A DNA stretch of 64,000 bases, from the NCBI RefSeq assembly GCF_000006765.1, contig NC_002516.2; one strand, 5' to 3'. Shown here in pieces: positions 1-64,000 of this stretch. Under the pieces are notes generated by a model. That model was not told the DNA's origin, searched no databases, and saw nothing but the letters and a program-made list of their open reading frames with translations. Within the stretch, counting starts at the first letter, position 1, and the number at the start of each line of letters is the position of its first letter. The DNA is from Pseudomonas aeruginosa PAO1 (GTDB lineage: Bacteria; Pseudomonadota; Gammaproteobacteria; Pseudomonadales; Pseudomonadaceae). The position numbers and the translations under genes were made by a program.

Positions 1-1
1 C

Positions 2-898
2 GCGGCGTTTTCGCTGCAGGCCCAGCGTGCCGCCGGGCAGTTCCCCGGCTGGCTGGTCAGCGCCCTGGCCCAGGCTGGCACCGAGCCGGAGATGTTCCTC
101 CCCGAATACGGCCAGCGCCAGTACGAGGTCACCTGCCGCCCGGCGCAGGGCGTGGCCGCCGCCGACCGCGCGGTGAACGTCCGCGAGGTCACTCGCGAAG
201 TGGCGCGGCAGATGGGCCTGCGTACCTGCTTCGCACCGCTGCCGGCACCCGGCGCGGTGACCAACGGGGTGCACCTGCACCTGAGCCTGCAACATGCCGA
301 CGGCAGCCCGCTGCTGTACGAGCCCGGTCGACCCAACGATCTCTCCGAACTCGGCGAGCACTGGGCCGCCGGCGTGCTCGCGCACCTGCCAGCGCTGTGC
401 GCGCTGACCGCGCCTACCGCCGCCTCCTACCTGCGCCTGAAACCCCACCACTGGAGCGCCGCCTACGCCTGCCTGGGACTGCGCAACCGCGAAGCGGCGC
501 TGCGCATCTGCCCGGTGGTGAGCGTCGGCGGCAAGCCGCTGGGCAAGCAGTACAACCTGGAATTCCGGCCGATGGACGCCACCACCTGTCCGCACCTGGC
601 GATGGCCGCGGTGCTGATCGCCGGCCGCCTGGGCATCGAACGACGCCTGCCGCTGCGCGCCCTGGCCGATGTCGATCCGCACGGCCTCAGCGACGAAGAG
701 CGCCAGGCCCGCGGCATCCAGGCCCTGCCGGCGACCCTCGGCGATGCGCTCGACTGCCTGCAACGCGACGAGGCGCTCTGTGCCGAGCTGCCAAAGCCGC
801 TGCTGGACACCTACCTCGCCATGAAGCGCCACGAACTGGCGCTGACGGCGGGCCTTTCCGACGACGACCTGTGCCGCCACTATGCCGAGCTCTACTGA
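2..898 (+). CDS. pauA7: Glutamine synthetase-like gamma-glutamyl ligase, 5'-truncated by window edge (PA5508-like)
   Basis: Frame open from base 2; GS catalytic motifs EYGQRQYEV, NGVHLHLSL, NREAALR, NLEFRPMD. Confidence 0.8.
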   Translation, partial: AAFSLQAQRAAGQFPGWLVSALAQAGTEPEMFLPEYGQRQYEVTCRPAQGVAAADRAVNVREVTREVARQMGLRTCFAPLPAPGAVTNGVHLHLSLQHADGSPLLYEPGRPNDLSELGEHWAAGVLAHLPALCALTAPTAASYLRLKPHHWSAAYACLGLRNREAALRICPVVSVGGKPLGKQYNLEFRPMDATTCPHLAMAAVLIAGRLGIERRLPLRALADVDPHGLSDEERQARGIQALPATLGDALDCLQRDEALCAELPKPLLDTYLAMKRHELALTAGLSDDDLCRHYAELY

Positions 899-1634
899 CA
901 ACCCCGAACTCGGCATCTACCAGCTGCCGCCCTACCACCTGCTCAATCCCCAAGGGCGCAGCCCGGTGGTCCTGGTCTGCGAGCATGCCAGCCGGCACAT
1001 TCCGCTGGAGTTGCAGCGCCTCGGCCTGGACCAGGCCGCGGCGGAAGAACACATCGCCTGGGATATCGGCGCCCTGGCGCTGGCCGAAGAGCTTTCCCGG
1101 CGACTCGACGCGCCATTGCTGGCGGCCGGCTACTCGCGTCTGCTGATCGACCTGAACCGACCGCTGGAGGCCCCCGACAGCATTCCGCCACACAGCGAGG
1201 TCTACCCCGTTCCCGGCAACCGCGAGCTGTCCGAGACGGTGCGCCGCTATCGCCAGGATTGCCTGTTCCATCCGTTCCACCAGCGCCTGACGCAACTGCT
1301 CGACGAGCGCCAGGCCGCCGGCGTGCCGACCCGTGTGGTCGGCGTGCACAGTTTTACCCCGGTGTACCACGGCAGACCCCGCCCGCTGGTTGCCGGGGTG
1401 CTTTATCGCAACGCCGGCGCCTACGCCAGGCGCATCCTCGACGGTTTGCGCCGGCACGGCCTGGAAGTCGCCGGCAACCAGCCCTATGCGATCGACCCGG
1501 CGGAAGACACTACCGTTCCGGTGCATGGCGACGCACGCGGTCTGGAAGCGGTGCTGCTGGAGATCCGCAACGATGGATTGCGCACGCCGGATGCGGTGTA
1601 CGCCTGGGCCGAGCGTCTGTATCCCTGGCTCTGA
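882..1634 (+). CDS. N-formylglutamate amidohydrolase family protein
   Basis: Motifs LVCEHAS, HIAWDIGA, YSRLLIDLNR; overlaps upstream stop. Confidence 0.85.
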   Translation: MPSSTDNPELGIYQLPPYHLLNPQGRSPVVLVCEHASRHIPLELQRLGLDQAAAEEHIAWDIGALALAEELSRRLDAPLLAAGYSRLLIDLNRPLEAPDSIPPHSEVYPVPGNRELSETVRRYRQDCLFHPFHQRLTQLLDERQAAGVPTRVVGVHSFTPVYHGRPRPLVAGVLYRNAGAYARRILDGLRRHGLEVAGNQPYAIDPAEDTTVPVHGDARGLEAVLLEIRNDGLRTPDAVYAWAERLYPWL

Positions 1635-1735
1635 TGCGATGACCGGCACCGCCGGTCGCCAATAACGAGAAAGAGGCCCGCTTCGCGTGCGGCGCCGATA
1701 ACGACAATACGCTGCCTTTTCCCGAGGAGCCCGTC

Positions 1736-3085
1736 ATGGCCATCGAACAGTTCGGATACCGGCAACAGCTGCGCCGCAGCCTGTCCCTGAGCGACCTGAT
1801 CATCTACGGGATGATCTTCATGATCCCCATCGCCCCGTTCGGGGTCTACGGCTGGGTCCATGCCGATGCCCACGGCATGGTGCCGATGGCCTACCTGGTG
1901 GGCATGCTGGCGATGCTCTTCACCGCCCTCAGCTACGGAGCCATGGCCAAGGCCTTTCCGATTGCCGGCTCGGTGTATTCCTACGCCCAGCGCGGCATCC
2001 ACCCCCATGTCGGCTTCATCGCCGGCTGGGTGCTGCTGCTCGACTACCTGCTGATCCCGCCGCTGCTCTACGTGTTCAGCGCGCTGGCGCTGAACCACTT
2101 GTTCCCGGCGATCCCCAAGCTGGCCTGGATGCTGCTGTTCCTGGTCTCGGCGACCCTGGTCAACCTGCGCGGCATCACCTTCGCCGCCCGCGCCAACCTG
2201 TTGTTCCTGATCGGAGAGCTGGTGGTGCTGGCGATCTTCCTGGTGGTCGGCTACCAGGCGCTGGAAGGCGGCCTGGGCAACGGCCGGCTGACCCTCGAAC
2301 CGCTGTATCGCCCGGAAGCCTTCGATCTCGGCCTGGTAATGAAGGCCGCCTCGATCGCCGTACTGTCGTTCCTCGGCTTCGACGCCATCTCCACCCTCGC
2401 CGAGGAGGTCAAGGGCGATCCCGCCCGGCAGATCGGCCGCGCCGCGCTGATCGCGCTGTTCATCATGGGCGGCATCTTCATCGCGCAGACCTGGCTGGCC
2501 ACCGACCTCGCCGCCGGGATGAACTTCAAGTCGGCGGACACCGCCTTCTACGAGATCGCCGAAGCGGCCGGTGGCCAGTGGCTGTCGATGCTGACCGCGG
2601 TAGCCACCGCGCTGGCCTGGGGTGTCACGGTGTCGATCACCTCGCAGGCAGCGGTCTCGCGCCTGCTCTACTCGATGGCCCGCGACGGCAGACTGCCGCG
2701 CGCGCTGGCCAGGGTCCATCCGCGCTACCAGACGCCGCACGTCAGCCTGTACCTGGTGGCGGTGCTGTCGCTGGGAATCGGCTGGGCCTTCCTCGACGCA
2801 CCGGACGTGCTCACCTCACTGGTGAACTTCGGTGCCCTCACCGGCTTCTGCCTGCTGCACCTGAGCGTGATCAACCACTACTACCGCCGCCAGCGCTCCG
2901 GCCAGTGGTTGCGGCATCTACTGTTCCCGCTGGTGGGCCTGGCGATCATCGCCTACGTGCTGTACAGCATGAGCCTCGACGCACAGTTGCTCGGACTGGC
3001 CTGGATCGCGGTGGGGCTGGTCTACCTGGCGTTGCTGCAACGCGGCGGGCGCCAGGCGCCAACGGAGTTGGCGAAGGATCTCTGA
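1736..3085 (+). CDS. APC-family amino acid/polyamine permease
   Basis: About 12 hydrophobic segments; GSVYSY, SFLGFDAISTLAEE; GAGGAG RBS. Confidence 0.9.
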   Translation: MAIEQFGYRQQLRRSLSLSDLIIYGMIFMIPIAPFGVYGWVHADAHGMVPMAYLVGMLAMLFTALSYGAMAKAFPIAGSVYSYAQRGIHPHVGFIAGWVLLLDYLLIPPLLYVFSALALNHLFPAIPKLAWMLLFLVSATLVNLRGITFAARANLLFLIGELVVLAIFLVVGYQALEGGLGNGRLTLEPLYRPEAFDLGLVMKAASIAVLSFLGFDAISTLAEEVKGDPARQIGRAALIALFIMGGIFIAQTWLATDLAAGMNFKSADTAFYEIAEAAGGQWLSMLTAVATALAWGVTVSITSQAAVSRLLYSMARDGRLPRALARVHPRYQTPHVSLYLVAVLSLGIGWAFLDAPDVLTSLVNFGALTGFCLLHLSVINHYYRRQRSGQWLRHLLFPLVGLAIIAYVLYSMSLDAQLLGLAWIAVGLVYLALLQRGGRQAPTELAKDL

Positions 3086-3103
3086 CGCCTCGCGAGGGCT
3101 GCT

Positions 3104-4447
3104 TCAGGCCGGCTCTTCGCCGACGAAATCGCTGCGGCTGAGGCCATGCCGCAGCATCTTTTCGTTGAGTGTCCGGCGCGGCAGTTGCAGCAACTCCATC
3201 ACCGCCTTGATATCCCCGCGGCACTGGCCGAGCGCCTGGCGCAGGCACTCCGCCTCGAAGGCTTCCATGCGTTCCGCCAGCCCCGAGGTGAGGCCGCCGC
3301 CTTCCTCCGCGTCCCCACGCTCCAGGCCGAGGACATGGCGCTCGGCGGCGTTGGCCAGCTCGCGTACATTGCCCGGCCAGTCGTGGGCCATCAGCCGCGC
3401 CAGTTCCGCCGGCGCGGCGGGCTGCGGCTCGCGGCCGAGGCGCTGGCTGGCAACGCTGGCGAAATGTTCGAAGAGCAGCGGGATGTCCTCGCGACGCTCG
3501 CGGATCGGCGGCAGGCGCAGCTCGGCGACGTTCAGGCGATACACCAGGTCCTCGCGGAAGCGTCCGGCACGTGCTTCGGCCAGCAGGTCGGGCTTGGTCG
3601 CGGCAATCACCCGCAGGTCGACGTGGATACTCTGGTTCGAGCCAAGCCGCTCCAGTTGCTGCTCCTGCAGGACGCGCAGCAGCTTGACCTGCTGCGCCAA
3701 CGGCATGCTTTCGATCTCGTCGAGGAACAGGGTGCCGCCATGGGCATGCTCGAGCTTGCCGATGCGCTTGCCCTGCGCGCCGGTGAACGCACCGCTCTCA
3801 TGACCGAACAGCTCGCTCTCGAACAATTGCTCGGGAATCGCCGCGCAGTTCAGCGCCACGAACGGCTTGTCGGCGCGCGGCCCGAAGTCGTGCAGGCAGC
3901 GGGCAACCAGTTCCTTGCCGCTGCCGGTCTCGCCACGGATCAGGACGTTCACCGGGGTCGGCGCCAGGGCCAGAACCTGCCGGCGCAACGCTTCCATCGG
4001 CTTGGACACGCCGAGCAGACGCGCATCGACCTGGTCCTTGAGACTGGCCTGCTCCTTCAGGCGCCGGTTCTCCAGCACCAGGCGGCGCTTTTCCAGCGCG
4101 CGCCGCAAACTGCCGAGCAGGCGCTCGGGCGTGAAGGGTTTCTCGATGAAGTCGTAGGCACCCTGGCGCATGGCCTCCACCGCCATCGGCACGTCGCCGT
4201 GCCCGGTGACCATGATCACCGGCAGGTCGCGATCGACCGCCTGCAGGTTGGCGAGCAGTTGCAGGCCGTCCATGCCGGGCATGCGCACATCGCTGATGAC
4301 CACCCCGGCGAAGGACTTGTCCAACGCTCCCAGGCATTCCTCGGCGCGCAGGCACAGGCGCACCTCGAAGCCGGACAGCTCCAGCCATTGCTGCACCGCT
4401 TCGCGGATCGTCGCTTCGTCGTCGACGAAGATCACCTGGTCGCTCAT
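3104..4447 (-). CDS. mifR: Sigma54-dependent response regulator (DctD/NtrC family)
   Basis: Receiver DVRMPGMDG, Walker [15 protein letters not shown] loop, C-terminal HTH. Confidence 0.9.
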
Positions 4448-6210
4448 GTCGTTACGCTCGTGTCATCGGGGGCCGCCGGCAGGATCAGGCTGAACACCGC
4501 TCCCGCCTCGGCATTGGCGACCTGCAGGCGGCCGCCGAGTTCGTGGACGATCCCATAGGATACCGCCAGGCCGAGGCCGAGTCCCTCTCCCACCGGCTTG
4601 GTGGTGAAGAACGGATCGAAGACGCTGCCCAGGTGCTCGGCGGGAATCCCGCCGCCGTTGTCGGCGACGCTCAGCACCCAGTCGCCGCCAAGCCGTTGCA
4701 GGGCCAGGCGGATCCATGGCCGCTCCTGGCCGGCAACGGCATCCAGCGCGTTGCGCAGCAGGTTGACCAGCACCTGTTCCAGGCGGATCGCGTCACCCAT
4801 CACCCAGGCCGGCCAGAGCAGCGCCTGCTCGATCTCCACCCGTTCGGCGCGGATTCGCGGCAGCAACAACTGCTGCGCCTGTTCGACCACGTGACCCAAC
4901 TCGATACGCTCGCGCAGGCCGCCGGCGCTCTTGCGCGCGAAGGTCTTCAGGTGGCCGGTGAGCGCGGCCATGCGTTCGAGCATCTGGTCGATGCGCGGCA
5001 ACGCCTGGCGCGCCTCGTCGTGGCGTCCGGCGTCGAGCAGCAGGCGCAGGCTGGCCAGTTGCATGCGCTGGGCGGTGAGCGGCTGGTTGATCTCATGGGC
5101 CAGGGCTGCCGACATCTGCCCCAGGGCGGCCAGCTTGGCCGCCTGCACCAGGCCGTCCTGCGCGGTACGCAGGTCGGCGGTGCGCTGCTCGACCAGGCGC
5201 TCCAGCTCCTCCCGGCTACGTTGCCGCAGGCGGGCGATACGCCAGCGCTGGTGCAGGAACAAGCCGAGGAAGACCAGCGCCAGCCAGGTGCCGGCGGCGG
5301 CCAGGCGCGCGGTGGCGACGTCGTCCTGGATGCTCGCGGTGTCGCGCAGCAAGTGGAGGGTCCAGCCGTCGTTGGGCAGGTCCAGCGATTGCCAGAGGTA
5401 GTCCTTCTCGCCGTCGGCGCTTTCCACCCGCGCCAGACGGCGGTCTTCGCCGTAGCTGCGCAAGGTCTGGTGGCGCAGGGGTGTCAGGGGCTGGCGATCG
5501 TATTGCCGGGTCTCCGCCAGTTCGAAGCGGTCCACGGTATCCAGCGGTTCCAGTTCGCGGTAGCGCCAACCGGCGTGGTTGGCGAGGAACACGATGCCCT
5601 TGGCGTCGCTGGCCAGGACCAGGTCGGGGGTCTGGTTCCACTGCCGTTCCAGATCGGGAAACTCCAGCTTGACCACGATTGCGCCCAGGAAGCTGCCGTC
5701 CTCGGCGCGCACCGCGTGGGACAGGAAATAACCGGGAATCCCGCTGATCACCCCGACCGCATAGAAACGTCCGGAGCCTTGGGCGATGGTCTGGCGGAAA
5801 TAGGGACGGAAACCGTAGTTGTGGCCCACGTAGCTGGTCGGCAGGTTCCAGTTGCTCGCCGCCACGGCCAGCCCGGTACGGTCGAGCAGCTCCAGGGTGG
5901 AGGAGCGGGCGGCCAGGTTGATGCTTTCCAGCTTGAGGTTGAGGCGCTGCTGCAACTCGCCGTCGATCGGCCCGGCCAGCGCCGCGCGCAGGTCCGGATC
6001 CAGCGCCAGTACCGCCGGCAGGCTGCGGAAGCGTTCGATCAGGGTCTGCAGCGAGCCGGCGTAGAGGTCCAGCTGCTTGCGCACCTGTTCGCCCTCGGCG
6101 CGTAGCGCCTGCTGCCGCGCCTGGCGACCCGCCCAGTCCATGGACAGCAGCAGGCCGCCGAGCAGCGGCAGCAACAGCAGGAACAGGCGCAGCGGACGGG
6201 ACAAGGACAT
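4444..6210 (-). CDS. mifS: DctB-type sensor histidine kinase
   Basis: Two TM segments around a periplasmic domain; H-box [23 protein letters not shown]; 4-bp overlap with mifR. Confidence 0.9.
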
Positions 6211-6291
6211 CGGCGGATCGAAACGGCGGCGGGAAGCGGCGACGATAGCACGGCGCCCGGTTACACTGCGCGCCGTACGAGGAGTCCGCCC

Positions 6292-7170
6292 ATGTCGCTA
6301 TCCCCCTGGTTCCATTCCTGCTCGGCCGGTTTCACCCTGCGCGGCTGGCGCAGCGAACCGAGCGGCAAGCCGTTGCTGCATTTCCTCCATGGCAACGGCT
6401 TCTGCGGCCGCACCTACGAACCGATGCTGCGTCTGTTGGCGGAGGATTTCGACCTCTGGCTGTGCGACATCCAGGGCCACGGCGAAAGCGACCACGGCGG
6501 CCGCTTCCACGGCTGGAACCGCAACGCCGAGATGGCGGTGGAGGCCTTCGAGGCCGGGCGCGGTCCCTATGGAGATGTCCAGCGACTGGCCTGCGGGCAC
6601 AGCTTCGGCGGCGTCCTCAGCAGCCTCGTCCTGGCCCGCCATCCCACCCTGTTCGCCCGCGCCGTGCTGCTCGACCCGGTACTGTTCACCCCGGCGATGA
6701 TCGGCGTGATGGCACTTTCCGAGACCCTCGGCCTGCAATTGCGCGGCAGCCTGGCGAAGAAGGCGCGCCTGCGCCGCAGCCAGTGGCCCGATCGCGCAGC
6801 CGCCTACGCCGGCTTGCGCGGCCGCGGTATCTTCAAGGGCTGGACCGACGAGGCGCTGTGGGCCTACGTGGAATATGCGCTGAAGGAGAGCGACGGCGGA
6901 GTCGAGCTGAAGTGCCGGCCAAGCCGCGAAGCGGAGATCTTCAGCTCCTTCCCCAGGCGGCTGTGGCCGTCGCTGGGCAAGATCACCACGCCGACCCGCG
7001 TGCTCTACGGTGACCGCACCTACCCTTTCGTCGCCAAGTCAGTGGCGCGCTGGTGCTCGCTCAACCCCCAGGTCAGCGCCCACGTGGTGGTCGGCGGCCA
7101 CTGCTTCATGCAGGAAGACCCGGCCGATGCCGCCGAACGCGTACGCGACTTTCTCCTGCCCAATCCATGA
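6292..7170 (+). CDS. poxA: Alpha/beta-fold hydrolase
   Basis: HGNG oxyanion motif, GHSFGG nucleophile elbow; directly upstream of OXA gene. Confidence 0.85.
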   Translation: MSLSPWFHSCSAGFTLRGWRSEPSGKPLLHFLHGNGFCGRTYEPMLRLLAEDFDLWLCDIQGHGESDHGGRFHGWNRNAEMAVEAFEAGRGPYGDVQRLACGHSFGGVLSSLVLARHPTLFARAVLLDPVLFTPAMIGVMALSETLGLQLRGSLAKKARLRRSQWPDRAAAYAGLRGRGIFKGWTDEALWAYVEYALKESDGGVELKCRPSREAEIFSSFPRRLWPSLGKITTPTRVLYGDRTYPFVAKSVARWCSLNPQVSAHVVVGGHCFMQEDPADAAERVRDFLLPNP

Positions 7171-7240
7171 ACGCTCCTTCCGTGGGGAATCCGGCGCTCA
7201 TCCATCGGTCCCAGGGAGGATGACCCCACAGGACCGAGCC

Positions 7241-8029
7241 ATGCGCCCTCTCCTCTTCAGTGCCCTTCTCCTGCTTTCCGGGCATACCCAGGCCAGCGAA
7301 TGGAACGACAGCCAGGCCGTGGACAAGCTATTCGGCGCGGCCGGGGTGAAAGGCACCTTCGTCCTCTACGATGTGCAGCGGCAGCGCTATGTCGGCCATG
7401 ACCGGGAGCGCGCGGAAACCCGCTTCGTTCCCGCTTCCACCTACAAGGTGGCGAACAGCCTGATCGGCTTATCCACAGGGGCGGTTAGATCCGCCGACGA
7501 GGTTCTTCCCTATGGCGGCAAGCCCCAGCGCTTCAAGGCCTGGGAGCACGACATGAGCCTGCGCGACGCGATCAAGGCATCGAACGTACCGGTCTACCAG
7601 GAACTGGCGCGGCGCATCGGCCTGGAGCGGATGCGCGCCAATGTCTCGCGCCTGGGTTACGGCAACGCGGAAATCGGCCAGGTTGTGGATAACTTCTGGT
7701 TGGTGGGACCGCTGAAGATCAGCGCGATGGAACAGACCCGCTTTCTGCTCCGACTGGCGCAGGGAGAATTGCCATTCCCCGCCCCGGTGCAGTCCACCGT
7801 GCGCGCCATGACCCTGCTGGAAAGCGGCCCGGGCTGGGAGCTGCACGGCAAGACCGGCTGGTGCTTCGACTGCACGCCGGAACTCGGCTGGTGGGTGGGC
7901 TGGGTGAAGCGCAACGAGCGGCTCTACGGCTTCGCCCTGAACATCGACATGCCCGGCGGCGAGGCCGACATCGGCAAGCGCGTCGAACTGGGCAAGGCCA
8001 GTCTCAAGGCTCTCGGGATACTGCCCTGA
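7241..8029 (+). CDS. poxB: Class D beta-lactamase, OXA-50 family
   Basis: STYK, SNV, KTG motifs; signal peptide MRPLLFSALLLL; 262 aa from ATG 7241. Confidence 0.97.
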   Translation: MRPLLFSALLLLSGHTQASEWNDSQAVDKLFGAAGVKGTFVLYDVQRQRYVGHDRERAETRFVPASTYKVANSLIGLSTGAVRSADEVLPYGGKPQRFKAWEHDMSLRDAIKASNVPVYQELARRIGLERMRANVSRLGYGNAEIGQVVDNFWLVGPLKISAMEQTRFLLRLAQGELPFPAPVQSTVRAMTLLESGPGWELHGKTGWCFDCTPELGWWVGWVKRNERLYGFALNIDMPGGEADIGKRVELGKASLKALGILP

Positions 8030-8041
8030 CGCTCTGCCGCC

Positions 8042-8449
8042 TCAGTCGCCGACCTTTTTCTGCCGGGACTGCCGCCACTCGTCGAGGCGAATCACCTCGG
8101 CGCTATGCACCGGCGGGTTGTCGACCTCGGCGGCCGCCTCGAAGCGATGCGGGGCCAATTCGATGGCGCCGAGGTGGTAGCCATACATGACGATGCGCCC
8201 GGCGTAGCGTTCCTCGCCGCTGACGGTGAATTCGAAACCGAACTCGCGGCTCAGCCGCCACTGACCACGGTGGTCACGGGCCAGGCGCAGGCGCCGGCGC
8301 GCGACATTCTCGTCGAGCAGTTCCACGCCCTGCTTGGCGCAATGCCGCTTGGCCAGCAGCAACGCCCGCTCGCGCACGCCATGGGCGCGCCACCACCAGG
8401 CTGCGGCGGCGCCCAACAGGAGCATGACGAAAAGGTTACCCAGGGTCAC
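8042..8449 (-). CDS. DUF3301-like membrane-anchored protein
   Basis: N-terminal TM helix, then RERAL...C...GVELLDENV and FEFTVSGEERY; GTG start inferred. Confidence 0.7.
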   Translation of the reverse strand: MTLGNLFVMLLLGAAAAWWWRAHGVRERALLLAKRHCAKQGVELLDENVARRRLRLARDHRGQWRLSREFGFEFTVSGEERYAGRIVMYGYHLGAIELAPHRFEAAAEVDNPPVHSAEVIRLDEWRQSRQKKVGD

Positions 8450-8574
8450 GAGCGGAATCCGGTGTAGGGGGACGGCCAGCTTACCCGTTCTCCCGGCAGG
8501 CAGCGAGTGGGGGGTGTTTTCGCCATGTGAATTAGCCCCCATACTGCGCCGACTCAGCTGTAGGAAGTCGTCTC

Positions 8575-9441
8575 ATGCCACGTACGCCCCACCTGCTCGC
8601 CATCCAGTCCCATGTGGTCTTCGGCCACGCCGGCAATGCCGCGGCGGTGTTCCCGATGCAGCGCATCGGAATCAACGTCTGGCCGTTGAACACGGTGCAA
8701 TTCTCCAACCACACCCAGTACGGTCGATGGACCGGGCAGGTGCTGCCGCCGGAGCAGATTCCGGCGCTGGTGGACGGTATTGCCGGCATCGGCGAACTGG
8801 GCAACTGCGACGCGGTGCTGTCCGGCTATCTCGGCAGCGCCGCCCAGGGCCGCGCCATTCTCGATGTGGTGGCACGGATCAAACAGGCCAACCCTCGGGC
8901 GTTGTACCTCTGCGACCCGGTCATGGGCCACCCGGAAAAAGGCTGCATCGTGGCCCCGGAGGTCAGCGACTTCCTTCTGGAAGAAGCCGCCGCGGTCGCC
9001 GACTACCTGTGCCCCAACCAGTTGGAGCTGGACAGCTTCTGCGACCGCCAGCCGAACTCCCTCGCCGACTGCGTGGAAATGGCACGGAGCCTGCTGGCAC
9101 GCGGTCCCAGGGCAATCCTGGTAAAGCACCTGAACTATCCGGGCAAGGCCGGCGACACCTTCGAGATGCTGCTGGTGGCCGCCGATCAGGCCTGGCACCT
9201 GCAACGCCCGCTGCTGGCCTTCCCGCGGCAACCGGTCGGAGTCGGCGACCTGGCCTCGGGGCTGTTCCTCTCTCGCCTGCTGCTCGGCGACGACCTGCGT
9301 AACGCCTTCGAATTCACCGGCGCCGCGGTCCATGAAGTGCTGCTGGAAACCCAGGCCTGCGGCAGCTACGAGCTGGAACTGGTGCGGGCGCAGGATCGGA
9401 TCGCACACCCAAGGGTTCGTTTCGACGCAGTGCGCCTTTAG
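8575..9441 (+). CDS. pdxY: Pyridoxal kinase
   Basis: [20 protein letters not shown] ribokinase-family motifs. Confidence 0.95.
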
Positions 9442-9478
9442 TCTCCGCCCCTGTGGGTGAAAATCATCCACAGGCGGC

Positions 9479-10063
9479 TCAAAGAACGTATTTCCCCAAC
9501 ATCAACCCACCGACCACCATCACCGCCATCAGCACGAAAGCCATGCCCAGACGCCGCTCTATCAGGGTCTTCAGGCGTGGGCCAGCCCAGAACAGCAAAG
9601 CGCAGGTAGCGGCGAAGCGCAGGCTGCGGGCGACAAGGCTGAGGCCGACGAACAGCCAGAGGTCGAGCTGGGTCACTCCGCTGGTAATGGTGATCACCTT
9701 GTACGGCAGCGGCGTGAAGCCGCCGCCCAGCAGCACCATCAGCCAGCCCAGTTCGTTGTAGCGTTCGGCGACCTGTTCGAAGTTCTCCAGCAAGCCGTAG
9801 AACGCCAGGATCGGCATGGCCACGCTCTCGAACAGCAGCAAGCCGATGAAATAGCCGGCGATGCCGCCCAGCACCGAGCTGATCGCGCAGATCGCCGCGT
9901 AGCGCCAGGCCTTGGCCCGGTTGGCCAGGACCATCGGCACCAGCAAGGCGTCCGGCGGAATCGGGAAGAACGAGCTTTCGGCAAAGGTCACCCCGCCCAG
10001 GGCCAGCTCCGCGCGGGGATGGCCGGCCAGGCGCAGGGTCCAGTCGTAGAGACGGCGCAACAT
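9479..10063 (-). CDS. YqaA/DedA family membrane protein
   Basis: ESSFFPIPPD and FTPLPYKV motifs; start MLRRLYD. Confidence 0.88.
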   Translation of the reverse strand: MLRRLYDWTLRLAGHPRAELALGGVTFAESSFFPIPPDALLVPMVLANRAKAWRYAAICAISSVLGGIAGYFIGLLLFESVAMPILAFYGLLENFEQVAERYNELGWLMVLLGGGFTPLPYKVITITSGVTQLDLWLFVGLSLVARSLRFAATCALLFWAGPRLKTLIERRLGMAFVLMAVMVVGGLMLGKYVL

Positions 10064-10064
10064 G

Positions 10065-11768
10065 TCAGGCCGACTGCGGCAGCGGTGCGTCGGCGCCGCG
10101 CTCGTCACGGTCGAGTCCCAGGCGATGGACCATGCCGCAGGCGATCTCGCGCTCGCCCATGATCACCAGGTTGGCGCCGTTCTGCTCCAGGTAGTCCACC
10201 TCGGCGTCGAAATGCGCCCGGGCGACGATGTCCAGCGGCGGGTTCACCGCGCGGGCGTGGCTGGCGATCTGCCCGGCCTCGAAGCCGTTGGGAATGGCGA
10301 TCAGCAACCAGCGCGCCTCGGCGATGTTGGCCAGTTCCAGCACGCCGGGACTGGCGGCATTGCCGAGGACCACGCTGTAGCCCTGTTCGCGCAGTTCGTC
10401 GGCCTTGTCGCGCTTGTCCACCACTACCACGAAGGGCGTCCCGGCGGTGCGCAGGCGAGCGCTGACCAACCCGCCAACCCGGCCATGACCGATCAGCACC
10501 GCATGCTCGCGCTCCAGGATCGGCGGCGGCAGGTCCTGCGCCGGCATCTCGCGGACCCCGCCAGCGGCCTCCGCCAGGCGCTGCTCCTTGCGTTGCTGCA
10601 GGCGATCGATGGCGATGAACAGCAGCGGATTGACCAGGATCGACAGGATCGCCCCGGCCAGCACCAGGTCGCGGCTCTGCTCCGGCACCAGTTCGAGGCC
10701 AATGCCCAGGCCGATGAGAATGAAGGAAAACTCGCCGATCTGCGCCAGGCTGGCGGCGATCACCAGTGCGGTGCTGTTCGGATGGCCGAAAGCACGGACG
10801 ATCAGGTAGGCGGCCACCGACTTGCCGAAGACGATGACCAGGAAGGTGGCCAGGACCGTCAGCGGCTCCTGCAACAGGATCATCGGATTGAACAGCATCC
10901 CCACCGAGACGAAGAACAGCACCGCGAAAGCGTCGCGCAGCGGCAACGAGTTCTCCGCCGCCTCGTGGCTGAGTTCGGACTCGTTGAGGATCATCCCGGC
11001 GAAGAAGGCGCCTAGCGCGAAGGACACCCCGAACAGCACCGCCGAGCCATAGGCGATGCCCAGGGCAATGGCCAGCACGGCCAGGGTGAAGAGCTCCCGC
11101 GAACCGCTGGCGGCGATCCTCTCCAGCACCCAGGGCACCACCCGGCGACCGCCGAAGATCATCAGGGCGACGAAGGCGGCGACCTTGCCCAGGGTAATCA
11201 GCAGCGGCCAGAGCAGACCGGCGTCGCCGCCGTCGGTCTTGCCGCCGAGGGTGCCGGCGAGCGCCGGCAGGAGCACCAGGGTCAGGACCATCGCCAGGTC
11301 CTCGACGATCAGCCAGCCGATGGCGATCCTGCCACGCTTGGTGTCCAGCAACTGGCGCTGCTCCAGGGCGCGCAACAGCACCACGGTACTGGCCACCGAC
11401 AGGCTCAGGCCGAATACCAGGCCGCCGCCGAAGCTCCAGCCGAGCAGCTTGGCCAGGCCGATGCCAAGCAGCGTGGCGACGCCGATCTGCACCAGCGCCC
11501 CGGGAATGGCAATAGCCTTCACCGAGAGCAGGTCCTTGAGCGAGAAGTGCAGGCCGACGCCGAACATCAGCAGGATCACGCCGAGTTCGGCGATTTCCTG
11601 CGACAGCGCCTGGTCGGCGACATAACCGGGAGTGAACGGCCCGGCCAGGACGCCCGCGAGCAAGTAGCCGACCAGCGGCGAAATGCGCAGGCGATTGGCC
11701 AGGGCCCCGAAGAGGAAGGCGAGGACGAACCCCGCGGCGAGTGTAGTGAGTAACGGCGTATGGTGCAT
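10065..11768 (-). CDS. ybaL: CPA2 cation:proton antiporter with KTN domain (YbaL/RosB type)
   Basis: ELGVILLMFGVGL, AQIGEFSF; C-terminal IGHGRVG nucleotide-binding motif. Confidence 0.88.
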   Translation of the reverse strand: MHHTPLLTTLAAGFVLAFLFGALANRLRISPLVGYLLAGVLAGPFTPGYVADQALSQEIAELGVILLMFGVGLHFSLKDLLSVKAIAIPGALVQIGVATLLGIGLAKLLGWSFGGGLVFGLSLSVASTVVLLRALEQRQLLDTKRGRIAIGWLIVEDLAMVLTLVLLPALAGTLGGKTDGGDAGLLWPLLITLGKVAAFVALMIFGGRRVVPWVLERIAASGSRELFTLAVLAIALGIAYGSAVLFGVSFALGAFFAGMILNESELSHEAAENSLPLRDAFAVLFFVSVGMLFNPMILLQEPLTVLATFLVIVFGKSVAAYLIVRAFGHPNSTALVIAASLAQIGEFSFILIGLGIGLELVPEQSRDLVLAGAILSILVNPLLFIAIDRLQQRKEQRLAEAAGGVREMPAQDLPPPILEREHAVLIGHGRVGGLVSARLRTAGTPFVVVVDKRDKADELREQGYSVVLGNAASPGVLELANIAEARWLLIAIPNGFEAGQIASHARAVNPPLDIVARAHFDAEVDYLEQNGANLVIMGEREIACGMVHRLGLDRDERGADAPLPQSA

Positions 11769-12146
11769 CAGGACTCCCGGCAACACGGGGAACGCGTCCT
11801 CCGCGGCCTGGCCGGCGGACGACGACGTTCGAAATGGATCACGGACCCGCGCCCGTGACGGCAAGGCGGAAAGGCTTTCCGCCAACGGAGCCGGGCAGAG
11901 CGACCGGCCCATGGCATTCGAGCGACCCGACGGCGGCTATGGTTCCTGGCGAAACCCGGCGCGATACCGACAGGTTAACCCGTTGACGTTGCTGGAGTTT
12001 TAACAGGCACGCCGGTTTCTTATCAAGAAATGTCAGGAATGGACGCCAGCAGAGGCAAACCTCTGCGTTTTCTTATGAAAAGCTGCGAAAATTCGCGAAA
12101 CGGCAGCAGGTCCGAAGCGGGCTCGACCGGACACCGGCAGCCTTCC

Positions 12147-12629
12147 TCATCCGTCTTCGCGAATCGCCTGGTAGCGGGCCTCCAGCTCCGCGCGCAGCTG
12201 GCGGCGTTGTTGGGCCTGGGCGAAGCGGCGCTTCTGCTCGGCGGTTTCCAGCTCCAGCGGGCGGACGGCCACCGGCTTGCGCTCGTCATCCAGGGCCACC
12301 ATGGTGAAGAAACAGCTGTTGGTATGACGCACGGACTGCTCGCGGATGTTCTCGGTGATGACCTTGACGCCGATTTCCATGGAAGTCCGCCCGGTGTAGT
12401 TGACCGAAGCGAGGAAGGTCACCAGTTCGCCGACATGCACCGGCTCGCGGAAGATCACCTGATCCACCGACAGGGTCACCACGTAGCGACCGGCATAGCG
12501 ACTGGCGCATGCATAGGCGACTTCGTCCAGATACTTCAGGAGGGTGCCGCCATGGACATTGCCGGAGAAATTGGCCATGTCCGGAGTCATCAGCACGGTC
12601 ATCGACAGTTGGTTGTTTCCGGGTTGCAT
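12147..12629 (-). CDS. Acyl-CoA thioesterase (hotdog fold); alternative start at 12713
   Basis: ANFSGNVHGGTLLKYLDEVA, GRTSMEIGV. Confidence 0.85.
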   Translation of the reverse strand: MQPGNNQLSMTVLMTPDMANFSGNVHGGTLLKYLDEVAYACASRYAGRYVVTLSVDQVIFREPVHVGELVTFLASVNYTGRTSMEIGVKVITENIREQSVRHTNSCFFTMVALDDERKPVAVRPLELETAEQKRRFAQAQQRRQLRAELEARYQAIREDG

Positions 12630-12789
12630 AGCGCTTTTTCTCTCATCAGGACGGGCGGGGGACACCATAGACGCAAACGAAGACGGCAGCGGCCACAAAT
12701 TTTCAATCGTCATGATCGAAATCGCGCCGGGTCGTGCAGACATCCGCGGGCTTTTCTAGACTGGCCCTTTTCCACCGGGAATCGCTCCA

Positions 12790-13533
12790 ATGCCTGCCGC
12801 CATACGCATCCTTCTCCTGGCCCTGGCCGTGCTTGCCGGCATCGGTGCCGCTGCCATCCAGGCCGAGGATACGCCCTGCGCCACCGCCGCGGAATGCAAC
12901 ACGCGCGGCACCCAGGCTTATCGACAGGGGAGTTATCCACAGGCGCTGGACGCCTTCGCCTGGCAATTGCGCCTGGCCGAGCGCCAGGAACAGGGCGGAG
13001 CCGACTCGGAACAGGCGCTGAACAATCTCGCGCTGACCAGCCTCAAGGCCGGGCAACCGGGACGCGCCCGCGCCTGGATGAACCTGGCGCTGGATCGCGG
13101 CTACAGCGGCAAGGCCACGCGCTACAACCTGGAACAGGTTGCCCTGAAAGTCGACTATCCGTCCCTCCAGGGCCTCGCCGGGCACTACCTGCGCTACGCC
13201 GGGCAGGCCGAATGGGAAAGCCTGCAGATCGAACCGGTGAAGGGCGGCTACCAGGCGAGCTTCGCCCTGATGCGCATCGGCAATCCGGAGAAACTGATGG
13301 AATATGGGCCCGCGGCGGTCGGCGAGTTGTCCGGTCGGCTGGAGGGGCAAGGCGCGCTCTACCGGCTGCGCAGCGAAGGCCTGGGCGCCGGCTGCAGCCT
13401 GCTGGTATGGCAGGAAGGCATCGACCTGCGAGTGGTGGAGAGCCTTGGCGGGGACTGCCAGGGTTACGGCGGCATGGGCATCGCCGCCGCCGGTAACTGG
13501 GTGAAGATATCCAGTCAGGCCAGGGACGACTGA
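12790..13533 (+). CDS. Secreted TPR-like hypothetical protein
   Basis: Signal peptide; helical repeats GTQAYRQGSYPQA and ALNNLALTSLKAG. Confidence 0.7.
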   Translation: MPAAIRILLLALAVLAGIGAAAIQAEDTPCATAAECNTRGTQAYRQGSYPQALDAFAWQLRLAERQEQGGADSEQALNNLALTSLKAGQPGRARAWMNLALDRGYSGKATRYNLEQVALKVDYPSLQGLAGHYLRYAGQAEWESLQIEPVKGGYQASFALMRIGNPEKLMEYGPAAVGELSGRLEGQGALYRLRSEGLGAGCSLLVWQEGIDLRVVESLGGDCQGYGGMGIAAAGNWVKISSQARDD

Positions 13534-13580
13534 AACTTTTCCACAGGCCGCTCCAGCGGAGCGACCCGTGGAAAATCCAC

Positions 13581-14339
13581 TCAGCGGCCAGCGGACAGGC
13601 CGAAGTCCACCGCCAGGTCGGCGCCCGTGATCGCTTCGGCCTGAGGGCCGCAGAGATACCAGACCAGCTCGGCGACTTCTTCCGGGCGGATGAAGCGTGC
13701 CGCCTTGCCCTGTGGATAATCCTTCAGCAGCGCGCGCTTGTAGCCATCCGGATTGCCCATCCCATAGCGTTCGGCCTGGTAGTCGAGCATCGGCGTGGCG
13801 ATATCCGCCGGCGACACGGCGTTGACCCGCACGCCCTGCTCGGCCAGTTCCAGCGCCAGGGTCTTGCTCAGCATGGTAAGCGCCGCCTTGCTCGCGCAAT
13901 ACGCCGCCGAACCCCGGTAGGCCTGGCGTCCGGAGTCGCTGGAGATGTTGACGATGCTGCCCTGGTTTTCCTTCAGGTAGGGAATCGCGGCCTGGCACAT
14001 GTAGAAGGAGGCCTTGAGGTTGACTCCCAGGACCAGGTCGAAATCCTCCTCGGTGAAGTTTTCCACAGGCCCCTCGCGCCAGACGCCCGCGGCATTCACC
14101 AGGGCGTCGAGACGTCCGGTACGGGCGAGAATCTTCGACATCAGGGTATGGCAGTTATCCGCGCTGCGCAGGTCGGCGACCCCGCTGGCGTCCAACGGCA
14201 CCTGCGCGTTCAGCGCGTGCAGGCCCTCCTTATCCACATCCGTGGCGGCGATGCGCCAATGACTCTGGGCGAAACGCTTGGCGATTGCCCGGCCCAAGCC
14301 GCCGGCTGCACCAGTGATAAGAACGACGGGCGTGCTCAT
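13581..14339 (-). CDS. Short-chain dehydrogenase/reductase
   Basis: TGAAGGLG, NAAG, YCASK. Confidence 0.92.
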   Translation of the reverse strand: MSTPVVLITGAAGGLGRAIAKRFAQSHWRIAATDVDKEGLHALNAQVPLDASGVADLRSADNCHTLMSKILARTGRLDALVNAAGVWREGPVENFTEEDFDLVLGVNLKASFYMCQAAIPYLKENQGSIVNISSDSGRQAYRGSAAYCASKAALTMLSKTLALELAEQGVRVNAVSPADIATPMLDYQAERYGMGNPDGYKRALLKDYPQGKAARFIRPEEVAELVWYLCGPQAEAITGADLAVDFGLSAGR

Positions 14340-14433
14340 CTGCTTTTCCTTACTCCTGTGCCGCGTGGAAAACACCGACGGCCAATCGGCCGCCCGCTTC
14401 AATGACTGACCGGCAACGCCGGCAGCCGTTCAT

Positions 14434-15801
14434 TCAGGCCTGGTTGAGATACCAGCGCCAGTCCTGCTCGCCGACCTCGCCCATGAAGGCACGGTATTCG
14501 GCCTGCTTGATCGCCAGGTAGATCTTCAGGAAATCCTCGCCGAGCGCCTCGCGCGCCCAGGCCGAGCCCTCCAGCGCGCGCAGCGCGGTCAGCCAGTCGC
14601 TCGGCAACGCCTGGGTGGCTTGAGCGTAGCCGTTGCCAGTGATCGGCGCACCGGGGTCGAGTCGCTCGCGAATACCCAGGCGCACCGCCGCGAGCAACGC
14701 CGCCGCCGCCAGGTAGGGATTGGCGTCGGCGCCGCAGATGCGGTGCTCGATGTGCCGGCTGGACGCCGGGCCGCCGGGAACCCGCAGCGACACGGTGCGG
14801 TTGTTGATTCCCCAGGTCGGCGCCAGCGGCGCGTAGCTGTTCGCCTGGAAGCGGCGGAACGAGTTGGCGTTCGGACAGAACAGCGCCAAAGACTCCAGCA
14901 GGCACGCCTTCATTCCACCGATGGCCTGGCGCAGCAGCGGGGTCCCGGCCGGGTCCTCGCTGGCGAACAGATTGTTGCCAGCGGCGTCGGCCAGGCTGAC
15001 GTGCAGGTGCAGGCCGCTGCCGGAAAGATCGGCGAACGGCTTGGCCATGAAGCAGGCCTGCAACCCATGGCGATTCGCCACGCCCTTGACCAGGCGCTTG
15101 TAGCGCACGCCTTCGTCGATCGCCTGGAGCGTGTCGAAGCGATGCTGCAGGGTAATTTCCACCTGCCCCGGCGCGTACTCCGAAATCGCCGTGCGCGCCG
15201 GCAGGCCCTGGGCCTCGCAGGCGGCATACAAGTCATCGAGGAATGGCTGCAACTGCTCCAGCTCGTAGACGCCATAGACCTGGGTCGCCCGCGGCCGCTG
15301 GCCATTCATCTGTAACGCCGGCAACGGCCGGCCGTCGCTGTCGCGTTCGCGGTCGAGCAGGTAGAACTCCAGCTCCACCGCCATCACCGGGTGGAAACCC
15401 TCCGCCTGCAGGCTGTGGATAACCCGCTGCAACACATGCCGGGGATCGCCCGCCGCGGCCGGTAGCCCGAGCTCGGGATGCATGCTTACCTGCACCTGGC
15501 CGGTCGGTGACTGCCGCCAGGGTTGCAGGGTCAGGCTGCCGGGCAGCGGGAAGGTCCAGCAATCGGCATCGCCGACGTCCCAGACCAGGCCGGTCTCCTC
15601 GACGTCATCGCCATTGATGGTCAGGCCGAGGATGGTGCTCGGCAGCGGCCGCCCGCTTTCGTAGACCGCCAGCAGCTCGTCGCGATGCAGCAGCTTGCCG
15701 CGCGGCACGCCGTTGGCGTCGATCAGGAACAGCTCGATGCTGCGCACCTCGGGGTGTGCGGCGAGGAACTCGCGGGCTTCCCGCGGATCGGCGAAATGCA
15801 T
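14434..15801 (-). CDS. pauA6: Gamma-glutamyl-amine ligase (GS family)
   Basis: DANGVPRGK, ELEFYL, EYAPGQVE, GSGLHLHVS, HIEHRICGADANPYL. Confidence 0.88.
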   Translation of the reverse strand: MHFADPREAREFLAAHPEVRSIELFLIDANGVPRGKLLHRDELLAVYESGRPLPSTILGLTINGDDVEETGLVWDVGDADCWTFPLPGSLTLQPWRQSPTGQVQVSMHPELGLPAAAGDPRHVLQRVIHSLQAEGFHPVMAVELEFYLLDRERDSDGRPLPALQMNGQRPRATQVYGVYELEQLQPFLDDLYAACEAQGLPARTAISEYAPGQVEITLQHRFDTLQAIDEGVRYKRLVKGVANRHGLQACFMAKPFADLSGSGLHLHVSLADAAGNNLFASEDPAGTPLLRQAIGGMKACLLESLALFCPNANSFRRFQANSYAPLAPTWGINNRTVSLRVPGGPASSRHIEHRICGADANPYLAAAALLAAVRLGIRERLDPGAPITGNGYAQATQALPSDWLTALRALEGSAWAREALGEDFLKIYLAIKQAEYRAFMGEVGEQDWRWYLNQA

Positions 15802-15802
15802 C

Positions 15803-17197
15803 TCAGGCCTCCCGCGCGCCGGGTATGGCGAGCAGCTCGCCGAGCGCCTCGTCGAGGCTGGAGAGCAGGCGGTCGACATCTTCTTCGCGAGTGTCCGGGC
15901 AACACAGGGTCATGTTGTGGAACGGCGTGATGAGGATGCCGCGGTTGATCAGATACAGGTGCAAGGCCATCTGCAGGCTGTCGTGGAACGCCGCCTCGGC
16001 GGCCGCGCCGTCGCGTGGGGGTTGCGGGCAGAACTGGAACTCGCTGCGCGCGCCGAGCTCGGTCACCGACCAGGCCAGGCCGTGCTTGTGGATAATCCTG
16101 CGGAAGCCCTCGGCCAGACGCGCCGCCAGGGGCAGCATGTGGGCGTAGGCGGTATCGGTCATCACCTCTTCCAGGTTGGCGCGCATACAGCGCATCGCCA
16201 GGGCGTTGGCCGACAGCGTGGTACCCATGCCGCTGTGGCCGTGGCCTTCGCTCTGCTCGCTGGCACGTGCCCTGGCCAGTTGCATGGCGCTGGCCATCGC
16301 CGCGCTGCAACCATACACCGAGCACGGTACGCCGCCGGCGATCGGCTTGCCGAGGGTGATGAAGTCCGGCTCGAGCTTCCAGGCGCGGGTACAGCCGCCA
16401 GGACCTGTGGAGATGGTGTGGGTCTCGTCGATGATCAGCAGCGTGCCGTGACGACGGGTCAGCTCGCGTAGCTTCTGGTGGAAGCCGGGTTGCGGCAGGA
16501 CCATGCCGATGTTGGTCATCGCCGGCTCGCAGAGCACGGCGGCCACGTCTTCGCCGGCCAGCGCCCGCTCCAGGGCCTGGAGGTCGTTGAACGGCACCGC
16601 GCGGCTGAACTGGGTGAGGTCGTGGGCCTGGCCGAGCAGGCCGGAGCGATGCACGGTGCGGCCGTCGCGGCAGCGAACCAGGGTGTCGTCGACCGTGCCG
16701 TGGTAGCAACCGTCGAATACCAGCACCACCTTGCGACCGGTGATCGCACGCGCCCAGCGCAGGACGAAGCGGTTGGCGTCGGTAGCGGTGGTCGCTACCT
16801 GCCAGAACGGCAGGCCGAAGCGCTGCGCCAGCAACTCGCCTGCGACGATGGCATCCTCCCCCGGAAGCATGGTGGTCAGGCCGTTCGCGCCCTGCTCGGC
16901 GAGCGCCCGGGCGATCGGCGCCGGAGAATGGCCGAACATGCTGCCGGTATCGCCCAGGCAGAAGTCCACGTAGGCGTGGCCGTCCACATCATGGAAACGC
17001 GCGCCGTGGGCACGCGCCACGAACAGCGGACAGGGTGTTGACCAATCGCTCATCCAGTGCATCGGTACGCCGTCGAACAAGGCGCGCCGGGCTCGCTCGG
17101 CGAGCGCGACGGACTGTGGATTCTGCGCAAGGAAACGTTGCTGCTCGCGGGCCATGAAGGTTTCCACGGCGGCTTCGGCGATGCCACTGGCGGTCAT
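15803..17197 (-). CDS. Class III PLP aminotransferase
   Basis: DFCLGDTG, IIDETHT, TLGKPIAGG (PLP lysine); GAGGTG RBS before ATG 17197. Confidence 0.9.
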   Translation of the reverse strand: MTASGIAEAAVETFMAREQQRFLAQNPQSVALAERARRALFDGVPMHWMSDWSTPCPLFVARAHGARFHDVDGHAYVDFCLGDTGSMFGHSPAPIARALAEQGANGLTTMLPGEDAIVAGELLAQRFGLPFWQVATTATDANRFVLRWARAITGRKVVLVFDGCYHGTVDDTLVRCRDGRTVHRSGLLGQAHDLTQFSRAVPFNDLQALERALAGEDVAAVLCEPAMTNIGMVLPQPGFHQKLRELTRRHGTLLIIDETHTISTGPGGCTRAWKLEPDFITLGKPIAGGVPCSVYGCSAAMASAMQLARARASEQSEGHGHSGMGTTLSANALAMRCMRANLEEVMTDTAYAHMLPLAARLAEGFRRIIHKHGLAWSVTELGARSEFQFCPQPPRDGAAAEAAFHDSLQMALHLYLINRGILITPFHNMTLCCPDTREEDVDRLLSSLDEALGELLAIPGAREA

Positions 17198-17233
17198 TTC
17201 GAACACCTCGTTTTTTATTTCGCACAACTTTCA

Positions 17234-17247
17234 TTTGTGATCACAAA
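17234..17247. promoter_or_regulatory. Palindromic operator copy 1, TTTGTGATCACAAA
   Basis: Perfect 14-bp palindrome in a divergent intergenic region; repeated 64 bp downstream. Confidence 0.7.
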
Positions 17248-17296
17248 AAAGTCAATACAGTATTTGAAAGCACTGATAATCTGTTTTCCATGTCAA

Positions 17297-17312
17297 TTTT
17301 GTGATCACAAAA
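17297..17312. promoter_or_regulatory. Palindromic operator copy 2, TTTTGTGATCACAAAA
   Basis: Perfect 16-bp palindrome abutting ATG 17313. Confidence 0.7.
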
Positions 17313-18095
17313 ATGAATGACTTTTCGAAGTGGACAGGTCAGGTCGCGCTCATCAGCGGCGCCGGCAGCGAACTCGGCATCGGTTTCGCCATTGCCCGGC
17401 GGCTGGCCCGCGAAGGCGTGCGCCTGCTGATCACCGCCAGCAGCGAGCGGATTAGGCAACGAGCGGAGGAACTGAGCGCATGTGGTCACGACGTGCGCGC
17501 CGCGAGCGCCGACCTGACCGACGAAGCCCAGGTGCAGGGCCTGCTGGACTGGGCCGAAGCCCAGTGGGGACGGGTCGACATCCTGGTGAACAATGCCGGC
17601 ATGGCCCAGTTGGACAGCGCGGAGCCCTTCAGCGCAGTGGAAGCGACCTCGCTGCGGGATTGGCAACTGTCCCTGTCGCGCAACCTGACCAGCGCTTTCC
17701 TGCTCACCCGCGGCCTGCTGCCGGGCATGCGCGAGCGCGGCTACGGGCGGATCGTCAACGTCGCCTCCACCACCGGAACCCGCGGCAGCAACCCGGGCGA
17801 AGCCGCGTATAGCGCGGCCAAGGCCGGTCTGGTCGGCTGGAGCATGGGCCTCGCGCTGGAGGTGGCGAAGAGCGGCATCACGGTGAACAGCGTCGCGCCG
17901 GGCTGGATCGCCACCGCCTCGAGCACCGCCGAAGAACGCCAGGCCGCCCTGGCCAGCCCCAGCGGACGTGCCGGCCGGCCCGAAGAGGTGGCCGCCGCGG
18001 TGGCCTTCCTCGCCTCGCCCGAAGCCAGCTTCGTCAACGGCGAACTGCTGGTGGTGGATGGCGGCAACTGCCTGATCGAAAACAAACGGAGCTGA
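17313..18095 (+). CDS. Short-chain dehydrogenase/reductase (FabG-like)
   Basis: SGAGSELGIG, NNAG, YSAAK, NSVAPG. Confidence 0.92.
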   Translation: MNDFSKWTGQVALISGAGSELGIGFAIARRLAREGVRLLITASSERIRQRAEELSACGHDVRAASADLTDEAQVQGLLDWAEAQWGRVDILVNNAGMAQLDSAEPFSAVEATSLRDWQLSLSRNLTSAFLLTRGLLPGMRERGYGRIVNVASTTGTRGSNPGEAAYSAAKAGLVGWSMGLALEVAKSGITVNSVAPGWIATASSTAEERQAALASPSGRAGRPEEVAAAVAFLASPEASFVNGELLVVDGGNCLIENKRS

Positions 18096-18099
18096 ACAT

Positions 18100-18840
18100 G
18101 TGCAACTGCAGCCTGACGCTTTCCCAGCTTCCGGCGCCACCGGCGACCCGGAGCTGACCATGGCCGAGAATCTCCAGGAACGACTCTACCAACGACTGCG
18201 GGAAGACTTGCTGGCCGGACGTTTCCAGCCCGGCGAGCGACTGAAGATCCGCGACCTGGCGAACCAGTGGGACACCAGCCCGATGCCGGTTCGCGCCGCC
18301 CTGCAACGGCTGGTGGCGGAAGGGGCGCTGGAGGGCGAGGCACAACGCTCGCTCAGGGTGCCGCTGATGACCCGCGAGCGTTTCCTGCAGATCCTCCAGG
18401 TGCGCCTGTCCCTCGAAGGGCTGGCGGCCGAAAGCGCCAGCGGCCGGCTGGACGAGCAGGCACTGGAAGGACTCGAAGGTTGTCTGCGGCGAATGGAGGA
18501 CGCCTTGCGCCGACGCGAGGTACAGGCCTACCTGGACGCCAATAGCGAATTCCACCTGACGCTCTACCGCGCCTGCGGCAACCCGGTGCTGCTGCGTCTC
18601 ATCGAGACGCTCTGGCTACAGGTCGGGCCGTTCTTCAACCGGCTGTTCACCGAGGCCGACCTCTCCCTACGTCTGAACGATTTCCACGAGGACGCCCTGG
18701 ACGCGCTACGCCGCGGCGACGGCCCGGCCGCGCGCGCGGCGATCGAACAGGACCTGGCCTACTTCGGTCAGTACCTGCTGAACCTCCTGGAGCTGGAGGC
18801 CCGGCCACGAAAGCGACACCGTTCCGGCGAGCACGCCTGA
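18100..18840 (+). CDS. GntR (FCD) family regulator; alternative start 18160
   Basis: wHTH FQPGERL...SPMPVRAALQRL and FCD domain with NSEFH. Confidence 0.9.
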   Translation: MQLQPDAFPASGATGDPELTMAENLQERLYQRLREDLLAGRFQPGERLKIRDLANQWDTSPMPVRAALQRLVAEGALEGEAQRSLRVPLMTRERFLQILQVRLSLEGLAAESASGRLDEQALEGLEGCLRRMEDALRRREVQAYLDANSEFHLTLYRACGNPVLLRLIETLWLQVGPFFNRLFTEADLSLRLNDFHEDALDALRRGDGPAARAAIEQDLAYFGQYLLNLLELEARPRKRHRSGEHA

Positions 18841-18856
18841 CGGGAGATAAGCGCCG

Positions 18857-19069
18857 CTACTGCGGGCGAATGGTGCGCACATTGTCCTTCTTGATCAGGA
18901 TGGTGTCGCCATTCAGCTGTTCGAACTCGTAGTAGTCATTGTATTTGTCGTAATCCGACTGATCCTTGACCAGGACCTCGCTGCCATCTTGCAAAGTGAC
19001 CACCGCCTGGTTGGCGCAACCCGCCAGGCTGGTCAGCAGCAATGCAGCGAACAGAGCTTTGAACTTCAT
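18857..19069 (-). CDS. YgdI/YgdR-family small lipoprotein
   Basis: Lipobox LAGC, then VVTLQDG...YYEFEQ. Confidence 0.8.
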   Translation of the reverse strand: MKFKALFAALLLTSLAGCANQAVVTLQDGSEVLVKDQSDYDKYNDYYEFEQLNGDTILIKKDNVRTIRPQ

Positions 19070-19286
19070 AGAATCTCCACACGGGGCAGCGCACTTGCCT
19101 ACATCCGGAGCGACAAGTGCGGAATTGCCCTTGTGACCGTCGCAATCGAGGGAAATTCCTTAGCGCAGCGGCGCTTTGTCGGAGACGAAGCGCCGACGGC
19201 GACGCGCAGGGCCTCCAGGCAGCCTCGCGCGACGTCGGGAAGTCAGCGGCAAAGGCGCGTTGCAGAGCCTTTGCGGCGGTTCAGGC

Positions 19287-19688
19287 TCAGCTCTCCAGCC
19301 AGACGTCGCGAGCCCAGACCCACACCGAATCCCAGCTTTCATCGGTGAGGTCGCCATCGGCCCAGAGCACCACCTCGCCGTCCTCCGCCACGCAGTAGTA
19401 GCTGCCGTCGTCCTCGCAAAGCGGGATCAGCTCGCGCGGAACGCCCAGGTCCCAGGCAGTGGCCGCCACTTCGGGCAGGTAGGTGTGCGAGTGCGGATCG
19501 GTCACGGTCACCGGCTCCAGGCGGCCGTAGACCACATCGCTGACCAGCAGGAGGAATTCGCGGAACTCGGCGGGAATGCCGATCAGCAGCTCTTCCTCGA
19601 TTTCCACCAGCAGTTCTTCTTCCGGCAGTTCCAGGGGCACCGGAACCGGTTCGTTGAGTTCACGCAGTTTTTCGATGACGTCTTCCAC
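19287..19688 (-). CDS. SMI1/KNR4 (SUKH) family protein
   Basis: IEEELLIGIPAEFREFL and LIPLCEDDGSYYC pattern; GTG start inferred. Confidence 0.8.
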   Translation of the reverse strand: MEDVIEKLRELNEPVPVPLELPEEELLVEIEEELLIGIPAEFREFLLLVSDVVYGRLEPVTVTDPHSHTYLPEVAATAWDLGVPRELIPLCEDDGSYYCVAEDGEVVLWADGDLTDESWDSVWVWARDVWLES

Positions 19689-19815
19689 GACAGGCTCTCT
19701 CGCAACGGGTGGCGCGCTTTTTATACAGTAGCCGCACCGAGCGCAAGACAAGTGTCGCGGCTGGCCTTCGGCCATGGCGCCGGACGAATGGTCGGTCAAC
19801 CCGCCAACGGAGATG

Positions 19816-19850
19816 AAAAAACCCCCGTTCCCTGGCGGAAGCGGGGGGTT
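19816..19850 (-). terminator. Rho-independent terminator of the Tim44-domain gene
   Basis: GC stem flanked by AAAAAA on + strand (U-tract on - strand). Confidence 0.6.
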
Positions 19851-19884
19851 CGGCGGCCCCCGAAGGGACCGCAACCACTCGGGA

Positions 19885-20739
19885 TCAGTTCTGCCGGATA
19901 CCGGCCACCAGCCATGGCTGGTTCTCGCCCTGGGCGCGCTCCATCCGCCAGCTTTCGCTGAAGGCTTCGCCCTGGTCGAAGCGCGAGGTCTTCGACACAC
20001 CGCTGAAGGTCAGGGTGGCGATGGTCTTGTCGGCCTGGTCGTCGACGCCGTCCAGTTGCACGACCAGGTTGTCGATGTAGGTGGACTGGTAGGCGTCGCC
20101 GATCTCGGCGCGCTCCTGCTTCAGCCATTGCAACATCTGCGGGGTGACGAACTCGGCGATCTTGTCCATCTCGTTGGCATCCCAATGCTGCTGCAGGGAC
20201 ATGAAGTGTTCGCGAGCGGCACCGACGAAGCGCTCCTCGTTGAACCAGCTCGGCGCGTTGATCACCGGGCTCGGCGCAGCGGCAGCAGCGGCGGCGCCAC
20301 CGAAGATCGGCGCCTGGGCCGGCATTTCGCGCTGCATCGGCGCGTGCCCGGCCATCGCAGGCTGGCCCTGGTTCTGCTGGCGCCGGCGAGCGGCGATGAA
20401 GCGGAAGGCGATGAAGGCCACCAGGGCGATCAACAGGATGTCGAGCATCTGGATGCCCTCGAAGCCGTCGCCCATGAACATGGAAGCGAGCAGGCCGCCC
20501 GCGGCGATACCGGCCAGCGGGCCGAGCCAGCGCGAAGCACCGCTGGCGGCAGCGGCGGGACGAGCGGCGTTGGGGGCGGCAGCAGTGGCGTTCGGCGCAG
20601 TGGCCGGCTGCGCCTGGCGGGTCTGGTGGCTGGGTGCCGAGCCGAGGCTCTTGCCGCCGCCGAAGCGCTTGGCATTGGCATCCAGGCTGACGGTCAGCGC
20701 CAGGCAGAAGGCGAGGGCGATGCTGAGAACACGCTGCAT
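19885..20739 (-). CDS. Tim44-domain membrane protein
   Basis: Signal peptide, KRFGGGKSLG, Ala-rich linker, TM pair, C-terminal Tim44-like domain (FSESWRMER). Confidence 0.85.
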   Translation of the reverse strand: MQRVLSIALAFCLALTVSLDANAKRFGGGKSLGSAPSHQTRQAQPATAPNATAAAPNAARPAAAASGASRWLGPLAGIAAGGLLASMFMGDGFEGIQMLDILLIALVAFIAFRFIAARRRQQNQGQPAMAGHAPMQREMPAQAPIFGGAAAAAAAPSPVINAPSWFNEERFVGAAREHFMSLQQHWDANEMDKIAEFVTPQMLQWLKQERAEIGDAYQSTYIDNLVVQLDGVDDQADKTIATLTFSGVSKTSRFDQGEAFSESWRMERAQGENQPWLVAGIRQN

Positions 20740-21100
20740 TGTAGTCTTTCTCTCTTGGGGGAATCGACGCGCGCCATGTTGCGGCGGTACGGGCGACAGG
20801 ACCAGCCGGATTTTGTTTCGGGCTATTGCTCCCCGGCCGCCGTTTTTTCGCCCGCCGCGTCTGGCTCGCGGGTCGGCGCCAGGGTACACCTTCGTTGCCG
20901 GGGACGACAGGCATGCACGCGGATCGGCGCGCGAAGATCCGCCCGGCGACCCGGGAAGCACAACGCAGAGCCTCGCCGAAACGTCTGTTACAGTTTTTTT
21001 CAGCCCACCGATCAAGCACTTGCGGATGCTAGTCTGCGGGTCTGCGAGGCCGCCCGGTCGCCGCGTCTGCCGACCCATTCCCCGAGCGAGGACCGCCGCC

Positions 21101-22858
21101 ATGCATGCCGTCGATTTCATCCAGGACCTCGCCGTGATCATGCTGGTGGCGGGTGTGGTCACTATCCTCTTCCACCGCCTGCGCCAACCGGTGGTCCTCG
21201 GCTACATCGTCGCCGGCTTCATCATCGGCCCGCACACCCCGCCCTTCGGACTGATCCACGACGAAGACACGATCAAGACCCTGGCCGAACTCGGGGTGAT
21301 CTTCCTGATGTTCTGCCTCGGCCTGGAGTTCAGCCTGCGCAAGCTCTTCCAGGTCGGCGCCACGGCGTTCATCGCGGCGTTCCTGGAAATCGTCCTGATG
21401 ATCTGGATCGGCTTCGAGATCGGTCGCTTCTTCGAGTGGAGCACCATGGACTCGCTGTTCCTCGGCGCGATCCTGGCGATCTCCTCCACCACCATCATCG
21501 TCAAGGCGCTCGGCGACCTGAAGATGAAGAACGAGCGCTTCGCCCAACTGATCTTCGGCGTGCTGATCGTCGAGGACATCCTCGGCATCGGCATCATCGC
21601 CCTGCTGTCGGGAATCGCCGTGAGCGGTTCGGTGGAAACCGGCGAGGTGTTCTCCACGGTCGGCAAGCTCAGCCTGTTCATGATCGTCGCGCTGGTCGTC
21701 GGCATCCTCCTGGTGCCACGCCTGCTGGCCTACGTGGCGAAGTTCGAGAGCAACGAGATGCTGCTGGTCACCGTGCTCGGCCTGTGCTTCGGCTTCTGCC
21801 TGCTGGTGGTGAAGCTGGAATACAGCATGGTGCTCGGCGCCTTCCTGATCGGCGCGATCATGGCCGAGTCGCGCCAGTTGGTGCAGATCGAACGATTGAT
21901 CGAGCCGGTCCGTGACATGTTCAGTGCGATCTTCTTCGTCGCCATCGGCCTGCTGATCGACCCGAAGATCCTCGTCGAGTACGCCTGGCCGATCGCCCTG
22001 ATCACCGTCGCGGTAGTGCTCGGCAAGATGTTCTCCTGCGGCATGGGTGCGTTCATCGCCGGCAACGACGGACGCACTTCGCTGCGGGTCGGCATGGGCC
22101 TGTCGCAGATCGGCGAGTTCTCCTTCATCATCGCCGCCCTGGGCATGACTCTGAAAGTCACCAGCGACTTCCTCTACCCGGTGGCGGTAGCGGTCTCGGC
22201 CATCACCACCCTGCTCACCCCGTACCTGATCCGCGCCGCCGACCCGCTCTCGCAGCACCTGGCCAACGCCATGCCGCAGCGCATGGCGAGGATCTTCGGC
22301 CACTACGGCGACTGGCTGCGAAGCATCCAGCCGCAGGGCGACCGTGCGGTGCTGGCGGCGATGATCCGGCGCATCTTGCTGCAGGTCGGGGTGAACCTGG
22401 CGCTGGTGATCGCGATCTTCCTCGCCGGCGGTTATTTCGCCGATACGCTTTCCGCCTGGATGAGCCAGTGGGTCGCCTACGACGGGCTACACAAGGCATT
22501 GATCTGGGGCGGCGCGCTGCTGGTCTCGCTGGCCTTCCTGATCGCCGCGTACCGCAAGCTCAAGGCCCTGTCGATGCTGCTGGCCGAACTCGGGGTCAAG
22601 CCGGAGAAAGCCGGACGCCATACGGCGCGGGTACGTCGGGTGATCTCCGAGATAATCCCGCTGCTGTCGCTGGCCGGCATGATGGTGCTGCTGGCGGCGC
22701 TCAGCTCGAGCATCCTGCCGCCGGGCGAGTTGCTGGTCGTAGTGGTGCTGGTCGCCGGCCTGGTGATCGCAGTGCTCTGGCGCTGGCTGATCCGCGTGCA
22801 TTCGCGGATGCAGATCGCGCTGATGGAAACCCTCGACCAGGAAAAGGGCAGCCACTGA
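21101..22858 (+). CDS. CPA2 sodium/proton antiporter
   Basis: LAELGVIFLMFCLGLEF, SQIGEFSFII; start MHAVDF. Confidence 0.88.
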   Translation: MHAVDFIQDLAVIMLVAGVVTILFHRLRQPVVLGYIVAGFIIGPHTPPFGLIHDEDTIKTLAELGVIFLMFCLGLEFSLRKLFQVGATAFIAAFLEIVLMIWIGFEIGRFFEWSTMDSLFLGAILAISSTTIIVKALGDLKMKNERFAQLIFGVLIVEDILGIGIIALLSGIAVSGSVETGEVFSTVGKLSLFMIVALVVGILLVPRLLAYVAKFESNEMLLVTVLGLCFGFCLLVVKLEYSMVLGAFLIGAIMAESRQLVQIERLIEPVRDMFSAIFFVAIGLLIDPKILVEYAWPIALITVAVVLGKMFSCGMGAFIAGNDGRTSLRVGMGLSQIGEFSFIIAALGMTLKVTSDFLYPVAVAVSAITTLLTPYLIRAADPLSQHLANAMPQRMARIFGHYGDWLRSIQPQGDRAVLAAMIRRILLQVGVNLALVIAIFLAGGYFADTLSAWMSQWVAYDGLHKALIWGGALLVSLAFLIAAYRKLKALSMLLAELGVKPEKAGRHTARVRRVISEIIPLLSLAGMMVLLAALSSSILPPGELLVVVVLVAGLVIAVLWRWLIRVHSRMQIALMETLDQEKGSH

Positions 22859-22889
22859 GAGCCAAGCGATCCCGGCCTGCCGTCGAATC

Positions 22890-22918
22890 GGCGGATAACC
22901 ACGCTGCGGTTATTCGCC
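22890..22918. repeat. P. aeruginosa REP-like palindrome GGCGGATAAC-N-GTTATTCGCC
   Basis: Imperfect inverted repeat; second copy at 24684. Confidence 0.65.
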
Positions 22919-23066
22919 CTCGCCTGCACCTGGTGTCGCTATCGGACCCTTTGCCCTGAAGGATCGGCGGATTTCCGCTTATCCACACTCCCGGTCGGCG
23001 GACTCCCGCTCGGCCAAGACCACCCCGCTCCTCTTCCAACCCAGTCCCCACGCGGCTTTCCCGCGT

Positions 23067-23082
23067 TGGCACGGCACCTGCT
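23067..23082 (+). promoter_or_regulatory. Sigma54 (-24/-12) promoter of the dicarboxylate transporter
   Basis: TGGCACGGCACCTGCT with GG-N10-GC spacing, 92 bp upstream of ATG 23174. Confidence 0.75.
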
Positions 23083-23173
23083 ATCGAGCCATCCAATACG
23101 TCGCCCTCGCGATGTGCCGGTGTGCTGCGCCCTGATCAGCACATCCAAGACAACAACGAAAAGAGGAAACACG

Positions 23174-24481
23174 ATGGAAAGCGCCAACGCCATTTCCGCG
23201 TCTGCCCAGCCCCGCACCACTTCGCAACGCATCAAGTCGATCTTCAGCGGTTCCGTCGGCAACCTGGTCGAGTGGTACGACTGGTACGTCTACGCCGCCT
23301 TCTCGCTGTACTTCGCAAAGGCATTCTTCCCCCAGGGCGACATGACCGCCCAACTGCTGAACACCGCAGCTATCTTCGCCGTGGGCTTCCTGATGCGCCC
23401 GATCGGTGGCTGGCTGATGGGTATCTATGCCGACCGCAAGGGCCGCAAGGCGGCGTTGCTGGCCTCGGTGCTGCTGATGTGCTTTGGCTCGCTGATCATC
23501 GCCCTGACCCCCAGCTATGAAACCATCGGCGTCGCCGCGCCGATCCTGCTGGTGGTCGCGCGCCTGCTCCAGGGCCTGTCGGTCGGCGGCGAATACGGCA
23601 CCTCCGCCACCTACCTGAGCGAGATGGCGAACAAGGAACAGCGCGGGTTCTTCTCCAGCTTCCAGTACGTGACCCTGATTTCCGGCCAGCTCATCGCCCT
23701 GGCGGTGCTGATCGTCCTGCAACAGACCCTGACCGTAGAACAACTGGAAAGCTGGGGCTGGCGCGTCCCCTTCTTCATCGGCGCGCTGTGCGCAGTGGTG
23801 GCGATGTTCCTGCGTCGCGGCATGGAAGAGACCGAGTCCTTCTCGAAGAAGAAGGAAGAGCCGAAGGAAAGCCTGCTGCGCACCCTGCTGCGCCACCCGA
23901 AGGAAGTGCTGACCGTGGTCGGCCTGACCATGGGCGGCACCCTGGCCTTCTACACCTACACCACCTACATGCAGAAGTACCTGGTGAACACGGTAGGCAT
24001 GAGCAAGACCGATTCGACCATGATCTCGGCTGCCACCCTGTTCCTCTTCATGCTGCTGCAGCCCATCGTCGGCGCCCTCTCCGACAAGATCGGCCGGCGG
24101 CCGATCCTGATCGCCTTCGGCGTACTCGGCACCGTCTTCACCTACCCGATCCTCAGCACCCTGCACAGCGTCGACAGCTGGTGGGGAGCGTTCTTCCTGA
24201 TCATGGCGGCGCTGGTGATCGTCAGCGGCTACACCTCGATCAATGCGGTGGTGAAGGCCGAACTGTTCCCCACCGAGATCCGCGCCCTGGGCGTCGGCCT
24301 GCCGTATGCCCTGACCGTGTCGATCTTCGGCGGCACCGCCGAATACGTTGCCTTGTGGTTCAAGAGCGTCGGCCTGGAGAGCGGCTTCTACTGGTACGTC
24401 ACCGCCTGTATCGCCTGCTCGCTGCTGGTCTATGTGTTCATGAAGGACACCCAGAAGCACTCGAAGATCACGACCGATTGA
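23174..24481 (+). CDS. kgtP: MFS alpha-ketoglutarate/dicarboxylate transporter (MHS family)
   Basis: GNLVEWYDW, RLLQGLSVGGEYG, AELFPTEIR. Confidence 0.9.
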   Translation: MESANAISASAQPRTTSQRIKSIFSGSVGNLVEWYDWYVYAAFSLYFAKAFFPQGDMTAQLLNTAAIFAVGFLMRPIGGWLMGIYADRKGRKAALLASVLLMCFGSLIIALTPSYETIGVAAPILLVVARLLQGLSVGGEYGTSATYLSEMANKEQRGFFSSFQYVTLISGQLIALAVLIVLQQTLTVEQLESWGWRVPFFIGALCAVVAMFLRRGMEETESFSKKKEEPKESLLRTLLRHPKEVLTVVGLTMGGTLAFYTYTTYMQKYLVNTVGMSKTDSTMISAATLFLFMLLQPIVGALSDKIGRRPILIAFGVLGTVFTYPILSTLHSVDSWWGAFFLIMAALVIVSGYTSINAVVKAELFPTEIRALGVGLPYALTVSIFGGTAEYVALWFKSVGLESGFYWYVTACIACSLLVYVFMKDTQKHSKITTD

Positions 24482-24529
24482 TTGAGCCTCGTGCTCACGG
24501 CCCCGACACACTCCGGGCCTTTTTATCCA

Positions 24530-24565
24530 CAGGACGGCGACCTTCGGGTCGCCGTCCTGCTTTTT
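24530..24565 (+). terminator. Strong intrinsic terminator (13-bp stem, UUCG loop), preceded by a weaker one at about 24499-24524
   Basis: CAGGACGGCGACC-TTCG-GGTCGCCGTCCTG-CTTTTT. Confidence 0.75.
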
Positions 24566-24683
24566 GGCGCGGCAACCGATTTCCCCACACCCGCCGGCTG
24601 TTGGTCCACGGCACGGCATCCCGACCGGAACCCTAGGGCGCGCAACGCCGGCGGAGTAATCCGCCGGTGCCCCTGCGTTCCAC

Positions 24684-24711
24684 GGCGGATAACCGCAAGC
24701 GGTTATTCACC
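24684..24711. repeat. REP-like palindrome, copy 2
   Basis: GGCGGATAACCGCAAGCGGTTATTCACC. Confidence 0.65.
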
Positions 24712-24846
24712 CTGCGGCTCGTCATTCCGGCGGGGCTGGAACCTTGGCGCGTAAACGCCGATCTCCTCGCGTTCCCACGGCGGAACAGCGCAAGGGGCCT
24801 GCCGTCCCCAGGCAGCGAGGCCCCGTCTGCGAGACCTACCGGGAAT

Positions 24847-24873
24847 AAAAAAACCGCGCTCGAAGGCGCGGCT
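24847..24873 (-). terminator. tonB1 terminator
   Basis: CCGCGC-N6-GCGCGG stem with A7 on + strand. Confidence 0.7.
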
Positions 24874-24896
24874 CTTTTCGTTGTCGGCGAACCGCC

Positions 24897-25925
24897 TCAG
24901 CGGCGCTTCTCGATCTTGAAGAAGAACATCTTGGTCGCCTGGCGGGCGACGATCTTGCCACCGCTGACACGCGGCTCGAAACGCCACTTGGCCATGGCCT
25001 GGCGCACTTCGCGGTCGAACATGCGCGACGGCACCGACTCCAGCACCTGGATGTCGTCAATGCGGCCATCGCTGGTGATGGTGAACAGCACCTTCACCCG
25101 GCCTTCGATACCCCGCGCCTGGGCCATCCGCGGATAGACCGGAGGATCCATGCGCAGCGGCTTGATGTCGCTGTCGTTGAGGCTGCCGCTGGGCAGGCCG
25201 GCCGGGCCTTGCGAGCCGCTGGGCGCAGTCTGCGCGCCGGGCGTGCTCTGCCCGACGGTAGGCGCGGGCGGCGGCGCGGCGCTGGACGGGCTGGGCTGGC
25301 TGGATGCTTCCGTGCTCGGCTCGGGTTCCGGCTTGGGTTTGGGTTCCGGCTTCGGCTTGGCCTTGGGAATGGCGTTTTCCACCGGTTTGGGCTTGGGTTT
25401 CGGCTTGGGCTTGGGTTTTTCCACCGGCTTCGGCTTCGGCGGCTCCGGCTTGGGTTCCTCGATCTTCGGCGGCGTCGGTTCCGGCGCGGCAGCCGGCGGC
25501 TGCGGGGTCGGCTCGGCCTTCTTCTCGAGCTGGACGAAATTCACCTGCATGGTCTTCGGCAGTTCGCCGTGGCCAAGGTTGAGTTCGGCCGGGGTCGGCA
25601 TCACCCACACCAGCGCACCGATGATCGCCACATGCATCGCCACCGCTGCGCCGGAGGACAACCACCAGCGCGACTTGGGCGGCTCGCCGGGGACGTCTTC
25701 GGGATCGCTGCCGTGGGCGTAGGGGATCAGCACTTCCTCGACCGCCACTTCCTCGTCGCGGCGCGCACCGGAGCAGTCCACCACGCGCAGGTTGGGCTCT
25801 CCGCGCTGGGCATTCACGCATGGCAGGGACTCGCTTTCGTCTCCCTGGGCGGGAGCGGTGGGGTGGTCTTCGGCGAGCGCGGCCAGCGAAAAACGGTCAG
25901 GCGACCGTGAAGGCTGTGGCGACAT
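24897..25925 (-). CDS. tonB1: TonB1 energy transducer with N-terminal cytoplasmic extension
   Basis: TM helix with SxxxxxxH, EP/KP repeats, PVYPRMA C-domain. Confidence 0.95.
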   Translation of the reverse strand: MSPQPSRSPDRFSLAALAEDHPTAPAQGDESESLPCVNAQRGEPNLRVVDCSGARRDEEVAVEEVLIPYAHGSDPEDVPGEPPKSRWWLSSGAAVAMHVAIIGALVWVMPTPAELNLGHGELPKTMQVNFVQLEKKAEPTPQPPAAAPEPTPPKIEEPKPEPPKPKPVEKPKPKPKPKPKPVENAIPKAKPKPEPKPKPEPEPSTEASSQPSPSSAAPPPAPTVGQSTPGAQTAPSGSQGPAGLPSGSLNDSDIKPLRMDPPVYPRMAQARGIEGRVKVLFTITSDGRIDDIQVLESVPSRMFDREVRQAMAKWRFEPRVSGGKIVARQATKMFFFKIEKRR

Positions 25926-25970
25926 GAGGGCGACCTGCGGAGAAGTGAAAGGTAAGGAAGTAGAGTCTTC

Positions 25971-25985
25971 TGATAATTATTATCA
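25971..25985. promoter_or_regulatory. Fur box upstream of tonB1
   Basis: Perfect 7-1-7 palindrome TGATAAT-T-ATTATCA. Confidence 0.85.
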
Positions 25986-26017
25986 TTCAGTCGCGTCCTC
26001 AGGGCAACCTTGGCGGA

Positions 26018-26979
26018 TCATTCCGCGACCATCCGACACGCCAGGAACGCCTCTTCGAGCGCCTCTTCATCCGCGCCTGCGGCGAGGATCAGTTCCAGCC
26101 GATTATCCCGCCGCCACGAGGACTTGCCCCAGTTATCCACAAACGGCGCGGCATTCGCTGCATACCAACCGTCCGCGCAATGCAGCACCGCCTTGGCTCG
26201 CCGCAGTCCGGACAGACGGTTCAGCCAGGCGTCCACTGCGGCCCGATCGAAACGCACCGACGGCGCCAGCCGATGGCGAACTGGCCGTCCTGCTCGCGCA
26301 CGGCGCGCAGCGGTCGCTCGGCAAGCAGCACCGTTCCCAACTGAGCAGGCGCCTCCGGCAGGGCCGCCCAGGTCGTCGCGCTACCTTCCCCGGCAACGCT
26401 GGTCGGCAGATCGCGCAATGCCAGGTGACCGCGCACGCTCCAGCGCAACGGCAGGACCGGCAGGCGCGCACGCACGGCGCAGCGCTGCGTCGCGTCGAGC
26501 GTTTCGGATTTGTTCAGCAGCAACATGCCGGCCGCTTCCAGCGCCTGTTCCTGTGCCTCCGGCAGCGGTTGGCCGGAGGCCAGCGCGGCGGCATCCAGCA
26601 CCACTACCAGGGGTTGCAGGGCCAGGACGCCGGACCAGGGAGGAGCCTGCAGCTGTTTCCACAGCGCCTGCGGATGTCCCAACCCGGATGGTTCGATGAA
26701 CAGCCGGTCCGGCCGTGCCCGACGCAACAAGCGACCGAGCCCCACCTGGAACGGCACGCCATTGACGCAGCAGAGGCACCCGCCCGCCACCTCGCCGATG
26801 GCCACGCCGTCGACGTCCGTGGCCAGCAGCGCGGCATCCAGGCCGATCTCGCCGAACTCGTTGACCAGCACCGCCCAGCGCTCGCCCGCCGGCTTCTGCG
26901 CCAGCAGCGAGCGGATCAGGCTGGTCTTGCCGGCCCCCAGGGGGCCGCCGATCAGGTGTGTGGGTATCTCTCGAAGCAT
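26018..26979 (-). pseudogene. COG0523/CobW-family GTPase split by a frameshift near 26262-26266
   Basis: GPLGAGKT, GCLCC, EPSG in the 26221-26979 ORF; C-domain (RAKAVLH...NRLELI) continues in another frame 26018-26257; total 962 bp. Confidence 0.75.
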
Positions 26980-27081
26980 CTGCGCAACCGGAATGTGAAA
27001 GCCTGTGGATCAATGCGGTCCTTGCCTGCGGGGAGCCAGGCCCCGTGCTAGAGTCGCGCCCGTCTGCAATGGAGTCCTCGC

Positions 27082-27450
27082 ATGCGTCCGTTCCTGTTCT
27101 TCCTGTCCTGCCTGCCGGGCCTGGCCCTGGCCGAAGCCTGCATCGTCCATAGCCAGGCGAAGAATCTCGACGTGAAGGTCTGCCAGCAGAACCGCAGCAT
27201 CCCGGCCAAGCTGTTCCGCGAAGGCTTCTGCCAGCCACAACTGCAGGGCCAGAAGGTCGAGGTGACGTTCGCCGAGGAATGTCCGACGGGCGCCTTCGGT
27301 GTCTGCCGCGACGCCAGGGTACCCAACGCGCCCTATCGGCAGGACATCTTCTACTACGGCATCGCGACCGACGCACGCTACCTGGAGCCGTTCTGCGCCA
27401 GCCAGAGCCAAGGTCGCTGGGAAGAGCCTAGCGCCGCGAAAAAGCCCTGA
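27082..27450 (+). CDS. Small secreted Cys-rich hypothetical protein
   Basis: Signal peptide (ALA-EA), six Cys in the mature part, GGAG RBS. Confidence 0.75.
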   Translation: MRPFLFFLSCLPGLALAEACIVHSQAKNLDVKVCQQNRSIPAKLFREGFCQPQLQGQKVEVTFAEECPTGAFGVCRDARVPNAPYRQDIFYYGIATDARYLEPFCASQSQGRWEEPSAAKKP

Positions 27451-27548
27451 GCGCGTCATCAGCCTGTCACAGCGTCAGGGCTAAATGGGAGTCGGGTACC
27501 TCAGCACCCTTCGTCCCCATCCCCAAGGTAGGACGACTTTTTGGTGAT

Positions 27549-27574
27549 AGGCCATCTGCGGATGGCCTTTTTTT
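27549..27574 (+). terminator. Intrinsic terminator
   Basis: AGGCCATC-TGCG-GATGGCCT followed by a T-run. Confidence 0.8.
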
Positions 27575-27602
27575 ATTCCTCGAAAGACACTTGTCCACAG
27601 GC

Positions 27603-28244
27603 TCAGGCAAGCCAGTCCAGGGTCAACAGCAGGCGCGCCAGCCCAGGCTCCGCTCGCGGCGAGCGATGCACCAGCCCGGCACCTTCGTTACCCTCCCAGC
27701 GTTCGCCCTTGAGCAGCGCCACGTCGCCCGTGGACAAGCTGTGGATAAGCTGTTCGTCGACAACTTCGGCCTGCGCTCCGCCAAGCAGCCGACGGTCCAG
27801 GCCGGACTCGTCCAGCCATTCGCTGGCGGCGCCCTGGTAGGTGGTGACCAGCCGCAGCGGCACGTGGTCGACGTGGAAACGCGGGCACATCGGTTTATCC
27901 AGAACGCGCAGGCGCAGGCCGATACGCCGCGCCCCGGTCAGGCAGGAGAAGGCCTCGACCAGCCAGCCCAGGTCGTCGAGGAAATCGGTTTGTCCCGGCA
28001 GTTGCTGCGCGTCGAGCAGGCCGTCCAAGACGGGTAGCCGTTCCTCTTCCATCTCCAGCGTCTGGCTCAGCGCCAGTCCCGGCCGGTTGCGCACCAGGGC
28101 GGCGGCGAAGTCGCGCAGCGCCGGGCTCAACCGGCGTGTCCAGACCGCCAGGTTGACGCCCTCGCGAAGCACCTCGGCCAGCACCTGGGGGTCGTCATCG
28201 AACGCCTGGCGCGGCAACGGTTTTTCCTGCGGCAGTGCGCTCAT
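27603..28244 (-). CDS. DUF1826 family protein
   Basis: [32 protein letters not shown]. Confidence 0.85.
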
Positions 28245-29443
28245 GCGGCGTGCCCCCAGTCCTCGAAGGGGTCGTCCAGGCCCTGCCAGCCGGGGATGCC
28301 CAGGTTCATCTCGGCGTCATCCAGCAGGCAGGCGTCCAGGGCTGCGCGCAGGGCCGCGAAGTCCAGGTTCTGACCGATGAAAACCAGCTCCTGGCGACAG
28401 TCGCCGACGCCTTCCTCCCAGTGCCGCATGATCGCCCGCAGGCCCTCTTCGTCCTGTGGCCACTGTCCGGTCGGCACGAATCGCCACCAGCGGCCCGCCA
28501 GACCGTAGCGCATCAGGCCGCCGGCCTGCGACCAGCTGCCGGCCTCGCGGGGCCGGCTGGCGAGCCAGAAGAAGCCCTTGGAGCGCAGCAGCCGCCCCTG
28601 CTTCAGCGGATTGTGCAGGAAGGCGTGGAAGCGCGCGGGGTGGAACGGCCGGCGCGCCCGGTAGGCCATGGAGGCGATGCCATATTCCTCGGTTTCCGGC
28701 AGGTGCTCGCCGCGCAGTTCCTTCAGCCAGCCCGGCGCGGACGCCGCGCGATCGAAATCGAAGCGACCGGTATCGAGGATCTTCGCCAGCGGCACCTGAC
28801 CCATCACCATCGGCAGGATCTCCGCCTCGGCATTGAGCTGGCGCAGGATCGCCAGCAGTTCCTCGCGCTGCTCGCTGGAGATCAGGTCGATCTTGCTGAC
28901 CAGGATCACGTCGGCGAATTCGACCTGGTCGATCAGCAGGTCGGTGATCGAGCGCTGATCCTCCTCACCGAGGGTTTCGCCACGACTGGCCAGGCTGGCG
29001 GCCTCCTGGTAGTCGCGGAGAAAATTCATCCCGTCGACCACCGTGACCATGGTATCCAGTCGCGCCACGTCGGACAGGCTGCGGTCCAGCTCGTCGCGGA
29101 AGGTGAAGGTCTCGGCCACCGGCATCGGTTCGGAAATCCCGGTGGACTCAATCAGCAGGTAGTCGAAGCGGCCTTCCCGGGCGAGACGGCCGACCTCTTC
29201 CAGCAGGTCTTCGCGCAGGGTGCAGCAGATACAGCCGTTGCTCATCTCCACCAGGCGTTCTTCAGCGCGGTTCAGGCTGACATCGCGCTGGACCTCGCTG
29301 CCATCGATATTGATTTCGCTCATATCGTTGACGATCACCGCAACCCGTCGGTTCTCGCGGTTCTTCAGCACATGGTTGAGCAGCGTGCTCTTGCCGGCGC
29401 CGAGAAAGCCGGACAGCACGGTGACAGGTAGGCGTTGGTTCAC
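28241..29443 (-). CDS. zigA: COG0523 zinc metallochaperone GTPase
   Basis: [27 protein letters not shown]; GTG start. Confidence 0.9.
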
Positions 29444-29457
29444 GGTTGGTAACCTCT

Positions 29458-29862
29458 TCAGTTGTGCCGCACGTGGCGTTCGCGCTTCTCCTGGCGCTCT
29501 TTCGCCTCGATGCAGAGGGTGGCGGTGGGACGCAACAGCAGGCGGCGCAGGCCGATCGGCTCGCCGGTTTCCTGGCACCAGCCGTAGTCGCCGCGGGCCA
29601 GGCGCTCCAGCGCTTCGTCGATCTTGTCGAGCAGCTTCTTCTCCCGCTCCAGCAGGCGAAGTTGCCATTGCCGCTGTTCCTCGCGGGAAGCCAGGTCGGC
29701 CTCGTCGCTGGGGCGTTCGAGATCGCGCAGCTCGCCGAATTCGCCTTCGATGCGCGCCTGAAGTTCCTGTCGCTGACGCAGCAGCAGGTCGCGGAAGAAG
29801 TCCTGCTGGGCTTCGTCCATGTAGGCAGCGTCGGGCTGGGCAAGCAGTTCCTGTTCGGTCAT
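29458..29862 (-). CDS. dksA2: Zn-independent DksA paralog
   Basis: DEADLAS coiled-coil tip; zinc finger degenerate (CxxT...CxxA). Confidence 0.92.
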
Positions 29863-29886
29863 GGGCTGAACCTGGGAAATTTAAAA

Positions 29887-29901
29887 CGTTATACTATAAC
29901 A
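29887..29901. promoter_or_regulatory. Zur box
   Basis: CGTTATACTATAACA palindrome between dksA2 and the divergent ORF. Confidence 0.85.
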
Positions 29902-29974
29902 ATTAACACCACAATCGATGGCCCGCCAATCGCCTTCCGGCTACCCTGGGCCCACGTCATCCCGGGATCCACCG

Positions 29975-30391
29975 ATGCGCCGCGTCCTCCGCCTTTACTG
30001 CCTGGCCCTCCTGCTGCTCGCTCCGGCGGCACAGGCGCAGGGCTTTCTTCCCGGCACCCGCCCGGCGGAATGCGCTTACCTGCGCACCGTTCTGGCCTGC
30101 ATGGATCGGCTGGGCAACCACTACAGCGTCGCCACCGGCGGCAACGACACCTGGCTGCGCGGCTACGACGCGGCGAGCGGACGACGCTGGGCCCAGACCA
30201 ATACGCGCTACGGGCGCCTGACCTTCTTCAGCGGCATCGCCAGCGATGGGGAAATCTGGGTCGGCCTCAGCCGCAACATCGGCTGGACCAGCGTCAGCCG
30301 CCTGAGCAGTTCATCGGGCCAGCGCCAACGCCTGACCTGCGGGCGGGTCAGCGGCTGCAGCGAAGGCCCTAGCCGGGAGGCTGCGCGCTGA
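29975..30391 (+). CDS. Secreted hypothetical protein
   Basis: Signal peptide (AQA-QG); Cys pairs; 3' end overlaps amiA. Confidence 0.7.
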   Translation: MRRVLRLYCLALLLLAPAAQAQGFLPGTRPAECAYLRTVLACMDRLGNHYSVATGGNDTWLRGYDAASGRRWAQTNTRYGRLTFFSGIASDGEIWVGLSRNIGWTSVSRLSSSSGQRQRLTCGRVSGCSEGPSREAAR

Positions 30392-31562
30392 GCGCCGCCA
30401 GGTAGCTGCCGGCGGGAGGGCGTTGCCGGAAGTAGCCCTGCACGCCAGCGAAGATCGCCTCGGCCAGGCGCTGGCGATGGCGTTCGTCCATCAACCGGCG
30501 ACAATCGCCGCGATTCGAGATGAAGCCGGTCTCCACCAGGATCGAAGGGATGTCCGGCGACTTGAGCACGGCGAAGCCGGCCTGCTCGACACGCTTCTGG
30601 TGCAGCGCGGTGACGTCCGACAACTGGCCGAGAACGCTGTGGCCGAGGTCCAGGCTGCTGGCGATGGTCGAACTCAGGGCCATGTCGAGGATCACCCCGG
30701 CGAGTACCTTGTCGCGGCCCTGTAGCGGCAGGTTGCCGCTGTTGCCGATCAGGTCGGCGCCGTTCTCGCGCTCGGCCATCCAGCGCGCCATGGTCGAGCT
30801 GGCGCCATGCTCGGAGAGGGCATATACCGACGCGCCGGAGGCGGTCAGTCGCGGCGCCGCGTCGGCGTGCACCGAAACGAACATGTCGGCGTTGTAGCGC
30901 CGGGCCACTTCCGGCCGCTTGCGCAGCGGGACGAACACATCGCCGTTGCGCACCAGGCGCGCCTTGAAGCCTTTCTCACGGTCGATCCGCCGCGCCAGCA
31001 GGCGGGCGATGGCCAGCGCCACGTCCTTTTCGCGCTCGCCCTTGCTACCGACCGCGCCGGGGTCCTTGCCGCCATGGCCGGCATCGACCACCACGAGGAT
31101 GTCGCGGCCCGTCGAGGGTAGCGGGCGGGCCAGCGCCAGCATTGGCTCGGGGGGCGCCGCCAGCGCCTGTGGATATAGGTCCAGGACCAGGCGATGGCCC
31201 TTTCCCGCCTGCGGTTCCAGGGCGAAGCTGCGCGGCCTGACCGCTTGGCGCAGATCGAGGACGATGCGCGTCCCGCCGCCACCCAGTTGGCCACTGCGTA
31301 TGGCGCGCACGGGGCCGTCCAGCGGTAGCTCGGAGAGCGTTGCGAGCAATTGCGCGTCGGGCAGGTCGAGGATCAACCGCTCGGGGGCCTGCAGGGAAAA
31401 GGTTCGATAACGCGGCGGGCCGTCCAGTTCCAGCACCAGGCGCCAGCTTTCCGAGGAATTCCAGGCCCGGGCCTGGCGGATTCGTACATTGGCGCTGGCG
31501 GCTAGGAACGGCTGGAGGGCCAGGCCGGCGAGCAGGCTTTGCAGGAGACGACGGCGCTTCAT
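30369..31562 (-). CDS. amiA: N-acetylmuramoyl-L-alanine amidase (AMIN + Amidase_3)
   Basis: Arg-rich signal, DAGHGGKDPG, EKDVAL, SVHAD, LVETGFISN. Confidence 0.93.
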   Translation of the reverse strand: MKRRRLLQSLLAGLALQPFLAASANVRIRQARAWNSSESWRLVLELDGPPRYRTFSLQAPERLILDLPDAQLLATLSELPLDGPVRAIRSGQLGGGGTRIVLDLRQAVRPRSFALEPQAGKGHRLVLDLYPQALAAPPEPMLALARPLPSTGRDILVVVDAGHGGKDPGAVGSKGEREKDVALAIARLLARRIDREKGFKARLVRNGDVFVPLRKRPEVARRYNADMFVSVHADAAPRLTASGASVYALSEHGASSTMARWMAERENGADLIGNSGNLPLQGRDKVLAGVILDMALSSTIASSLDLGHSVLGQLSDVTALHQKRVEQAGFAVLKSPDIPSILVETGFISNRGDCRRLMDERHRQRLAEAIFAGVQGYFRQRPPAGSYLAALSAQPPG

Positions 31563-31602
31563 CGACGAAATACCCGATTGCAAGGGTCGGCATTAGCTAA
31601 TA

Positions 31603-31617
31603 CGTTATATTATAACA
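31603..31617. promoter_or_regulatory. Zur box
   Basis: CGTTATATTATAACA between divergent amiA and folE2. Confidence 0.88.
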
Positions 31618-31661
31618 TTCAAGCCATTTCCAGGCCTTGCCTACCCTTCTTCGAGTTCTCC

Positions 31662-32558
31662 ATGAATGCCTTGACGCTTCCCGATATCGCCCGCCAGACC
31701 ACCACCGCCGATCTTCCCCTGGACTGGGTCGGCATGCAGGGCATCGCCCTTCCCGTGCAGATCGGCGGGCAGAGGGTCGCCGCCGAAGCCGATGCCGGTG
31801 TCAGCCTGGACGACCCGCAGGCCCGCGGCATCCATATGTCGCGCCTCTACCTGGCGCTGGCCGAACTGGAACAGGGCGAGCTGGACCTTTCCTGCCTGCG
31901 CGCCGTCCTGCAACGCTTCCTCGACAGCCACGCCGGCCTGTCGCGTCGCGCCTACCTGCGCCTACGCCTCGCGCCGCTGCTGCGGCGTCCGGCGCTGGTC
32001 AGCCCGCTGAGCGGCTGGAAACGTTATCCACTGGTGCTGGACACGCGCCTGGAAGGCGATGACTTCCAGGCCGAAGTCCATCTCGAGCTGACCTACTCCT
32101 CGACCTGCCCCTGTTCGGCGGCACTGGCCCGGCAATTGATCCAGGAGCGCTTCGACCAGGACTTCGCCGGACAGCCGCTCGATCATGCCAGCGTGCTCGC
32201 CTGGCTCGGCAGCAGCGCCGGCATCGTCGCCACCCCGCACAGCCAGCGCAGCAGCGCGCACCTGCGCATCGGCCTGGCGGAAGACTGCATCGGACTGCCC
32301 CTGGAAGAGCTGGCGGATCTCGGCGAAAGCGCCCTCGGCACCGCGGTGCAGACTGCGGTGAAACGCGCCGACGAGCAGGCCTTCGCCCTCGCCAACGGGC
32401 AGAACCTGATGTTCTGCGAGGACGCGGTGCGCCGGCTGCACCGCGCCCTGCAGGGTTATCCACAGGCGAGCCGGTTCTCCATACGGGTCGTCCATGCGGA
32501 AAGCCTGCATGCCCATGACGCCGTCGCCGAAAGCCATTGGCAGCGAGGTGCAGCATGA
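31662..32558 (+). CDS. folE2: GTP cyclohydrolase IB
   Basis: GIHMSRL, YSSTCPCS, ESLHAHDA. Confidence 0.93.
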   Translation: MNALTLPDIARQTTTADLPLDWVGMQGIALPVQIGGQRVAAEADAGVSLDDPQARGIHMSRLYLALAELEQGELDLSCLRAVLQRFLDSHAGLSRRAYLRLRLAPLLRRPALVSPLSGWKRYPLVLDTRLEGDDFQAEVHLELTYSSTCPCSAALARQLIQERFDQDFAGQPLDHASVLAWLGSSAGIVATPHSQRSSAHLRIGLAEDCIGLPLEELADLGESALGTAVQTAVKRADEQAFALANGQNLMFCEDAVRRLHRALQGYPQASRFSIRVVHAESLHAHDAVAESHWQRGAA

Positions 32559-33115
32559 TCCGCAAGAATCCCTCCGGCGACCTGCCGGTGATCGACGAAT
32601 CGGCCTATGTGGACAAGACCGCGATCATCTGCGGCAAGGTGATCATCCAGGCCAACGTCTTCGTCGGTCCCTACGCAGTGATCCGTGCCGACGAAGTCGA
32701 CGCCGACGGCGGCATGCAACCGATCGTGATCGGCGCCAACTCGAACATCCAGGACGGCGTGGTGATCCATTCCAAGTCGGGTGCCGCGGTGACCATCGGC
32801 GAGCACAGCTCCATCGCCCACCGCTCCATCGTCCACGGTCCTTGCGAAGTCGGCGACCGGGTCTTCATCGGCTTCAACAGCGTGCTGTTCAACTGCCGGG
32901 TCGGCGATGGCTGCGTGGTCCGCCACAACGCGGTGGTCGACGGCTGCGACCTGCCAGCGGGTTTCTACGTACCGTCCACCGAGCGCATCGGTCCGCGCAC
33001 CGACCTGGCGAGCATGCCGCGGGTCAGCGTTTCCGCCAGCGAGTTCTCGGAAGACGTGGCGCGCACCAACGTCGACCTGGTACGCGGCTACAAGTCGCTG
33101 CAGAACGAGTTCTGA
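32555..33115 (+). CDS. Gamma-class carbonic anhydrase (hexapeptide repeat)
   Basis: VIRADE, NIQDGVVIH, HRSIVHGPC. Confidence 0.88.
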   Translation: MIRKNPSGDLPVIDESAYVDKTAIICGKVIIQANVFVGPYAVIRADEVDADGGMQPIVIGANSNIQDGVVIHSKSGAAVTIGEHSSIAHRSIVHGPCEVGDRVFIGFNSVLFNCRVGDGCVVRHNAVVDGCDLPAGFYVPSTERIGPRTDLASMPRVSVSASEFSEDVARTNVDLVRGYKSLQNEF

Positions 33116-33117
33116 AC

Positions 33118-34455
33118 ATGCAAAGCCTGCTGATCCGCAATGCCCGGATGGTCAACGAGGGGCAGGTACGCGAAGGCGATCTGCTGGTCCGCCACGGTCG
33201 CATCGAACGCATCGCCGGCTGCCTGGAAAACTGCGGCGCCAGCCGGGAGATCGATGCCGCCGGACGCTACCTGCTGCCGGGAATGATCGACGACCAGGTG
33301 CACTTCCGCGAGCCGGGTTATCCACAGAAGGGCTCGATCGCCAGCGAATCCCGCGCCGCCGTGGCGGGCGGCATCACCAGTTTCATGGACATGCCCAATA
33401 CCCGCCCGGCGACGCTGAGCCTCGAAGCGCTGGCGGAAAAGAAGCGCCTCGCCGCCGCCCATAGCGTGGCCAACTACGGTTTCCACTTCGGCGTCAGCCG
33501 CGACAACCTCGACACCGTGGCCGCCCTCGATCCACGCGAGGTCGCCGCGGTGAAGGTGTTCATGGGCGCCTCCACCGGCGACATGCTGGTGGACGACCTG
33601 CCGACCCTGGAGCGCCTGTTCGCCAGCGTTCCGACCCTGCTGCTGAGCCATTGCGAAGACACGCCGCGGATCGAAGCCAACCTGGCGCGCTGGCGACAAC
33701 GCTTCGGTGAACGTATTCCGGCAGCCGCCCACCCGCGCATTCGCGACGCCGAGGCTTGCTACCGTTCCACCGCCCTGGCGGTGGAACTGGCGCAACGACA
33801 TGGCACGCTGCTGCATGTCCTGCACTTATCCACAGCGCGTGAACTGGCCCTGTTCGAGGACAAGCCGCTGTGCCAGAAACGCATCACCGCGGAAGTCTGC
33901 GTCCACCATCTGCTGTTCGACGACAGCGACTACGCCCGCCTCGGCCATCTGCTCAAGTGCAACCCGGCGATCAAGAGCCGCGAGGACCGCGACGCCCTGC
34001 GCAGGGCGCTGGCCGGCAACCGCCTGGACGTGATCGGCACCGACCACGCGCCGCACGCCTGGGCCGAGAAGCAGCAGGCTTATCCACAGGCGCCGGCCGG
34101 CCTGCCACTGGTCCAGCATGCGTTGCCGGCACTCCTGGAGCTGGTCCGCGAAGGCTGGCTGTCGCTGGCCACCCTGGTGGCGAAGACCAGCCACCGGGTC
34201 GCCGAACTGTTCGCCATCGCCGATCGCGGTTTCCTCCGCGAAGGTTACTGGGCCGACCTGGTGCTGGTCAGCGAACTGGAGCACCCGGCGCTGGCCAGCG
34301 CCATGCCGCTGCTGTCGCGCTGCAACTGGACGCCGTTCCGCCACCGGGCATTCCACCATCGGATCGATACCACCATCGTCTCCGGGCAACTCGCCTGGCA
34401 CGCGGGACGCCTGTCCGACGATTGCCAGGGACTGCCCCTGCGGTTTTCCCGCTGA
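33118..34455 (+). CDS. pyrQ: Dihydroorotase paralog
   Basis: IDDQVHFREPG, DMPNT, KCNPAI, TDHAPH. Confidence 0.9.
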   Translation: MQSLLIRNARMVNEGQVREGDLLVRHGRIERIAGCLENCGASREIDAAGRYLLPGMIDDQVHFREPGYPQKGSIASESRAAVAGGITSFMDMPNTRPATLSLEALAEKKRLAAAHSVANYGFHFGVSRDNLDTVAALDPREVAAVKVFMGASTGDMLVDDLPTLERLFASVPTLLLSHCEDTPRIEANLARWRQRFGERIPAAAHPRIRDAEACYRSTALAVELAQRHGTLLHVLHLSTARELALFEDKPLCQKRITAEVCVHHLLFDDSDYARLGHLLKCNPAIKSREDRDALRRALAGNRLDVIGTDHAPHAWAEKQQAYPQAPAGLPLVQHALPALLELVREGWLSLATLVAKTSHRVAELFAIADRGFLREGYWADLVLVSELEHPALASAMPLLSRCNWTPFRHRAFHHRIDTTIVSGQLAWHAGRLSDDCQGLPLRFSR

Positions 34456-34499
34456 AGTCTTGTCCACAGCCTGCTGTGGATATCCGTTCGCCCACGGCC

Positions 34500-35744
34500 C
34501 TAGCGCAGGGCTTTCACCGCCGCGCCAAGGAAGGCATAGGTCTCCTCCTCGCGATCGTCCATCTCCGGCTTCGGCCAGGCGCTCCAGACCACCGCCACGA
34601 TCTTCTCCTTGCGGTTGATGTAGAGGTACTGGCCGAAGATGCCCTGGGCTTCGAAGGCCCCGCCGTCATGCTCGGGCAGGGCCTTGGCGCCCACCGGGAA
34701 GGTCCACCACTGGTAGCCGTAGCCGAGCGCGTATTCGCCATCGTAGAGCTTGCCCGGGGCCAGGTGGGAAGAAGCCTCGACGCGACTGGCACGATCGACC
34801 CAACCTTCGGGGAGGATACGTTCGCCATCGATCACCCCGTCCTCGAGGACGAACTGGCCGAAGCGGCCATAGTCGCGCAGGGTCGCGCTCAAGCCGCTGC
34901 TGCCGATCTCTTGCCCGGCCGGCGATTCCAGTTGCCAGAAGCCGTCGCTCTCCATGCCCATTCGCGCCCAGATCCGCTCGGACAGGTAGTCGCTCACCGG
35001 AATGCGGGTCGCCGCGTGCAGCAGCTCGCTCTGCAGGTGCGACTCGCCGGTGCTGTAGGTGAAGTGGGTACCGCTCGGGTACTGCCGCGGCAGGCTCGCC
35101 AGCAGCCGCAGGATGCCACCGGGACGTTCGGCGAGCTGGGCGTCGAACATCTGCCGGCGGTCGGACTTCGGATCGCGATAGGTCTCGTTCCAGCGGACCC
35201 CGGAACTCATCTGCAGGACCTGCTCCACCGTCACCCCCTGGTAGGCGGAGCCGGCCAGGCTCGGCAGGTACTTGTCCACAGGCTGGTCGAGAGCCAGCAG
35301 GCCCTGCTGCACGGCGGCGCCCACCAGGGTCGAGGAGATCGACTTGACCACCGAGAACGAGGTCCAGCGCGTCCGTTCGTCGTTGCCCAGGCCGTAGCGC
35401 TCCAGGGCGACCTTGCCATCCTTGAGGATCAGCACGCCGCCAACGCGGTTGCGCCGCATGAAATCGTCGACGCCGTATTCCTCGCCGCCGATCCGGTAGC
35501 GCGGCGCGATGGCCACACCCGCCGGCAGCGGACGGACCTTGGTCCCCTTGTGGATAACCCGGGTCGGATAGACCTTGTCCATGTTCCGGTAGGTGTCCGG
35601 CTGGTATTCCGGGATCAGTTCATAGAGATCGGCGGCACGGCCGATCCGCGGGTTTTCCACAGCCGCGTCGGCGCCGGCCGAGCCGCTTGCCGAGACGAAC
35701 AGTGCCAGCAGGGCCGGCCGGAAGACTGATATACAGCTACGCAT
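34500..35744 (-). CDS. Serine hydrolase, beta-lactamase fold (PA5542/PIB-1-like)
   Basis: Signal peptide, SVVK (SxxK), FTYST, YGYQWW, AQGIFGQ. Confidence 0.85.
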   Translation of the reverse strand: MRSCISVFRPALLALFVSASGSAGADAAVENPRIGRAADLYELIPEYQPDTYRNMDKVYPTRVIHKGTKVRPLPAGVAIAPRYRIGGEEYGVDDFMRRNRVGGVLILKDGKVALERYGLGNDERTRWTSFSVVKSISSTLVGAAVQQGLLALDQPVDKYLPSLAGSAYQGVTVEQVLQMSSGVRWNETYRDPKSDRRQMFDAQLAERPGGILRLLASLPRQYPSGTHFTYSTGESHLQSELLHAATRIPVSDYLSERIWARMGMESDGFWQLESPAGQEIGSSGLSATLRDYGRFGQFVLEDGVIDGERILPEGWVDRASRVEASSHLAPGKLYDGEYALGYGYQWWTFPVGAKALPEHDGGAFEAQGIFGQYLYINRKEKIVAVVWSAWPKPEMDDREEETYAFLGAAVKALR

Positions 35745-35830
35745 GGACGTTTTCCTTATGACCGGAAGCAGCTCCGGCTTCGTCGTTTTTATGGATGTGG
35801 ACTGGCGTCGCAGTGTTATCCACAGGACGT

Positions 35831-36229
35831 TCAGTCGCTCGGGTCCCGTATCGGACACGCCCAGAGTTCGACCGCCGGGCGCTCAGGGTCCGGCGGACCG
35901 ATCCAGCGCGCCAGCGCATCGCAGCGCCCCTGACGGCAGATCCGGTAGTCGCCGGCCTCCGGTGTGCGCCCCAGCCGCAACGGTTGCAGCGGCGGCACCC
36001 CACGGTGGTAATGCCAGGCGCCGTCACGCAGCACGGCGCCCTCGGGAATCTCCATCCCCGCCCCGCTGCCCCGCACCCGGGCCTCTTCCAGCAGCAGGCC
36101 GCGCTCACTCAGGCGATAGTCTTCTTCCCAGAGCACCTTCTCGACCGTGTGTTGCCAGGCCAGGGTGAACGACTGCAGCGGCAGCGTCGCCCAGACGCTG
36201 CCGGCCATGCCCAGACACAGCGCGATCAC
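35831..36229 (-). CDS. DUF1850 family TRAP-associated protein
   Basis: FTLAWQHTVEK...WEEDY, GSGAGME; GTGA overlap with the permease. Confidence 0.75.
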   Translation of the reverse strand: MIALCLGMAGSVWATLPLQSFTLAWQHTVEKVLWEEDYRLSERGLLLEEARVRGSGAGMEIPEGAVLRDGAWHYHRGVPPLQPLRLGRTPEAGDYRICRQGRCDALARWIGPPDPERPAVELWACPIRDPSD

Positions 36230-38250
36230 GCCACCGCCTCGCGCGCACGCTGGCGCCAGAGGTGCCAGCCGATCACCAGCGCGCCGAGGACGAAGCCCAG
36301 CTCGTCGCTGATCGGCAAGGCCAGGACCAGGCTGGCCCCCGCGGCGAACGCCACCAGGCGCTCCCACCAGGCCAGCGGCCCCTGCAGGTAGCCGATGGAA
36401 GCCATGCCCCACAGGCCGATGGCCAGCACCGCCTTGCAGGTGACATAGAGCGTCGCCCCCCAACCGCCTTCCTGCAGCATCAGCGCCGGGGAATACACCG
36501 CCATGAACGGCACCACGAAACCCGCCAGGGCGATGCGCACCGCCCAGAAGCTGATCTTCAATCCCCTTTCCTTGGCGATCGGCGCGGCCGCGAAACAGGC
36601 CAGCGCCACCGGAGGGGTGAGGTCGGCGAGGATGCCGAAGTAGAAGACGAACATGTGCGAGACGATCAGCGGCACCCCCAGTTCCAGCAGCGCCGGCGCG
36701 GCGATGGAGCTGGTGATGATGTAGTTGGGGATGGTCGGGATGCCCATTCCCAGGACCAGGCAGGTGACCATGGTCAGGACCAGCGACAGCAGCAGGTTCT
36801 CCCGTCCCAGGTCGAGCACGTAGCTGGCGAAGGTGGTGGCGATGCCGGTCAGCGAAATCACCCCGATGATGACTCCCACCAGGGTGCAGGCGATGCCCAC
36901 CGGAATCGCATGTCGCGCACCTTCGGCGAGGGCGCGGACGCAGATGCGCAGGGTTTCCCGGCCGCCACGGACGAACCAGCAGGCCAGGGCCAGGGCCGCG
37001 ATCACGACGAAGATCACCCCGATGCCGAGGCGGAAGAACCCCGCGCAGAGCAGCCCCAGCGCCACCCAGAAGGCGATGCGCAGGCCGAGCGAGGACACCC
37101 GCAGGATGATCGCCGAACCGAGGATGACGATGGCGGTCAGCGCCAGGCCGATGGTTCCGGAGAACAGCGGCGTGCGCCCGGAGAACAGCAGCGCGATCAG
37201 CACCAGCAACGGAATCAGCAGGAACCAGCGCTCGCGGACGGCACCCCAGGCGCTCGGACACTGATCGCGCGGCAGGCCCTTTAGATCGGCCCGGCGGGCC
37301 TCGAGGTGGACCATCCAGTACACCGAGCCGAAATACAGCAGGGCCGGGATCAGCGCCGCCTTGGCGATCTCCACGTAGGGGACGTTGATGGTCTCGGCCA
37401 TAATGAACGCCACCGCCCCCATCACCGGCGGCATCAGTTGGCTGCCCATGCTCGCGGTCGCCTCGACGCCGCCGGCGAACGCCGGCTTGTAGCCGAAACG
37501 CTTCATCAGCGGGATGGTGAACTGTCCGGTGGTGACCACGTTGGCCACGCCGGAGCCGGTGATGGTGCCCATCAGCGCCGAGGAGAATACCGAGACCTTG
37601 GCCGGCCCGCCGACCCGGTGACCGAACAGGCCCATGGCGAAATCGGTGAACAGGCGGATCATGCCGGCCTGCTCGAGGAAGGCGCCGAACAGGATGAACA
37701 GATAGATGTAGGTGGCCGATACGTAGGTCGGCGTGCCGTAGAGACCTTCGGTACCGAACGACAGCTGGTTGACGATCTGGTCGAAGCCGTAGCCGCGGTG
37801 GGCCAGGTCGCCCGGCAGGTGTTCGCCGAACAGGCCATAGGCAAGAAACAGCGCGCAGATGATCGGCAAGGCGATGCCCATCACCCGTCGCGCCGCCTCG
37901 AAGACCAGGACGATCAGCACCACGCCGACGACCATGTCGGCCTGGGTCAGCTCTCCGGAGCGCTGGATCAGGTCGCCCTCGAAAACCCACTGGTAGACCG
38001 CCGTGCCCAGGCCGGCCATGCCCAGCAACCAGGCCAGCGGCTGCCAGGGGCGACCTATGCCGAAGGCGGGATAGCTGATGTACACCACCAGCAACAGCAG
38101 TCCGACGTGCATTGCCCGCAGGACCTGGGTGGAAATCAGGGGAAAGGCCGCGGTGACGACCTGGAACACGGAAAAGGCCAGGGCCACGGCGAACAACGCG
38201 CGCGGCCAGTTTTCCGCCTCAAGATGCAGCCCGTTCTGATGATCGCTCAT
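36226..38250 (-). CDS. TRAP transporter 4TM/12TM fusion permease
   Basis: GGPAKV, EATASMGSQLMPPVMGA, TPPVALA. Confidence 0.92.
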   Translation of the reverse strand: MSDHQNGLHLEAENWPRALFAVALAFSVFQVVTAAFPLISTQVLRAMHVGLLLLVVYISYPAFGIGRPWQPLAWLLGMAGLGTAVYQWVFEGDLIQRSGELTQADMVVGVVLIVLVFEAARRVMGIALPIICALFLAYGLFGEHLPGDLAHRGYGFDQIVNQLSFGTEGLYGTPTYVSATYIYLFILFGAFLEQAGMIRLFTDFAMGLFGHRVGGPAKVSVFSSALMGTITGSGVANVVTTGQFTIPLMKRFGYKPAFAGGVEATASMGSQLMPPVMGAVAFIMAETINVPYVEIAKAALIPALLYFGSVYWMVHLEARRADLKGLPRDQCPSAWGAVRERWFLLIPLLVLIALLFSGRTPLFSGTIGLALTAIVILGSAIILRVSSLGLRIAFWVALGLLCAGFFRLGIGVIFVVIAALALACWFVRGGRETLRICVRALAEGARHAIPVGIACTLVGVIIGVISLTGIATTFASYVLDLGRENLLLSLVLTMVTCLVLGMGIPTIPNYIITSSIAAPALLELGVPLIVSHMFVFYFGILADLTPPVALACFAAAPIAKERGLKISFWAVRIALAGFVVPFMAVYSPALMLQEGGWGATLYVTCKAVLAIGLWGMASIGYLQGPLAWWERLVAFAAGASLVLALPISDELGFVLGALVIGWHLWRQRAREAVA

Positions 38251-38324
38251 GCATCGACTCCCTACAGCCGGAAACGCGGGGAACCCGGTCCGCCGCACGG
38301 ACCGGGGCTACGGAGAAACGGGCC

Positions 38325-39284
38325 TCACTCGGGCAGTACGCCCTTCTCCTTGTAGAAGCGCTCGGCGCCGGGATGCAGCGGAATCGGCAGGTTCTTCGCC
38401 GCCTTGTCCAGGGCGATGTCCTTGGCGGCAGCATGGGCGGTGACCAGGCGCGGCAGGTTGTCGAACATCAGCTTGGTCATCTGGTAGGCCAGCTCGTCGC
38501 TGACCCCGGAGTGGCTGACCAGGATATTGTCGATCGCCACCGTCGGCACGTCCTGCTCCTGGCCGTCGTAGGTGCCGGCGGGAATGCTCGCGGCGTGGTA
38601 GGCCGGGCTGTCGATCTTCGCCACCACGTCCGCCGGGATCGCGACGAAGGTGATCGGCATGGTCGAGGCCAGGTCGCGGATGGCCGCCATGCCCAGGCCG
38701 GAGGATTGCAGCGTAGCGTCGAGCTGGCGGTTCTTGATCAGCTCCACCGACTCGGCGTAGGGCAGGTACTCCACCTTGCCCATGTCCTCGTAGCTCAGGC
38801 CGGCAGCCTTGAAGATCGCCCGGGCGTTCAGCTCGGTACCGCTCTTGGGCGCGCCCACCGAAATGCGCTTGCCTTTCAGGTCGGCCAGGGTCTTGATGCC
38901 CGAGGCTTGGCTGGCCACTACCTGGATATAGTTCGGATAGGTATTGCCGATAGCCCGCAGCTTCTTCAACGGCGCCTTGAAGCCGGCGTCGGCGACCCCG
39001 TTCCAGGCGTCGGCGACCGAGTCGCCCAGCGCCAGCGCCAGTTCTCCACGCCCGGCCTGCAACAGGTTGAGGTTCTCGACCGAAGCCTTGGTGGCCTGCA
39101 CCGAGGTTTTCGCGCCCTGGATATCGTGCCCGTAGATCTGCGAGAGGCCGACCCCTATGGGGTAATAGACCCCGCTGGTGCCGCCGGTGAGGATATTGAT
39201 GAAGGTCGGCGCGGCAAAGACCGAGGTACTGAAGGTCACCGTTGCGGCAAGCGTGAAAAGACCGAAGCGTCTGCTCAGCGACAT
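38325..39284 (-). CDS. TAXI-family TRAP solute-binding protein
   Basis: TGGTSGVYY, ASVENL, PLHPGAERFY. Confidence 0.92.
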   Translation of the reverse strand: MSLSRRFGLFTLAATVTFSTSVFAAPTFINILTGGTSGVYYPIGVGLSQIYGHDIQGAKTSVQATKASVENLNLLQAGRGELALALGDSVADAWNGVADAGFKAPLKKLRAIGNTYPNYIQVVASQASGIKTLADLKGKRISVGAPKSGTELNARAIFKAAGLSYEDMGKVEYLPYAESVELIKNRQLDATLQSSGLGMAAIRDLASTMPITFVAIPADVVAKIDSPAYHAASIPAGTYDGQEQDVPTVAIDNILVSHSGVSDELAYQMTKLMFDNLPRLVTAHAAAKDIALDKAAKNLPIPLHPGAERFYKEKGVLPE

Positions 39285-39447
39285 GGGAAGTCTCCTGTTC
39301 TTATCGTTGTTGTCGCGCTGTCGCGGAAGCGTCCCGGCTTCCTTCGACCGCGCAGGACTTCGTGCAGACTAGACCGCCCCGCCACGCAGGACAATCAGCA
39401 AGGACCGATTGCGCGACCGGCTCCGCAAGGGAGCCGGTCGCCGGCGT

Positions 39448-40632
39448 TCAGGCGTACAGGTCGCGCCGCGACCAGGGCAGCTCGTGGGAGCCATCCTCGT
39501 GGGGGCGAATGGCGAGGATCTGGTGCAGGTTGATCCAGCCGCGCTTGAAGCCGTAGGCGCATCCGGCCAGGTACAGCCGCCAGATCCGCAAGGTTTCCTC
39601 GGGCACCAGGCGAGCCGCCTCCTTCAGCCTGGCTTCCAGGTTGGCGCTCCAGAAGTCCAGGGTCCGGGCGTAGTGCAGACGCAGGCTTTCCACGTCGACT
39701 ACTTCCAGCCCGGCTTCGCTCATCCGCGCCACCGCCAGCGACAGGTGCGGCAGCTCGCCGTGGGGAAACACGTAGCGATCGATGAAGTCGCCGGCCCCCT
39801 TGCCAACCGGGCGGCCGTCGGTGTAGCGCGAGGTGATGCCGTGGTTCATCACCAGGCCGCCGGGACGCACCGCCTCGTACAGTTGCTGGAAGTACAGCCC
39901 CAGGTTGGCGTGCCCGACGTGCTCGAACATGCCGACGCTGACCACCTTGTCGAAGCGGCCATCGCGCGGCAGGTCGCGGTAATCCAGCAGCTTGAGGGTG
40001 ACTCGGTCCTCCAGGCCTTCGGCCTTGACTCGCTCCCGGCCGAGCGCCAGCTGCTCCTTGCTCAATGTGATGCCGGTGACCTCGACGCCGAACTCGCGAG
40101 CGGCCAGGCGCGCCAGCCCTCCCCAACCGCAACCGACATCGAGCAGCTTCTCGCCCGGCTGCAAACGCAGCTTGCGGCACAGGTGACGGAGCTTGGCCAG
40201 TTGCGCGGTGGCGAGGTCTTCCTTGCCGGTCTCGAAATAAGCGCAGGAATAGACCATTTCCGGATCCAGCCAGAGCTGGTAGAAGTCGTTGGACAGGTCG
40301 TAGTGGTAATGGATGGCTTCGGCGTCTGTGTCCTTGTCGTGGCTTTCGCGAACCGGCGGCGCGCCGCCATCGGGTTCGCCGAGCGCTTCGCTGAGGGCAT
40401 CGCCGATACCGATGACCTGGCTGATCGGTCCTTCGATGTCGAGACGCTTCTCGACGTAGGCCTTGCCCAGCGCATCGAGGCTGGGATGGGTGATCTCGGT
40501 TAGCAGCGAGGGGTCGCGAATGACCATGGTTACCTGTGGATCCGGCCCCAGATCGAACGCCTGAGCATCGCCGATGCGGATCCGCAACGGCAGTTGCAGG
40601 GACAGCAACTCAGAGGGGAGCTGTGCAATCAT
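39448..40632 (-). CDS. cfa: Cyclopropane-fatty-acyl-phospholipid synthase family methyltransferase
   Basis: HYDLSNDFY, LDVGCGWG, SVGMFEHVG. Confidence 0.9.
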   Translation of the reverse strand: MIAQLPSELLSLQLPLRIRIGDAQAFDLGPDPQVTMVIRDPSLLTEITHPSLDALGKAYVEKRLDIEGPISQVIGIGDALSEALGEPDGGAPPVRESHDKDTDAEAIHYHYDLSNDFYQLWLDPEMVYSCAYFETGKEDLATAQLAKLRHLCRKLRLQPGEKLLDVGCGWGGLARLAAREFGVEVTGITLSKEQLALGRERVKAEGLEDRVTLKLLDYRDLPRDGRFDKVVSVGMFEHVGHANLGLYFQQLYEAVRPGGLVMNHGITSRYTDGRPVGKGAGDFIDRYVFPHGELPHLSLAVARMSEAGLEVVDVESLRLHYARTLDFWSANLEARLKEAARLVPEETLRIWRLYLAGCAYGFKRGWINLHQILAIRPHEDGSHELPWSRRDLYA

Positions 40633-40863
40633 GCCAAACCTCCTGGTCACAAGACGGGAACACTATAGTCCAGTACCTGATAGAGTTTTGCTATCGACTA
40701 CTTAGCCTCCTATCTATCGATGCAAAACCCCTGAGCACTCCGATTCAGGTTAGCAGCCAGTCTGCCCATGGATAGTTGACAGTTCTGATATACAAACTTT
40801 CCCTTGCTGCAATAACGGAATGACGCATACACCCTGTCAAAGGAAGCGGAAGCGACATAAGGA

Positions 40864-41493
40864 ATGCCGATGAACGAGACCGTATCCCTCGAAACACGCG
40901 AAGTACGCTTTCTCTCCGTGTTCGACTTCGACGGTACCCTGACATACCGAGACAGCTTCGTGCCCTTCCTGCGTTTCGCCTTCGGCAACCGGGTGTTCGT
41001 CCGCCGCATGCTGCGCATGGCAGGACCCAGCCTGGCCTATCTCTGCCGGCGTATCGACCGCGACGACCTGAAGGCGCGCCTGATCGCCACCTTCCTCACC
41101 GATGTGCCCGTACATGTGCTGGAAGAGCGGGCGCTGGCCTACCAGAACCGCTTCTGGGAAACACTGATGCGTCCCCACGCATTGACCGCGGTGGCCGACC
41201 AGGTCAGCAGCGGCAGCACCGTGACCATCTGTTCCGCCTCCCCTTCGCTGCTACTCAGGCCGTTCGCCGAGAAGCTCGGCGTGCACCTGATCGCCACCGA
41301 GCTGGAAGTGGTAGACGGCGTACTGACCGGCAGGATCGTCGGCCGCAACTGCCGGCGCGACGAGAAAGTCTGCCGCCTGGAGCGGCACTACGGTCCGCTG
41401 ACCCAATACTCCCTGCGCGCCTGGGGCGACTCGCGCGGCGATACGGAACTGCTGGCGGCGGCGCTGGAGCGCTTCTGGAAACCGTTCCGCTGA
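40864..41493 (+). CDS. HAD-IB family hydrolase
   Basis: FDFDGTL, CSAS, WGDSRGD. Confidence 0.88.
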   Translation: MPMNETVSLETREVRFLSVFDFDGTLTYRDSFVPFLRFAFGNRVFVRRMLRMAGPSLAYLCRRIDRDDLKARLIATFLTDVPVHVLEERALAYQNRFWETLMRPHALTAVADQVSSGSTVTICSASPSLLLRPFAEKLGVHLIATELEVVDGVLTGRIVGRNCRRDEKVCRLERHYGPLTQYSLRAWGDSRGDTELLAAALERFWKPFR

Positions 41494-41850
41494 CCGGTTG
41501 CCGGACATGGTCTGATCCGAGTATCAATCCAAAGTGGGAGCGAACGTCGCCATATCCGGCAGGAGTGCAAAATTCGGCTAACGTTCCGGTAGGATAGTTT
41601 CTCCAGCACTCCCGAGCCCCGAGCGGATTCCGGGGAGAGCCGCTTGAGGCGATACGCCGAAGCCTTCTTCGAAATCGTGCACTGGCCCCCAGAATCTCCC
41701 TCCGTTCTCTTCTTTTCTCCCCGCCGTTCCTGCATCAACCAAACAGCCATGCCCTCCATAGCCCGAGCGGTTCATCCCTGACCCTGGCGCCGGCTCCACG
41801 AGCCGGCGCCCCCTTGGCGTTCGTCCGCTCATTCAGCCAAAGAGAACATC

Positions 41851-43056
41851 ATGAACCAGAAAATTTCCCCGCCTTCACAGAAGCTCGACGGCCTGTTCCT
41901 GCTGGCCCTGTCGATGGCCGTATTCTTCGTCGGCGTGACCGAGTTCATGCTGTCCTCCATGCTCGGGCCGCTGGCGCAGGCGTTCCACACCACTACCAGC
42001 GGCGCCGCTTGGCTGATCTCCAGCTACGCGTTCTCCTATGCGATCGCCGCGCCGTTGCTGGGCTACTTCTCCGACCGCATGCAACGCAGGAAGCTGCTGC
42101 TGCTCGCCCTGGTCCTCTTCGCGGTCGATACTCTGGCCATCGTCATCGCCCCGACCCTGGAAATTGCCGTCGTCCTGCGGGTGATCGGGGGCATCGCCTC
42201 GGCAATCATCATCCCGACCACCTTCGCCCTGGTCGCGGAGGTGGTCGCCCCGCAAAGACAGGCCGGTGCCATGGGCCAGGTGATGCTCGGCATGACCCTC
42301 GGCATTGCCGCCGGCCCGGCACTGGCCGGCCTCCTCTCGGACTTCTTCGGCTGGGCGGCGCCCTTCCTGTTGGTCTCGTGCGGTTGCGTGCTGGTCTTCC
42401 TGATGGCACGCCAGCGCCTTCCCGTGCAAGCCGTGGCACCGCGCGCCGAGGGCCATGCGCTGGGCTGGTGCAGGCAATGGAGCATCCTCAGGCCACTGAT
42501 CGCCAAGGGTGCCTGGAACGGCACCGGGGTCGCCGGCCTGCTTCTCTCGGGAGAGGTGCTGCGCCAGCGCTACGGCTTCAGCACCGCGCAGATAGGCGTC
42601 AGCATCGCCGCCTTCGGCGTGGGCCTGGCCGTGGGCAACCTCGCCGCGGGTTACCTGCGACGTTATCTGAAGCGCGACGAAGACATGCTCCTGCTGGTGC
42701 TGGCGCTCCTGGTGTTATCGATGTCGACCTTCATGCTCCTGCCGCTACCGTTACCCGTGGCGCTCTGCTGCCTGGGCGCCTGGGGCGCCGCGCTGGGCCT
42801 GGGCGCGCCGGCGGGCACGGTGGTACTCGCCTCGCGCTCCGGGCCGGACAAGGGCATGGTGCTGTCGTTCGCCGAGACGTTCAACAACATCGCCATTCTC
42901 GCCAGCGTGCCCCTGGCTGTGCGACTGCTGGAGCTGAAGGGGCCGCCCGCCACCCTGTGGGTATTGGGCATCGGCCTGGGCATCGGCGCCTGGTTCACCG
43001 TGCTGGACTGGTTCGCCAGCCGCAGGAGCAACGAAGCGCTGCCGTTGCGCGATTGA
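41851..43056 (+). CDS. MFS transporter (DHA1-like)
   Basis: 12 TM segments, GYFSDRMQRR motif A. Confidence 0.88.
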   Translation: MNQKISPPSQKLDGLFLLALSMAVFFVGVTEFMLSSMLGPLAQAFHTTTSGAAWLISSYAFSYAIAAPLLGYFSDRMQRRKLLLLALVLFAVDTLAIVIAPTLEIAVVLRVIGGIASAIIIPTTFALVAEVVAPQRQAGAMGQVMLGMTLGIAAGPALAGLLSDFFGWAAPFLLVSCGCVLVFLMARQRLPVQAVAPRAEGHALGWCRQWSILRPLIAKGAWNGTGVAGLLLSGEVLRQRYGFSTAQIGVSIAAFGVGLAVGNLAAGYLRRYLKRDEDMLLLVLALLVLSMSTFMLLPLPLPVALCCLGAWGAALGLGAPAGTVVLASRSGPDKGMVLSFAETFNNIAILASVPLAVRLLELKGPPATLWVLGIGLGIGAWFTVLDWFASRRSNEALPLRD

Positions 43057-43110
43057 CAGCGAGCGCCGGGGCCGCATGCCTGCCCCGGCTTCTCGGGCAC
43101 GCGGCCGGCG

Positions 43111-44946
<1,836 letters not shown>

Positions 44947-44961
44947 GGGGTCTTTCTCCTT

Positions 44962-45735
44962 TCAGGCCTCGACCGGGGTGCAGATCAGCGTGACGCCCCG
45001 GGCGGTTATCTGTTCGCGCGCGGAAGATTCCAGGCGCTCGTCGGTAATCAGGGTATGGATGCTGCTCCAGGGCAATTCCTGGTTGGGAATGCGCCGACCG
45101 ACCTTGTCGGCCTCGGCCATGACGATCACCTCGCGGGCGACCTCGGCCATCACCCGGCTCAGGCCCAGCAATTCGTTGAACGTGGTCGTCCCGCGTTCGA
45201 GATCGATGCCGTCGGCACCGATGAATAGTTGGTCGAAGTCATAGGAACGCAGCACCTGCTCGGCAACCTGCCCCTGGAACGACTCGGAATGCGGATCCCA
45301 GGTCCCCCCGGTCATCAGCAGCACCGGCTCGTGCTCCAGTTCGCGCAGGGCGTTGACCACGTTCAGCGAGTTGGTCATCACCACCAGGCCCGGCTTGTGC
45401 CCGAGTTCGGGGATCATCGCCGCGGTGGTGCTGCCACTGTCGATGATGATCCGCGCATGCTCGCGGATGCGCGCCGCGGCGGCGCGACCGATAGCCTGCT
45501 TGTAGGGCGAGACGGGCTGCGCAGCTTCACCGATCAGTTCCTGCGGCATCGGCACCGCACCGCCGTAGCGACGCAACAGCAGGCCGTGGCTTTCCATGGC
45601 GGCGAGGTCCTTGCGGATGGTCACTTCCGAGGTGGAAAAGCGCTTGGCGAGTGCGTCCACGCTGACCTCGCCCTGCTCGGAAAGCAGCGCGAGGATGGCA
45701 TGGCGACGTTGCGGCGTATTACGTTTCGAGATCAC
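44962..45735 (-). CDS. glmR: DeoR-family regulator
   Basis: HTH SEVTIRKDL, IDSGSTT, VMTNS. Confidence 0.9.
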   Translation of the reverse strand: MISKRNTPQRRHAILALLSEQGEVSVDALAKRFSTSEVTIRKDLAAMESHGLLLRRYGGAVPMPQELIGEAAQPVSPYKQAIGRAAAARIREHARIIIDSGSTTAAMIPELGHKPGLVVMTNSLNVVNALRELEHEPVLLMTGGTWDPHSESFQGQVAEQVLRSYDFDQLFIGADGIDLERGTTTFNELLGLSRVMAEVAREVIVMAEADKVGRRIPNQELPWSSIHTLITDERLESSAREQITARGVTLICTPVEA

Positions 45736-45737
45736 TT

Positions 45738-45776
45738 AAGTTTCGTTTCGAAAGAAAAGTGTGCGAATCAAAACTT
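45738..45776. promoter_or_regulatory. Candidate GlmR operator (inverted repeat)
   Basis: AAGTTTCGTTTCG-N13-CGAATCAAAACTT, 11/13 arm match, abutting the glmR start. Confidence 0.55.
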
Positions 45777-45802
45777 ATCCGGCGCTTCCCGTCAATGACT
45801 TT

Positions 45803-46312
45803 TCATCGGCTCGGCAGTACCGTATCGGGATCGAGGTAGAACATCTTCTTCCAACCCTGGGTGCTGTCGTCGGCCAGCCAGGGATAGGGCAGCAAGGTGA
45901 TGATCGCGTAGTGCAGGTGGGCCGGCTTGCCGCGCGCGTTGCCGGTGGTGCCGACCGTACCCAGGCGGGAACCGGCAAGGACCGGCTGGCCCGGATAGGC
46001 GTCGAGGCTATCGAGATGGGCGTAGTAATGCAGGCGCCACTTGGGCGCCAGCACCAGGACGACCTTGCCGCCGAGGGCGATCTCCCCGCGATAGAGCACC
46101 AGGCCGTAGCTGGCGGAGCGTACGGGGGTGCCGCTGCGGGCGAAGATGTCGATGCCCTTGTGCACTCCGGAGCGCCCCCAGGGCTCGAACCAGAAGGTTC
46201 GCGGATTCCAGTCGCGGGCACTGGCGCCTTCGACGGGTATCCGCGGCCATTCGGGCAGCACCGCCCAGGCTATGAGCAGCCCCAGCACGATCCGTTTCGC
46301 AGGCTTCGGCAT
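45803..46312 (-). CDS. M23 family metallopeptidase
   Basis: HKGIDIF, YAHL, HLHY; N-terminal membrane anchor. Confidence 0.88.
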   Translation of the reverse strand: MPKPAKRIVLGLLIAWAVLPEWPRIPVEGASARDWNPRTFWFEPWGRSGVHKGIDIFARSGTPVRSASYGLVLYRGEIALGGKVVLVLAPKWRLHYYAHLDSLDAYPGQPVLAGSRLGTVGTTGNARGKPAHLHYAIITLLPYPWLADDSTQGWKKMFYLDPDTVLPSR

Positions 46313-46325
46313 CCGTGCCGCTCCG

Positions 46326-47690
46326 TTACTTCTTGATTTTTTCCGGGCGCTTCCAGTTTTCCAGGTTCTTCTGCCGGGCGCGGCCGAAGGCCAGGTTCTT
46401 CGCCGGAACCTCATGGGTGATGGTGGAGCCGGCCGCGGTCGTCGCGCCATCGCCGATCTTCAGCGGCGCCACCAGCGAGTTGTTCGAGCCGATGAACACA
46501 TCATCGCCCAGCTCGGTGCGGAACTTGTTCGCGCCATCGTAGTTGCAGGTGATGGTGCCGGCGCCGATGTTGCAGTTGGCGCCCAGCTCGGCATCGCCCA
46601 GGTAGCTCAGGTGGCCGGCCTTGCTCCCCTCGCCCAGGCGGGCATTCTTCAGTTCGACGAAGTTGCCGACATGGGCCCGAGCGCCGAGCACACTGCCCGG
46701 ACGCAGGCGGGCGAACGGACCGGCATCGCTACCCTCGCCCAGCTCCGCGCCTTCCAGGTGGCTGTTGGCCTTGATCACCGCGCCACGCCGCAGGACGCTG
46801 TCGCGAATCACGCAGTTCGGTCCGATGCGCACGTCGTCCTCGATCACCACGCGGCCTTCCAGCACCACATTGACGTCGATCAGCACGTCGCGGCCGACCG
46901 AGATTTCGCCACGGACATCCAGGCGCTGCGGATCGAGCAGGGTCACGCCCTGGCGCATCAGCTCCTCTGCGCGCAGGCGCTGGTAGTGACGCTCCAGCTG
47001 GGCCTGTTGCATGCGGTCATTGACGCCCTGCACTTCCATCGCGTCCAGCGGTTGGGCGCTGGCCACCACCAGGCCGTCGCCGACCGCCATGGCGATCACG
47101 TCGGTCAGGTAGTACTCGCCCTGGGCGTTGTCGTTGGACAGGCGGCCGAGCCAGTCGGCAAGGCGCTTGCCCGGCACCGCGAGGATGCCGGTGTTGATCT
47201 CGCCGATCTGGCGCTGCGCCGGGGTCGCGTCCTTGTGCTCGACGATGGCCTGCACCGCGCCCTGGTCGTCACGGACGATGCGGCCGTAGCCGGTGGGGTC
47301 GAGCATGTCGACGGTGAGCAACGACAACTGGTCCGGGGTGACTTGCGCCAGCAGGCGCTGCAAGGTGTCCAGCTGGATCAGCGGCACGTCGCCGTAGAGG
47401 ATCAGCACCTGGTCTGCACTGAGGAACGGCAGGGCCTGGGCCACCGCATGGCCCGTACCGAGCTGTTCGGCCTGGAGCACGAAATTCAGGTCGTCGGCGG
47501 CCATCCGCTCACGCACCAGATCCGCGCCGTGGCCGATCACCACGTGGATCCGTTCCGGCTGCAACTGGCGCGCGCAGTCGATGACGTGGCCGAGCATCGG
47601 CTTGCCGGCAATGGGATGGAGGACCTTGGGCAGGGCCGAACGCATGCGGGTGCCCTGGCCGGCGGCGAGAATCACGATTTCAAGGGACAT
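46326..47690 (-). CDS. glmU: Bifunctional UDP-GlcNAc pyrophosphorylase/acetyltransferase
   Basis: [17 protein letters not shown], hexapeptide repeats. Confidence 0.98.
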
Positions 47691-47749
47691 GGACTGGACT
47701 ACCGTTCCTGGTGGTCACAGGCAAAACCTGTGAGTGAAGATGCAAAACG

Positions 47750-47779
47750 AAAAAAGGGTAGCCCACAGGCTACCCTTTT
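47750..47779. terminator. atp operon terminator (bidirectional form)
   Basis: AAAAGGGTAGC-N6-GCTACCCTTTT. Confidence 0.8.
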
Positions 47780-47810
47780 CCCTGACACCGCTAGAAGTAC
47801 CGGCTGGAAA

Positions 47811-48236
47811 TCAGCCGCCGAACTTCTTGCGCAGTTGCTGGACGGTGCGCAGCTGGGCTGCGGCTTCGGCCAGACGCGCGGCAGCGGCGCTGTAGTCGAA
47901 CTCGGCGCCCTTGCCCTGCAGCGCCTTTTCGGCAGCCTTCAGGGCTTCCTGGGCGGCCGCTTCGTCGAGGTCGCCGGCACGAACCACGGTGTCGGCGAGG
48001 ACCTTGACCATGTTCGGCTGGACTTCGAGGAAACCGCCGGAGATGTAGTACACCTCCTGCTCGCCGCCCTGCTTGACCAGGCGGATAGGGCCCGGTTTCA
48101 GGTCGGTGATCAGCGGCGCGTGGCCCGGGGCGATACCCAGGTCACCCAGAGCGCCGTGCGCGATAACCATCTCGACCAGGCCGGAGAAGATCTCCGCCTC
48201 GGCGCTGACGATGTCGCAATGGACTGTTATGGCCAT
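47811..48236 (-). CDS. atpC: ATP synthase epsilon
   Basis: [17 protein letters not shown]. Confidence 0.97.
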
Positions 48237-48277
48237 ACGCTTGCCTCACATGAGCGCCCGTCGCCGGGCGCACAGGA

Positions 48278-49684
<1,407 letters not shown>

Positions 49685-50545
49685 TTACACCGCGGCAGCG
49701 CCGCCGACGATTTCCGAGATTTCCTGGGTGATCGCCGCCTGACGCGCCTTGTTGTAGATCAGCTGCAAATCGCTGATCAGCTCGCCGGCGTTGTCGGTAG
49801 CGTTCTTCATTGCAATCATCCGGGCCGCCTGCTCACAGGCGTTGTTCTCAACCACGGCCTGGTACACCTGGGATTCCACGTAACGCACCAGCAGCCCGTC
49901 GAGGAGCGACTTGGCGTCGGGTTCGTAGAGATAGTCCCAGTGGTGCTTCAGCTCCTGATCGTCATCGGCCACCAGCGGAATCAGCTGTTCCACGGTCGGC
50001 TTCTGGGTCATGGTGTTGACGAACTTGTTGGAGACCACGAACAGGCGATCGATACGGCCTTCGAGGTATGCGTCGAGCATCACCTTGACACTGCCGATCA
50101 GGTCGTTGATCGAAGGCTCTTCGCCGAGGTGGCTGATAGCTGCCACGACGTTGCCGCCGAAACTGCGGAAGAACGAAGCGCCCTTGCTACCGATCACGCA
50201 AAGGTCGATTTCCGCCCCTTGCTCGCGGTAGCCGCTCATGTCCTTGACGAGGGACTTGAACAGGTTGATGTTCAGACCGCCGCACAGACCACGGTCACTG
50301 CTCACCACGATGTAGCCGACGCGCTTGACTTCACGCTCGACCATGAACGGGTGACGGTATTCCGGGTTGGCGTTGGCCAGATGGCCGATCACCTGGCGAA
50401 TACGCTCCGCGTAGGGACGGCCGGCCGCCATGCGCATTTGTGCCTTGCGCATCTTGCTCACCGCCACTTTTTCCATGGCATTGGTGATCTTTTGCGTGCT
50501 TTTGATGCTCGCAATCTTGCTGCGAATCTCTTTTGCGCCTGCCAT
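49685..50545 (-). CDS. atpG: ATP synthase gamma
   Basis: [20 protein letters not shown]. Confidence 0.99.
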
Positions 50546-50595
50546 TTGACACCTATCGGGTTAGCAGGCGGGAGCCTCGCGGCTCCCGCTGCGGC

Positions 50596-52140
<1,545 letters not shown>

Positions 52141-52158
52141 GCCGCTGCCCCTTCAAAC

Positions 52159-52695
52159 TCAAGATTTCAACGCTTCGGCCAGTTTCGCGAGCTTGCCGCG
52201 CACCGAGCCATCGATTACCAAGTCACCGGCGCGAATGATCACGCCGCCGATCAGGCTCGCGTCTTCCGACGCATGTAGCCGCACTTCGCGACTGAGCCGG
52301 GCGCTGAGAGCCTTGGCGAGTTTGTCCTGCTGTTCTTTGCTCAAGGTGAAGGCACTGGTGACTTCTACCTCGACCGACTTTTCCTGCTCGGCCTTCAACT
52401 GCTCGTACATCTCAGCGATGGTCGGCAGCAGTTCGAGCCGCTTGTTCTCAGCCACAGTCCGGACGAAGTTCTGGGCTGGTGCATTCAGCTTGTCGCCGCA
52501 CACATCGATCAGGCTCTGGGCCTTGGCCGAAGAGGTCAGCTGAGGCTCTTTGAGCAGCTGGCGCACGGTGTCGTCCTGCGACACTGCGGCCAGCACACCC
52601 AGCGCAGCCGACCAATCGGCCAGTTGCTGATGAGCCTGGGCGTACTCGAAAGCCGCCTTTGCGTAGGGACGAGCCAACGTGGTCAGTTCTGCCAT
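52159..52695 (-). CDS. atpH: ATP synthase delta
   Basis: [18 protein letters not shown]. Confidence 0.97.
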
Positions 52696-52706
52696 AGCGC
52701 CCTCGC

Positions 52707-53177
52707 TTAGATCTCGGCTGCCAGTTTGGAAACCAGCTGCTCGTGCGCGTTTGCGTCGATCGAAGCACCCAGGATCTTCTCTGCGCCGGTGACGGCCAGG
52801 GCACCCACTTGGGCACGCAGGGCGTCCTTGACGCTGTTCAGTTCCTGTTCGATTTCCGCTTGGGCCTGGGCCTTCAGGCGTTCGCCTTCGGTACGGGCCT
52901 GGTCGCGGGCTTCATCGACGATCTGGTTAGCGCGTTTCTTCGCCTGTTCGACGATTTCGGCTGCCTGAGCCTTGGCTTCGCGCAGTTGCTGGCCCGCTTT
53001 CTCATGAGCCAGCTCCAGATCACGAGCCGCGCGGTTGGCAGCGTCCAGGCCGTCAGCGATCTTCTTCTGACGCTCTTGCAGAGCCGCGATGACCGGAGGC
53101 CACACGAACTTCATGCAGAACAGCACAAAGATGAAGAACGCAACGGACTGGCCAATCAGGGTTGCATTAATGTTCAC
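52707..53177 (-). CDS. atpF: ATP synthase b
   Basis: [12 protein letters not shown] helix plus coiled coil. Confidence 0.97.
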
Positions 53178-53234
53178 GCCAACACCTCGCTCGTTCGTTG
53201 TCCGTCAAACACTCAAATCGAATGATTCGAGTGA

Positions 53235-54808
<1,574 letters not shown>

Positions 54809-54971
54809 GCGGGACTCCATCGCGCTCTCAGTCTTCTGGTGTCGGCACTGCCAAATCAACGACTTGGCATAAAAAGTGCCCACAAAATAGCGCGCAGAGT
54901 ATAGGGGGGGAGTCCCCCCTGTTCAACTGGCTGGTAGTGATTTCCGACTACCCGCTACAACCCAAAGTGTG

Positions 54972-55844
54972 TCAACGGATGTGGGCGAGAACGCCCTGCA
55001 GTTCATCCAGGGAGCTGTAGCGGATGACCAACTGTCCCTTGCCCTTCTGACCATGCCGGATCTGCACCGAAGCGCCCAGGCGCTCGGCCAGGCGCTGTTC
55101 CAGGCGGGCGATGTCCGGGTCGCTCTTGACCGGTCCCGCAGGCTTGCCAGGGGCATGCGTCCACTGCCGAACCAGGGCTTCGGTCTGACGTACGGTCAGC
55201 CCATGTGCGACAACATGTCGCGCCCCTTCCACCTGCCGTTCTGCCGGCAGACCGAGGAGCGCACGGGCATGGCCCATCTCCAGGTCGCCATGGGAAAGCA
55301 GGGTCTTGATCTCTTCCGGCAGGCCGATCAGGCGCAGCAGGTTGGTAATGGTCGCGCGCGACTTGCCGACCGCTTCCGCGACCTGCTGCTGGGTCAGCTG
55401 GAACTCCTGCTGCAAGCGCTGCAGGGCAGCGGCTTCCTCGATCGGGTTGAGGTCCTCGCGCTGGATGTTCTCGATCAGCGCCATGGCGATGGCCGCTTCG
55501 TCCGGCACGTCGCGCACCAGCGCCGGGATCTTTTCCAGTCCGGCCTGCTGGCTGGCCCGCCAGCGCCGCTCGCCGGCAATGATCTCGTAGCGGCCATTGG
55601 CGATCGGCCGCACCACGATGGGCTGCATCACGCCCTGGGCCTTGATCGACTGCGCCAGTTCCTCCAGCGCCTGAGGGTCCATGTCGCGACGCGGCTGGTA
55701 CTTGCCGCGCTGCATCAGGTCGAGGGGGATCTGCTGCAACTCGCGGCGGTCGGCCTGTACGGCTTCCTCCTGCAGTTTGGCGGGACTCGAGCCGCCCAGC
55801 AGGGCATCGAGCCCGCGTCCCAGTCCACGTTTCTTGGCTGCCAT
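54972..55844 (-). CDS. parB: Chromosome partition protein ParB (Spo0J)
   Basis: GLGRGL, IIAGERRWRA, ENIQREDL, HTH. Confidence 0.97.
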   Translation of the reverse strand: MAAKKRGLGRGLDALLGGSSPAKLQEEAVQADRRELQQIPLDLMQRGKYQPRRDMDPQALEELAQSIKAQGVMQPIVVRPIANGRYEIIAGERRWRASQQAGLEKIPALVRDVPDEAAIAMALIENIQREDLNPIEEAAALQRLQQEFQLTQQQVAEAVGKSRATITNLLRLIGLPEEIKTLLSHGDLEMGHARALLGLPAERQVEGARHVVAHGLTVRQTEALVRQWTHAPGKPAGPVKSDPDIARLEQRLAERLGASVQIRHGQKGKGQLVIRYSSLDELQGVLAHIR

Positions 55845-55853
55845 GCGGGTTCC

Positions 55854-56642
55854 TTATGCGGTTGCGGCGCGGCCTTTGGCGCGCTGGCGGCGGACCAGCT
55901 CGCCGGCCAGCGCCAGGTAGGCGATGGCGCCGCGGGATTGCTTGTCGTAAACCAGCGCCGGCATGCCGAAGCTGGGGGCTTCGGCGAGGCGCACGTTACG
56001 CGGGATGACGGTGCTGTAGAGGGTGTCGCCGAAATGCTCCTGCAACTGCGCGGAGACATCGTTGGTCAGGCTGATGCGCGGATCGTACATGGTCCGCAAC
56101 AGACCCTCGATCTTCAGCGTCGGGTTGAGCAACTGGCCGATGCGCTGGATGCTGTTCATCAGGTCGGTCAGCCCCTCCAGCGCGTAGTACTCGCACTGCA
56201 TGGGGATGATCACGCCGTCGGCGGCGGTCAGCGCGTTGACGGTGAGCATCGACAGCGACGGCGGGCAGTCGATGAGGATGTAGTCGTAGTTCTCGCGGAT
56301 CGGCGCCAGCGCGTTGCGCAGGCGATTTTCCTTCATGTCCATTTCCAGCAGCACCACTTCCGCGGCGGTCAGGTCGCGGTTGGCCGGCAGCAACTGGTAG
56401 CCGCCGTGTTCGGAGAACTGCATGGCCTCGGCGAGGTTGCACTCGCCGGTGAGCACGTCGTAGATGGAGTGCTCCAGGTTGTGCTTGTCGATGCCGCTGC
56501 CGGTGGTGGCGTTGCCCTGGGGATCCAGGTCCAGCAGGAGGACGCGGCGCTTGGTCGCCACGAGGGAGGCCGCGAGGTTGATACAGGTCGTGGTCTTGCC
56601 GACACCGCCTTTCTGGTTGGCGATCGCGAATACCTTAGCCAT
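55854..56642 (-). CDS. parA: ParA (Soj) ATPase
   Basis: KGGVGKT deviant Walker A, DLDPQGNAT, IDCPP. Confidence 0.97.
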   Translation of the reverse strand: MAKVFAIANQKGGVGKTTTCINLAASLVATKRRVLLLDLDPQGNATTGSGIDKHNLEHSIYDVLTGECNLAEAMQFSEHGGYQLLPANRDLTAAEVVLLEMDMKENRLRNALAPIRENYDYILIDCPPSLSMLTVNALTAADGVIIPMQCEYYALEGLTDLMNSIQRIGQLLNPTLKIEGLLRTMYDPRISLTNDVSAQLQEHFGDTLYSTVIPRNVRLAEAPSFGMPALVYDKQSRGAIAYLALAGELVRRQRAKGRAATA

Positions 56643-56660
56643 GGTTATCCCTGTTCCCCC

Positions 56661-57305
56661 TCATGCTGTGCGCCGCAGTATCAGCAGATGCCGCTGACCT
56701 TGGCAACCGGGTACCGCCAGCGCGTGCTCGGCTTCGACCCGGAAATCCTCCGGGAGTGCCGCCAGCTCTTCGTTCGGATGCACGCCCTTCATCGCCAGCC
56801 AGCGGGTTTCCTGGCCACCGAGGTGGCGGGTCCAGTTGGCGAAGTCCTCCAGGCTGCTGAAAGCGCGGGAAACGATGCCATCGAAGGGGCTCTCGGGACG
56901 GAAGGCTTCCACCCGGCTGTGCACGACTTCGAGGTTGGCCAGCTTCAGTTCGAGCTTCACCTGGGTCAGGAAGCGGGTCTTCTTGCCGTTGCTGTCGAGC
57001 AGGGTCAGGCGCTTTTCCGGGAACAGAATGGCCAGCGGCACGCCGGGCATGCCGCCGCCGCTGCCGACATCCAGCCAGTTATCCCCAGCCTCGGCATAAG
57101 GCACGATGCTCAGGCTGTCGAGCAGGTGGCGCGAAACCATCTCGTCCGGGTCGCGTACGGCGGTCAGGTTGTAGGCCTTGTTCCATTTGATCAGCAGGGC
57201 CAGGTAGGCCAGCAGCTGGCGTTGCTTGTCGGCGTCGAGGGCGACGCCTAGCTCGTCAGCACCGCGCGCGAGTTCGTCGGCGTGGTGTTGGGTTACCGCA
57301 GACAT
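56661..57305 (-). CDS. rsmG: 16S rRNA m7G527 methyltransferase (GidB)
   Basis: [22 protein letters not shown]. Confidence 0.96.
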
Positions 57306-59197
57306 CAAGCGCTCTGCTCCAGTTGGCGGCCAGAGGCACGCTTCTTCAGGTGGATCAACAACAGCGAAATCGCAGCCGGCGTGACGCCGGGGATCCGCGA
57401 AGCCTGTCCGAGGGTTTCCGGACGGGCCTGGTTCAGCTTGTTCTGGATTTCCTTCGACAGGCCGGAAATCCCCAGGTAATCGATATCCACAGGCAGGCGG
57501 GTATCTTCGCTGGCGCGCAGACGGGAGATTTCCTCCTGCTGGCGGTCGATGTAGCCGGCGTACTTGGTGCGAATCTCCACCTGCTCGGCCACCTGGGGGT
57601 TATCCACAGCGTTGCCGGTGATCTCCACCAGGCCGGCGTAATCGATCTCGGGGCGGCTCAGCAGGTTGAGCAGATTGTATTCATGGGTCAGCGGCGTACC
57701 GAAGCGCTCGGCGATGGCGTCGCCCTGCGGGGTATTCGGCCGCACCCAGGTGCTCTTCAGCCGCTGTTCCTCGCGTTCGATACCTTCGCGCTTGGCTTCG
57801 AAGGCAGCCCAGCGCCGATCGTCGACAAGGCCCAGCTCGCGTCCCTTCTCGGTGAGACGCAGGTCGGCGTTGTCCTCGCGGAGGATCAGGCGGTATTCCG
57901 CCCGCGAGGTGAACATGCGGTACGGCTCCTGGGTGCCGAGCGTGATCAGGTCGTCCACCAGCACGCCGATGTAGGCCTCGTCGCGGCGCGGGCACCAGCT
58001 GTCCTTGCCTTGCGAACGCAACGCAGCATTGGCGCCGGCCAGCAGGCCCTGGGCGCCAGCTTCCTCGTAGCCGGTGGTGCCGTTGATCTGGCCGGCGAAG
58101 AACAGGCCGCCGATGACCTTGGTCTCCAGGCTGTACCTGAGATCGCGGGGATCGAAGAAGTCGTACTCGATCGCATAGCCCGGCCGCACGATGTGGGCGT
58201 TTTCCATGCCACGGATGGAACGCACGATCTGCAGTTGCACGTCGAACGGCAGGGACGTGGAAATGCCGTTGGGATACAGCTCGTGGGTCGTCAGGCCTTC
58301 CGGCTCGAGGAAGACCTGATGGCTTTCCTTATCGGCGAAGCGATGGATCTTGTCTTCGATCGAAGGGCAGTAGCGCGGGCCGATGCCTTCGATCACACCG
58401 GAATACATCGGCGAACGATCGAGATTGGCGGCGATGATCTCGTGGGTCCGGGCGTTGGTATGGGTGATCCAGCAACTGACCTGCTCGGGATGCTGTTCCT
58501 TCGAACCGAGGAAGGACATCACCGGGATCGGCGTGTCGCCCGGCTGCTCGGTCATCACCGAGAAGTCCACGCTGCGCCCGTCGATCCGCGGCGGCGTACC
58601 GGTCTTCAGCCGGCCGACCCGCAGCGGCAATTCACGCAGACGACGCGCCAGTGCGATGGACGGCGGGTCGCCGGCGCGTCCGCCTGAGTAGTTCTCCAGG
58701 CCGATGTGGATAAGTCCGCCGAGGAAGGTGCCGGTAGTCAGGACCACGTTGTCGGCATGGAAGCGCAGTCCCATCTGGGTCACTACGCCGCGGACCTGAT
58801 CCTGCTCGACGATCAGGTCGTCGCAGGCCTGCTGGAATATCCACAGGTTCGGCTGGTTTTCCAGTGTATGGCGGATAGCGGCCTTATAGAGCACGCGATC
58901 GGCTTGTGCACGAGTGGCGCGCACTGCCGGCCCCTTGCGACTGTTAAGGATGCGGAACTGGATACCGCCCTTGTCGGTGGCTTCGGCCATGGCGCCGCCA
59001 AGGGCGTCGATTTCCTTGACCAGATGGCTCTTGCCGATGCCGCCGATGGCGGGGTTGCAGCTCATCTGCCCCAGGGTTTCCACATTGTGGGTCAACAGCA
59101 GGGTTTTCACACCCATGCGCGCAGCCGCGAGTGCGGCTTCGGTGCCTGCATGGCCACCGCCGATCACGATTACGTCAAAACGGGTAGGGAAATCCAC
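57305..59197 (-). CDS. mnmG: tRNA U34 modification enzyme (GidA)
   Basis: [36 protein letters not shown]. Confidence 0.98.
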
Positions 59198-59329
59198 CAC
59201 GCACCTCGGCCTGTTCAGAAGCAGGAATTCAGGAAAGCCGGACAGTATAAGGATTTAGCGAACCTGAATGAAGACTCCTGGACAAAAAATAGCCAATCCA
59301 GATCGAGGGAGCAAAACGGCTCGGCGGGC

Positions 59330-59600
59330 TTACAAAAAATAAAAGGAAAGGAATGTTTATATCTTTTTAGAACTTGTGTTTATTACTTAGCAGCGGCTTT
59401 TCTGTTGATAAGTACGTCGAGCCCAGTAAAGACATAGCCTGTAGCGAATGATAAGGCTGTCCCAAACCCTATCTGGGCCCTGTTGATAAGCGTTTTTTAG
59501 CTGTGGATGGAATGGCTCGTTATCAACATGTGGAGTTATGCACAGAGCTTCGGCGGGTTTATCTACCCTCCTGTCCCTGGGGTTTTCCACAGGTTTCAGG
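59330..59600. other. oriCII-like element: AT-rich unwinding tract plus DnaA-box cluster
   Basis: AT-rich 59331-59400; boxes at 59403, 59481, 59520 (TTATCAACA type), 59536 (TTATGCACA), 59583 (TTTTCCACA); position upstream of gidA. Confidence 0.75.
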
Positions 59601-59670
59601 CGAGCGTATCCGGGCCGTGGCAGGACCGCAGCCAGGTAGGAAGAAGGAGATGGAAAGGCGTGGGAAAGGC

Positions 59671-60054
59671 TCAGTCGTTGCCGCTTTCCAGCGTATCGAT
59701 GGATGACGACAGGCGCTCGAAGCGGCGCTTGGCGGAGACCTGGAAATCCCGCTCGGAGCCCTCGTTAGCGGGTTTGCGCAGCAGTAGCCGAGCACTGAGC
59801 CCGCTAGTGCGGTCGTAACTGCCGAACCAGTCGATCATCTGTCCGACCTGGCATTCGCCGCCGAGCCACACCGCCAGGTTGGCTACGATCTCCATGCTGT
59901 AGTGTCCGAGTGCTCGCCGTGGGACGCCTTGGGAGCCGAAGGCGAGGGCCCCGCCTGGCCGGTATCGACGGAGTCCAGGGTCTGCAACAGCTCTTTTCGC
60001 AGAATCTCTTCCAGGCTTGTGGATAAACCGCTTACCGGGTTGACTTGCGTGCAC
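59671..60054 (-). CDS. Orphan hypothetical protein (127 aa from GTG; PA5566-like)
   Basis: Open frame with a protein-like C-half (HYSMEIVANLAVWLGG...); start uncertain. Confidence 0.45.
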   Translation of the reverse strand: MHASQPGKRFIHKPGRDSAKRAVADPGLRRYRPGGALAFGSQGVPRRALGHYSMEIVANLAVWLGGECQVGQMIDWFGSYDRTSGLSARLLLRKPANEGSERDFQVSAKRRFERLSSSIDTLESGND

Positions 60055-60389
60055 GGAACGTCCCGGCGCGTGGCGATAGCGCCAGGCGAGACAACGGGAT
60101 AGATACGCCGTTCGAGAGGGGCGAGCAGATAGAGATTGACCACAGCGCAGCGCCTTCGCGGACGCCGGATCGGAGCGCGGTGCCTGTGCATAAACCTCTC
60201 CCAGGTGGATATCCATCCCATGCAGACCGACATCGGCGCAGATGGTTTTCTCGGGGACGAAGCGGCGCGCCGGCAATCCATGCCTGCGTGGTTGAGTGCC
60301 GGCGGCAAGGGGCACAGTGAAAGGAAAGTACGCAGAACCGGAGCGAACCTTGCCCTGGTTATCCACAACTCGGCGTGGGCCGAGCCCCA

Positions 60390-61757
60390 TTACTTGCCGA
60401 TGCAGAAACTCGAGAAGATGCGACCCAGCAGGTCGTCGGGGGTGAATGCGCCGGTGATTTCGCCCAGGTGCTGCTGGGCCTGGCGCAGATCCTCGGCCAG
60501 CAGTTCGCCGGCGCCATTGTGGATAAGTTGGCTGTGGCCATGCTCCAGCGCCTGCCCTGCCAGGCGTAGCGCTTCCAAGTGGCGCCGGCGGGCGCTGAAA
60601 CCGCTTTCCGCGGTCTGTTCGAAGCCCATGCAGGCCTTCAGGTGTTCGCGCAGCAGCTCCAGGCCGGCGCCGGTGCGCGCCGAGAGGGTGATGGTGACGT
60701 GGCCGTCCGCGCTTTCCTCGAGGCCAATGGACTCTGTGGACAAATCCGCCTTGTTGCGGATCAGGGTGACCTTGCCCGGTTCCGGTCGCTGGTCGAGAAA
60801 CTCCGGCCATAGGGAAAACGGGTCCGCTGCTTCCGGGGCGGTGGCGTCCACCACCAGCAGCACGCGATCGGCTTCGCCGATGGCTTTCAGCGCACGTTCC
60901 ACGCCGATCTTTTCCACATGGTCCTCGGTATCCCGCAGGCCTGCGGTGTCCACCACATGCAGGGGCATGCCATCGATGTGGATATGTTCGCGCAGTACAT
61001 CGCGGGTGGTGCCGGCTATGTCCGTGACGATGGCCGCCTCGCGACCGGCCAGGGCATTCAGCAGGCTGGACTTGCCGGCATTCGGTCGTCCGGCGATGAC
61101 CACGGTCATGCCGTCGCGCAGCAGGGCGCCTTGGGAAGCTTCGCGCTGCACTGTGGATAATTCTGTGCGTACTTTTTCCAGAAGCCCCAGTACATGGCCA
61201 TCGGCGAGGAAGTCGATTTCTTCCTCGGGGAAGTCGATGGCGGCTTCGACATAGATGCGCAGGGAAATCAGTTGCTCGGTCAATGCATGTACCCGGCGCG
61301 AGAATTCGCCCTGCAGGGAACGCAATGCATTGCGCGCGGCCTGCTCCGAGCTGGCCTCGATCAGATCGGCGATGGCTTCGGCCTGGGCCAGGTCGAGCTT
61401 GTCGTTGAGGAACGCGCGCTCGCTGAACTCGCCCGGTCGCGCCTGGCGGGCGCCCAGTTCCAGACAACGCTGCACCAGCAGGTCGAGTACCACGGGGCCG
61501 CCGTGCCCCTGTAGTTCGAGTACGTCTTCGCCGGTGAACGAGTTCGGGCCGGGGAAATACAGTGACAGGCCTTCGTCGATCACCTGCCCACCGGCATCGA
61601 GGAACGGTCCGTAATGCGCATGCCGGGCTTTCAGCTGGCGTCCGCTCACGGCCACGGCCATCTGTCCGGCGAGAGGTCCGGAGACGCGGACGATTCCCAC
61701 GCCGCCGCGGCCCTGGGCGGTAGCGATCGCGACGATGGTTTCGGTGGCGGCTTGCAT
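60390..61757 (-). CDS. mnmE: tRNA modification GTPase (TrmE)
   Basis: [21 protein letters not shown]; GGAG RBS before ATG 61757. Confidence 0.98.
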
Positions 61758-61775
61758 GTGGATATCTCCGGATAG

Positions 61776-61802
61776 CAAGACGCCCCTCGAGGGGGCGTCT
61801 TG
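61776..61802. other. Stem-loop between yidC and mnmE
   Basis: CAAGACGCCCC-TCGA(G)-GGGGCGTCTTG; no U-tract on the - strand. Confidence 0.55.
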
Positions 61803-61827
61803 TTGTGGACAGTTTTCGCGATAGACG

Positions 61828-63564
61828 TCAGGCGGTCTTCGCGGCTGCCTCGATCTTGCGGGTAATGTACCACTGCTGTGCGATCGACAGGCAGTTGTTG
61901 ACTACCCAGTACAGCACCAGACCGGCTGGGAACCAGAGGAAGAAGAAGGTGAAGATGATCGGCATCAGTTTCATCACCTTGGCCTGCATCGGGTCTGGCG
62001 GGGTCGGGTTGAGCATCTGCTGGATCAGCATGGTGCCGCCCATGACGATCGGCAGGATGAAGAACGGATCCTTCACCGACAGGTCGGTGATCCAGCCGAG
62101 CCACGGCGCCTGGCGCATTTCCACGCTTTCCAGGAGTACCCAGTAGAGGGAGAGGAAGACCGGCATCTGGACCAGGATCGGCAGGCAGCCGCCCAGCGGA
62201 TTGATCTTCTCCTTCTTGTACAGCTCCATCATCGCCTGGGACATCTTCTGCCGATCGTCGCCGTGCTGTTCCTTGATCGCCTGCATCTTCGGCGACACCG
62301 CGCGCATGCGCGCCATCGAACGGTAGCTGGCGGCGGACAACGGGAAGAAGGCCAGCTTGATCAGGACGGTCAGGGCGATGATCGACCAGCCCCAGTTGCC
62401 GATCAGGCTGTGGATATGTTGCAGCAGCCAGAAGATCGGCTGGGCGATGAACCAAAGGAAACCGTAGTCGACGGTCAGTTCCAGGCCCGGGGAGAGTTCC
62501 TTCAGGTGCTTCTGGAGTTTCGGGCCGGCATACAGGGTCAGGTCGGTTTCCACCTTGCTACCCGCCGGAACGCTCAGGGTCGGGCCGGTGAAACCGACGA
62601 TGTAGTTGCCCTGGCCGTCCTTGCGGGTCATGACCTGGTGCTGCTCGCCCTTGGTCGGAACCCAGGCGGTCACGAAGTAGTGTTGCAGCCAGGCGACCCA
62701 GCCACCCTGCACGGACTCCTTGAACTGTTCCTTGTCCATGTCCTTGGTGGAGATCTTCTTGTACGGCGAATCCGGGGTCCAGACCGCGGCGCCGAGGTAG
62801 GTGGACACCCCGGTGGCGGTGGTCGAGGACGGGTCGGCGCTGCCGTCGCGCTTGAGCTGGGCGAACAGGTTGCCGCTCCAGGTCTTGCCGCTCTGGTTGT
62901 CGATCAGGTAGCTGACGCCGACCTGATAGGCGTTTTCATTGATGCACTCGATCTTCTTCTGGGCCTTTTCCTTGTCCGAGCAATCGGCTTTCAGGCCACG
63001 GTGGAAGGTGAAGCGCTTGATGTAGTTGACACCGTCGTGGCTGAAGCTCAGGTCCACGACCAGTTCGTTCTGGCCGTCGGCCAACTGGTAGCTGCTCTGC
63101 GCACTGCGGAACAGTGGGCGGCCGGCGCTGCTGGCGTCCGGGCCGTCGGCACCGGTGAGACCGCTCTGCGCCAGGTAGGTACGTTCGCGACCGTTGTCGA
63201 ACAGCGGGAACGGCACGTCCGGACGGTCCAGGCGGCGCGGATACTGCAACAGGCCGAGCTGGACGATATCGCCGCCACGGGGATCGATGGCCAGGTCGAG
63301 GACGTCGGTCTTCACCTGGATCAGCTTGTCGCTGACCGCAACCGGCTTGTCGGCGGCTTCGCTGCCGGCCGCGCTGCTCTGGGCAGTGGGAACGTCACTG
63401 CTGGTGCCCGAGGCGGACGGAGTGTCCGGCAGGCCTTGCGTGGTGTTCATCGAAGCGCTGGCGGCGGGCAGCTCAGGCTGACCGTAATCCTTGTTCCACT
63501 GGAGAACCAGCAGGTAGGACACGACTGCAAGGGCGACGATGAGAATCGAGCGTTGAATGTCCAT
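61828..63564 (-). CDS. yidC: Membrane protein insertase
   Basis: N-terminal TM, periplasmic domain, [15 protein letters not shown]. Confidence 0.98.
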
Positions 63565-63566
63565 GG

Positions 63567-63812
63567 TTACTCGGCCATCGAGAAAGGGCGGTGCTTGAAG
63601 GAAACTGACAGTAGCAGATCGCGGCTACGGGATTGCCAGTGATGGAGCCGAGTGGAGGAAACCGCACTCGGGCGACCATTGCGTCGCGGGCCATGCTGCG
63701 CGATAGCCTCGTACGCTAGGGAAGTACAACTTGGCTGGGAACGACGGTGCCGGGTCATCGAAGGGGGGATGACACTACAGGGATCGGGATGCGCGGGCAT
63801 CGACCTATGCAT
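63567..63812 (-). pseudogene. yidD: Degenerate yidD relic, ORF still open (81 aa)
   Basis: Canonical rnpA-yidD-yidC slot; retains PSC, AYEAI, HG, RxHxW and terminal SMAE but lacks CRF/RCHP cysteines and GG-DP. Confidence 0.7.
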
Positions 63813-64000
63813 GAGTACCGTCGGCCACGCCAGGGGCGTCAGCAGGGCTTTCCGTGCGAGGTCGATTGCGCAACAGGCGTTTCCAGAGCTTGCCGAACTG
63901 CTGGTGCAGCTCCGGATTTTCCAGTTCGCCCAGGCCTTTGCGCGCGATCACCACGATATCCCAGCCAGCCAGGGTTTCCTGGTTATGGCGGAACGATTCG
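63805..64000 (-). CDS. rnpA: RNase P protein, 3' part (5'-truncated by window edge)
   Basis: [22 protein letters not shown]...GTHA*; overlaps the yidD start. Confidence 0.93.

Follow-up and report, generated by a model that had tools for sequence, protein, structure and literature searches.

A one-armed field of dispersed DnaA boxes beside oriC1 in Pseudomonas aeruginosa PAO1: a candidate site of DnaA titration

Whether chromosomal titration of DnaA serves as a timer of replication has been under debate since 1991. In Escherichia coli, enrichment of DnaA boxes close to the origin and a titration effect have been shown (Olivi et al. 2025, PMC12371093). These dispersed sites are single consensus boxes in ordinary sequence, over-represented and densest near the origin, so that they are copied early, and it is presumed that DnaA binds to them in either nucleotide form. 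Their excess close to the origin is a modest one of about 2 standard deviations, and chance boxes numbering in the hundreds form the background. A quite different arrangement is found in Bacillus subtilis, where deletion of DnaA-box clusters (DBCs) leads to early initiation in a location-dependent manner (Okumura et al. 2012, PMC3245932). The DBCs and a cluster in Streptomyces coelicolor are extra boxes near but outside the origin. The bacteria that have them lack SeqA, and it has been proposed that these boxes hold back initiation to a degree set by where they lie; the DBCs are compact intergenic arrays that form stable DnaA complexes. The datA, DARS1 and DARS2 loci of E. coli are likewise DnaA-binding DNA away from the origin, and their position relative to oriC matters, but they are compact, with a fixed box geometry and IHF or Fis sites, and their action is catalytic, causing DnaA oligomers to hydrolyse ATP or exchange nucleotide. 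We know of no datA or DARS in P. aeruginosa. The region called oriCII (oriC2), upstream of gidA in this organism, was reportedly described by Jiang et al. in 2006 and in a 2025 preprint by Weigel. Its location upstream of gidA and its binding by DnaA in vitro are documented (Wawrzyniak et al. 2026, PMC13438810). A control of this kind is thus known in other bacteria; the field of boxes described here is previously undescribed as a unit.

The window analysed is a stretch of 64,000 nucleotides of the PAO1 chromosome. Scanned on both strands, it holds 23 perfect copies of the DnaA box TTATCCACA, 17 of them in 7469-35824 and six in 57600-61152, and none in 1-7468 or 35825-57599. The 17 boxes, in both orientations, lie exactly where a preliminary description of this DNA had placed them. 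Its zero-order estimate of about 0.1 copies for the window is borne out by 100 dinucleotide-preserving shuffles, which contain 0.12 copies on average and never more than 1. When, as a codon-aware background, synonymous codons are shuffled within each gene of the window (300 times), 0.77 boxes are expected in coding sequence (maximum 4), whereas 19 are present. Under an order-3 Markov model, TTATCCACA ranks first among all 9-mers of the window (23 versus 0.09, z=76), and those ranking next are its own shifts and variants. The excess of boxes is far beyond chance.

One-mismatch copies are also in excess, with 28 in the window beyond the perfect boxes against 3.3 expected. Fourteen fall in 7469-35824, where the preliminary description had listed examples, all of which are present, but had put the number at about 12. 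Their enrichment depends on the position of the mismatch, being 8-17 fold at positions 1, 3, 5 and 6 of the box and 0-1.7 fold at positions 4, 7 and 9; as the tolerated mismatches match the known degeneracy of DnaA, this counts for DnaA specificity of the motif. The 23 copies have no flanking sequence in common, save that G tends to follow the box.

The relation of the boxes to the genes that carry them is unusual (Table 1). According to the gene models, and as claimed at the outset, 14 of the 17 lie within coding sequences of functionally unrelated genes, only those at 22979, 24523 and 35816 being intergenic. Intragenic boxes occur in all reading frames, in both orientations and anywhere from one end of a gene to the other, and use the very rare codons TTA, CCA and ATA, and also GAT; TTA accounts for just 10 of the window's 2374 Leu codons, and three of these 10 are in boxes. 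The sense strand of the host gene is favoured (14:4), largely because one antisense frame gives a stop codon. When six intragenic boxes were compared with orthologues from 39-80 other Pseudomonas species, five had no orthologue closer than two mismatches, and the residues encoded by these five differ in the orthologues. The sixth, at 26133, has one perfect orthologue match, and 58 of 67 alignments are gapped there. Occurrence in all frames, very rare codons and differing orthologue residues together indicate that the boxes were written at the DNA level. The box at 26133 also falls in the segment that contains the third hotspot box of 20 among 77 other Pseudomonas species, a correspondence by segment rather than by exact alignment column. 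GC3 was dropped as a proxy for expression, being unreliable in this genome.

Table 1. DnaA boxes and related features of the window (positions count from the first nucleotide of the window)
Feature	Position	Strand	Location	Encoded residues and remarks
Densest part of field	7469..35824			17 perfect and 14 one-mismatch boxes; ~0.6 perfect/kb
Perfect box	7469..7477	+	Class-D beta-lactamase-like gene (7241-8029 +)	TTA TCC ACA (LST)
Perfect box	7684..7692	-	Same class-D beta-lactamase-like gene	GTG GAT AAC (VDN)
Perfect box	12933..12941	+	TPR protein gene (12790-13533 +)	TAT CCA CAG (YPQ); TTATCGACA at 12918, 6 bp upstream
Perfect box	13711..13719	-	Short-chain dehydrogenase gene (13581-14402 -)	YPQ
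Perfect box	14230..14238	+	Same short-chain dehydrogenase gene	VDK; orientation opposite to 13711 box
Perfect box	15414..15422	-	Glutamine-synthetase-family gene (14434-15879 -)	VIHS
Perfect box	16087..16095	-	Class-III aminotransferase gene (15803-17227 -)	IIHK
Perfect box	22979..22987	+	Intergenic, Na+/H+ exchanger gene (ends 22858)/MFS transporter gene (starts 23174)	PAO1-type genome alone has perfect copy; TTATCCACT in nine other strains sampled
Perfect box	24523..24531	+	Intergenic, between convergent MFS and tonB genes	
Perfect box	26133..26141	+	C-terminal piece of frameshifted cobW-like gene	FVDN
Perfect box	27740..27748	-	DUF1826 gene	LIHS; TTGTCCACG (27729) 2 bp after box; changed in 4/10 strains
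Perfect box	32456..32464	+	folE2	GYPQ; orthologues RSDA or RSPG
Perfect box	33318..33326	+	Dihydroorotase-like amidohydrolase gene (33118-34455 +)	GYPQ; orthologues GAPD
Perfect box	33826..33834	+	Same dihydroorotase-like gene	TTA TCC ACA (LST); orthologues LTT or LTS, with CTG ACC
Perfect box	34080..34088	+	Same dihydroorotase-like gene	AYPQ
Perfect box	35549..35557	-	Serine beta-lactamase-family gene (34500-35744 -)	VIHK
Perfect box	35816..35824	+	Intergenic	72 bp upstream of serine beta-lactamase-family gene start
Perfect box	57600..57608	+	gidA/mnmG (57305-59200 -)	AVDN
Perfect box	58705..58713	-	Same gidA/mnmG gene	LIHI
Published oriCII	59201..60389		gidA-trmE intergenic region	Perfect boxes at 60018, 60359; also TTATCAACA x3, TTATGCACA x2, TTTTCCACA x1
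Perfect box	60518..60526	-	trmE/mnmE (60390-61778 -)	LIHN
Perfect box	61152..61160	-	Same trmE/mnmE gene	TTA TCC ACA (LST)

The span 7469-35824, first presented as a 28-kb unit, has no real boundaries. It is where boxes stand most densely in a larger field: to the left of oriC1, on its rnpA side, about 30 perfect boxes extend over ~92 kb. oriC1 itself contains three copies of the perfect 9-mer. The proposed proximity to the origin holds, with the qualification that the field occupies one arm only and continues into the already described oriCII cluster. Further left it includes two intergenic boxes 18 bp apart (-28139/-28157, both on the - strand); the next ~18 kb (17.8 kb) beyond the field contain no perfect box, and none was found in 36.6 kb sampled on the right arm, where all four of the parS sites found are located, opposite the boxes. 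Across the whole genome of strain PAO1161, 129 TTWTNCACA boxes have been published as "enriched on the left arm" (2026 paper, PMC13438810). About 44 of these fall in the ~110 kb considered here; the others come close in number to the ~72 that chance would give. On this published genome-wide count (PMC13438810), the density is not shared by the rest of the chromosome, a similar density along all of which had been named in the preliminary description as a ground for refutation. Strand bias relative to replication is not significant, either in 7469-35824 (11:6) or on the left arm (16:14 including the pair at -28139/-28157, 16:12 without it), and the mapped left-arm boxes do not show the preference for the lagging strand that E. 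coli boxes are reported to have.

Comparison with oriCII illustrates how the same 9-mer in the same window can be organised in different ways. In oriCII (59.2-60.4 kb) the boxes form a compact cluster between genes, which shows origin-like activity and also regulates promoters, whereas the boxes of 7469-35824 are dispersed, mostly intragenic and 24-52 kb further from oriC1. They are also solitary, 0.2-7 kb apart: a neighbour with at most two mismatches lies within 40 bp of 4 of the 23 perfect boxes, against 2.6 expected, and around each perfect box no arrays or paired weak boxes occur beyond chance. Several known classes of locus were considered for the span and rejected. The compact, closely spaced cluster of a datA-type locus is absent, as is any triplet of adjacent boxes in fixed orientation of the DARS type, and the comparison with datA and DARS made in the preliminary description is for this reason only a loose one. 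A DBC of the Bacillus type would share the nearness to oriC, but not the clustering or the intergenic position. A replication origin, which calls for an AT-rich element and a dense array, does not fit a span with no arrays and a steady GC content of 0.65-0.67 throughout. DnaA-regulated promoters do not fit a set in which 3 of 17 boxes are intergenic and five of six intragenic positions are unkept in orthologues. As in titration sites, consensus boxes identical to the three in oriC1 lie outside the origin, are over-represented relative to composition, and reach their highest density near oriC (genome-wide figure from PMC13438810). In contrast to E. coli, the GC-rich background of chance boxes is near zero, about one-third of the consensus boxes lie in less than 2% of the genome, only one arm is occupied, and the boxes are almost only the perfect 9-mer; a titration effect, measured in E. 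coli, is putative for the P. aeruginosa field.

Variation among strains and species offers a further view of how the boxes may be kept. Over 20.6 kb, the PAO1-type genome CP047067.1 matches this DNA at 100% identity and has an identical set of boxes; most boxes are also retained in nine further P. aeruginosa strains, so that the sequence can be taken as natural. Gains and losses of boxes do occur between strains of 99.4% identity; 4 of 10 boxes vary between strains versus 12% of random 9-mers, indicating that selection on each single box is weak. Other Pseudomonas lineages have independent box sets in other genes (a FolE2 scan of species-representative genomes covered 80 other Pseudomonas loci, P. 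aeruginosa itself not among them). At the equivalent locus near the origin, 21 kb of P. fluorescens or P. koreensis DNA contain no more than 1-2 boxes, and such a field is thus not a general requirement. For the dihydroorotase-like protein, no relatives were found between the P. aeruginosa cluster and ~75% identity, so that box gains can be placed only somewhere on a long branch. Taken as sequence evolution, this history fits selection on the number of boxes rather than on their position, and the pattern as a whole clearly points to a DnaA-box field maintained by selection.

The most likely function of the field, on a judgement that we regard as evenly poised, would be that of a passive DnaA sink. 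The DNA itself is under selection that keeps the field on the left side of oriC1: substitutions, whether synonymous or amino-acid-changing, create boxes where the protein tolerates them, and over time boxes are lost and regained. Each box would bind one DnaA, in the ATP or ADP form alike, as has been proposed for the dispersed boxes of E. coli; lacking compact arrays, the field would at most bind DnaA passively and could not act catalytically in the manner of datA or DARS. In the first minutes that follow initiation, the leftward fork would copy the entire field, whereupon the number of sites beside the new origins would double, free DnaA would fall, and re-initiation would wait until new DnaA had refilled the sites. 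Solitary boxes with no significant strand bias are an architecture that fits simple titration. P. aeruginosa DnaA shifts single-box probes in EMSA (PMC13729189) as well as oriCII DNA (PMC13438810), and a model of titration finds that it blocks re-initiation at fast growth only with origin-proximal sites (PMC9640692). DnaA occupancy in the cell and an effect on initiation are what we infer from the observed pattern, statistics, extent and evolution of the boxes; in the literature searched, ChIP occupancy or replication-phenotype data for these sites in P. aeruginosa were not found.

Such a sink would have a small capacity, ~30 strong and ~20 weaker sites per copy, and would act beside Hda-dependent inactivation of DnaA in a bacterium without SeqA, which pseudomonads lack (PMC13729189). 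As Hda is essential in P. aeruginosa according to the literature, titration cannot be the main brake, and the placement on one arm is not explained by titration alone. More specifically, and only tentatively, the field may be a one-armed buffer of ~30 boxes over ~92 kb that partly prevents premature re-initiation, carried by dispensable or rarely transcribed genes opposite ParB/parS, with the total number of boxes maintained rather than fixed sites.

The same sequence evidence of selected DnaA binding beside the origin would be expected if the field acted positively, either as a local DnaA reservoir or antenna near oriC1 and oriCII or by organising or tethering the origin, and so aided initiation or positioning. 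Its one-sidedness fits a structural role as easily as titration, and its position opposite the four right-arm parS sites suggests a DnaA side facing a ParB side. We nonetheless consider a positive role unlikely, since distances of up to 92 kb are large for boxes that are to raise DnaA concentration locally, there are no arrays able to build DnaA filaments, and deletions in B. subtilis and Streptomyces show that extra origin-proximal boxes act negatively (PMC3245932). Quite improbable is the suggestion of the 2026 oriCII paper (PMC13438810) that the boxes are separate operators at which DnaA, as transcription factor or roadblock, tunes the host genes. Such regulation does occur at gidAB-parAB through the oriCII boxes (PMC13438810), and the three intergenic boxes, including the one just upstream of a gene start, and the closely spaced intergenic pair further left could be read in this way; gene-by-gene control, however, does not predict a single chromosomal neighbourhood, nor would it be expected of boxes that are mostly intragenic, at any gene position and in either orientation, in genes of unrelated function and at sites mostly not kept in orthologues. 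That the pattern reflects base composition, codon usage, a longer repeat such as a REP element, or a non-DnaA site is scarcely credible, for although uptake sequences are also short motifs dispersed inside genes in both orientations, the dinucleotide, codon-aware and order-3 Markov nulls all fail by more than 20-fold, the flanks are unrelated, and the motif is that of the oriC1 boxes and is confined to the left flank of the origin rather than genome-wide.

In E. coli, initiator titration gained direct support only in 2025; there its signal lies buried among chance boxes and overlaps with SeqA, datA and DARS. In GC-rich P. aeruginosa chance boxes are almost absent, one stretch of non-essential genes holds nearly all the selected ones, and the signal of selection, in rare codons and changed amino acids, is unusually plain. 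The field raises two new questions: why only one arm is used, and why there is so much difference between related species. In this organism one can directly manipulate how many titration sites there are, where they lie and on which arm, and the sink, if true, would provide a nearly background-free system for the initiator titration model and for the theory that only origin-proximal sites confer robustness.

Within the window, the perfect DnaA box TTATCCACA occurs 23 times on the two strands combined, with 17 copies in 7469-35824 and 6 in 57600-61152, and none on either strand in 1-7468 or 35825-57599. The preliminary description had proposed a 28-kb field of boxes lying in ordinary genes as a candidate distributed DnaA sink; on rescanning both strands of the window, all of its box coordinates proved correct, and 14 of the 17 boxes are indeed intragenic once the gene models are corrected. 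Dinucleotide-preserving shuffles predict 0.12 perfect copies per window, and a further 28 one-mismatch copies are present versus 3.3 expected. Coding sequences hold 19 boxes, as compared with 0.77 (maximum 4) in 300 within-gene synonymous codon shuffles. Judged against an order-3 Markov model, no other 9-mer of the window is as over-represented as TTATCCACA (23 versus 0.09), and next in rank come its own shifts and near variants. Composition or coding is thus not the cause of the excess. A PAO1-type chromosome (CP047067.1, 6,264,417 bp) is 100% identical to the window across the 20.6 kb compared, and the window ends 404 bp short of the end of that record, just before the rpmH-dnaA origin oriC1.

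Several observations identify DnaA as the agent. The origin oriC1 holds the same 9-mer three times. Among one-mismatch copies, changes at box positions 1, 3, 5, and 6 are enriched 8-17 fold and those at positions 4, 7, and 9 are found at about chance level, a pattern broadly matching the degeneracy of the DnaA box (consensus TTWTNCACA). In gel shifts, P. aeruginosa DnaA binds single-box probes (PMC13729189) as well as the oriCII region (PMC13438810). There is good support for selected DnaA binding next to the origin.

The extent of the field was mapped by walking outward from the window along public P. aeruginosa contigs. Seven perfect boxes lie to the left, with none beyond -28157 as far as -45962; to the right of oriC1, 36.6 kb from dnaA to past aroE contain no perfect and no TTWTNCACA box, where about 12 boxes would be expected at left-arm density. 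Since boxes are present on the left and the right-arm sample is empty, the field comprises about 30 perfect boxes, all on the left arm and spread over about 92 kb. The looser consensus occurs 30 times in the window and about 44 times in the roughly 110 kb that include the left extension and oriC1, leaving, from the published genome total of 129 (PMC13438810), about 85 copies elsewhere versus about 72 expected by chance for 6.15 Mb, so that the number in the rest of the genome is close to chance. The six boxes at 57.6-61.2 kb form part of the published oriCII and the flanking gidA and trmE. All four parS sites found (TGTTCCACGTGGAACA, 0 or 1 mismatch) lie to the right of oriC1 and none in the window; the origin region appears to be divided between the DnaA-box field on the left and parS on the right. 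Highly expressed or essential genes may be avoided by boxes.

Coordinates of boxes, sites, and genes in and around the field
Feature	Coordinates	Remarks
Region of P. aeruginosa covered		window content, from mifS/mifR-like two-component genes to yidC/rnpA (Pfam scans and gene calls of matching public contigs)
Intergenic perfect boxes of 7469-35824	22979, 24523, 35816	corrected gene models
Perfect boxes left of window	-2970, -6134, -16023, -17139, -20859, -28139, -28157	window-equivalent positions
Leftmost pair of boxes	-28157/-28139 (about 8478-8504 of L105, a left-extension contig)	same strand, 18 bp apart; intergenic, between sodium:dicarboxylate symporter and Ivy-like genes; sole tight pair outside origins
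Gap in field lacking perfect boxes, 22 kb	35825-57599	TRAP transporter genes, glmS, glmU, atp operon, parB, parA, gidB
parS sites	2844, 4205, 14106, 14736 of L099, a right-arm contig	within about 15 kb of dnaA
Fixed-spacing boxes, cobW-like gene	5275-5517 of L001, a locus of another species; window about 26.0-26.5 kb	orientations +, -, +, with 37 bp to the second box and 197 bp from there to the third; recurs at this place in about 60 of 80 loci
cobW-like (COG0523-family) gene	26018-26979 (-)	frameshifted into 252-aa and 79-aa pieces, also in the PAO1-type genome
mifS/mifR-like genes of window	3104-6210	no boxes; similar to M. boanensis pair
M. boanensis Cache/HisKA sensor kinase and sigma-54 response regulator genes	1372-4012 of L052	5 perfect boxes in 2.6 kb
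Na+/H+ exchanger, 585 aa	21101-22858 (+)	public gene calls
904-aa open reading frame	20144-22858	rejected as a gene
Tim44-like gene	19885-20739 (-)	strand opposite to exchanger (public gene calls)

Perfect boxes are spaced about 0.2 to 7 kb apart without significant strand bias, and a neighbor with at most two mismatches lies within 40 bp in 4 of 23 cases versus 2.6 expected. Because its boxes are solitary, the P. aeruginosa field has none of the compact arrays by which datA, DARS, the Bacillus box clusters, and origins are defined, an architecture that would fit one DnaA monomer per site. The flanks of the 23 perfect boxes share no common sequence except that G is favored 3' of the box. It follows directly (TTATCCACAG) in 13 of them, and the word TATCCACAG occurs in 18 copies in the window when variant boxes are counted; DnaA may favor this flank, or the cause may lie in the codons (CAG, AGC).

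Within the window genes, boxes are found in all reading frames and both orientations, as the codons TTA TCC ACA (LST; three times), TAT CCA CAG (YPQ; five), nTT ATC CAC A (x-I-H; seven), and GTG GAT AAn (VDN or VDK; four). TTA accounts for only 10 of 2374 leucine codons of the window, and three of these ten fall within boxes.

How such boxes come and go was addressed using 80 folE2 loci of other Pseudomonas species, taken among the matches listed (best FolE2 identity 69% among these; P. aeruginosa is not in the set). For five of six P. aeruginosa boxes tested, every orthologue is at least two mismatches away and the encoded residues differ: GYPQ corresponds to RSDA or RSPG and, at a second site, to GAPD, LST to LTT or LTS, and LIHS to LIQQ. 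The sixth, at 26133, is matched perfectly in one species, with 58 of 67 alignments gapped there. As the orthologues lack boxes and carry other residues, the boxes originated in the lineage leading to P. aeruginosa, by synonymous as well as replacement changes at protein positions that vary. This lineage is a long branch, with no sequence falling in the gap from the species cluster down to about 75% identity. In the segment compared among ten strains (about 99.4% identical), 4 of the 10 window boxes differ between strains, versus 12% of random 9-mers; the perfect box at 22979 is confined to the PAO1-type genome, other strains carrying TTATCCACT, and the near-box at 31168 (ATATCCACA) is perfect in 3 of the 10. 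Single boxes therefore turn over. Sets of their own are found in other lineages: putida-group species have 7 or 8 boxes per 21 kb, and P. laurentiana, P. defluvii, and Metapseudomonas boanensis have 7 each, five of the last in mifS/mifR-like genes. The corresponding gene cluster of P. fluorescens and P. koreensis, located 52-100 kb from the chromosome-record end, has only 1 or 2 boxes. These comparisons suggest that selection acts on the number of boxes in the region and not on individual positions.

A conserved core is formed by the neighboring genes cobW-like, DUF1826, and CobW, which together contain 140 of the 173 boxes of the 80 loci. In the cobW-like gene, two sites separated by 212 bp carry a perfect box in 50 and 56 of 77 species, counts that are not independent as the species are related, and the third-codon positions of these two boxes are 0.79-0.92 conserved versus a mean of 0.61. 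Synonymous positions inside the fixed-spacing boxes are unusually conserved. The 26133 box falls where 20 of 77 species have a third, less conserved box in a mostly gapped alignment. Fluorescens-group and other Pseudomonas carry two or three perfect boxes at fixed spacing in the 3' part of the gene, a compact cluster that is a candidate DnaA control element for the whole genus. The cobW-like gene is intact in nine other P. aeruginosa strains, with a product of 322 aa.

The simplest reading of the field is a passive sink, in which DnaA would be held on boxes copied within minutes of initiation. This reading is backed by origin-proximal box enrichment and titration in E. coli (PMC12371093), by location-dependent early initiation upon deletion of box clusters in B. 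subtilis (PMC3245932), by a model in which titration blocks re-initiation at fast growth only with origin-proximal sites (PMC9640692), and by the absence of SeqA from pseudomonads (PMC13729189). Arguing against it are the small capacity of the field, the essentiality of Hda in P. aeruginosa (PMC13729189), the weak constraint on each box, and the one-sidedness, which titration alone does not explain. The last may stem from a right flank packed with conserved housekeeping genes and the ParB/parS domain, and from a left flank of conditionally expressed, dispensable genes tolerant of rare codons and changed residues. A role of the field as a DnaA antenna or structural element is a less likely alternative, and gene-by-gene regulation by the boxes is a poor fit. 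An origin of the boxes by chance or from some other motif system is essentially excluded.

Such a field is of a kind already known, and left-arm enrichment was noted in a 2026 supplementary figure (PMC13438810). What is new here is the size of the excess, the evidence that boxes were written at the DNA level, how far the field extends and that it keeps to one arm, its solitary boxes, their turnover among strains and lineages, and the core conserved within the cobW-like gene.

Follow-up and report, generated by a model that had tools for sequence, protein, structure and literature searches.

The poxB gene of Pseudomonas aeruginosa PAO1 (7241..8029, + strand; 262 amino acids) encodes a class D beta-lactamase of the OXA-50 family, with 99% identity to P. 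aeruginosa proteins of that name, and two exact DnaA boxes lie inside it. The question raised by this locus is what such boxes are doing in a resistance gene, and whether it is the DNA or the protein that keeps them there. The window analysed here is a stretch of 64,000 nucleotides with which the P. aeruginosa chromosome ends, on the left side of oriC; its right end lies at yidC, slightly short of rpmH and oriCI. An earlier note on this DNA had named ten boxes and proposed that rare codons are retained to spell them. All of its coordinates and reading frames proved correct when re-read in the window, in which the total number of exact boxes is 23.

Exact DnaA boxes are enriched in the window

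The exact box TTATCCACA occurs 23 times in the window, against an expectation of about 0.1. Dinucleotide shuffles of the window gave a mean of 0.12 exact boxes with a maximum of 1, and 0.09 are expected under a third-order Markov model. The excess is about 200-fold over three different nulls. The word agrees with the DnaA box consensus, in that 30 positions in the window match TTWTNCACA and 23 of these are TTATCCACA; the boxes are predicted DnaA sites of the consensus, high-affinity type. Several lie near but outside the minimal origin in numbers beyond chance, as in titration sites or clusters. Their orientation shows no strand bias (13 on the + strand and 10 on the − strand), and intergenic DNA is over-represented, with 26% of the boxes in 11.5% of the sequence.

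Boxes with a single mismatch are also in excess (28 seen versus 3.4 expected). The surplus is concentrated in ATATCCACA, TTGTCCACA, TTTTCCACA, TTATCAACA and TTATGCACA, a narrow set in which only positions 1, 3, 5 or 6 are changed; most changes at positions 2, 4, 7, 8 and 9 are represented by 0–1 copies in the window. TTTTCCACA and TTATGCACA are the two enriched variants that fall inside the TTWTNCACA consensus given in PMC13438810.

A dispersed repeat element was considered as the source of the boxes and rejected: all that the flanks have in common is a purine following the box and a richness in G at positions −3 and −2, and this lack of extended similarity argues against a repeat. Most of the 23 boxes stand alone, with gaps of 100 bp to several kb between them, and compact, closely spaced cooperative clustering was not found among them, nor were partner boxes 2–3 bp apart of the kind seen in E. 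coli. For 20 of the 23 there is no partner within 12 bp that is better than at random positions, and only three have a partner with two or fewer mismatches within that distance. Global periodicity of the spacing is absent in the window (P=0.78). The distances between neighbouring boxes show a weak pile-up at 160–175 bp.

Boxes inside reading frames

Seventeen of the boxes lie within called genes, or 18 if a frameshifted cobW-like gene is counted; the other six are intergenic by the gene calls, among them the box at 26133, in that same cobW-like gene. On the sense strand there are 14 genic boxes, read as L-S-T (three), Y-P-Q (five) or x-I-H-x (six), and the three on the template strand are each read V-D-N/K. 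This 14:3 sense bias is what codon constraints allow, because one antisense frame has a stop. The in-frame TTA-TCC-ACA that had been pointed out at 7469-7477 (poxB), 33826 (pyrQ) and 61152 (mnmE) was recovered, as was the reading xxT-TAT-CCA-CAG at 12933, 13711, 32456, 33318 and 34080.

In a genome of approximately 66% G+C, the spelling of a box forces the use of the rare codons TTA, ACA, CCA, TAT, CTT and GTT. The first four had been described as disfavoured in this species, and in the window they account for 0.3% of Leu (TTA), 3.1% of Thr (ACA), 4.4% of Pro (CCA) and 23% of Tyr (TAT) codons. Only seven TTA codons occur across all window genes, and three of them are inside boxes. With the proteins held fixed and synonymous codons resampled or permuted, 0.25–0.43 genic boxes are expected versus the 17 seen, the largest count in 2000 runs being 3, so that the motif is in excess over a null that preserves both protein and codon usage. 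A count of tripeptide contexts, as the earlier note had suggested, gave 26 places in the window where the peptide could spell a box synonymously; the box is actually spelled at 17 of them.

Both boxes of poxB are a matter of codon choice alone. The first is read in frame as TTA TCC ACA (L-S-T; 7469..7477, + strand) and the second is on the template strand, at GTG GAT AAC (V-D-N; 7684..7692, − strand) in the codon context GTT-GTG-GAT-AAC; L-S-T and V-D-N are both common in the enzyme family. In a sister lineage approximately 13% diverged (L081), compared over a single contig that covers poxB, the 7469 box is intact although flanking synonymous sites have changed, and at 7684 GAT is replaced by GAC, which gives the variant TTGTCCACA. 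Pure codon choice is confined to poxB; the idea that rare codons are retained falls short for pyrQ, mnmE and gidA, in which the residues themselves have changed so as to form the box. Likewise, the suggestion of a dual code that includes a resistance gene stands in so far as poxB hosts two boxes, and the specific tie to resistance falls away, poxB being merely one of many host genes in the field and the effect being unrelated to resistance. The finding carries no bearing on resistance levels; the OXA-50 gene is one box host.

The distal boxes

The box at 12933..12941 (+ strand) is read xxT TAT CCA CAG (Y-P-Q) in a gene of 247 codons for amino acids that has no family assignment. One short-chain dehydrogenase gene (assigned by Pfam) contains two boxes, read as Y-P-Q on the sense strand at 13711..13719 (− strand) and V-D-K on the template strand at 14230..14238 (+ strand). 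There is one box in a glutamine-synthetase-family gene (15414..15422, − strand; GTT ATC CAC AGC, V-I-H-S) and one in a class III aminotransferase gene (16087..16095, − strand; ATT ATC CAC AAG, I-I-H-K), and the orthologues of these two sites in syntenic P. indica have no box. Intergenic boxes are located upstream of an MFS transporter gene (22979..22987, + strand) and between convergent genes (24523..24531, + strand). The box at 26133..26141 (+ strand) falls in the C-terminal part of the cobW-like gene, where the template strand gives V-D-N; a single frameshift, seen in the window strain only, splits this gene. A DUF1826 gene (27740..27748, − strand; CTT ATC CAC AGC, L-I-H-S) carries a further box, with a two-mismatch box 2 bp downstream, and a GTP cyclohydrolase (GCHY-1) gene carries one read as Y-P-Q (32456..32464, + strand).

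The dihydroorotase-like gene pyrQ holds three boxes, all on the + strand. At 33318..33326 the reading is G-Y-P-Q, where orthologues have G-A-P-D/E; at 33826..33834 it is TTA TCC ACA (L-S-T), where orthologues mostly have L-T-T or L-T-S spelled with common codons; and at 34080..34088 it is A-Y-P-Q. A PF00144 beta-lactamase-family gene follows with a box read as V-I-H-K (35549..35557, − strand), and an intergenic box lies directly upstream of it (35816..35824, + strand). The stretch from 35825 to 57482, which comprises glmS, glmU, the atp operon, parAB and gidB, is free of exact boxes and of the enriched variants, and none of its peptide contexts could spell a box.

gidA, the oriCII spacer and mnmE

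The best conserved intragenic box is that in gidA at 58705..58713 (− strand; CTT ATC CAC ATC, L-I-H-I). It is present with the same codon in 34 of 41 Pseudomonadaceae sequences, while neighbouring third positions vary, and in none of 12 outgroups that share the peptide; the site ranks 31st of 1891 nine-base windows by conservation, and the main box sites in general fall in the top 2–5% of such windows. The second exact box in gidA (mnmG), at 57600..57608 (+ strand; A-V-D-N on the template strand), is found in only three of the 41 sequences, other species having residues such as G-A-E-D, and was gained in the P. aeruginosa lineage.

The gidA–mnmE spacer (59201..60389) is the known second origin-like region oriCII and contains two exact boxes (60018..60026, − strand; 60359..60367, + strand, 23 bp from the mnmE stop) together with six variant boxes. 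In mnmE itself, the box at 60518..60526 (− strand; CTT ATC CAC AAT, L-I-H-N) lies where other species have L-T-L-A/S, and it too is a gain of the P. aeruginosa lineage. The box at 61152..61160 (− strand; TTA TCC ACA, L-S-T) occurs with the same codon in 17 of 43 sequences. TTA is used at this site by 26 of the 27 sequences with L-S-T, and box-less sequences have other residues. The matches of a genome scan with mnmE did not include P. aeruginosa itself.

The region has been studied by Wawrzyniak et al. 2026 (PMC13438810), and that paper describes oriCII and the binding of DnaA to oriCII box fragments in vitro, activation of the gidA promoter by DnaA bound at oriCII, and regulation of the gidAB-parAB operon by DnaA via boxes. 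Its DnaA boxes 13 and 14 appear to be those at 58705 and 57600; for box 14, in the 3' part of gidA, the match with 57600 fits by position.

Conservation and turnover across the Pseudomonadaceae

Recurrent boxes are also found in gidB (27/41 and 14/41 sequences), parA (27/41 and 19/41) and yidC (11/41), with a further one in the stretch that, judged by its position, belongs to dnaA. In P. aeruginosa the boxes of gidB and parA have been lost, and others, in mnmE and gidA, have been gained. Individual boxes are dispensable and turning over. Where the protein tolerates it, amino acids are also altered to L-S-T, Y-P-Q, x-I-H-x or V-D-N/K. The presence of a box goes along with amino-acid changes, and sites come and go from one lineage to another; it is thus the DNA itself that is under selection, inside and between genes on the left flank of oriC. 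The codon null, the peptide contexts, conservation across the genus and the outgroups agree on this point, in support of the earlier claim of a dual code in which the DNA motif rather than the protein is selected.

The distribution is one-sided. In 35 further Pseudomonadaceae the density from dnaA to parB is 0.4–1.0 boxes per kb and that on the other arm 0.056 per kb; their atp sides, which add up to 145 kb, have no box. Syntenic genes of P. indica and of P. fluorescens (80–100 kb from the record end) have one box per 21 kb, and the distal field is not common to either species, so that an effect of lineage is hard to separate from one of distance to oriC. A metagenome scan with pyrQ for closer relatives gave a best identity of 77% (partial match), or 74% over the full length. 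Four candidate close relatives were set aside. Two belong to P. aeruginosa: P0124 proved to be an allele that carries a deletion, and P0241 an assembly 98.8% identical to the window in which many gene calls are fragmented. The other two, P0242 and P0248, are paralogues from different genomic surroundings.

Beyond the window, the distribution rests on one sentence of PMC13438810, which reports 129 TTWTNCACA matches per genome in another strain, in coding and intergenic DNA and enriched on the left arm. Set against this published figure for a different strain, the window holds 30 in 1% of the chromosome, and the density elsewhere in the genome would be near chance.

Variation within P. aeruginosa

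Nine boxes were compared across 11 strains. Across the genus the synonymous positions of boxes are conserved; within the species, where the earlier note had proposed to look for suppressed variation, the total is not reduced, with three SNPs seen versus 4.6 expected, all of them singletons and the numbers small. None of the changes is common or clade-fixed, as against 237 singletons and 916 common or clade-fixed changes in the background (Fisher P=0.009, again on small numbers). Box-breaking variants exist within the species and appear to stay rare.

One box is exact only in the window strain, and three others have SNPs in some strain. The former is that at 22979, which reads TTATCCACT in all 13 other P. 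aeruginosa sequences read at that site (L083, L087, L171 and L176-L185). Singleton changes were seen at the 27740 box in two strains and at the 32456 box in one, and the boxes at 24523, 26133 and 33318 are present in 11 of 11 strains. A natural 8-kb deletion takes out five boxes, and a 141-bp deletion in strain L168 abuts the pyrQ box at 34080.

Possible function of the box field

We assign a probability of roughly 55% to the reading in which consensus boxes under DNA-level selection form a dispersed, one-sided, origin-proximal DnaA-binding field that titrates the initiator. The reading starts from the enrichment, coding-level selection, conservation, turnover, one-sidedness and atp-operon avoidance described above; titration is the most likely mechanism that we infer from them, and DnaA occupancy in vivo and a negative effect on initiation are parts of the same inference. 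Two zones of mostly isolated boxes would be involved, a genus-wide core from dnaA to parB that includes oriCI and oriCII, and a P. aeruginosa-lineage field 28–57 kb from the origin-side end of the window. Being beside the origin, the field would be copied in the first minutes of a replication round; the abrupt doubling of strong sites near the origin would then soak up free DnaA, and re-initiation would be buffered or delayed. We know of no enterobacterial Dam/SeqA sequestration system in Pseudomonas. More tentatively, and at odds somewhat below even, re-initiation in Pseudomonas may be controlled mainly by this one-sided field of single boxes, with selection on the number of sites fixing rare codons and amino-acid replacements, lost sites being replaced, and the second field 28–57 kb away being added in the P. 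aeruginosa lineage.

Some observations sit less easily with titration. ChIP-seq in E. coli indicates that DnaA requires box pairs 2–3 bp apart (PMC11317965); given this requirement, the 20 of 23 window boxes with no better-than-random partner within 12 bp count against a titration field. In vivo DnaA occupancy data for Pseudomonas, including intragenic boxes, were not found in the literature. The dispensability of single boxes, a SNP total inside boxes that is not lowered, and a distal field missing from P. indica and P. fluorescens also weigh on this side. Titration alone does not explain why only one arm is used. A less likely alternative is that the field acts positively, as a DnaA reservoir or recruitment antenna at oriCI and oriCII or through nucleotide exchange of the DARS kind, and so makes initiation more dependable instead of holding it back. 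All of the sequence evidence for selection fits this equally well, two origin-like regions adjoin the field, the gidA promoter is switched on by DnaA at oriCII (PMC13438810), and a neighbour spacing of 160–175 bp could favour looping. The spacing signal is, however, weak and lacks overall periodicity, a direct local effect is hard to picture over the 57 kb that separate the remotest boxes from the origin side, and the origin-proximal clusters tested in B. subtilis restrained initiation (PMC3245932).

The boxes might instead be gene-specific: as transcription factor or as roadblock, DnaA would adjust the expression of each gene that carries a box, among them poxB, to the replication cycle. The control of the gidAB-parAB operon by DnaA (PMC13438810) speaks for this, as do the 5–6 intergenic boxes, some of them beside gene starts, and their over-representation. 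Placement at promoters fits oriCII and perhaps three or four intergenic boxes, but 17–18 of the 23 window boxes lie inside reading frames, deep in unrelated genes, at any position and mostly as singletons. The host genes have no common function, boxes are missing from the same genes in other species, and sites turn over between genes while the regional density persists; we regard a gene-specific role for every box as improbable. Slightly more improbable still is a mark of the origin domain that has no part in initiation control and helps to fold or segregate the chromosome, its reader being DnaA or some other protein on the arm without ParB-parS. The genus-wide one-sidedness suits such a mark, and PMC13438810 places parS 10–20 kb from parAB, near oriCI, which would put parS and the field on different arms. 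Against it, the motif is the exact DnaA consensus with a narrow set of tolerated variants, two of them within the published consensus; no other reader protein is known; and the strand skew typical of chromosome-architecture motifs is absent. That the boxes are without function, whether they came about by chance, through composition or biased mutation, or as parts of a dispersed repeat, has nothing in its favour except that single boxes can be lost, and is very improbable in view of the excess over three nulls, the unshared flanks, positional conservation at saturated synonymous sites across the genus, and outgroups that have the same peptide and no box.

Relation to known systems

Uptake sequences and architecture-imparting skewed motifs are DNA words selected within genes, where they bias codons and local peptides; they are genome-wide and often strand-skewed. 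Unlike these, the DnaA boxes are confined to one origin flank and have no strand skew. The DnaA-box clusters (DBCs) of B. subtilis are reportedly compact and mostly intergenic, and are said also to regulate neighbouring genes. They resemble the present field in having many boxes near but outside the origin, which are thought to restrain initiation through collective DnaA binding; such oriC-proximal clusters restrain initiation, no one cluster is essential, and their contributions add up (Okumura et al. 2012, PMC3245932). Unlike the DBCs, the window has mostly isolated consensus boxes in reading frames over approximately 55 kb of one arm. The datA locus of E. coli, which acts via IHF-dependent ATP hydrolysis, is non-coding, whereas the window boxes are mostly in genes.

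Origin-proximal enrichment of boxes and titration have both been shown in E. coli (Olivi et al. 2025, PMC12371093), where the surplus of boxes near oriC over what composition gives is taken to reflect positive selection for titration sites that replicate early. That excess is mild, about 2 standard deviations in 10-centisome windows with degenerate motifs (PMC12371093); by contrast, the exact consensus is enriched about 200-fold in 64 kb of P. aeruginosa, and about one quarter of the genome's consensus-class boxes would lie in 1% of the genome if the published total in PMC13438810 is applied. The study of Wawrzyniak et al. concerns the same locus and maps boxes within gidA as well as upstream of it; the left-arm enrichment was first published there. 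In its available part it treats the boxes as promoter regulators, and there is no codon-level, comparative or population analysis and no description of the distal field around poxB and pyrQ. Selection on boxes at the coding level seems to be new.

If re-initiation in Pseudomonas is controlled mainly by the box field, protein sequences would here be shaped by a signal for replication control, and the case would be a clear one from nature. The field is a concrete, sequence-defined candidate for how Pseudomonas restrains re-initiation, with a ready list of sites for maps of DnaA occupancy. DNA-level selection can mislead those who silently recode or codon-optimise genes near the origin, and dN/dS scans of genes such as poxB, gidA, mnmE and pyrQ are likewise open to misleading results. 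The replication-control sites would cost both codon optimality and protein sequence, and codon choice alone would betray their presence. In gidA and mnmE, conserved rare codons coincide with boxes; this extends to a variant box in gidA, ATATCCACA (58837..58845, + strand; CTG TGG ATA), which is present in 36 of 41 sequences and in which ATA is a rare codon conserved genus-wide.

DnaA boxes in the window and their distribution

The gene order at the right end (minus strand: atp operon, parB, parA, gidB, gidA, mnmE, yidC) and the 99–100% identity of window proteins to the dihydroorotase and the OXA-50 family beta-lactamase of P. aeruginosa identify the window as the last part of this species' chromosome, a 64-kb stretch that stops shortly before rpmH and oriCI. 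Replication from oriCI comes in through the right end. The exact DnaA box, TTATCCACA, occurs 23 times, versus 0.12 expected from dinucleotide shuffles and 0.09 from a third-order Markov model, and a narrow set of one-mismatch variants occurs 28 times versus 3.4 expected. Genes were called with a codon log-odds model and every box was then placed on them; 17 boxes fell in genes, where they are read as L-S-T (3), Y-P-Q (5), x-I-H-x (6) and V-D-N/K (3; template strand), and six were called intergenic. This mapping confirmed the coordinates and frames of the earlier note, including the two poxB sites. The codons that it had described as disfavoured are indeed rare in the window (TTA 0.3% of Leu codons, ACA 3.1%, CCA 4.4%, TAT 23%), and three of the seven TTA codons lie inside boxes. 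The 23 boxes show no strand bias, and a dispersed repeat was ruled out because the box flanks have no sequence in common.

The boxes occupy two zones, 57.6–61.2 kb (gidA, the origin-like spacer oriCII and mnmE) and 7.4–35.8 kb, separated by 21.7 kb without boxes over glmS, glmU, atp, parAB and gidB. Across 35 Pseudomonadaceae loci, coding segments from dnaA to parB have 0.4–1.0 boxes per kb and oriCI has 3.7; past dnaA, the opposite arm has 0.056, and no exact box lies in the 145 kb covered on the atp side. One Geopseudomonas locus is atypical, with five boxes on that opposite arm. From synteny, the distal zone (7.4–35.8 kb) appears specific to the P. aeruginosa lineage: in P. fluorescens (80–100 kb from the end of the record) and in P. 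indica, the corresponding DNA has a density of one box per 21 kb, with no box where P. aeruginosa has one. The looser consensus TTWTNCACA occurs 30 times in the window; since 129 sites are published for the genome (PMC13438810) and about 40–100 are expected by chance, the rest of the genome is near chance.

The window boxes are single consensus sites without close partners, and show no overall periodicity. Neighbour distances do cluster at about 150–175 bp (13537–14230, 27591–27740, 32456–32608, 35653–35816, 60018–61152), the best 16-bp bin holding 7 pairs versus 3.7 expected (P about 0.002). The box at 26133, first called intergenic, lies inside a cobW-like gene (26011–26979, minus strand). 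Ten other strains of P. aeruginosa have this gene as an uninterrupted 322-aa ORF; only in the window does a 7-nt indel split it over two frames, either because this strain carries a pseudogene of its own or because the sequence is in error. A second beta-lactamase-family gene (PF00144; 34500–35744, minus strand) contains one exact and two variant boxes, with a further exact box just upstream.

Selection on codons and peptides

With proteins fixed and codons resampled from window usage, 0.25 in-gene boxes are expected, and 0.43 when synonymous codons are permuted within each gene; the maximum in 2000 runs was 3, and 17 are observed. Chance or mutation bias is excluded as the origin of the boxes. 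The tripeptide count proposed in the earlier note could be made within the window: among all its genes, 26 peptide contexts could spell a box synonymously and 17 do so. The box-free stretch (about 36 to 57.5 kb) offers no context of this kind, so the peptides themselves owe their enrichment to the box.

Scanning genomes with MnmE yielded 80 loci, most of about 21 kb, of which 42 are from Pseudomonadaceae. These have 0–16 exact boxes, the majority at least 5, versus 1–3 in Enterobacterales and Vibrio. In codon alignments, boxes recur at the same codon in gidA (CTT-ATC-CAC-A, 34/41), gidB (27/41 and 14/41), parA (27/41 and 19/41), mnmE (TTA-TCC-ACA, 17/43) and yidC (11/41). By conservation, the main sites are among the top 2–5% of nine-base windows, third positions beside them vary freely, and the few genus-conserved rare codons of gidA and mnmE are located at boxes. 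None of 12 outgroups with the identical GidA peptide spells the box. Codon nulls, peptide contexts, cross-species positions, and local contrast and outgroups therefore all bear out the earlier proposal that selection acts on the DNA motif.

That proposal placed the effect in codon choice, which holds for poxB (7241–8029, plus strand) but not for mnmE, pyrQ and gidA, where residues too were replaced. Among 27 mnmE sequences with L-S-T, 17 have the exact box, ten are one base off and 26 use TTA, while species without L-S-T have residues such as L-A-G, L-A-A or L-A-E. The residues at all three pyrQ box sites are unlike those of 20 orthologues. P. aeruginosa-specific boxes in mnmE (L-I-H-N versus L-T-L-A) and gidA (A-V-D-N versus G-A-E-D) are amino-acid replacements, and genus-wide gidB and parA boxes were lost in P. 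aeruginosa through I-to-V and V-to-I changes. As judged from these alignments, protein sequence appears to yield to the box in mnmE, pyrQ and gidA, with poxB as the exception. Gains and losses between lineages represent site turnover with regional density preserved.

Both poxB boxes are pure codon choice, as proteins of the OXA-50-like family commonly have L-S-T and V-V-D-N. Six strains of P. aeruginosa, at 99.5% identity, retain both boxes. In the sister-lineage poxB (87% nucleotide identity, 23% third-position divergence) the first box is intact amid three synonymously changed flanking codons, and in the second GAC replaces GAT, giving the enriched variant TTGTCCACA. The boxes have no specific link to antibiotic resistance. 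The same sister contig (8985–8993) has an exact box in a hairpin between pfkB-like and dedA-like genes, where the window (9462–9470) reads TCATCCACA.

Variation within P. aeruginosa

Eleven sequences, two of them at 96.3% identity, covered ten boxes. The box at 22979 is exact in the window alone. Across the other nine, the three changes seen are all singletons, and none is common or clade-fixed (background 237 singletons versus 916 others; Fisher P=0.009), with 3.7 common or fixed changes expected; total SNPs are not reduced among the eleven (3 versus 4.6 expected). Two strains are without about 8 kb (window about 9.2–17.2 kb) holding five exact boxes. From the population pattern and this deletion, single boxes appear weakly selected and are individually dispensable, which fits a collective function. 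Four other strains have an extra acyltransferase gene between 9411 and 9476, and in one strain the box at 34080 is lost to a 141-bp in-frame pyrQ deletion (33940–34080) that ends right there.

Possible function

Single consensus boxes bind both nucleotide forms of DnaA tightly. Boxes beside the origin would double in number right after initiation, as the logic of initiator titration would have it. Because that logic has experimental support in E. coli (PMC12371093) and, for origin-proximal clusters, in B. subtilis (PMC3245932), we favour a putative origin-proximal DnaA-binding field that would buffer initiation. The absence of boxes from the highly expressed atp operon would make sense if boxes are traded off against optimal codons and against transcription across occupied sites. 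Counting against buffering, DnaA of E. coli favours pairs of boxes in vivo, whereas those of the window are single; titration by itself also leaves the use of one arm unexplained. A positive reservoir role for the field is conceivable though rather unlikely, gene-by-gene regulation is improbable, and a mark of the origin domain slightly more so.

Origin-proximal DnaA boxes in P. aeruginosa and their left-arm enrichment were already known. The literature searched contained no report of codon- or peptide-level selection for boxes, of genus-wide positional conservation inside gidA, gidB, parA, mnmE and yidC, of site turnover between lineages, or of a lineage-specific distal field including poxB.

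Other conserved or unusual features were also seen. An ATA codon at the gidB 3' end (about 56.68 kb), where internal parA promoters are reported, is kept in 40/41 sequences, and parB (54972–55844) has conserved CGA, GGA and GGG near codons 5–8 and 206–208; DnaA boxes account for neither. Seven Pseudomonadaceae loci (L004, L006, L008, L011, L017, L022, L030) have 2.8–6.3 kb inserted between mnmE and gidA, with extra exact boxes in most of the spacers. Six metagenome loci from other taxa with pyrQ relatives (L090, L091, L093, L094, L097, L100) share a pair or trio of exact boxes, spaced alike from locus to locus, about 5.4–9.3 kb upstream of the gene, which may be an origin of their own or a DnaA-regulated promoter.

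Follow-up and report, generated by a model that had tools for sequence, protein, structure and literature searches.

In Bacillus subtilis, several groups of DnaA boxes (DBCs) lie near oriC as discrete, mainly intergenic clusters on both sides of the origin, and their function derives from number and proximity. Escherichia coli, on the other hand, possesses datA, a single compact locus of ~1 kb outside oriC that binds DnaA at consensus boxes (about 5), contains an essential IHF site, promotes DnaA-ATP hydrolysis and lowers the initiation potential. E. coli also shows an origin-proximal enrichment of boxes beyond that expected from composition, for which positive selection and a benefit to initiator titration have been argued, since these sites are copied early (2025, PMC12371093). 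With a Z of about 2, this enrichment is a modest one; it extends over about 10 centisomes and involves degenerate motifs, and the survey took in no Pseudomonas (PMC12371093). Joint deletion of the B. subtilis DBCs advances initiation, as summarised in the available text of a study on Pseudomonas aeruginosa (Wawrzyniak et al. 2026, PMC13438810). That text also devotes one sentence to an enrichment of TTWTNCACA in the left arm of PAO1161, and reports DnaA binding in vitro (EMSA) to boxes of oriCII, the only boxes of the array described below for which it documents such binding.

The locus considered here is otherwise known from zinc homeostasis. The Zur regulon cluster PA5532-PA5541, comprising dksA2, amiA, folE2, a gamma-carbonic anhydrase (gamma-CA) gene and pyrC2, was described by Pederick et al. 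2015 (PMC4542158), and the accessible part of that account reports Zur sites at PA5538/PA5539 and induction of the operon genes by 93.6-, 37.6- and 37.9-fold on zinc limitation. PA5542 and PA5543 also rise 5- to 7-fold, despite having no Zur site. The same portion of the paper contains no mention of DnaA boxes, and a link between the Zur operon and replication appears not to have been proposed in this literature, as far as its accessible text goes, before a preliminary description of the present sequence.

We analyzed a 64-kb stretch of the P. aeruginosa PAO1 chromosome (hereinafter the window), in which the same genes and Zur sites are found. A perfect Zur-box palindrome, GTTATATTATAAC, occupies 31604..31616 in the amiA/folE2 spacer, 46 bp before folE2 starts, and a second perfect one precedes dksA2 at 29888-29900; 0.09 such palindromes are expected against the 2 found. 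Divergent from folE2 is the amiA-like N-acetylmuramoyl-L-alanine amidase gene (30369..31562, minus strand; Pfam Amidase_3 and AMIN). The operon itself, on the plus strand, begins with folE2 (31662..32558), encoding a zinc-independent GTP cyclohydrolase IB (Pfam GCHY-1, 3.9e-67), continues with the gene for a gamma-CA-like hexapeptide-repeat protein (32537..33115; Pfam Hexapep), which shares 22 nt with the 3' end of folE2, and terminates 2 nt further on with pyrQ/pyrC2 (33118..34455), encoding a dihydroorotase-like amidohydrolase (Pfam Amidohydro_1). The perfect palindrome, expected Pfam content and tight linkage bear out its earlier naming as a Zur-repressed folE2-CA-pyrQ operon. Convergent with pyrQ and outside the operon is a PA5542-like gene of the beta-lactamase fold (34500..35744, minus strand; Pfam Beta-lactamase, 1.9e-52), whose start at 35744 we read from the sequence together with an AAGGA ribosome-binding site.

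Exact matching recovered all six perfect TTATCCACA boxes claimed for this region, five on the plus strand and one on the minus strand. One lies in folE2 (32456..32464, plus), where it is encoded as GGT TAT CCA CAG (GYPQ). Three are in pyrQ, as had been claimed: 33318..33326 (plus; GYPQ), 33826..33834 (plus; LST, spelled with the rare codons TTA TCC ACA) and 34080..34088 (plus; AYPQ). The placement of the boxes within a zinc-repressed operon thus holds for four of the six; the fifth (35549..35557, minus) is read in the sense direction in the convergent beta-lactamase-fold gene as VIHK, and the sixth (35816..35824, plus) is intergenic, 72 bp upstream of the start of that gene and 7 bp past the stop of a DUF1850 gene. 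A one-mismatch scan likewise returned all six near-boxes listed earlier, and added TTATCCACT at 32024 (plus) within folE2, giving seven one-mismatch sites in 31168-35661 alongside the six perfect boxes. The others are ATATCCACA at 31168-31176 (minus) inside the amiA-like gene, TTGTCCACA at 32608-32616 (minus) inside the gamma-CA-like gene, TTGTCCACA at 34460 (plus) and ATATCCACA at 34475 (minus) in the spacer after pyrQ, and two antisense sites in the beta-lactamase-fold gene, TTGTCCACA at 35272 (plus) and TTTTCCACA at 35653 (plus). The spacer sites form a head-to-head pair (34460..34483) with 6 bp between them, in the 44 bp that separate the two convergent genes; this pair is also an imperfect hairpin.

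The tightest group packs four sites, none more than one mismatch from the consensus, into 553 bp (35272-35824), and the six perfect boxes cover 3369 bp. Their sequence identifies these six as predicted high-affinity DnaA boxes of the consensus type (E. coli R1/R4), at a frequency far above chance. As with datA, they would constitute DnaA-binding sites outside oriC with a proposed role in lowering the initiation potential; unlike datA, the six boxes extend over 3.4 kb, are mostly intragenic and are part of a longer array. The IHF consensus WATCAANNNNTTR has no match in 31-36 kb, its single match in the window being at 54854.

The longer array is apparent throughout the window, which contains 23 perfect boxes (7469..61160; 17 intragenic and 6 intergenic) against 0.12 expected from dinucleotide shuffles, and 28 one-mismatch sites against 3.3. 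When genes were shuffled such that both the proteins and per-gene codon usage were preserved, the 17 intragenic boxes compared with 0.44 +/- 0.65. These 17 use every encodable frame (LST three times, xIHx six times, xYPQ five times and antisense xVD[NK] three times), and the full set is divided between the strands, with 13 on plus and 10 on minus. Outside the operon, boxes occur at the same density in genes as disparate as the constitutive gidA and trmE, OXA-50, an SDR, a glutamine-synthetase-like gene and a transaminase. The region had been singled out as the densest sub-cluster. Nominally this stands, with six boxes in 3369 bp, but the stretch from gidA to trmE (57600-61160) matches it with six in 3561 bp; between the two, from 35825 to 57599, there are no perfect boxes. 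Uniform scattering of 23 boxes over 64 kb places at least six within 3.4 kb in 8% of trials, and within 4.7 kb in 25%. Given the density of the array, the cluster at the operon is unremarkable (P about 0.08) and no separate entity. The gidA/trmE spacer (59168..60389), the oriCII of the literature, has five one-mismatch boxes at 59403-59591 and perfect ones at 60018 and 60359, and is part of the same array.

The comparisons drew on the nearest genome (G001), a sister species (G089), two congeneric species (G003 and G004) and a member of another genus (G066). In G001, 28 of the 70 perfect boxes fall within 100 kb of oriC on its yidC side, while the 60 kb on the dnaA side have none; on this latter side one-mismatch sites are near chance (5), and matches to TTWTNCACA number 0 versus 30. 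Four parS sites are located on the dnaA side, at 3.1-15 kb. The asymmetry recurs in 60-kb flanks of four species of the genus (yidC side/dnaA side: 23/0, 20/0, 20/0 and 26/0), and in G003, where -50 kb was set against +50 kb (20/0), so that each of the five congeneric species with examined oriC flanks displays it (20-26 versus 0). In G001, G003 and G004 the density per 100 kb is 33-41 boxes at -50 to -1 kb and drops to 0.1-2.4 at more than 200 kb, and the terminus-proximal third of G001 is almost devoid of boxes, a near-absence seen in three genomes. The word as such is abundant: G001 has 70 copies of TTATCCACA versus 16 of the reversed word, and all 16 counted genomes of the genus have 70-122 versus 5-15. 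Beyond the genus, the array is present in another genus (G066), with a count of 24 boxes on the yidC flank and 3 on the dnaA flank.

A key observation concerns gene content. The glmU-atp-parAB-gidAB-trmE-yidC block is all that G003 and G004 have in common with the window, and their non-orthologous flank, at the same distance from oriC, is equally box-rich, with boxes in AraC regulators, a citrate transporter, a dehydrogenase (3 boxes), an epimerase and an M16 peptidase, and no Zur operon. Box density tracks chromosome position, not gene identity. Like the B. subtilis DBCs, these are several box groups near oriC; in contrast to them, the Pseudomonas boxes are dispersed on one side of oriC, for the most part within genes, and irrespective of which genes lie there. 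With the E. coli enrichment it shares the accumulation of boxes near oriC above the expectation from composition, but it consists of perfect 9-mers, is ~20-fold denser than the rest of the origin-proximal arms, occupies 50-100 kb and is strictly one-sided. The enrichment noted by Wawrzyniak et al. 2026 (PMC13438810) concerns the same organism and the same side of oriC; the main text of that paper, in the part accessible, does not mention a dense zone of 50-100 kb, an empty dnaA side, gene-independent density, turnover of sites or boxes in the Zur operon.

Comparison of orthologues indicates how such sites come and go. The PyrQ protein matches that of G001 completely (100% identity), and shares 94% identity with that of G089 and about 70% with its counterparts in other genera; the gene is present in 2 of 34 species of the genus. 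The preliminary description had pointed to distant orthologues as the place to look for the same 9-mers, and six pyrQ orthologues from other genera (~70% identity) indeed have no perfect box, the outcome that favours its proposal. However, four of these six sit 44-77 kb from yidC/oriC, so that the result speaks for lineage-specific gain of boxes and not for position dependence. Box 33318 was made by amino-acid changes, since the orthologues in other genera have GAPH or GAPD at this point, and box 34080 corresponds to PYLQ or PYCQ in orthologues; both are kept in G089, as is box 35549. For box 33826, one orthologue encodes the same LST as TTG AGC ACG, and G089 has TTGTCCACA. Box 32456 is polymorphic, being CTATCCACA in G001, perfect in G089 and matched by GEEW in the orthologue from G066, whose folE2 has no boxes. 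Box 35816 is lost in G089, where another perfect box sits nearby, and the near-box pair at 34460..34483 is unconserved there. In sum, four of the six perfect boxes are intact in G089 (87% DNA identity), the six together having 3 mismatches in 54 bases against a background divergence of 12.6%, which is only suggestive of conservation beyond background. In both P. aeruginosa and G066, boxes differ from the orthologous codons by synonymous as well as nonsynonymous changes, and between orthologues no site is conserved in position except one gidA box. The P. aeruginosa sites arose via both synonymous and amino-acid-changing substitutions.

Based on these patterns, we consider it probable that the six boxes are a segment of a position-defined array of high-affinity sites that is selected regionally, with titration as its likely role and the Zur operon as a passive host. 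The array would occupy the initial 50-100 kb on the yidC/gidA flank of oriC in P. aeruginosa, its genus and one or more further genera of the family. The target of selection would be regional box density rather than single sites or genes, with boxes being inserted into any local DNA, in every encodable frame, with rare codons and amino-acid changes as the price, even as single sites turn over among lineages. Their likely function, judged from sequence, is to bind DnaA beside the origin, and in this respect the earlier notion of a DnaA sink remains the most plausible one for origin-proximal boxes. Because the array would be copied in the first minutes after initiation, binding capacity should jump and free DnaA fall, as envisaged in the initiator titration put forward for the E. 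coli enrichment, datA and the B. subtilis DBCs. The Zur operon would merely happen to lie 28-31 kb from yidC. Several points go against this reading: simple titration fails to predict one-sidedness; the conservation in G089 is only suggestive; part of the family lacks a clear array of this kind, which is weak or missing in some genomes (G074, 1/0; G032, 7/5) and two-sided in another (G075); and a lagging-strand preference of the E. coli type is weak here, with the lagging strand of G001 carrying TTATCCACA at 41 of 67 non-oriC boxes by hand count.

Alternatively, the array might organize the origin domain or act positively, either by concentrating DnaA near oriC/oriCII to load low-affinity sites or by marking a domain opposite the parS/ParB zone, instead of lowering free DnaA. 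In a strictly one-sided layout, the array faces the four parS sites across the origin, adjoins oriCII, where DnaA activates gidAB-parAB according to the available text of PMC13438810, and leaves the terminus-proximal third nearly empty in three genomes, a pattern typical of proteins that mark non-terminus DNA. Nevertheless, the direction of the effect is not given by the present results, titration fits the same sequence facts, and the advanced initiation on deletion of the B. subtilis origin-proximal clusters, as summarised in that text (PMC13438810), indicates a negative role. We regard such a role as unlikely, albeit worth serious consideration.

A considerably smaller chance attaches to the boxes being ordinary DnaA operators of their host or adjacent genes, as might be imagined for box 35816 upstream of the beta-lactamase-fold gene. 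Non-genic DNA, which makes up 14% of the window, holds 6 of the 23 boxes (~2x the density of coding DNA), the micro-cluster at 35272-35824 coincides with the 5' end of a gene, and DnaA is a transcription factor at gidA in P. aeruginosa, as stated in the available text of PMC13438810. Yet 17 of the 23 boxes lie deep within unrelated genes in both orientations, and the shifting positions of sites between orthologues, the single gidA box excepted, and the dependence of density on chromosome position likewise speak against operators.

The preliminary description had instead proposed that Zur-mediated silence keeps DnaA on the boxes, and that on zinc starvation RNA polymerase evicts it, coupling metal status to initiation. 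The perfect Zur box and the 38- to 94-fold induction reported in the accessible part of PMC4542158 speak for this, and the transcribed unit contains four perfect and two near-boxes. Moreover, we found no terminator-like site between pyrQ and the convergent gene, and in the same account (PMC4542158) PA5542/PA5543, which lack a Zur site, are up 5- to 7-fold, so that read-through could extend over all six boxes. Homologues of the neighboring zinc-cluster genes (CobW-like and PA5534-like) also carry 4 boxes in G066. Against this, the local density is within the array baseline (P 0.08-0.25), the G066 folE2 orthologue is boxless, and pyrQ is found in 2 of 34 species, whereas the array is seen in five of five species with flanks examined and boxes abound in all 16 genomes counted. 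With equal densities in constitutive gidA/trmE and in congeners devoid of the operon, a special tie of the boxes to zinc control is not supported. Quantitatively, 4 of the roughly 70 perfect boxes genome-wide belong to the operon, such that full eviction would shift capacity by ~6%, and high-affinity sites should rebind DnaA rapidly after passage of the polymerase. Three of the boxes may be transcribed anyway: RNA contigs, in themselves weak evidence, cover 33.5-35.8 kb and hardly touch folE2 and the carbonic anhydrase gene, faintly hinting at transcription of the neighboring gene and of pyrQ in its 3' half even where folE2 coverage is scant. Zinc gating is accordingly very improbable. We are just as doubtful of its extension, in which a gene-independent 'DnaA zone' opposite the parS/ParB zone would have its occupancy altered by conditional transcription, most strongly at the Zur operon, tuning initiation to metal starvation.

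Finally, an artefact of base composition, codon usage, a recurring peptide or a repeat element can be rejected with near certainty, as dinucleotide and synonymous-codon shuffles yield just 0.12 and 0.44 boxes, the boxes encode four distinct peptide contexts and use rare codons, their flanks share no common extended repeat, and genomes of the genus contain ~10-fold fewer copies of the reversed control word.

A pattern search of the window recovers the six perfect DnaA boxes (TTATCCACA, identical to the 9-mer consensus high-affinity box) on which the preliminary description had focused, at 32456, 33318, 33826, 34080 and 35816 on the plus strand and at 35549 on the minus strand, and a one-mismatch search confirms all six of its near-boxes and adds a seventh at 32024. 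The 64 kb window, which is about 66% GC, holds 23 perfect boxes and 28 one-mismatch sites, where dinucleotide-preserving shuffles lead one to expect 0.12 and 3.3, respectively. With trmE taken as 60390-61778, 17 of the perfect boxes are intragenic and 6 intergenic; the intragenic count compares with 0.44 +/- 0.65 (maximum 3) in a synonymous-codon shuffle conducted within each gene, which preserves all proteins and per-gene codon usage. Gene limits were those of a GC3-based caller, with a Pfam check for some genes. An ORF at 59671-61467 on the minus strand was rejected as trmE, which Pfam places at 60390-61778. This 598-codon open frame overlaps trmE out of frame. Although tblastn aligns it to relatives at 55-60% identity, it lacks a Pfam match and is a spurious shadow ORF of high-GC sequence, liable to misdirect gene prediction in this region.

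The base composition of the window, an OXA-50-family gene and the order of its genes mark it as part of a P. aeruginosa chromosome, located just counter-clockwise of oriC. Genome-scale analysis was performed on the nearest comparison genome, G001, a single contig of 6,316,979 bp in which 86% of the 31-mers sampled from the window recur, as do 21 of its 23 boxes. The three oriC boxes of G001 lie about 0.7 kb past the right end of the window. A search of plasmids returned no relevant match. This genome contains 70 perfect boxes, as against 16 occurrences of the reversed control word, with 16 boxes at -50 to -1 kb and 12 at -100 to -50 kb from oriC, and none at +1 to +100 kb. The 60 kb on the dnaA side have no perfect box, five one-mismatch sites (about chance) and no TTWTNCACA match, as opposed to 23, 28 and 30, respectively, in 60 kb of the window. 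Given this one-sided distribution, the six-box group sits within a larger DnaA-box zone. Four parS-like sites (TGTTCCACGTGGAACA, 0-1 mismatch) all lie on the dnaA side, 3.1-15 kb from oriC (G001 bases 3108-15003), with none in the window, and DnaA boxes are absent from that side for 150 kb in G001; oriC therefore separates a ParB zone from a DnaA-box zone. The terminus-proximal third is nearly devoid of perfect boxes in G001, in the congeners G003 and G004 and in G066 from another genus, the latter having none between 2.13 and 4.14 Mb. Far from oriC, boxes tend toward the lagging-strand orientation, as in 19 of 24 cases on the distal left arm of G001.

The genes around the six boxes are, in order, a cobW-like gene (28241-29443, minus), dksA2 (29458-29862, minus), amiA (30369-31562, minus), folE2 (31662-32558, plus), a gene for a gamma-carbonic-anhydrase-like hexapeptide protein (32537-33115, plus), the amidohydrolase gene pyrQ/pyrC2 (33118-34455, plus), a beta-lactamase-fold gene convergent with it (34500-35744, minus), a DUF1850 gene (35831-36229, minus) and a DctM gene (36226-38298, minus). 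Perfect Zur palindromes were found by a pattern search of the window at 29888-29900 and 31604-31616 (0.09 expected). Because these genes and palindromes match the Zur cluster PA5532-PA5541, for which PMC4542158 gives zinc-limitation induction of 94-fold for folE2 and 38-fold each for the carbonic anhydrase and pyrC2 genes, the original assignment of genes and regulator is right. Placement of the boxes within this operon holds for four of the six, of which folE2 has one, at its 3' end, and pyrQ the other three, but not for 35549, which is inside the convergent beta-lactamase-fold gene, or 35816, which is 72 bp upstream of the start of that gene.

The description of the group as the densest sub-cluster is nominally correct (6 boxes in 3369 bp), but it is not a distinct cluster: the segment 57600-61160, comprising gidA, the gidA-trmE spacer oriCII and trmE, holds six perfect boxes in 3561 bp, and 12933-16095 holds five in 3163 bp. 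When 23 sites are placed uniformly on 64 kb, at least six fall in some 3.4 kb window in 8% of trials and in some 4.7 kb window in 25%. Three boxes in one gene are likewise not peculiar to pyrQ, being matched by a dehydrogenase gene of G003 and exceeded by a sensor-kinase-like gene of G066 with four. What stands out in the window is a stretch of 21.8 kb without boxes (35825-57599), spanning the TRAP transporter, glmS, glmU, the atp operon, parAB and gidB. The portion from atp to parA likewise lacks boxes in G002, G003, G004, G007 and G066, and the gap may reflect a constraint of codon usage or expression in highly expressed genes. As a proxy for expression, by which avoidance of such genes might be judged, GC3 is uninformative in this genome.

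Across the genus, all 16 genomes counted have 70-122 perfect boxes, as against 5-15 control words. With counts anchored on yidC and extending 60 kb to either side, the yidC and dnaA sides have 23 and 0 boxes in P. aeruginosa (window and G001), 20 and 0 in both G004 and G002, 26 and 0 in G007, and 20 and 0 in G003 (-50 kb versus +50 kb), all of the same genus. In other genera the corresponding values are 24 and 3 in G066 (genus g21), 14 and 2 in G061, 7 and 5 in G032, 1 and 0 in G074, and 6 and 9 in G075 (within about 80 kb); the comparative sample is small, and its genomes, being related, are not independent. The block that the window has in common with G003 and G004 extends only from glmU through atp, parAB, gidAB and trmE to yidC. 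Beyond it these genomes are non-orthologous to the window yet just as box-rich, with the outer boxes lying in genes for AraC-type regulators, a citrate transporter, a glucose/sorbosone dehydrogenase, an epimerase and an M16 peptidase. Furthermore, pyrQ is present in just 2 of 34 species of the genus, and a strict pattern search recovered no Zur-box matches in the flanks of G066, G003 and G004. The array is independent of local gene content. In G066, 18 perfect boxes occur within 12 kb (G066:C1:5739745-5751864), 27-40 kb from yidC, a density higher than anywhere in P. aeruginosa; these are partly in orthologues of the window genes at 3104-6210 and 26221-28244, with several in uncalled or intergenic DNA.

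Comparison of orthologues sheds light on how such boxes arise. Six pyrQ orthologues from other genera, with about 70% amino-acid identity, have no perfect box in their 4.3 kb loci; the expected absence thus held in all six, but not the expected distance from oriC, as four are only 44-77 kb from yidC. Where P. aeruginosa has its three pyrQ boxes, encoding GYPQ, LST (TTA TCC ACA) and AYPQ, the orthologues encode GAPH or GAPD, LST or ITS (in common codons), and either PYLQ or PYCQ, respectively. The folE2 box accompanies a GEEW to GYPQ change relative to the orthologue, and similar changes are seen in other genes; in the reverse comparison, the boxes of G066 itself are associated with comparable codon and residue differences in the opposite direction. 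Boxes are found in all reading frames able to encode them. In the sister species G089 (87% DNA identity), the boxes at 32456, 33318, 34080 and 35549 stay perfect, 33826 reads TTGTCCACA, and 35816 is lost, with another box gained nearby. Together, the box-less orthologues, the codon and residue changes, the use of all frames and these gains and losses point to selection on regional box density, with individual sites turning over. The two window boxes missing from G001 are 32456 and 22979; at the former G001 has CTATCCACA, which looks like a recent loss since G089 retains a perfect box. Among the intragenic boxes, one in gidA (58705-58713; CTT ATC CAC ATC, LIHI) was the only one seen to keep its position: G003, G004 and G066 carry it at the same codons, in contrast to the remainder of the array.

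Since the sites match the consensus high-affinity box exactly, DnaA would be expected to bind them and thereby be titrated by the array. Consistent with this, DnaA binding to the adjoining oriCII boxes is reported in a 2026 study (PMC13438810), and origin-proximal boxes have been argued for E. coli to suit titration because they are duplicated directly after initiation (PMC12371093). The same facts fit a positive "local reservoir" of DnaA or a mark of the origin domain, and such a role would better explain the one-sidedness, though we consider it rather unlikely. Pseudomonas is not known to have a Dam/SeqA sequestration system of the E. coli type, and its means of preventing re-initiation are therefore less clear. 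If this dense, one-sided array of perfect boxes is indeed maintained by selection on density, regardless of the genes present, it would be a natural setting of unusual clarity in which to test the initiator-titration model, with sites open to synonymous recoding gene by gene. It also illustrates how selection at the DNA level can take precedence over codon usage, and even over protein sequence, within one defined part of the chromosome. Origin-proximal enrichment was established as a general idea in E. coli in 2025, with Pseudomonas outside that paper (PMC12371093), and one sentence in the oriCII study notes left-arm enrichment among 129 TTWTNCACA boxes of strain PAO1161 (PMC13438810). Our literature search found no description of a dense 50-100 kb zone, an empty dnaA side, independence of gene content, site turnover or a Zur-operon link.

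That zinc-controlled transcription through the operon boxes gates DnaA binding, as originally proposed, is unlikely, with nothing specific in its favor: the operon accounts for about 6% of perfect boxes, constitutive genes have equal numbers, and the array is kept in species lacking the operon. Two observations speak for it: a simple scan for terminators found none separating pyrQ from the convergent gene, and PA5542/PA5543 are induced 5- to 7-fold although they lack a Zur site (PMC4542158), so that transcription continuing past pyrQ could traverse the whole set of six boxes. Within 31-36.4 kb, only one terminator-like hairpin has a T-run (35765-35790, plus); it is just upstream of the beta-lactamase-fold gene start, and could stop antisense read-through from pyrQ ahead of box 35816. 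A simple promoter scan found no sigma-70 consensus. RNA contigs from three libraries cover 33.5-35.8 kb (33500-35824; the 3' half of pyrQ and the convergent gene) at a word depth of 13-20, while folE2 and the carbonic anhydrase gene barely assembled; the data comprise about 1-5x raw depth plus contigs, from which strand and level are not readable. Boxes 33826, 34080 and 35549 may hence lie in transcribed DNA regardless of zinc, a weak point against gating; the contigs over the pyrQ 3' half possibly represent an antisense extension of the convergent gene's mRNA or an internal promoter. For the initial observation, the value lies in its being corrected: the Zur operon is not special, and box counts give no license to assume a link from zinc to replication.

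No IHF consensus site was found in 31-36 kb. The 44-bp spacer that separates pyrQ from the convergent beta-lactamase-fold gene contains two near-boxes (34460-34483) in head-to-head orientation with 6 bp between them. They also form an imperfect 8/9 hairpin, which lacks a T-run, and G089 does not conserve the pair. Elsewhere in the window, the gene for the intrinsic OXA-50-family class D beta-lactamase (7220-8029) has two perfect boxes within 7469-7692, one sense and one antisense.
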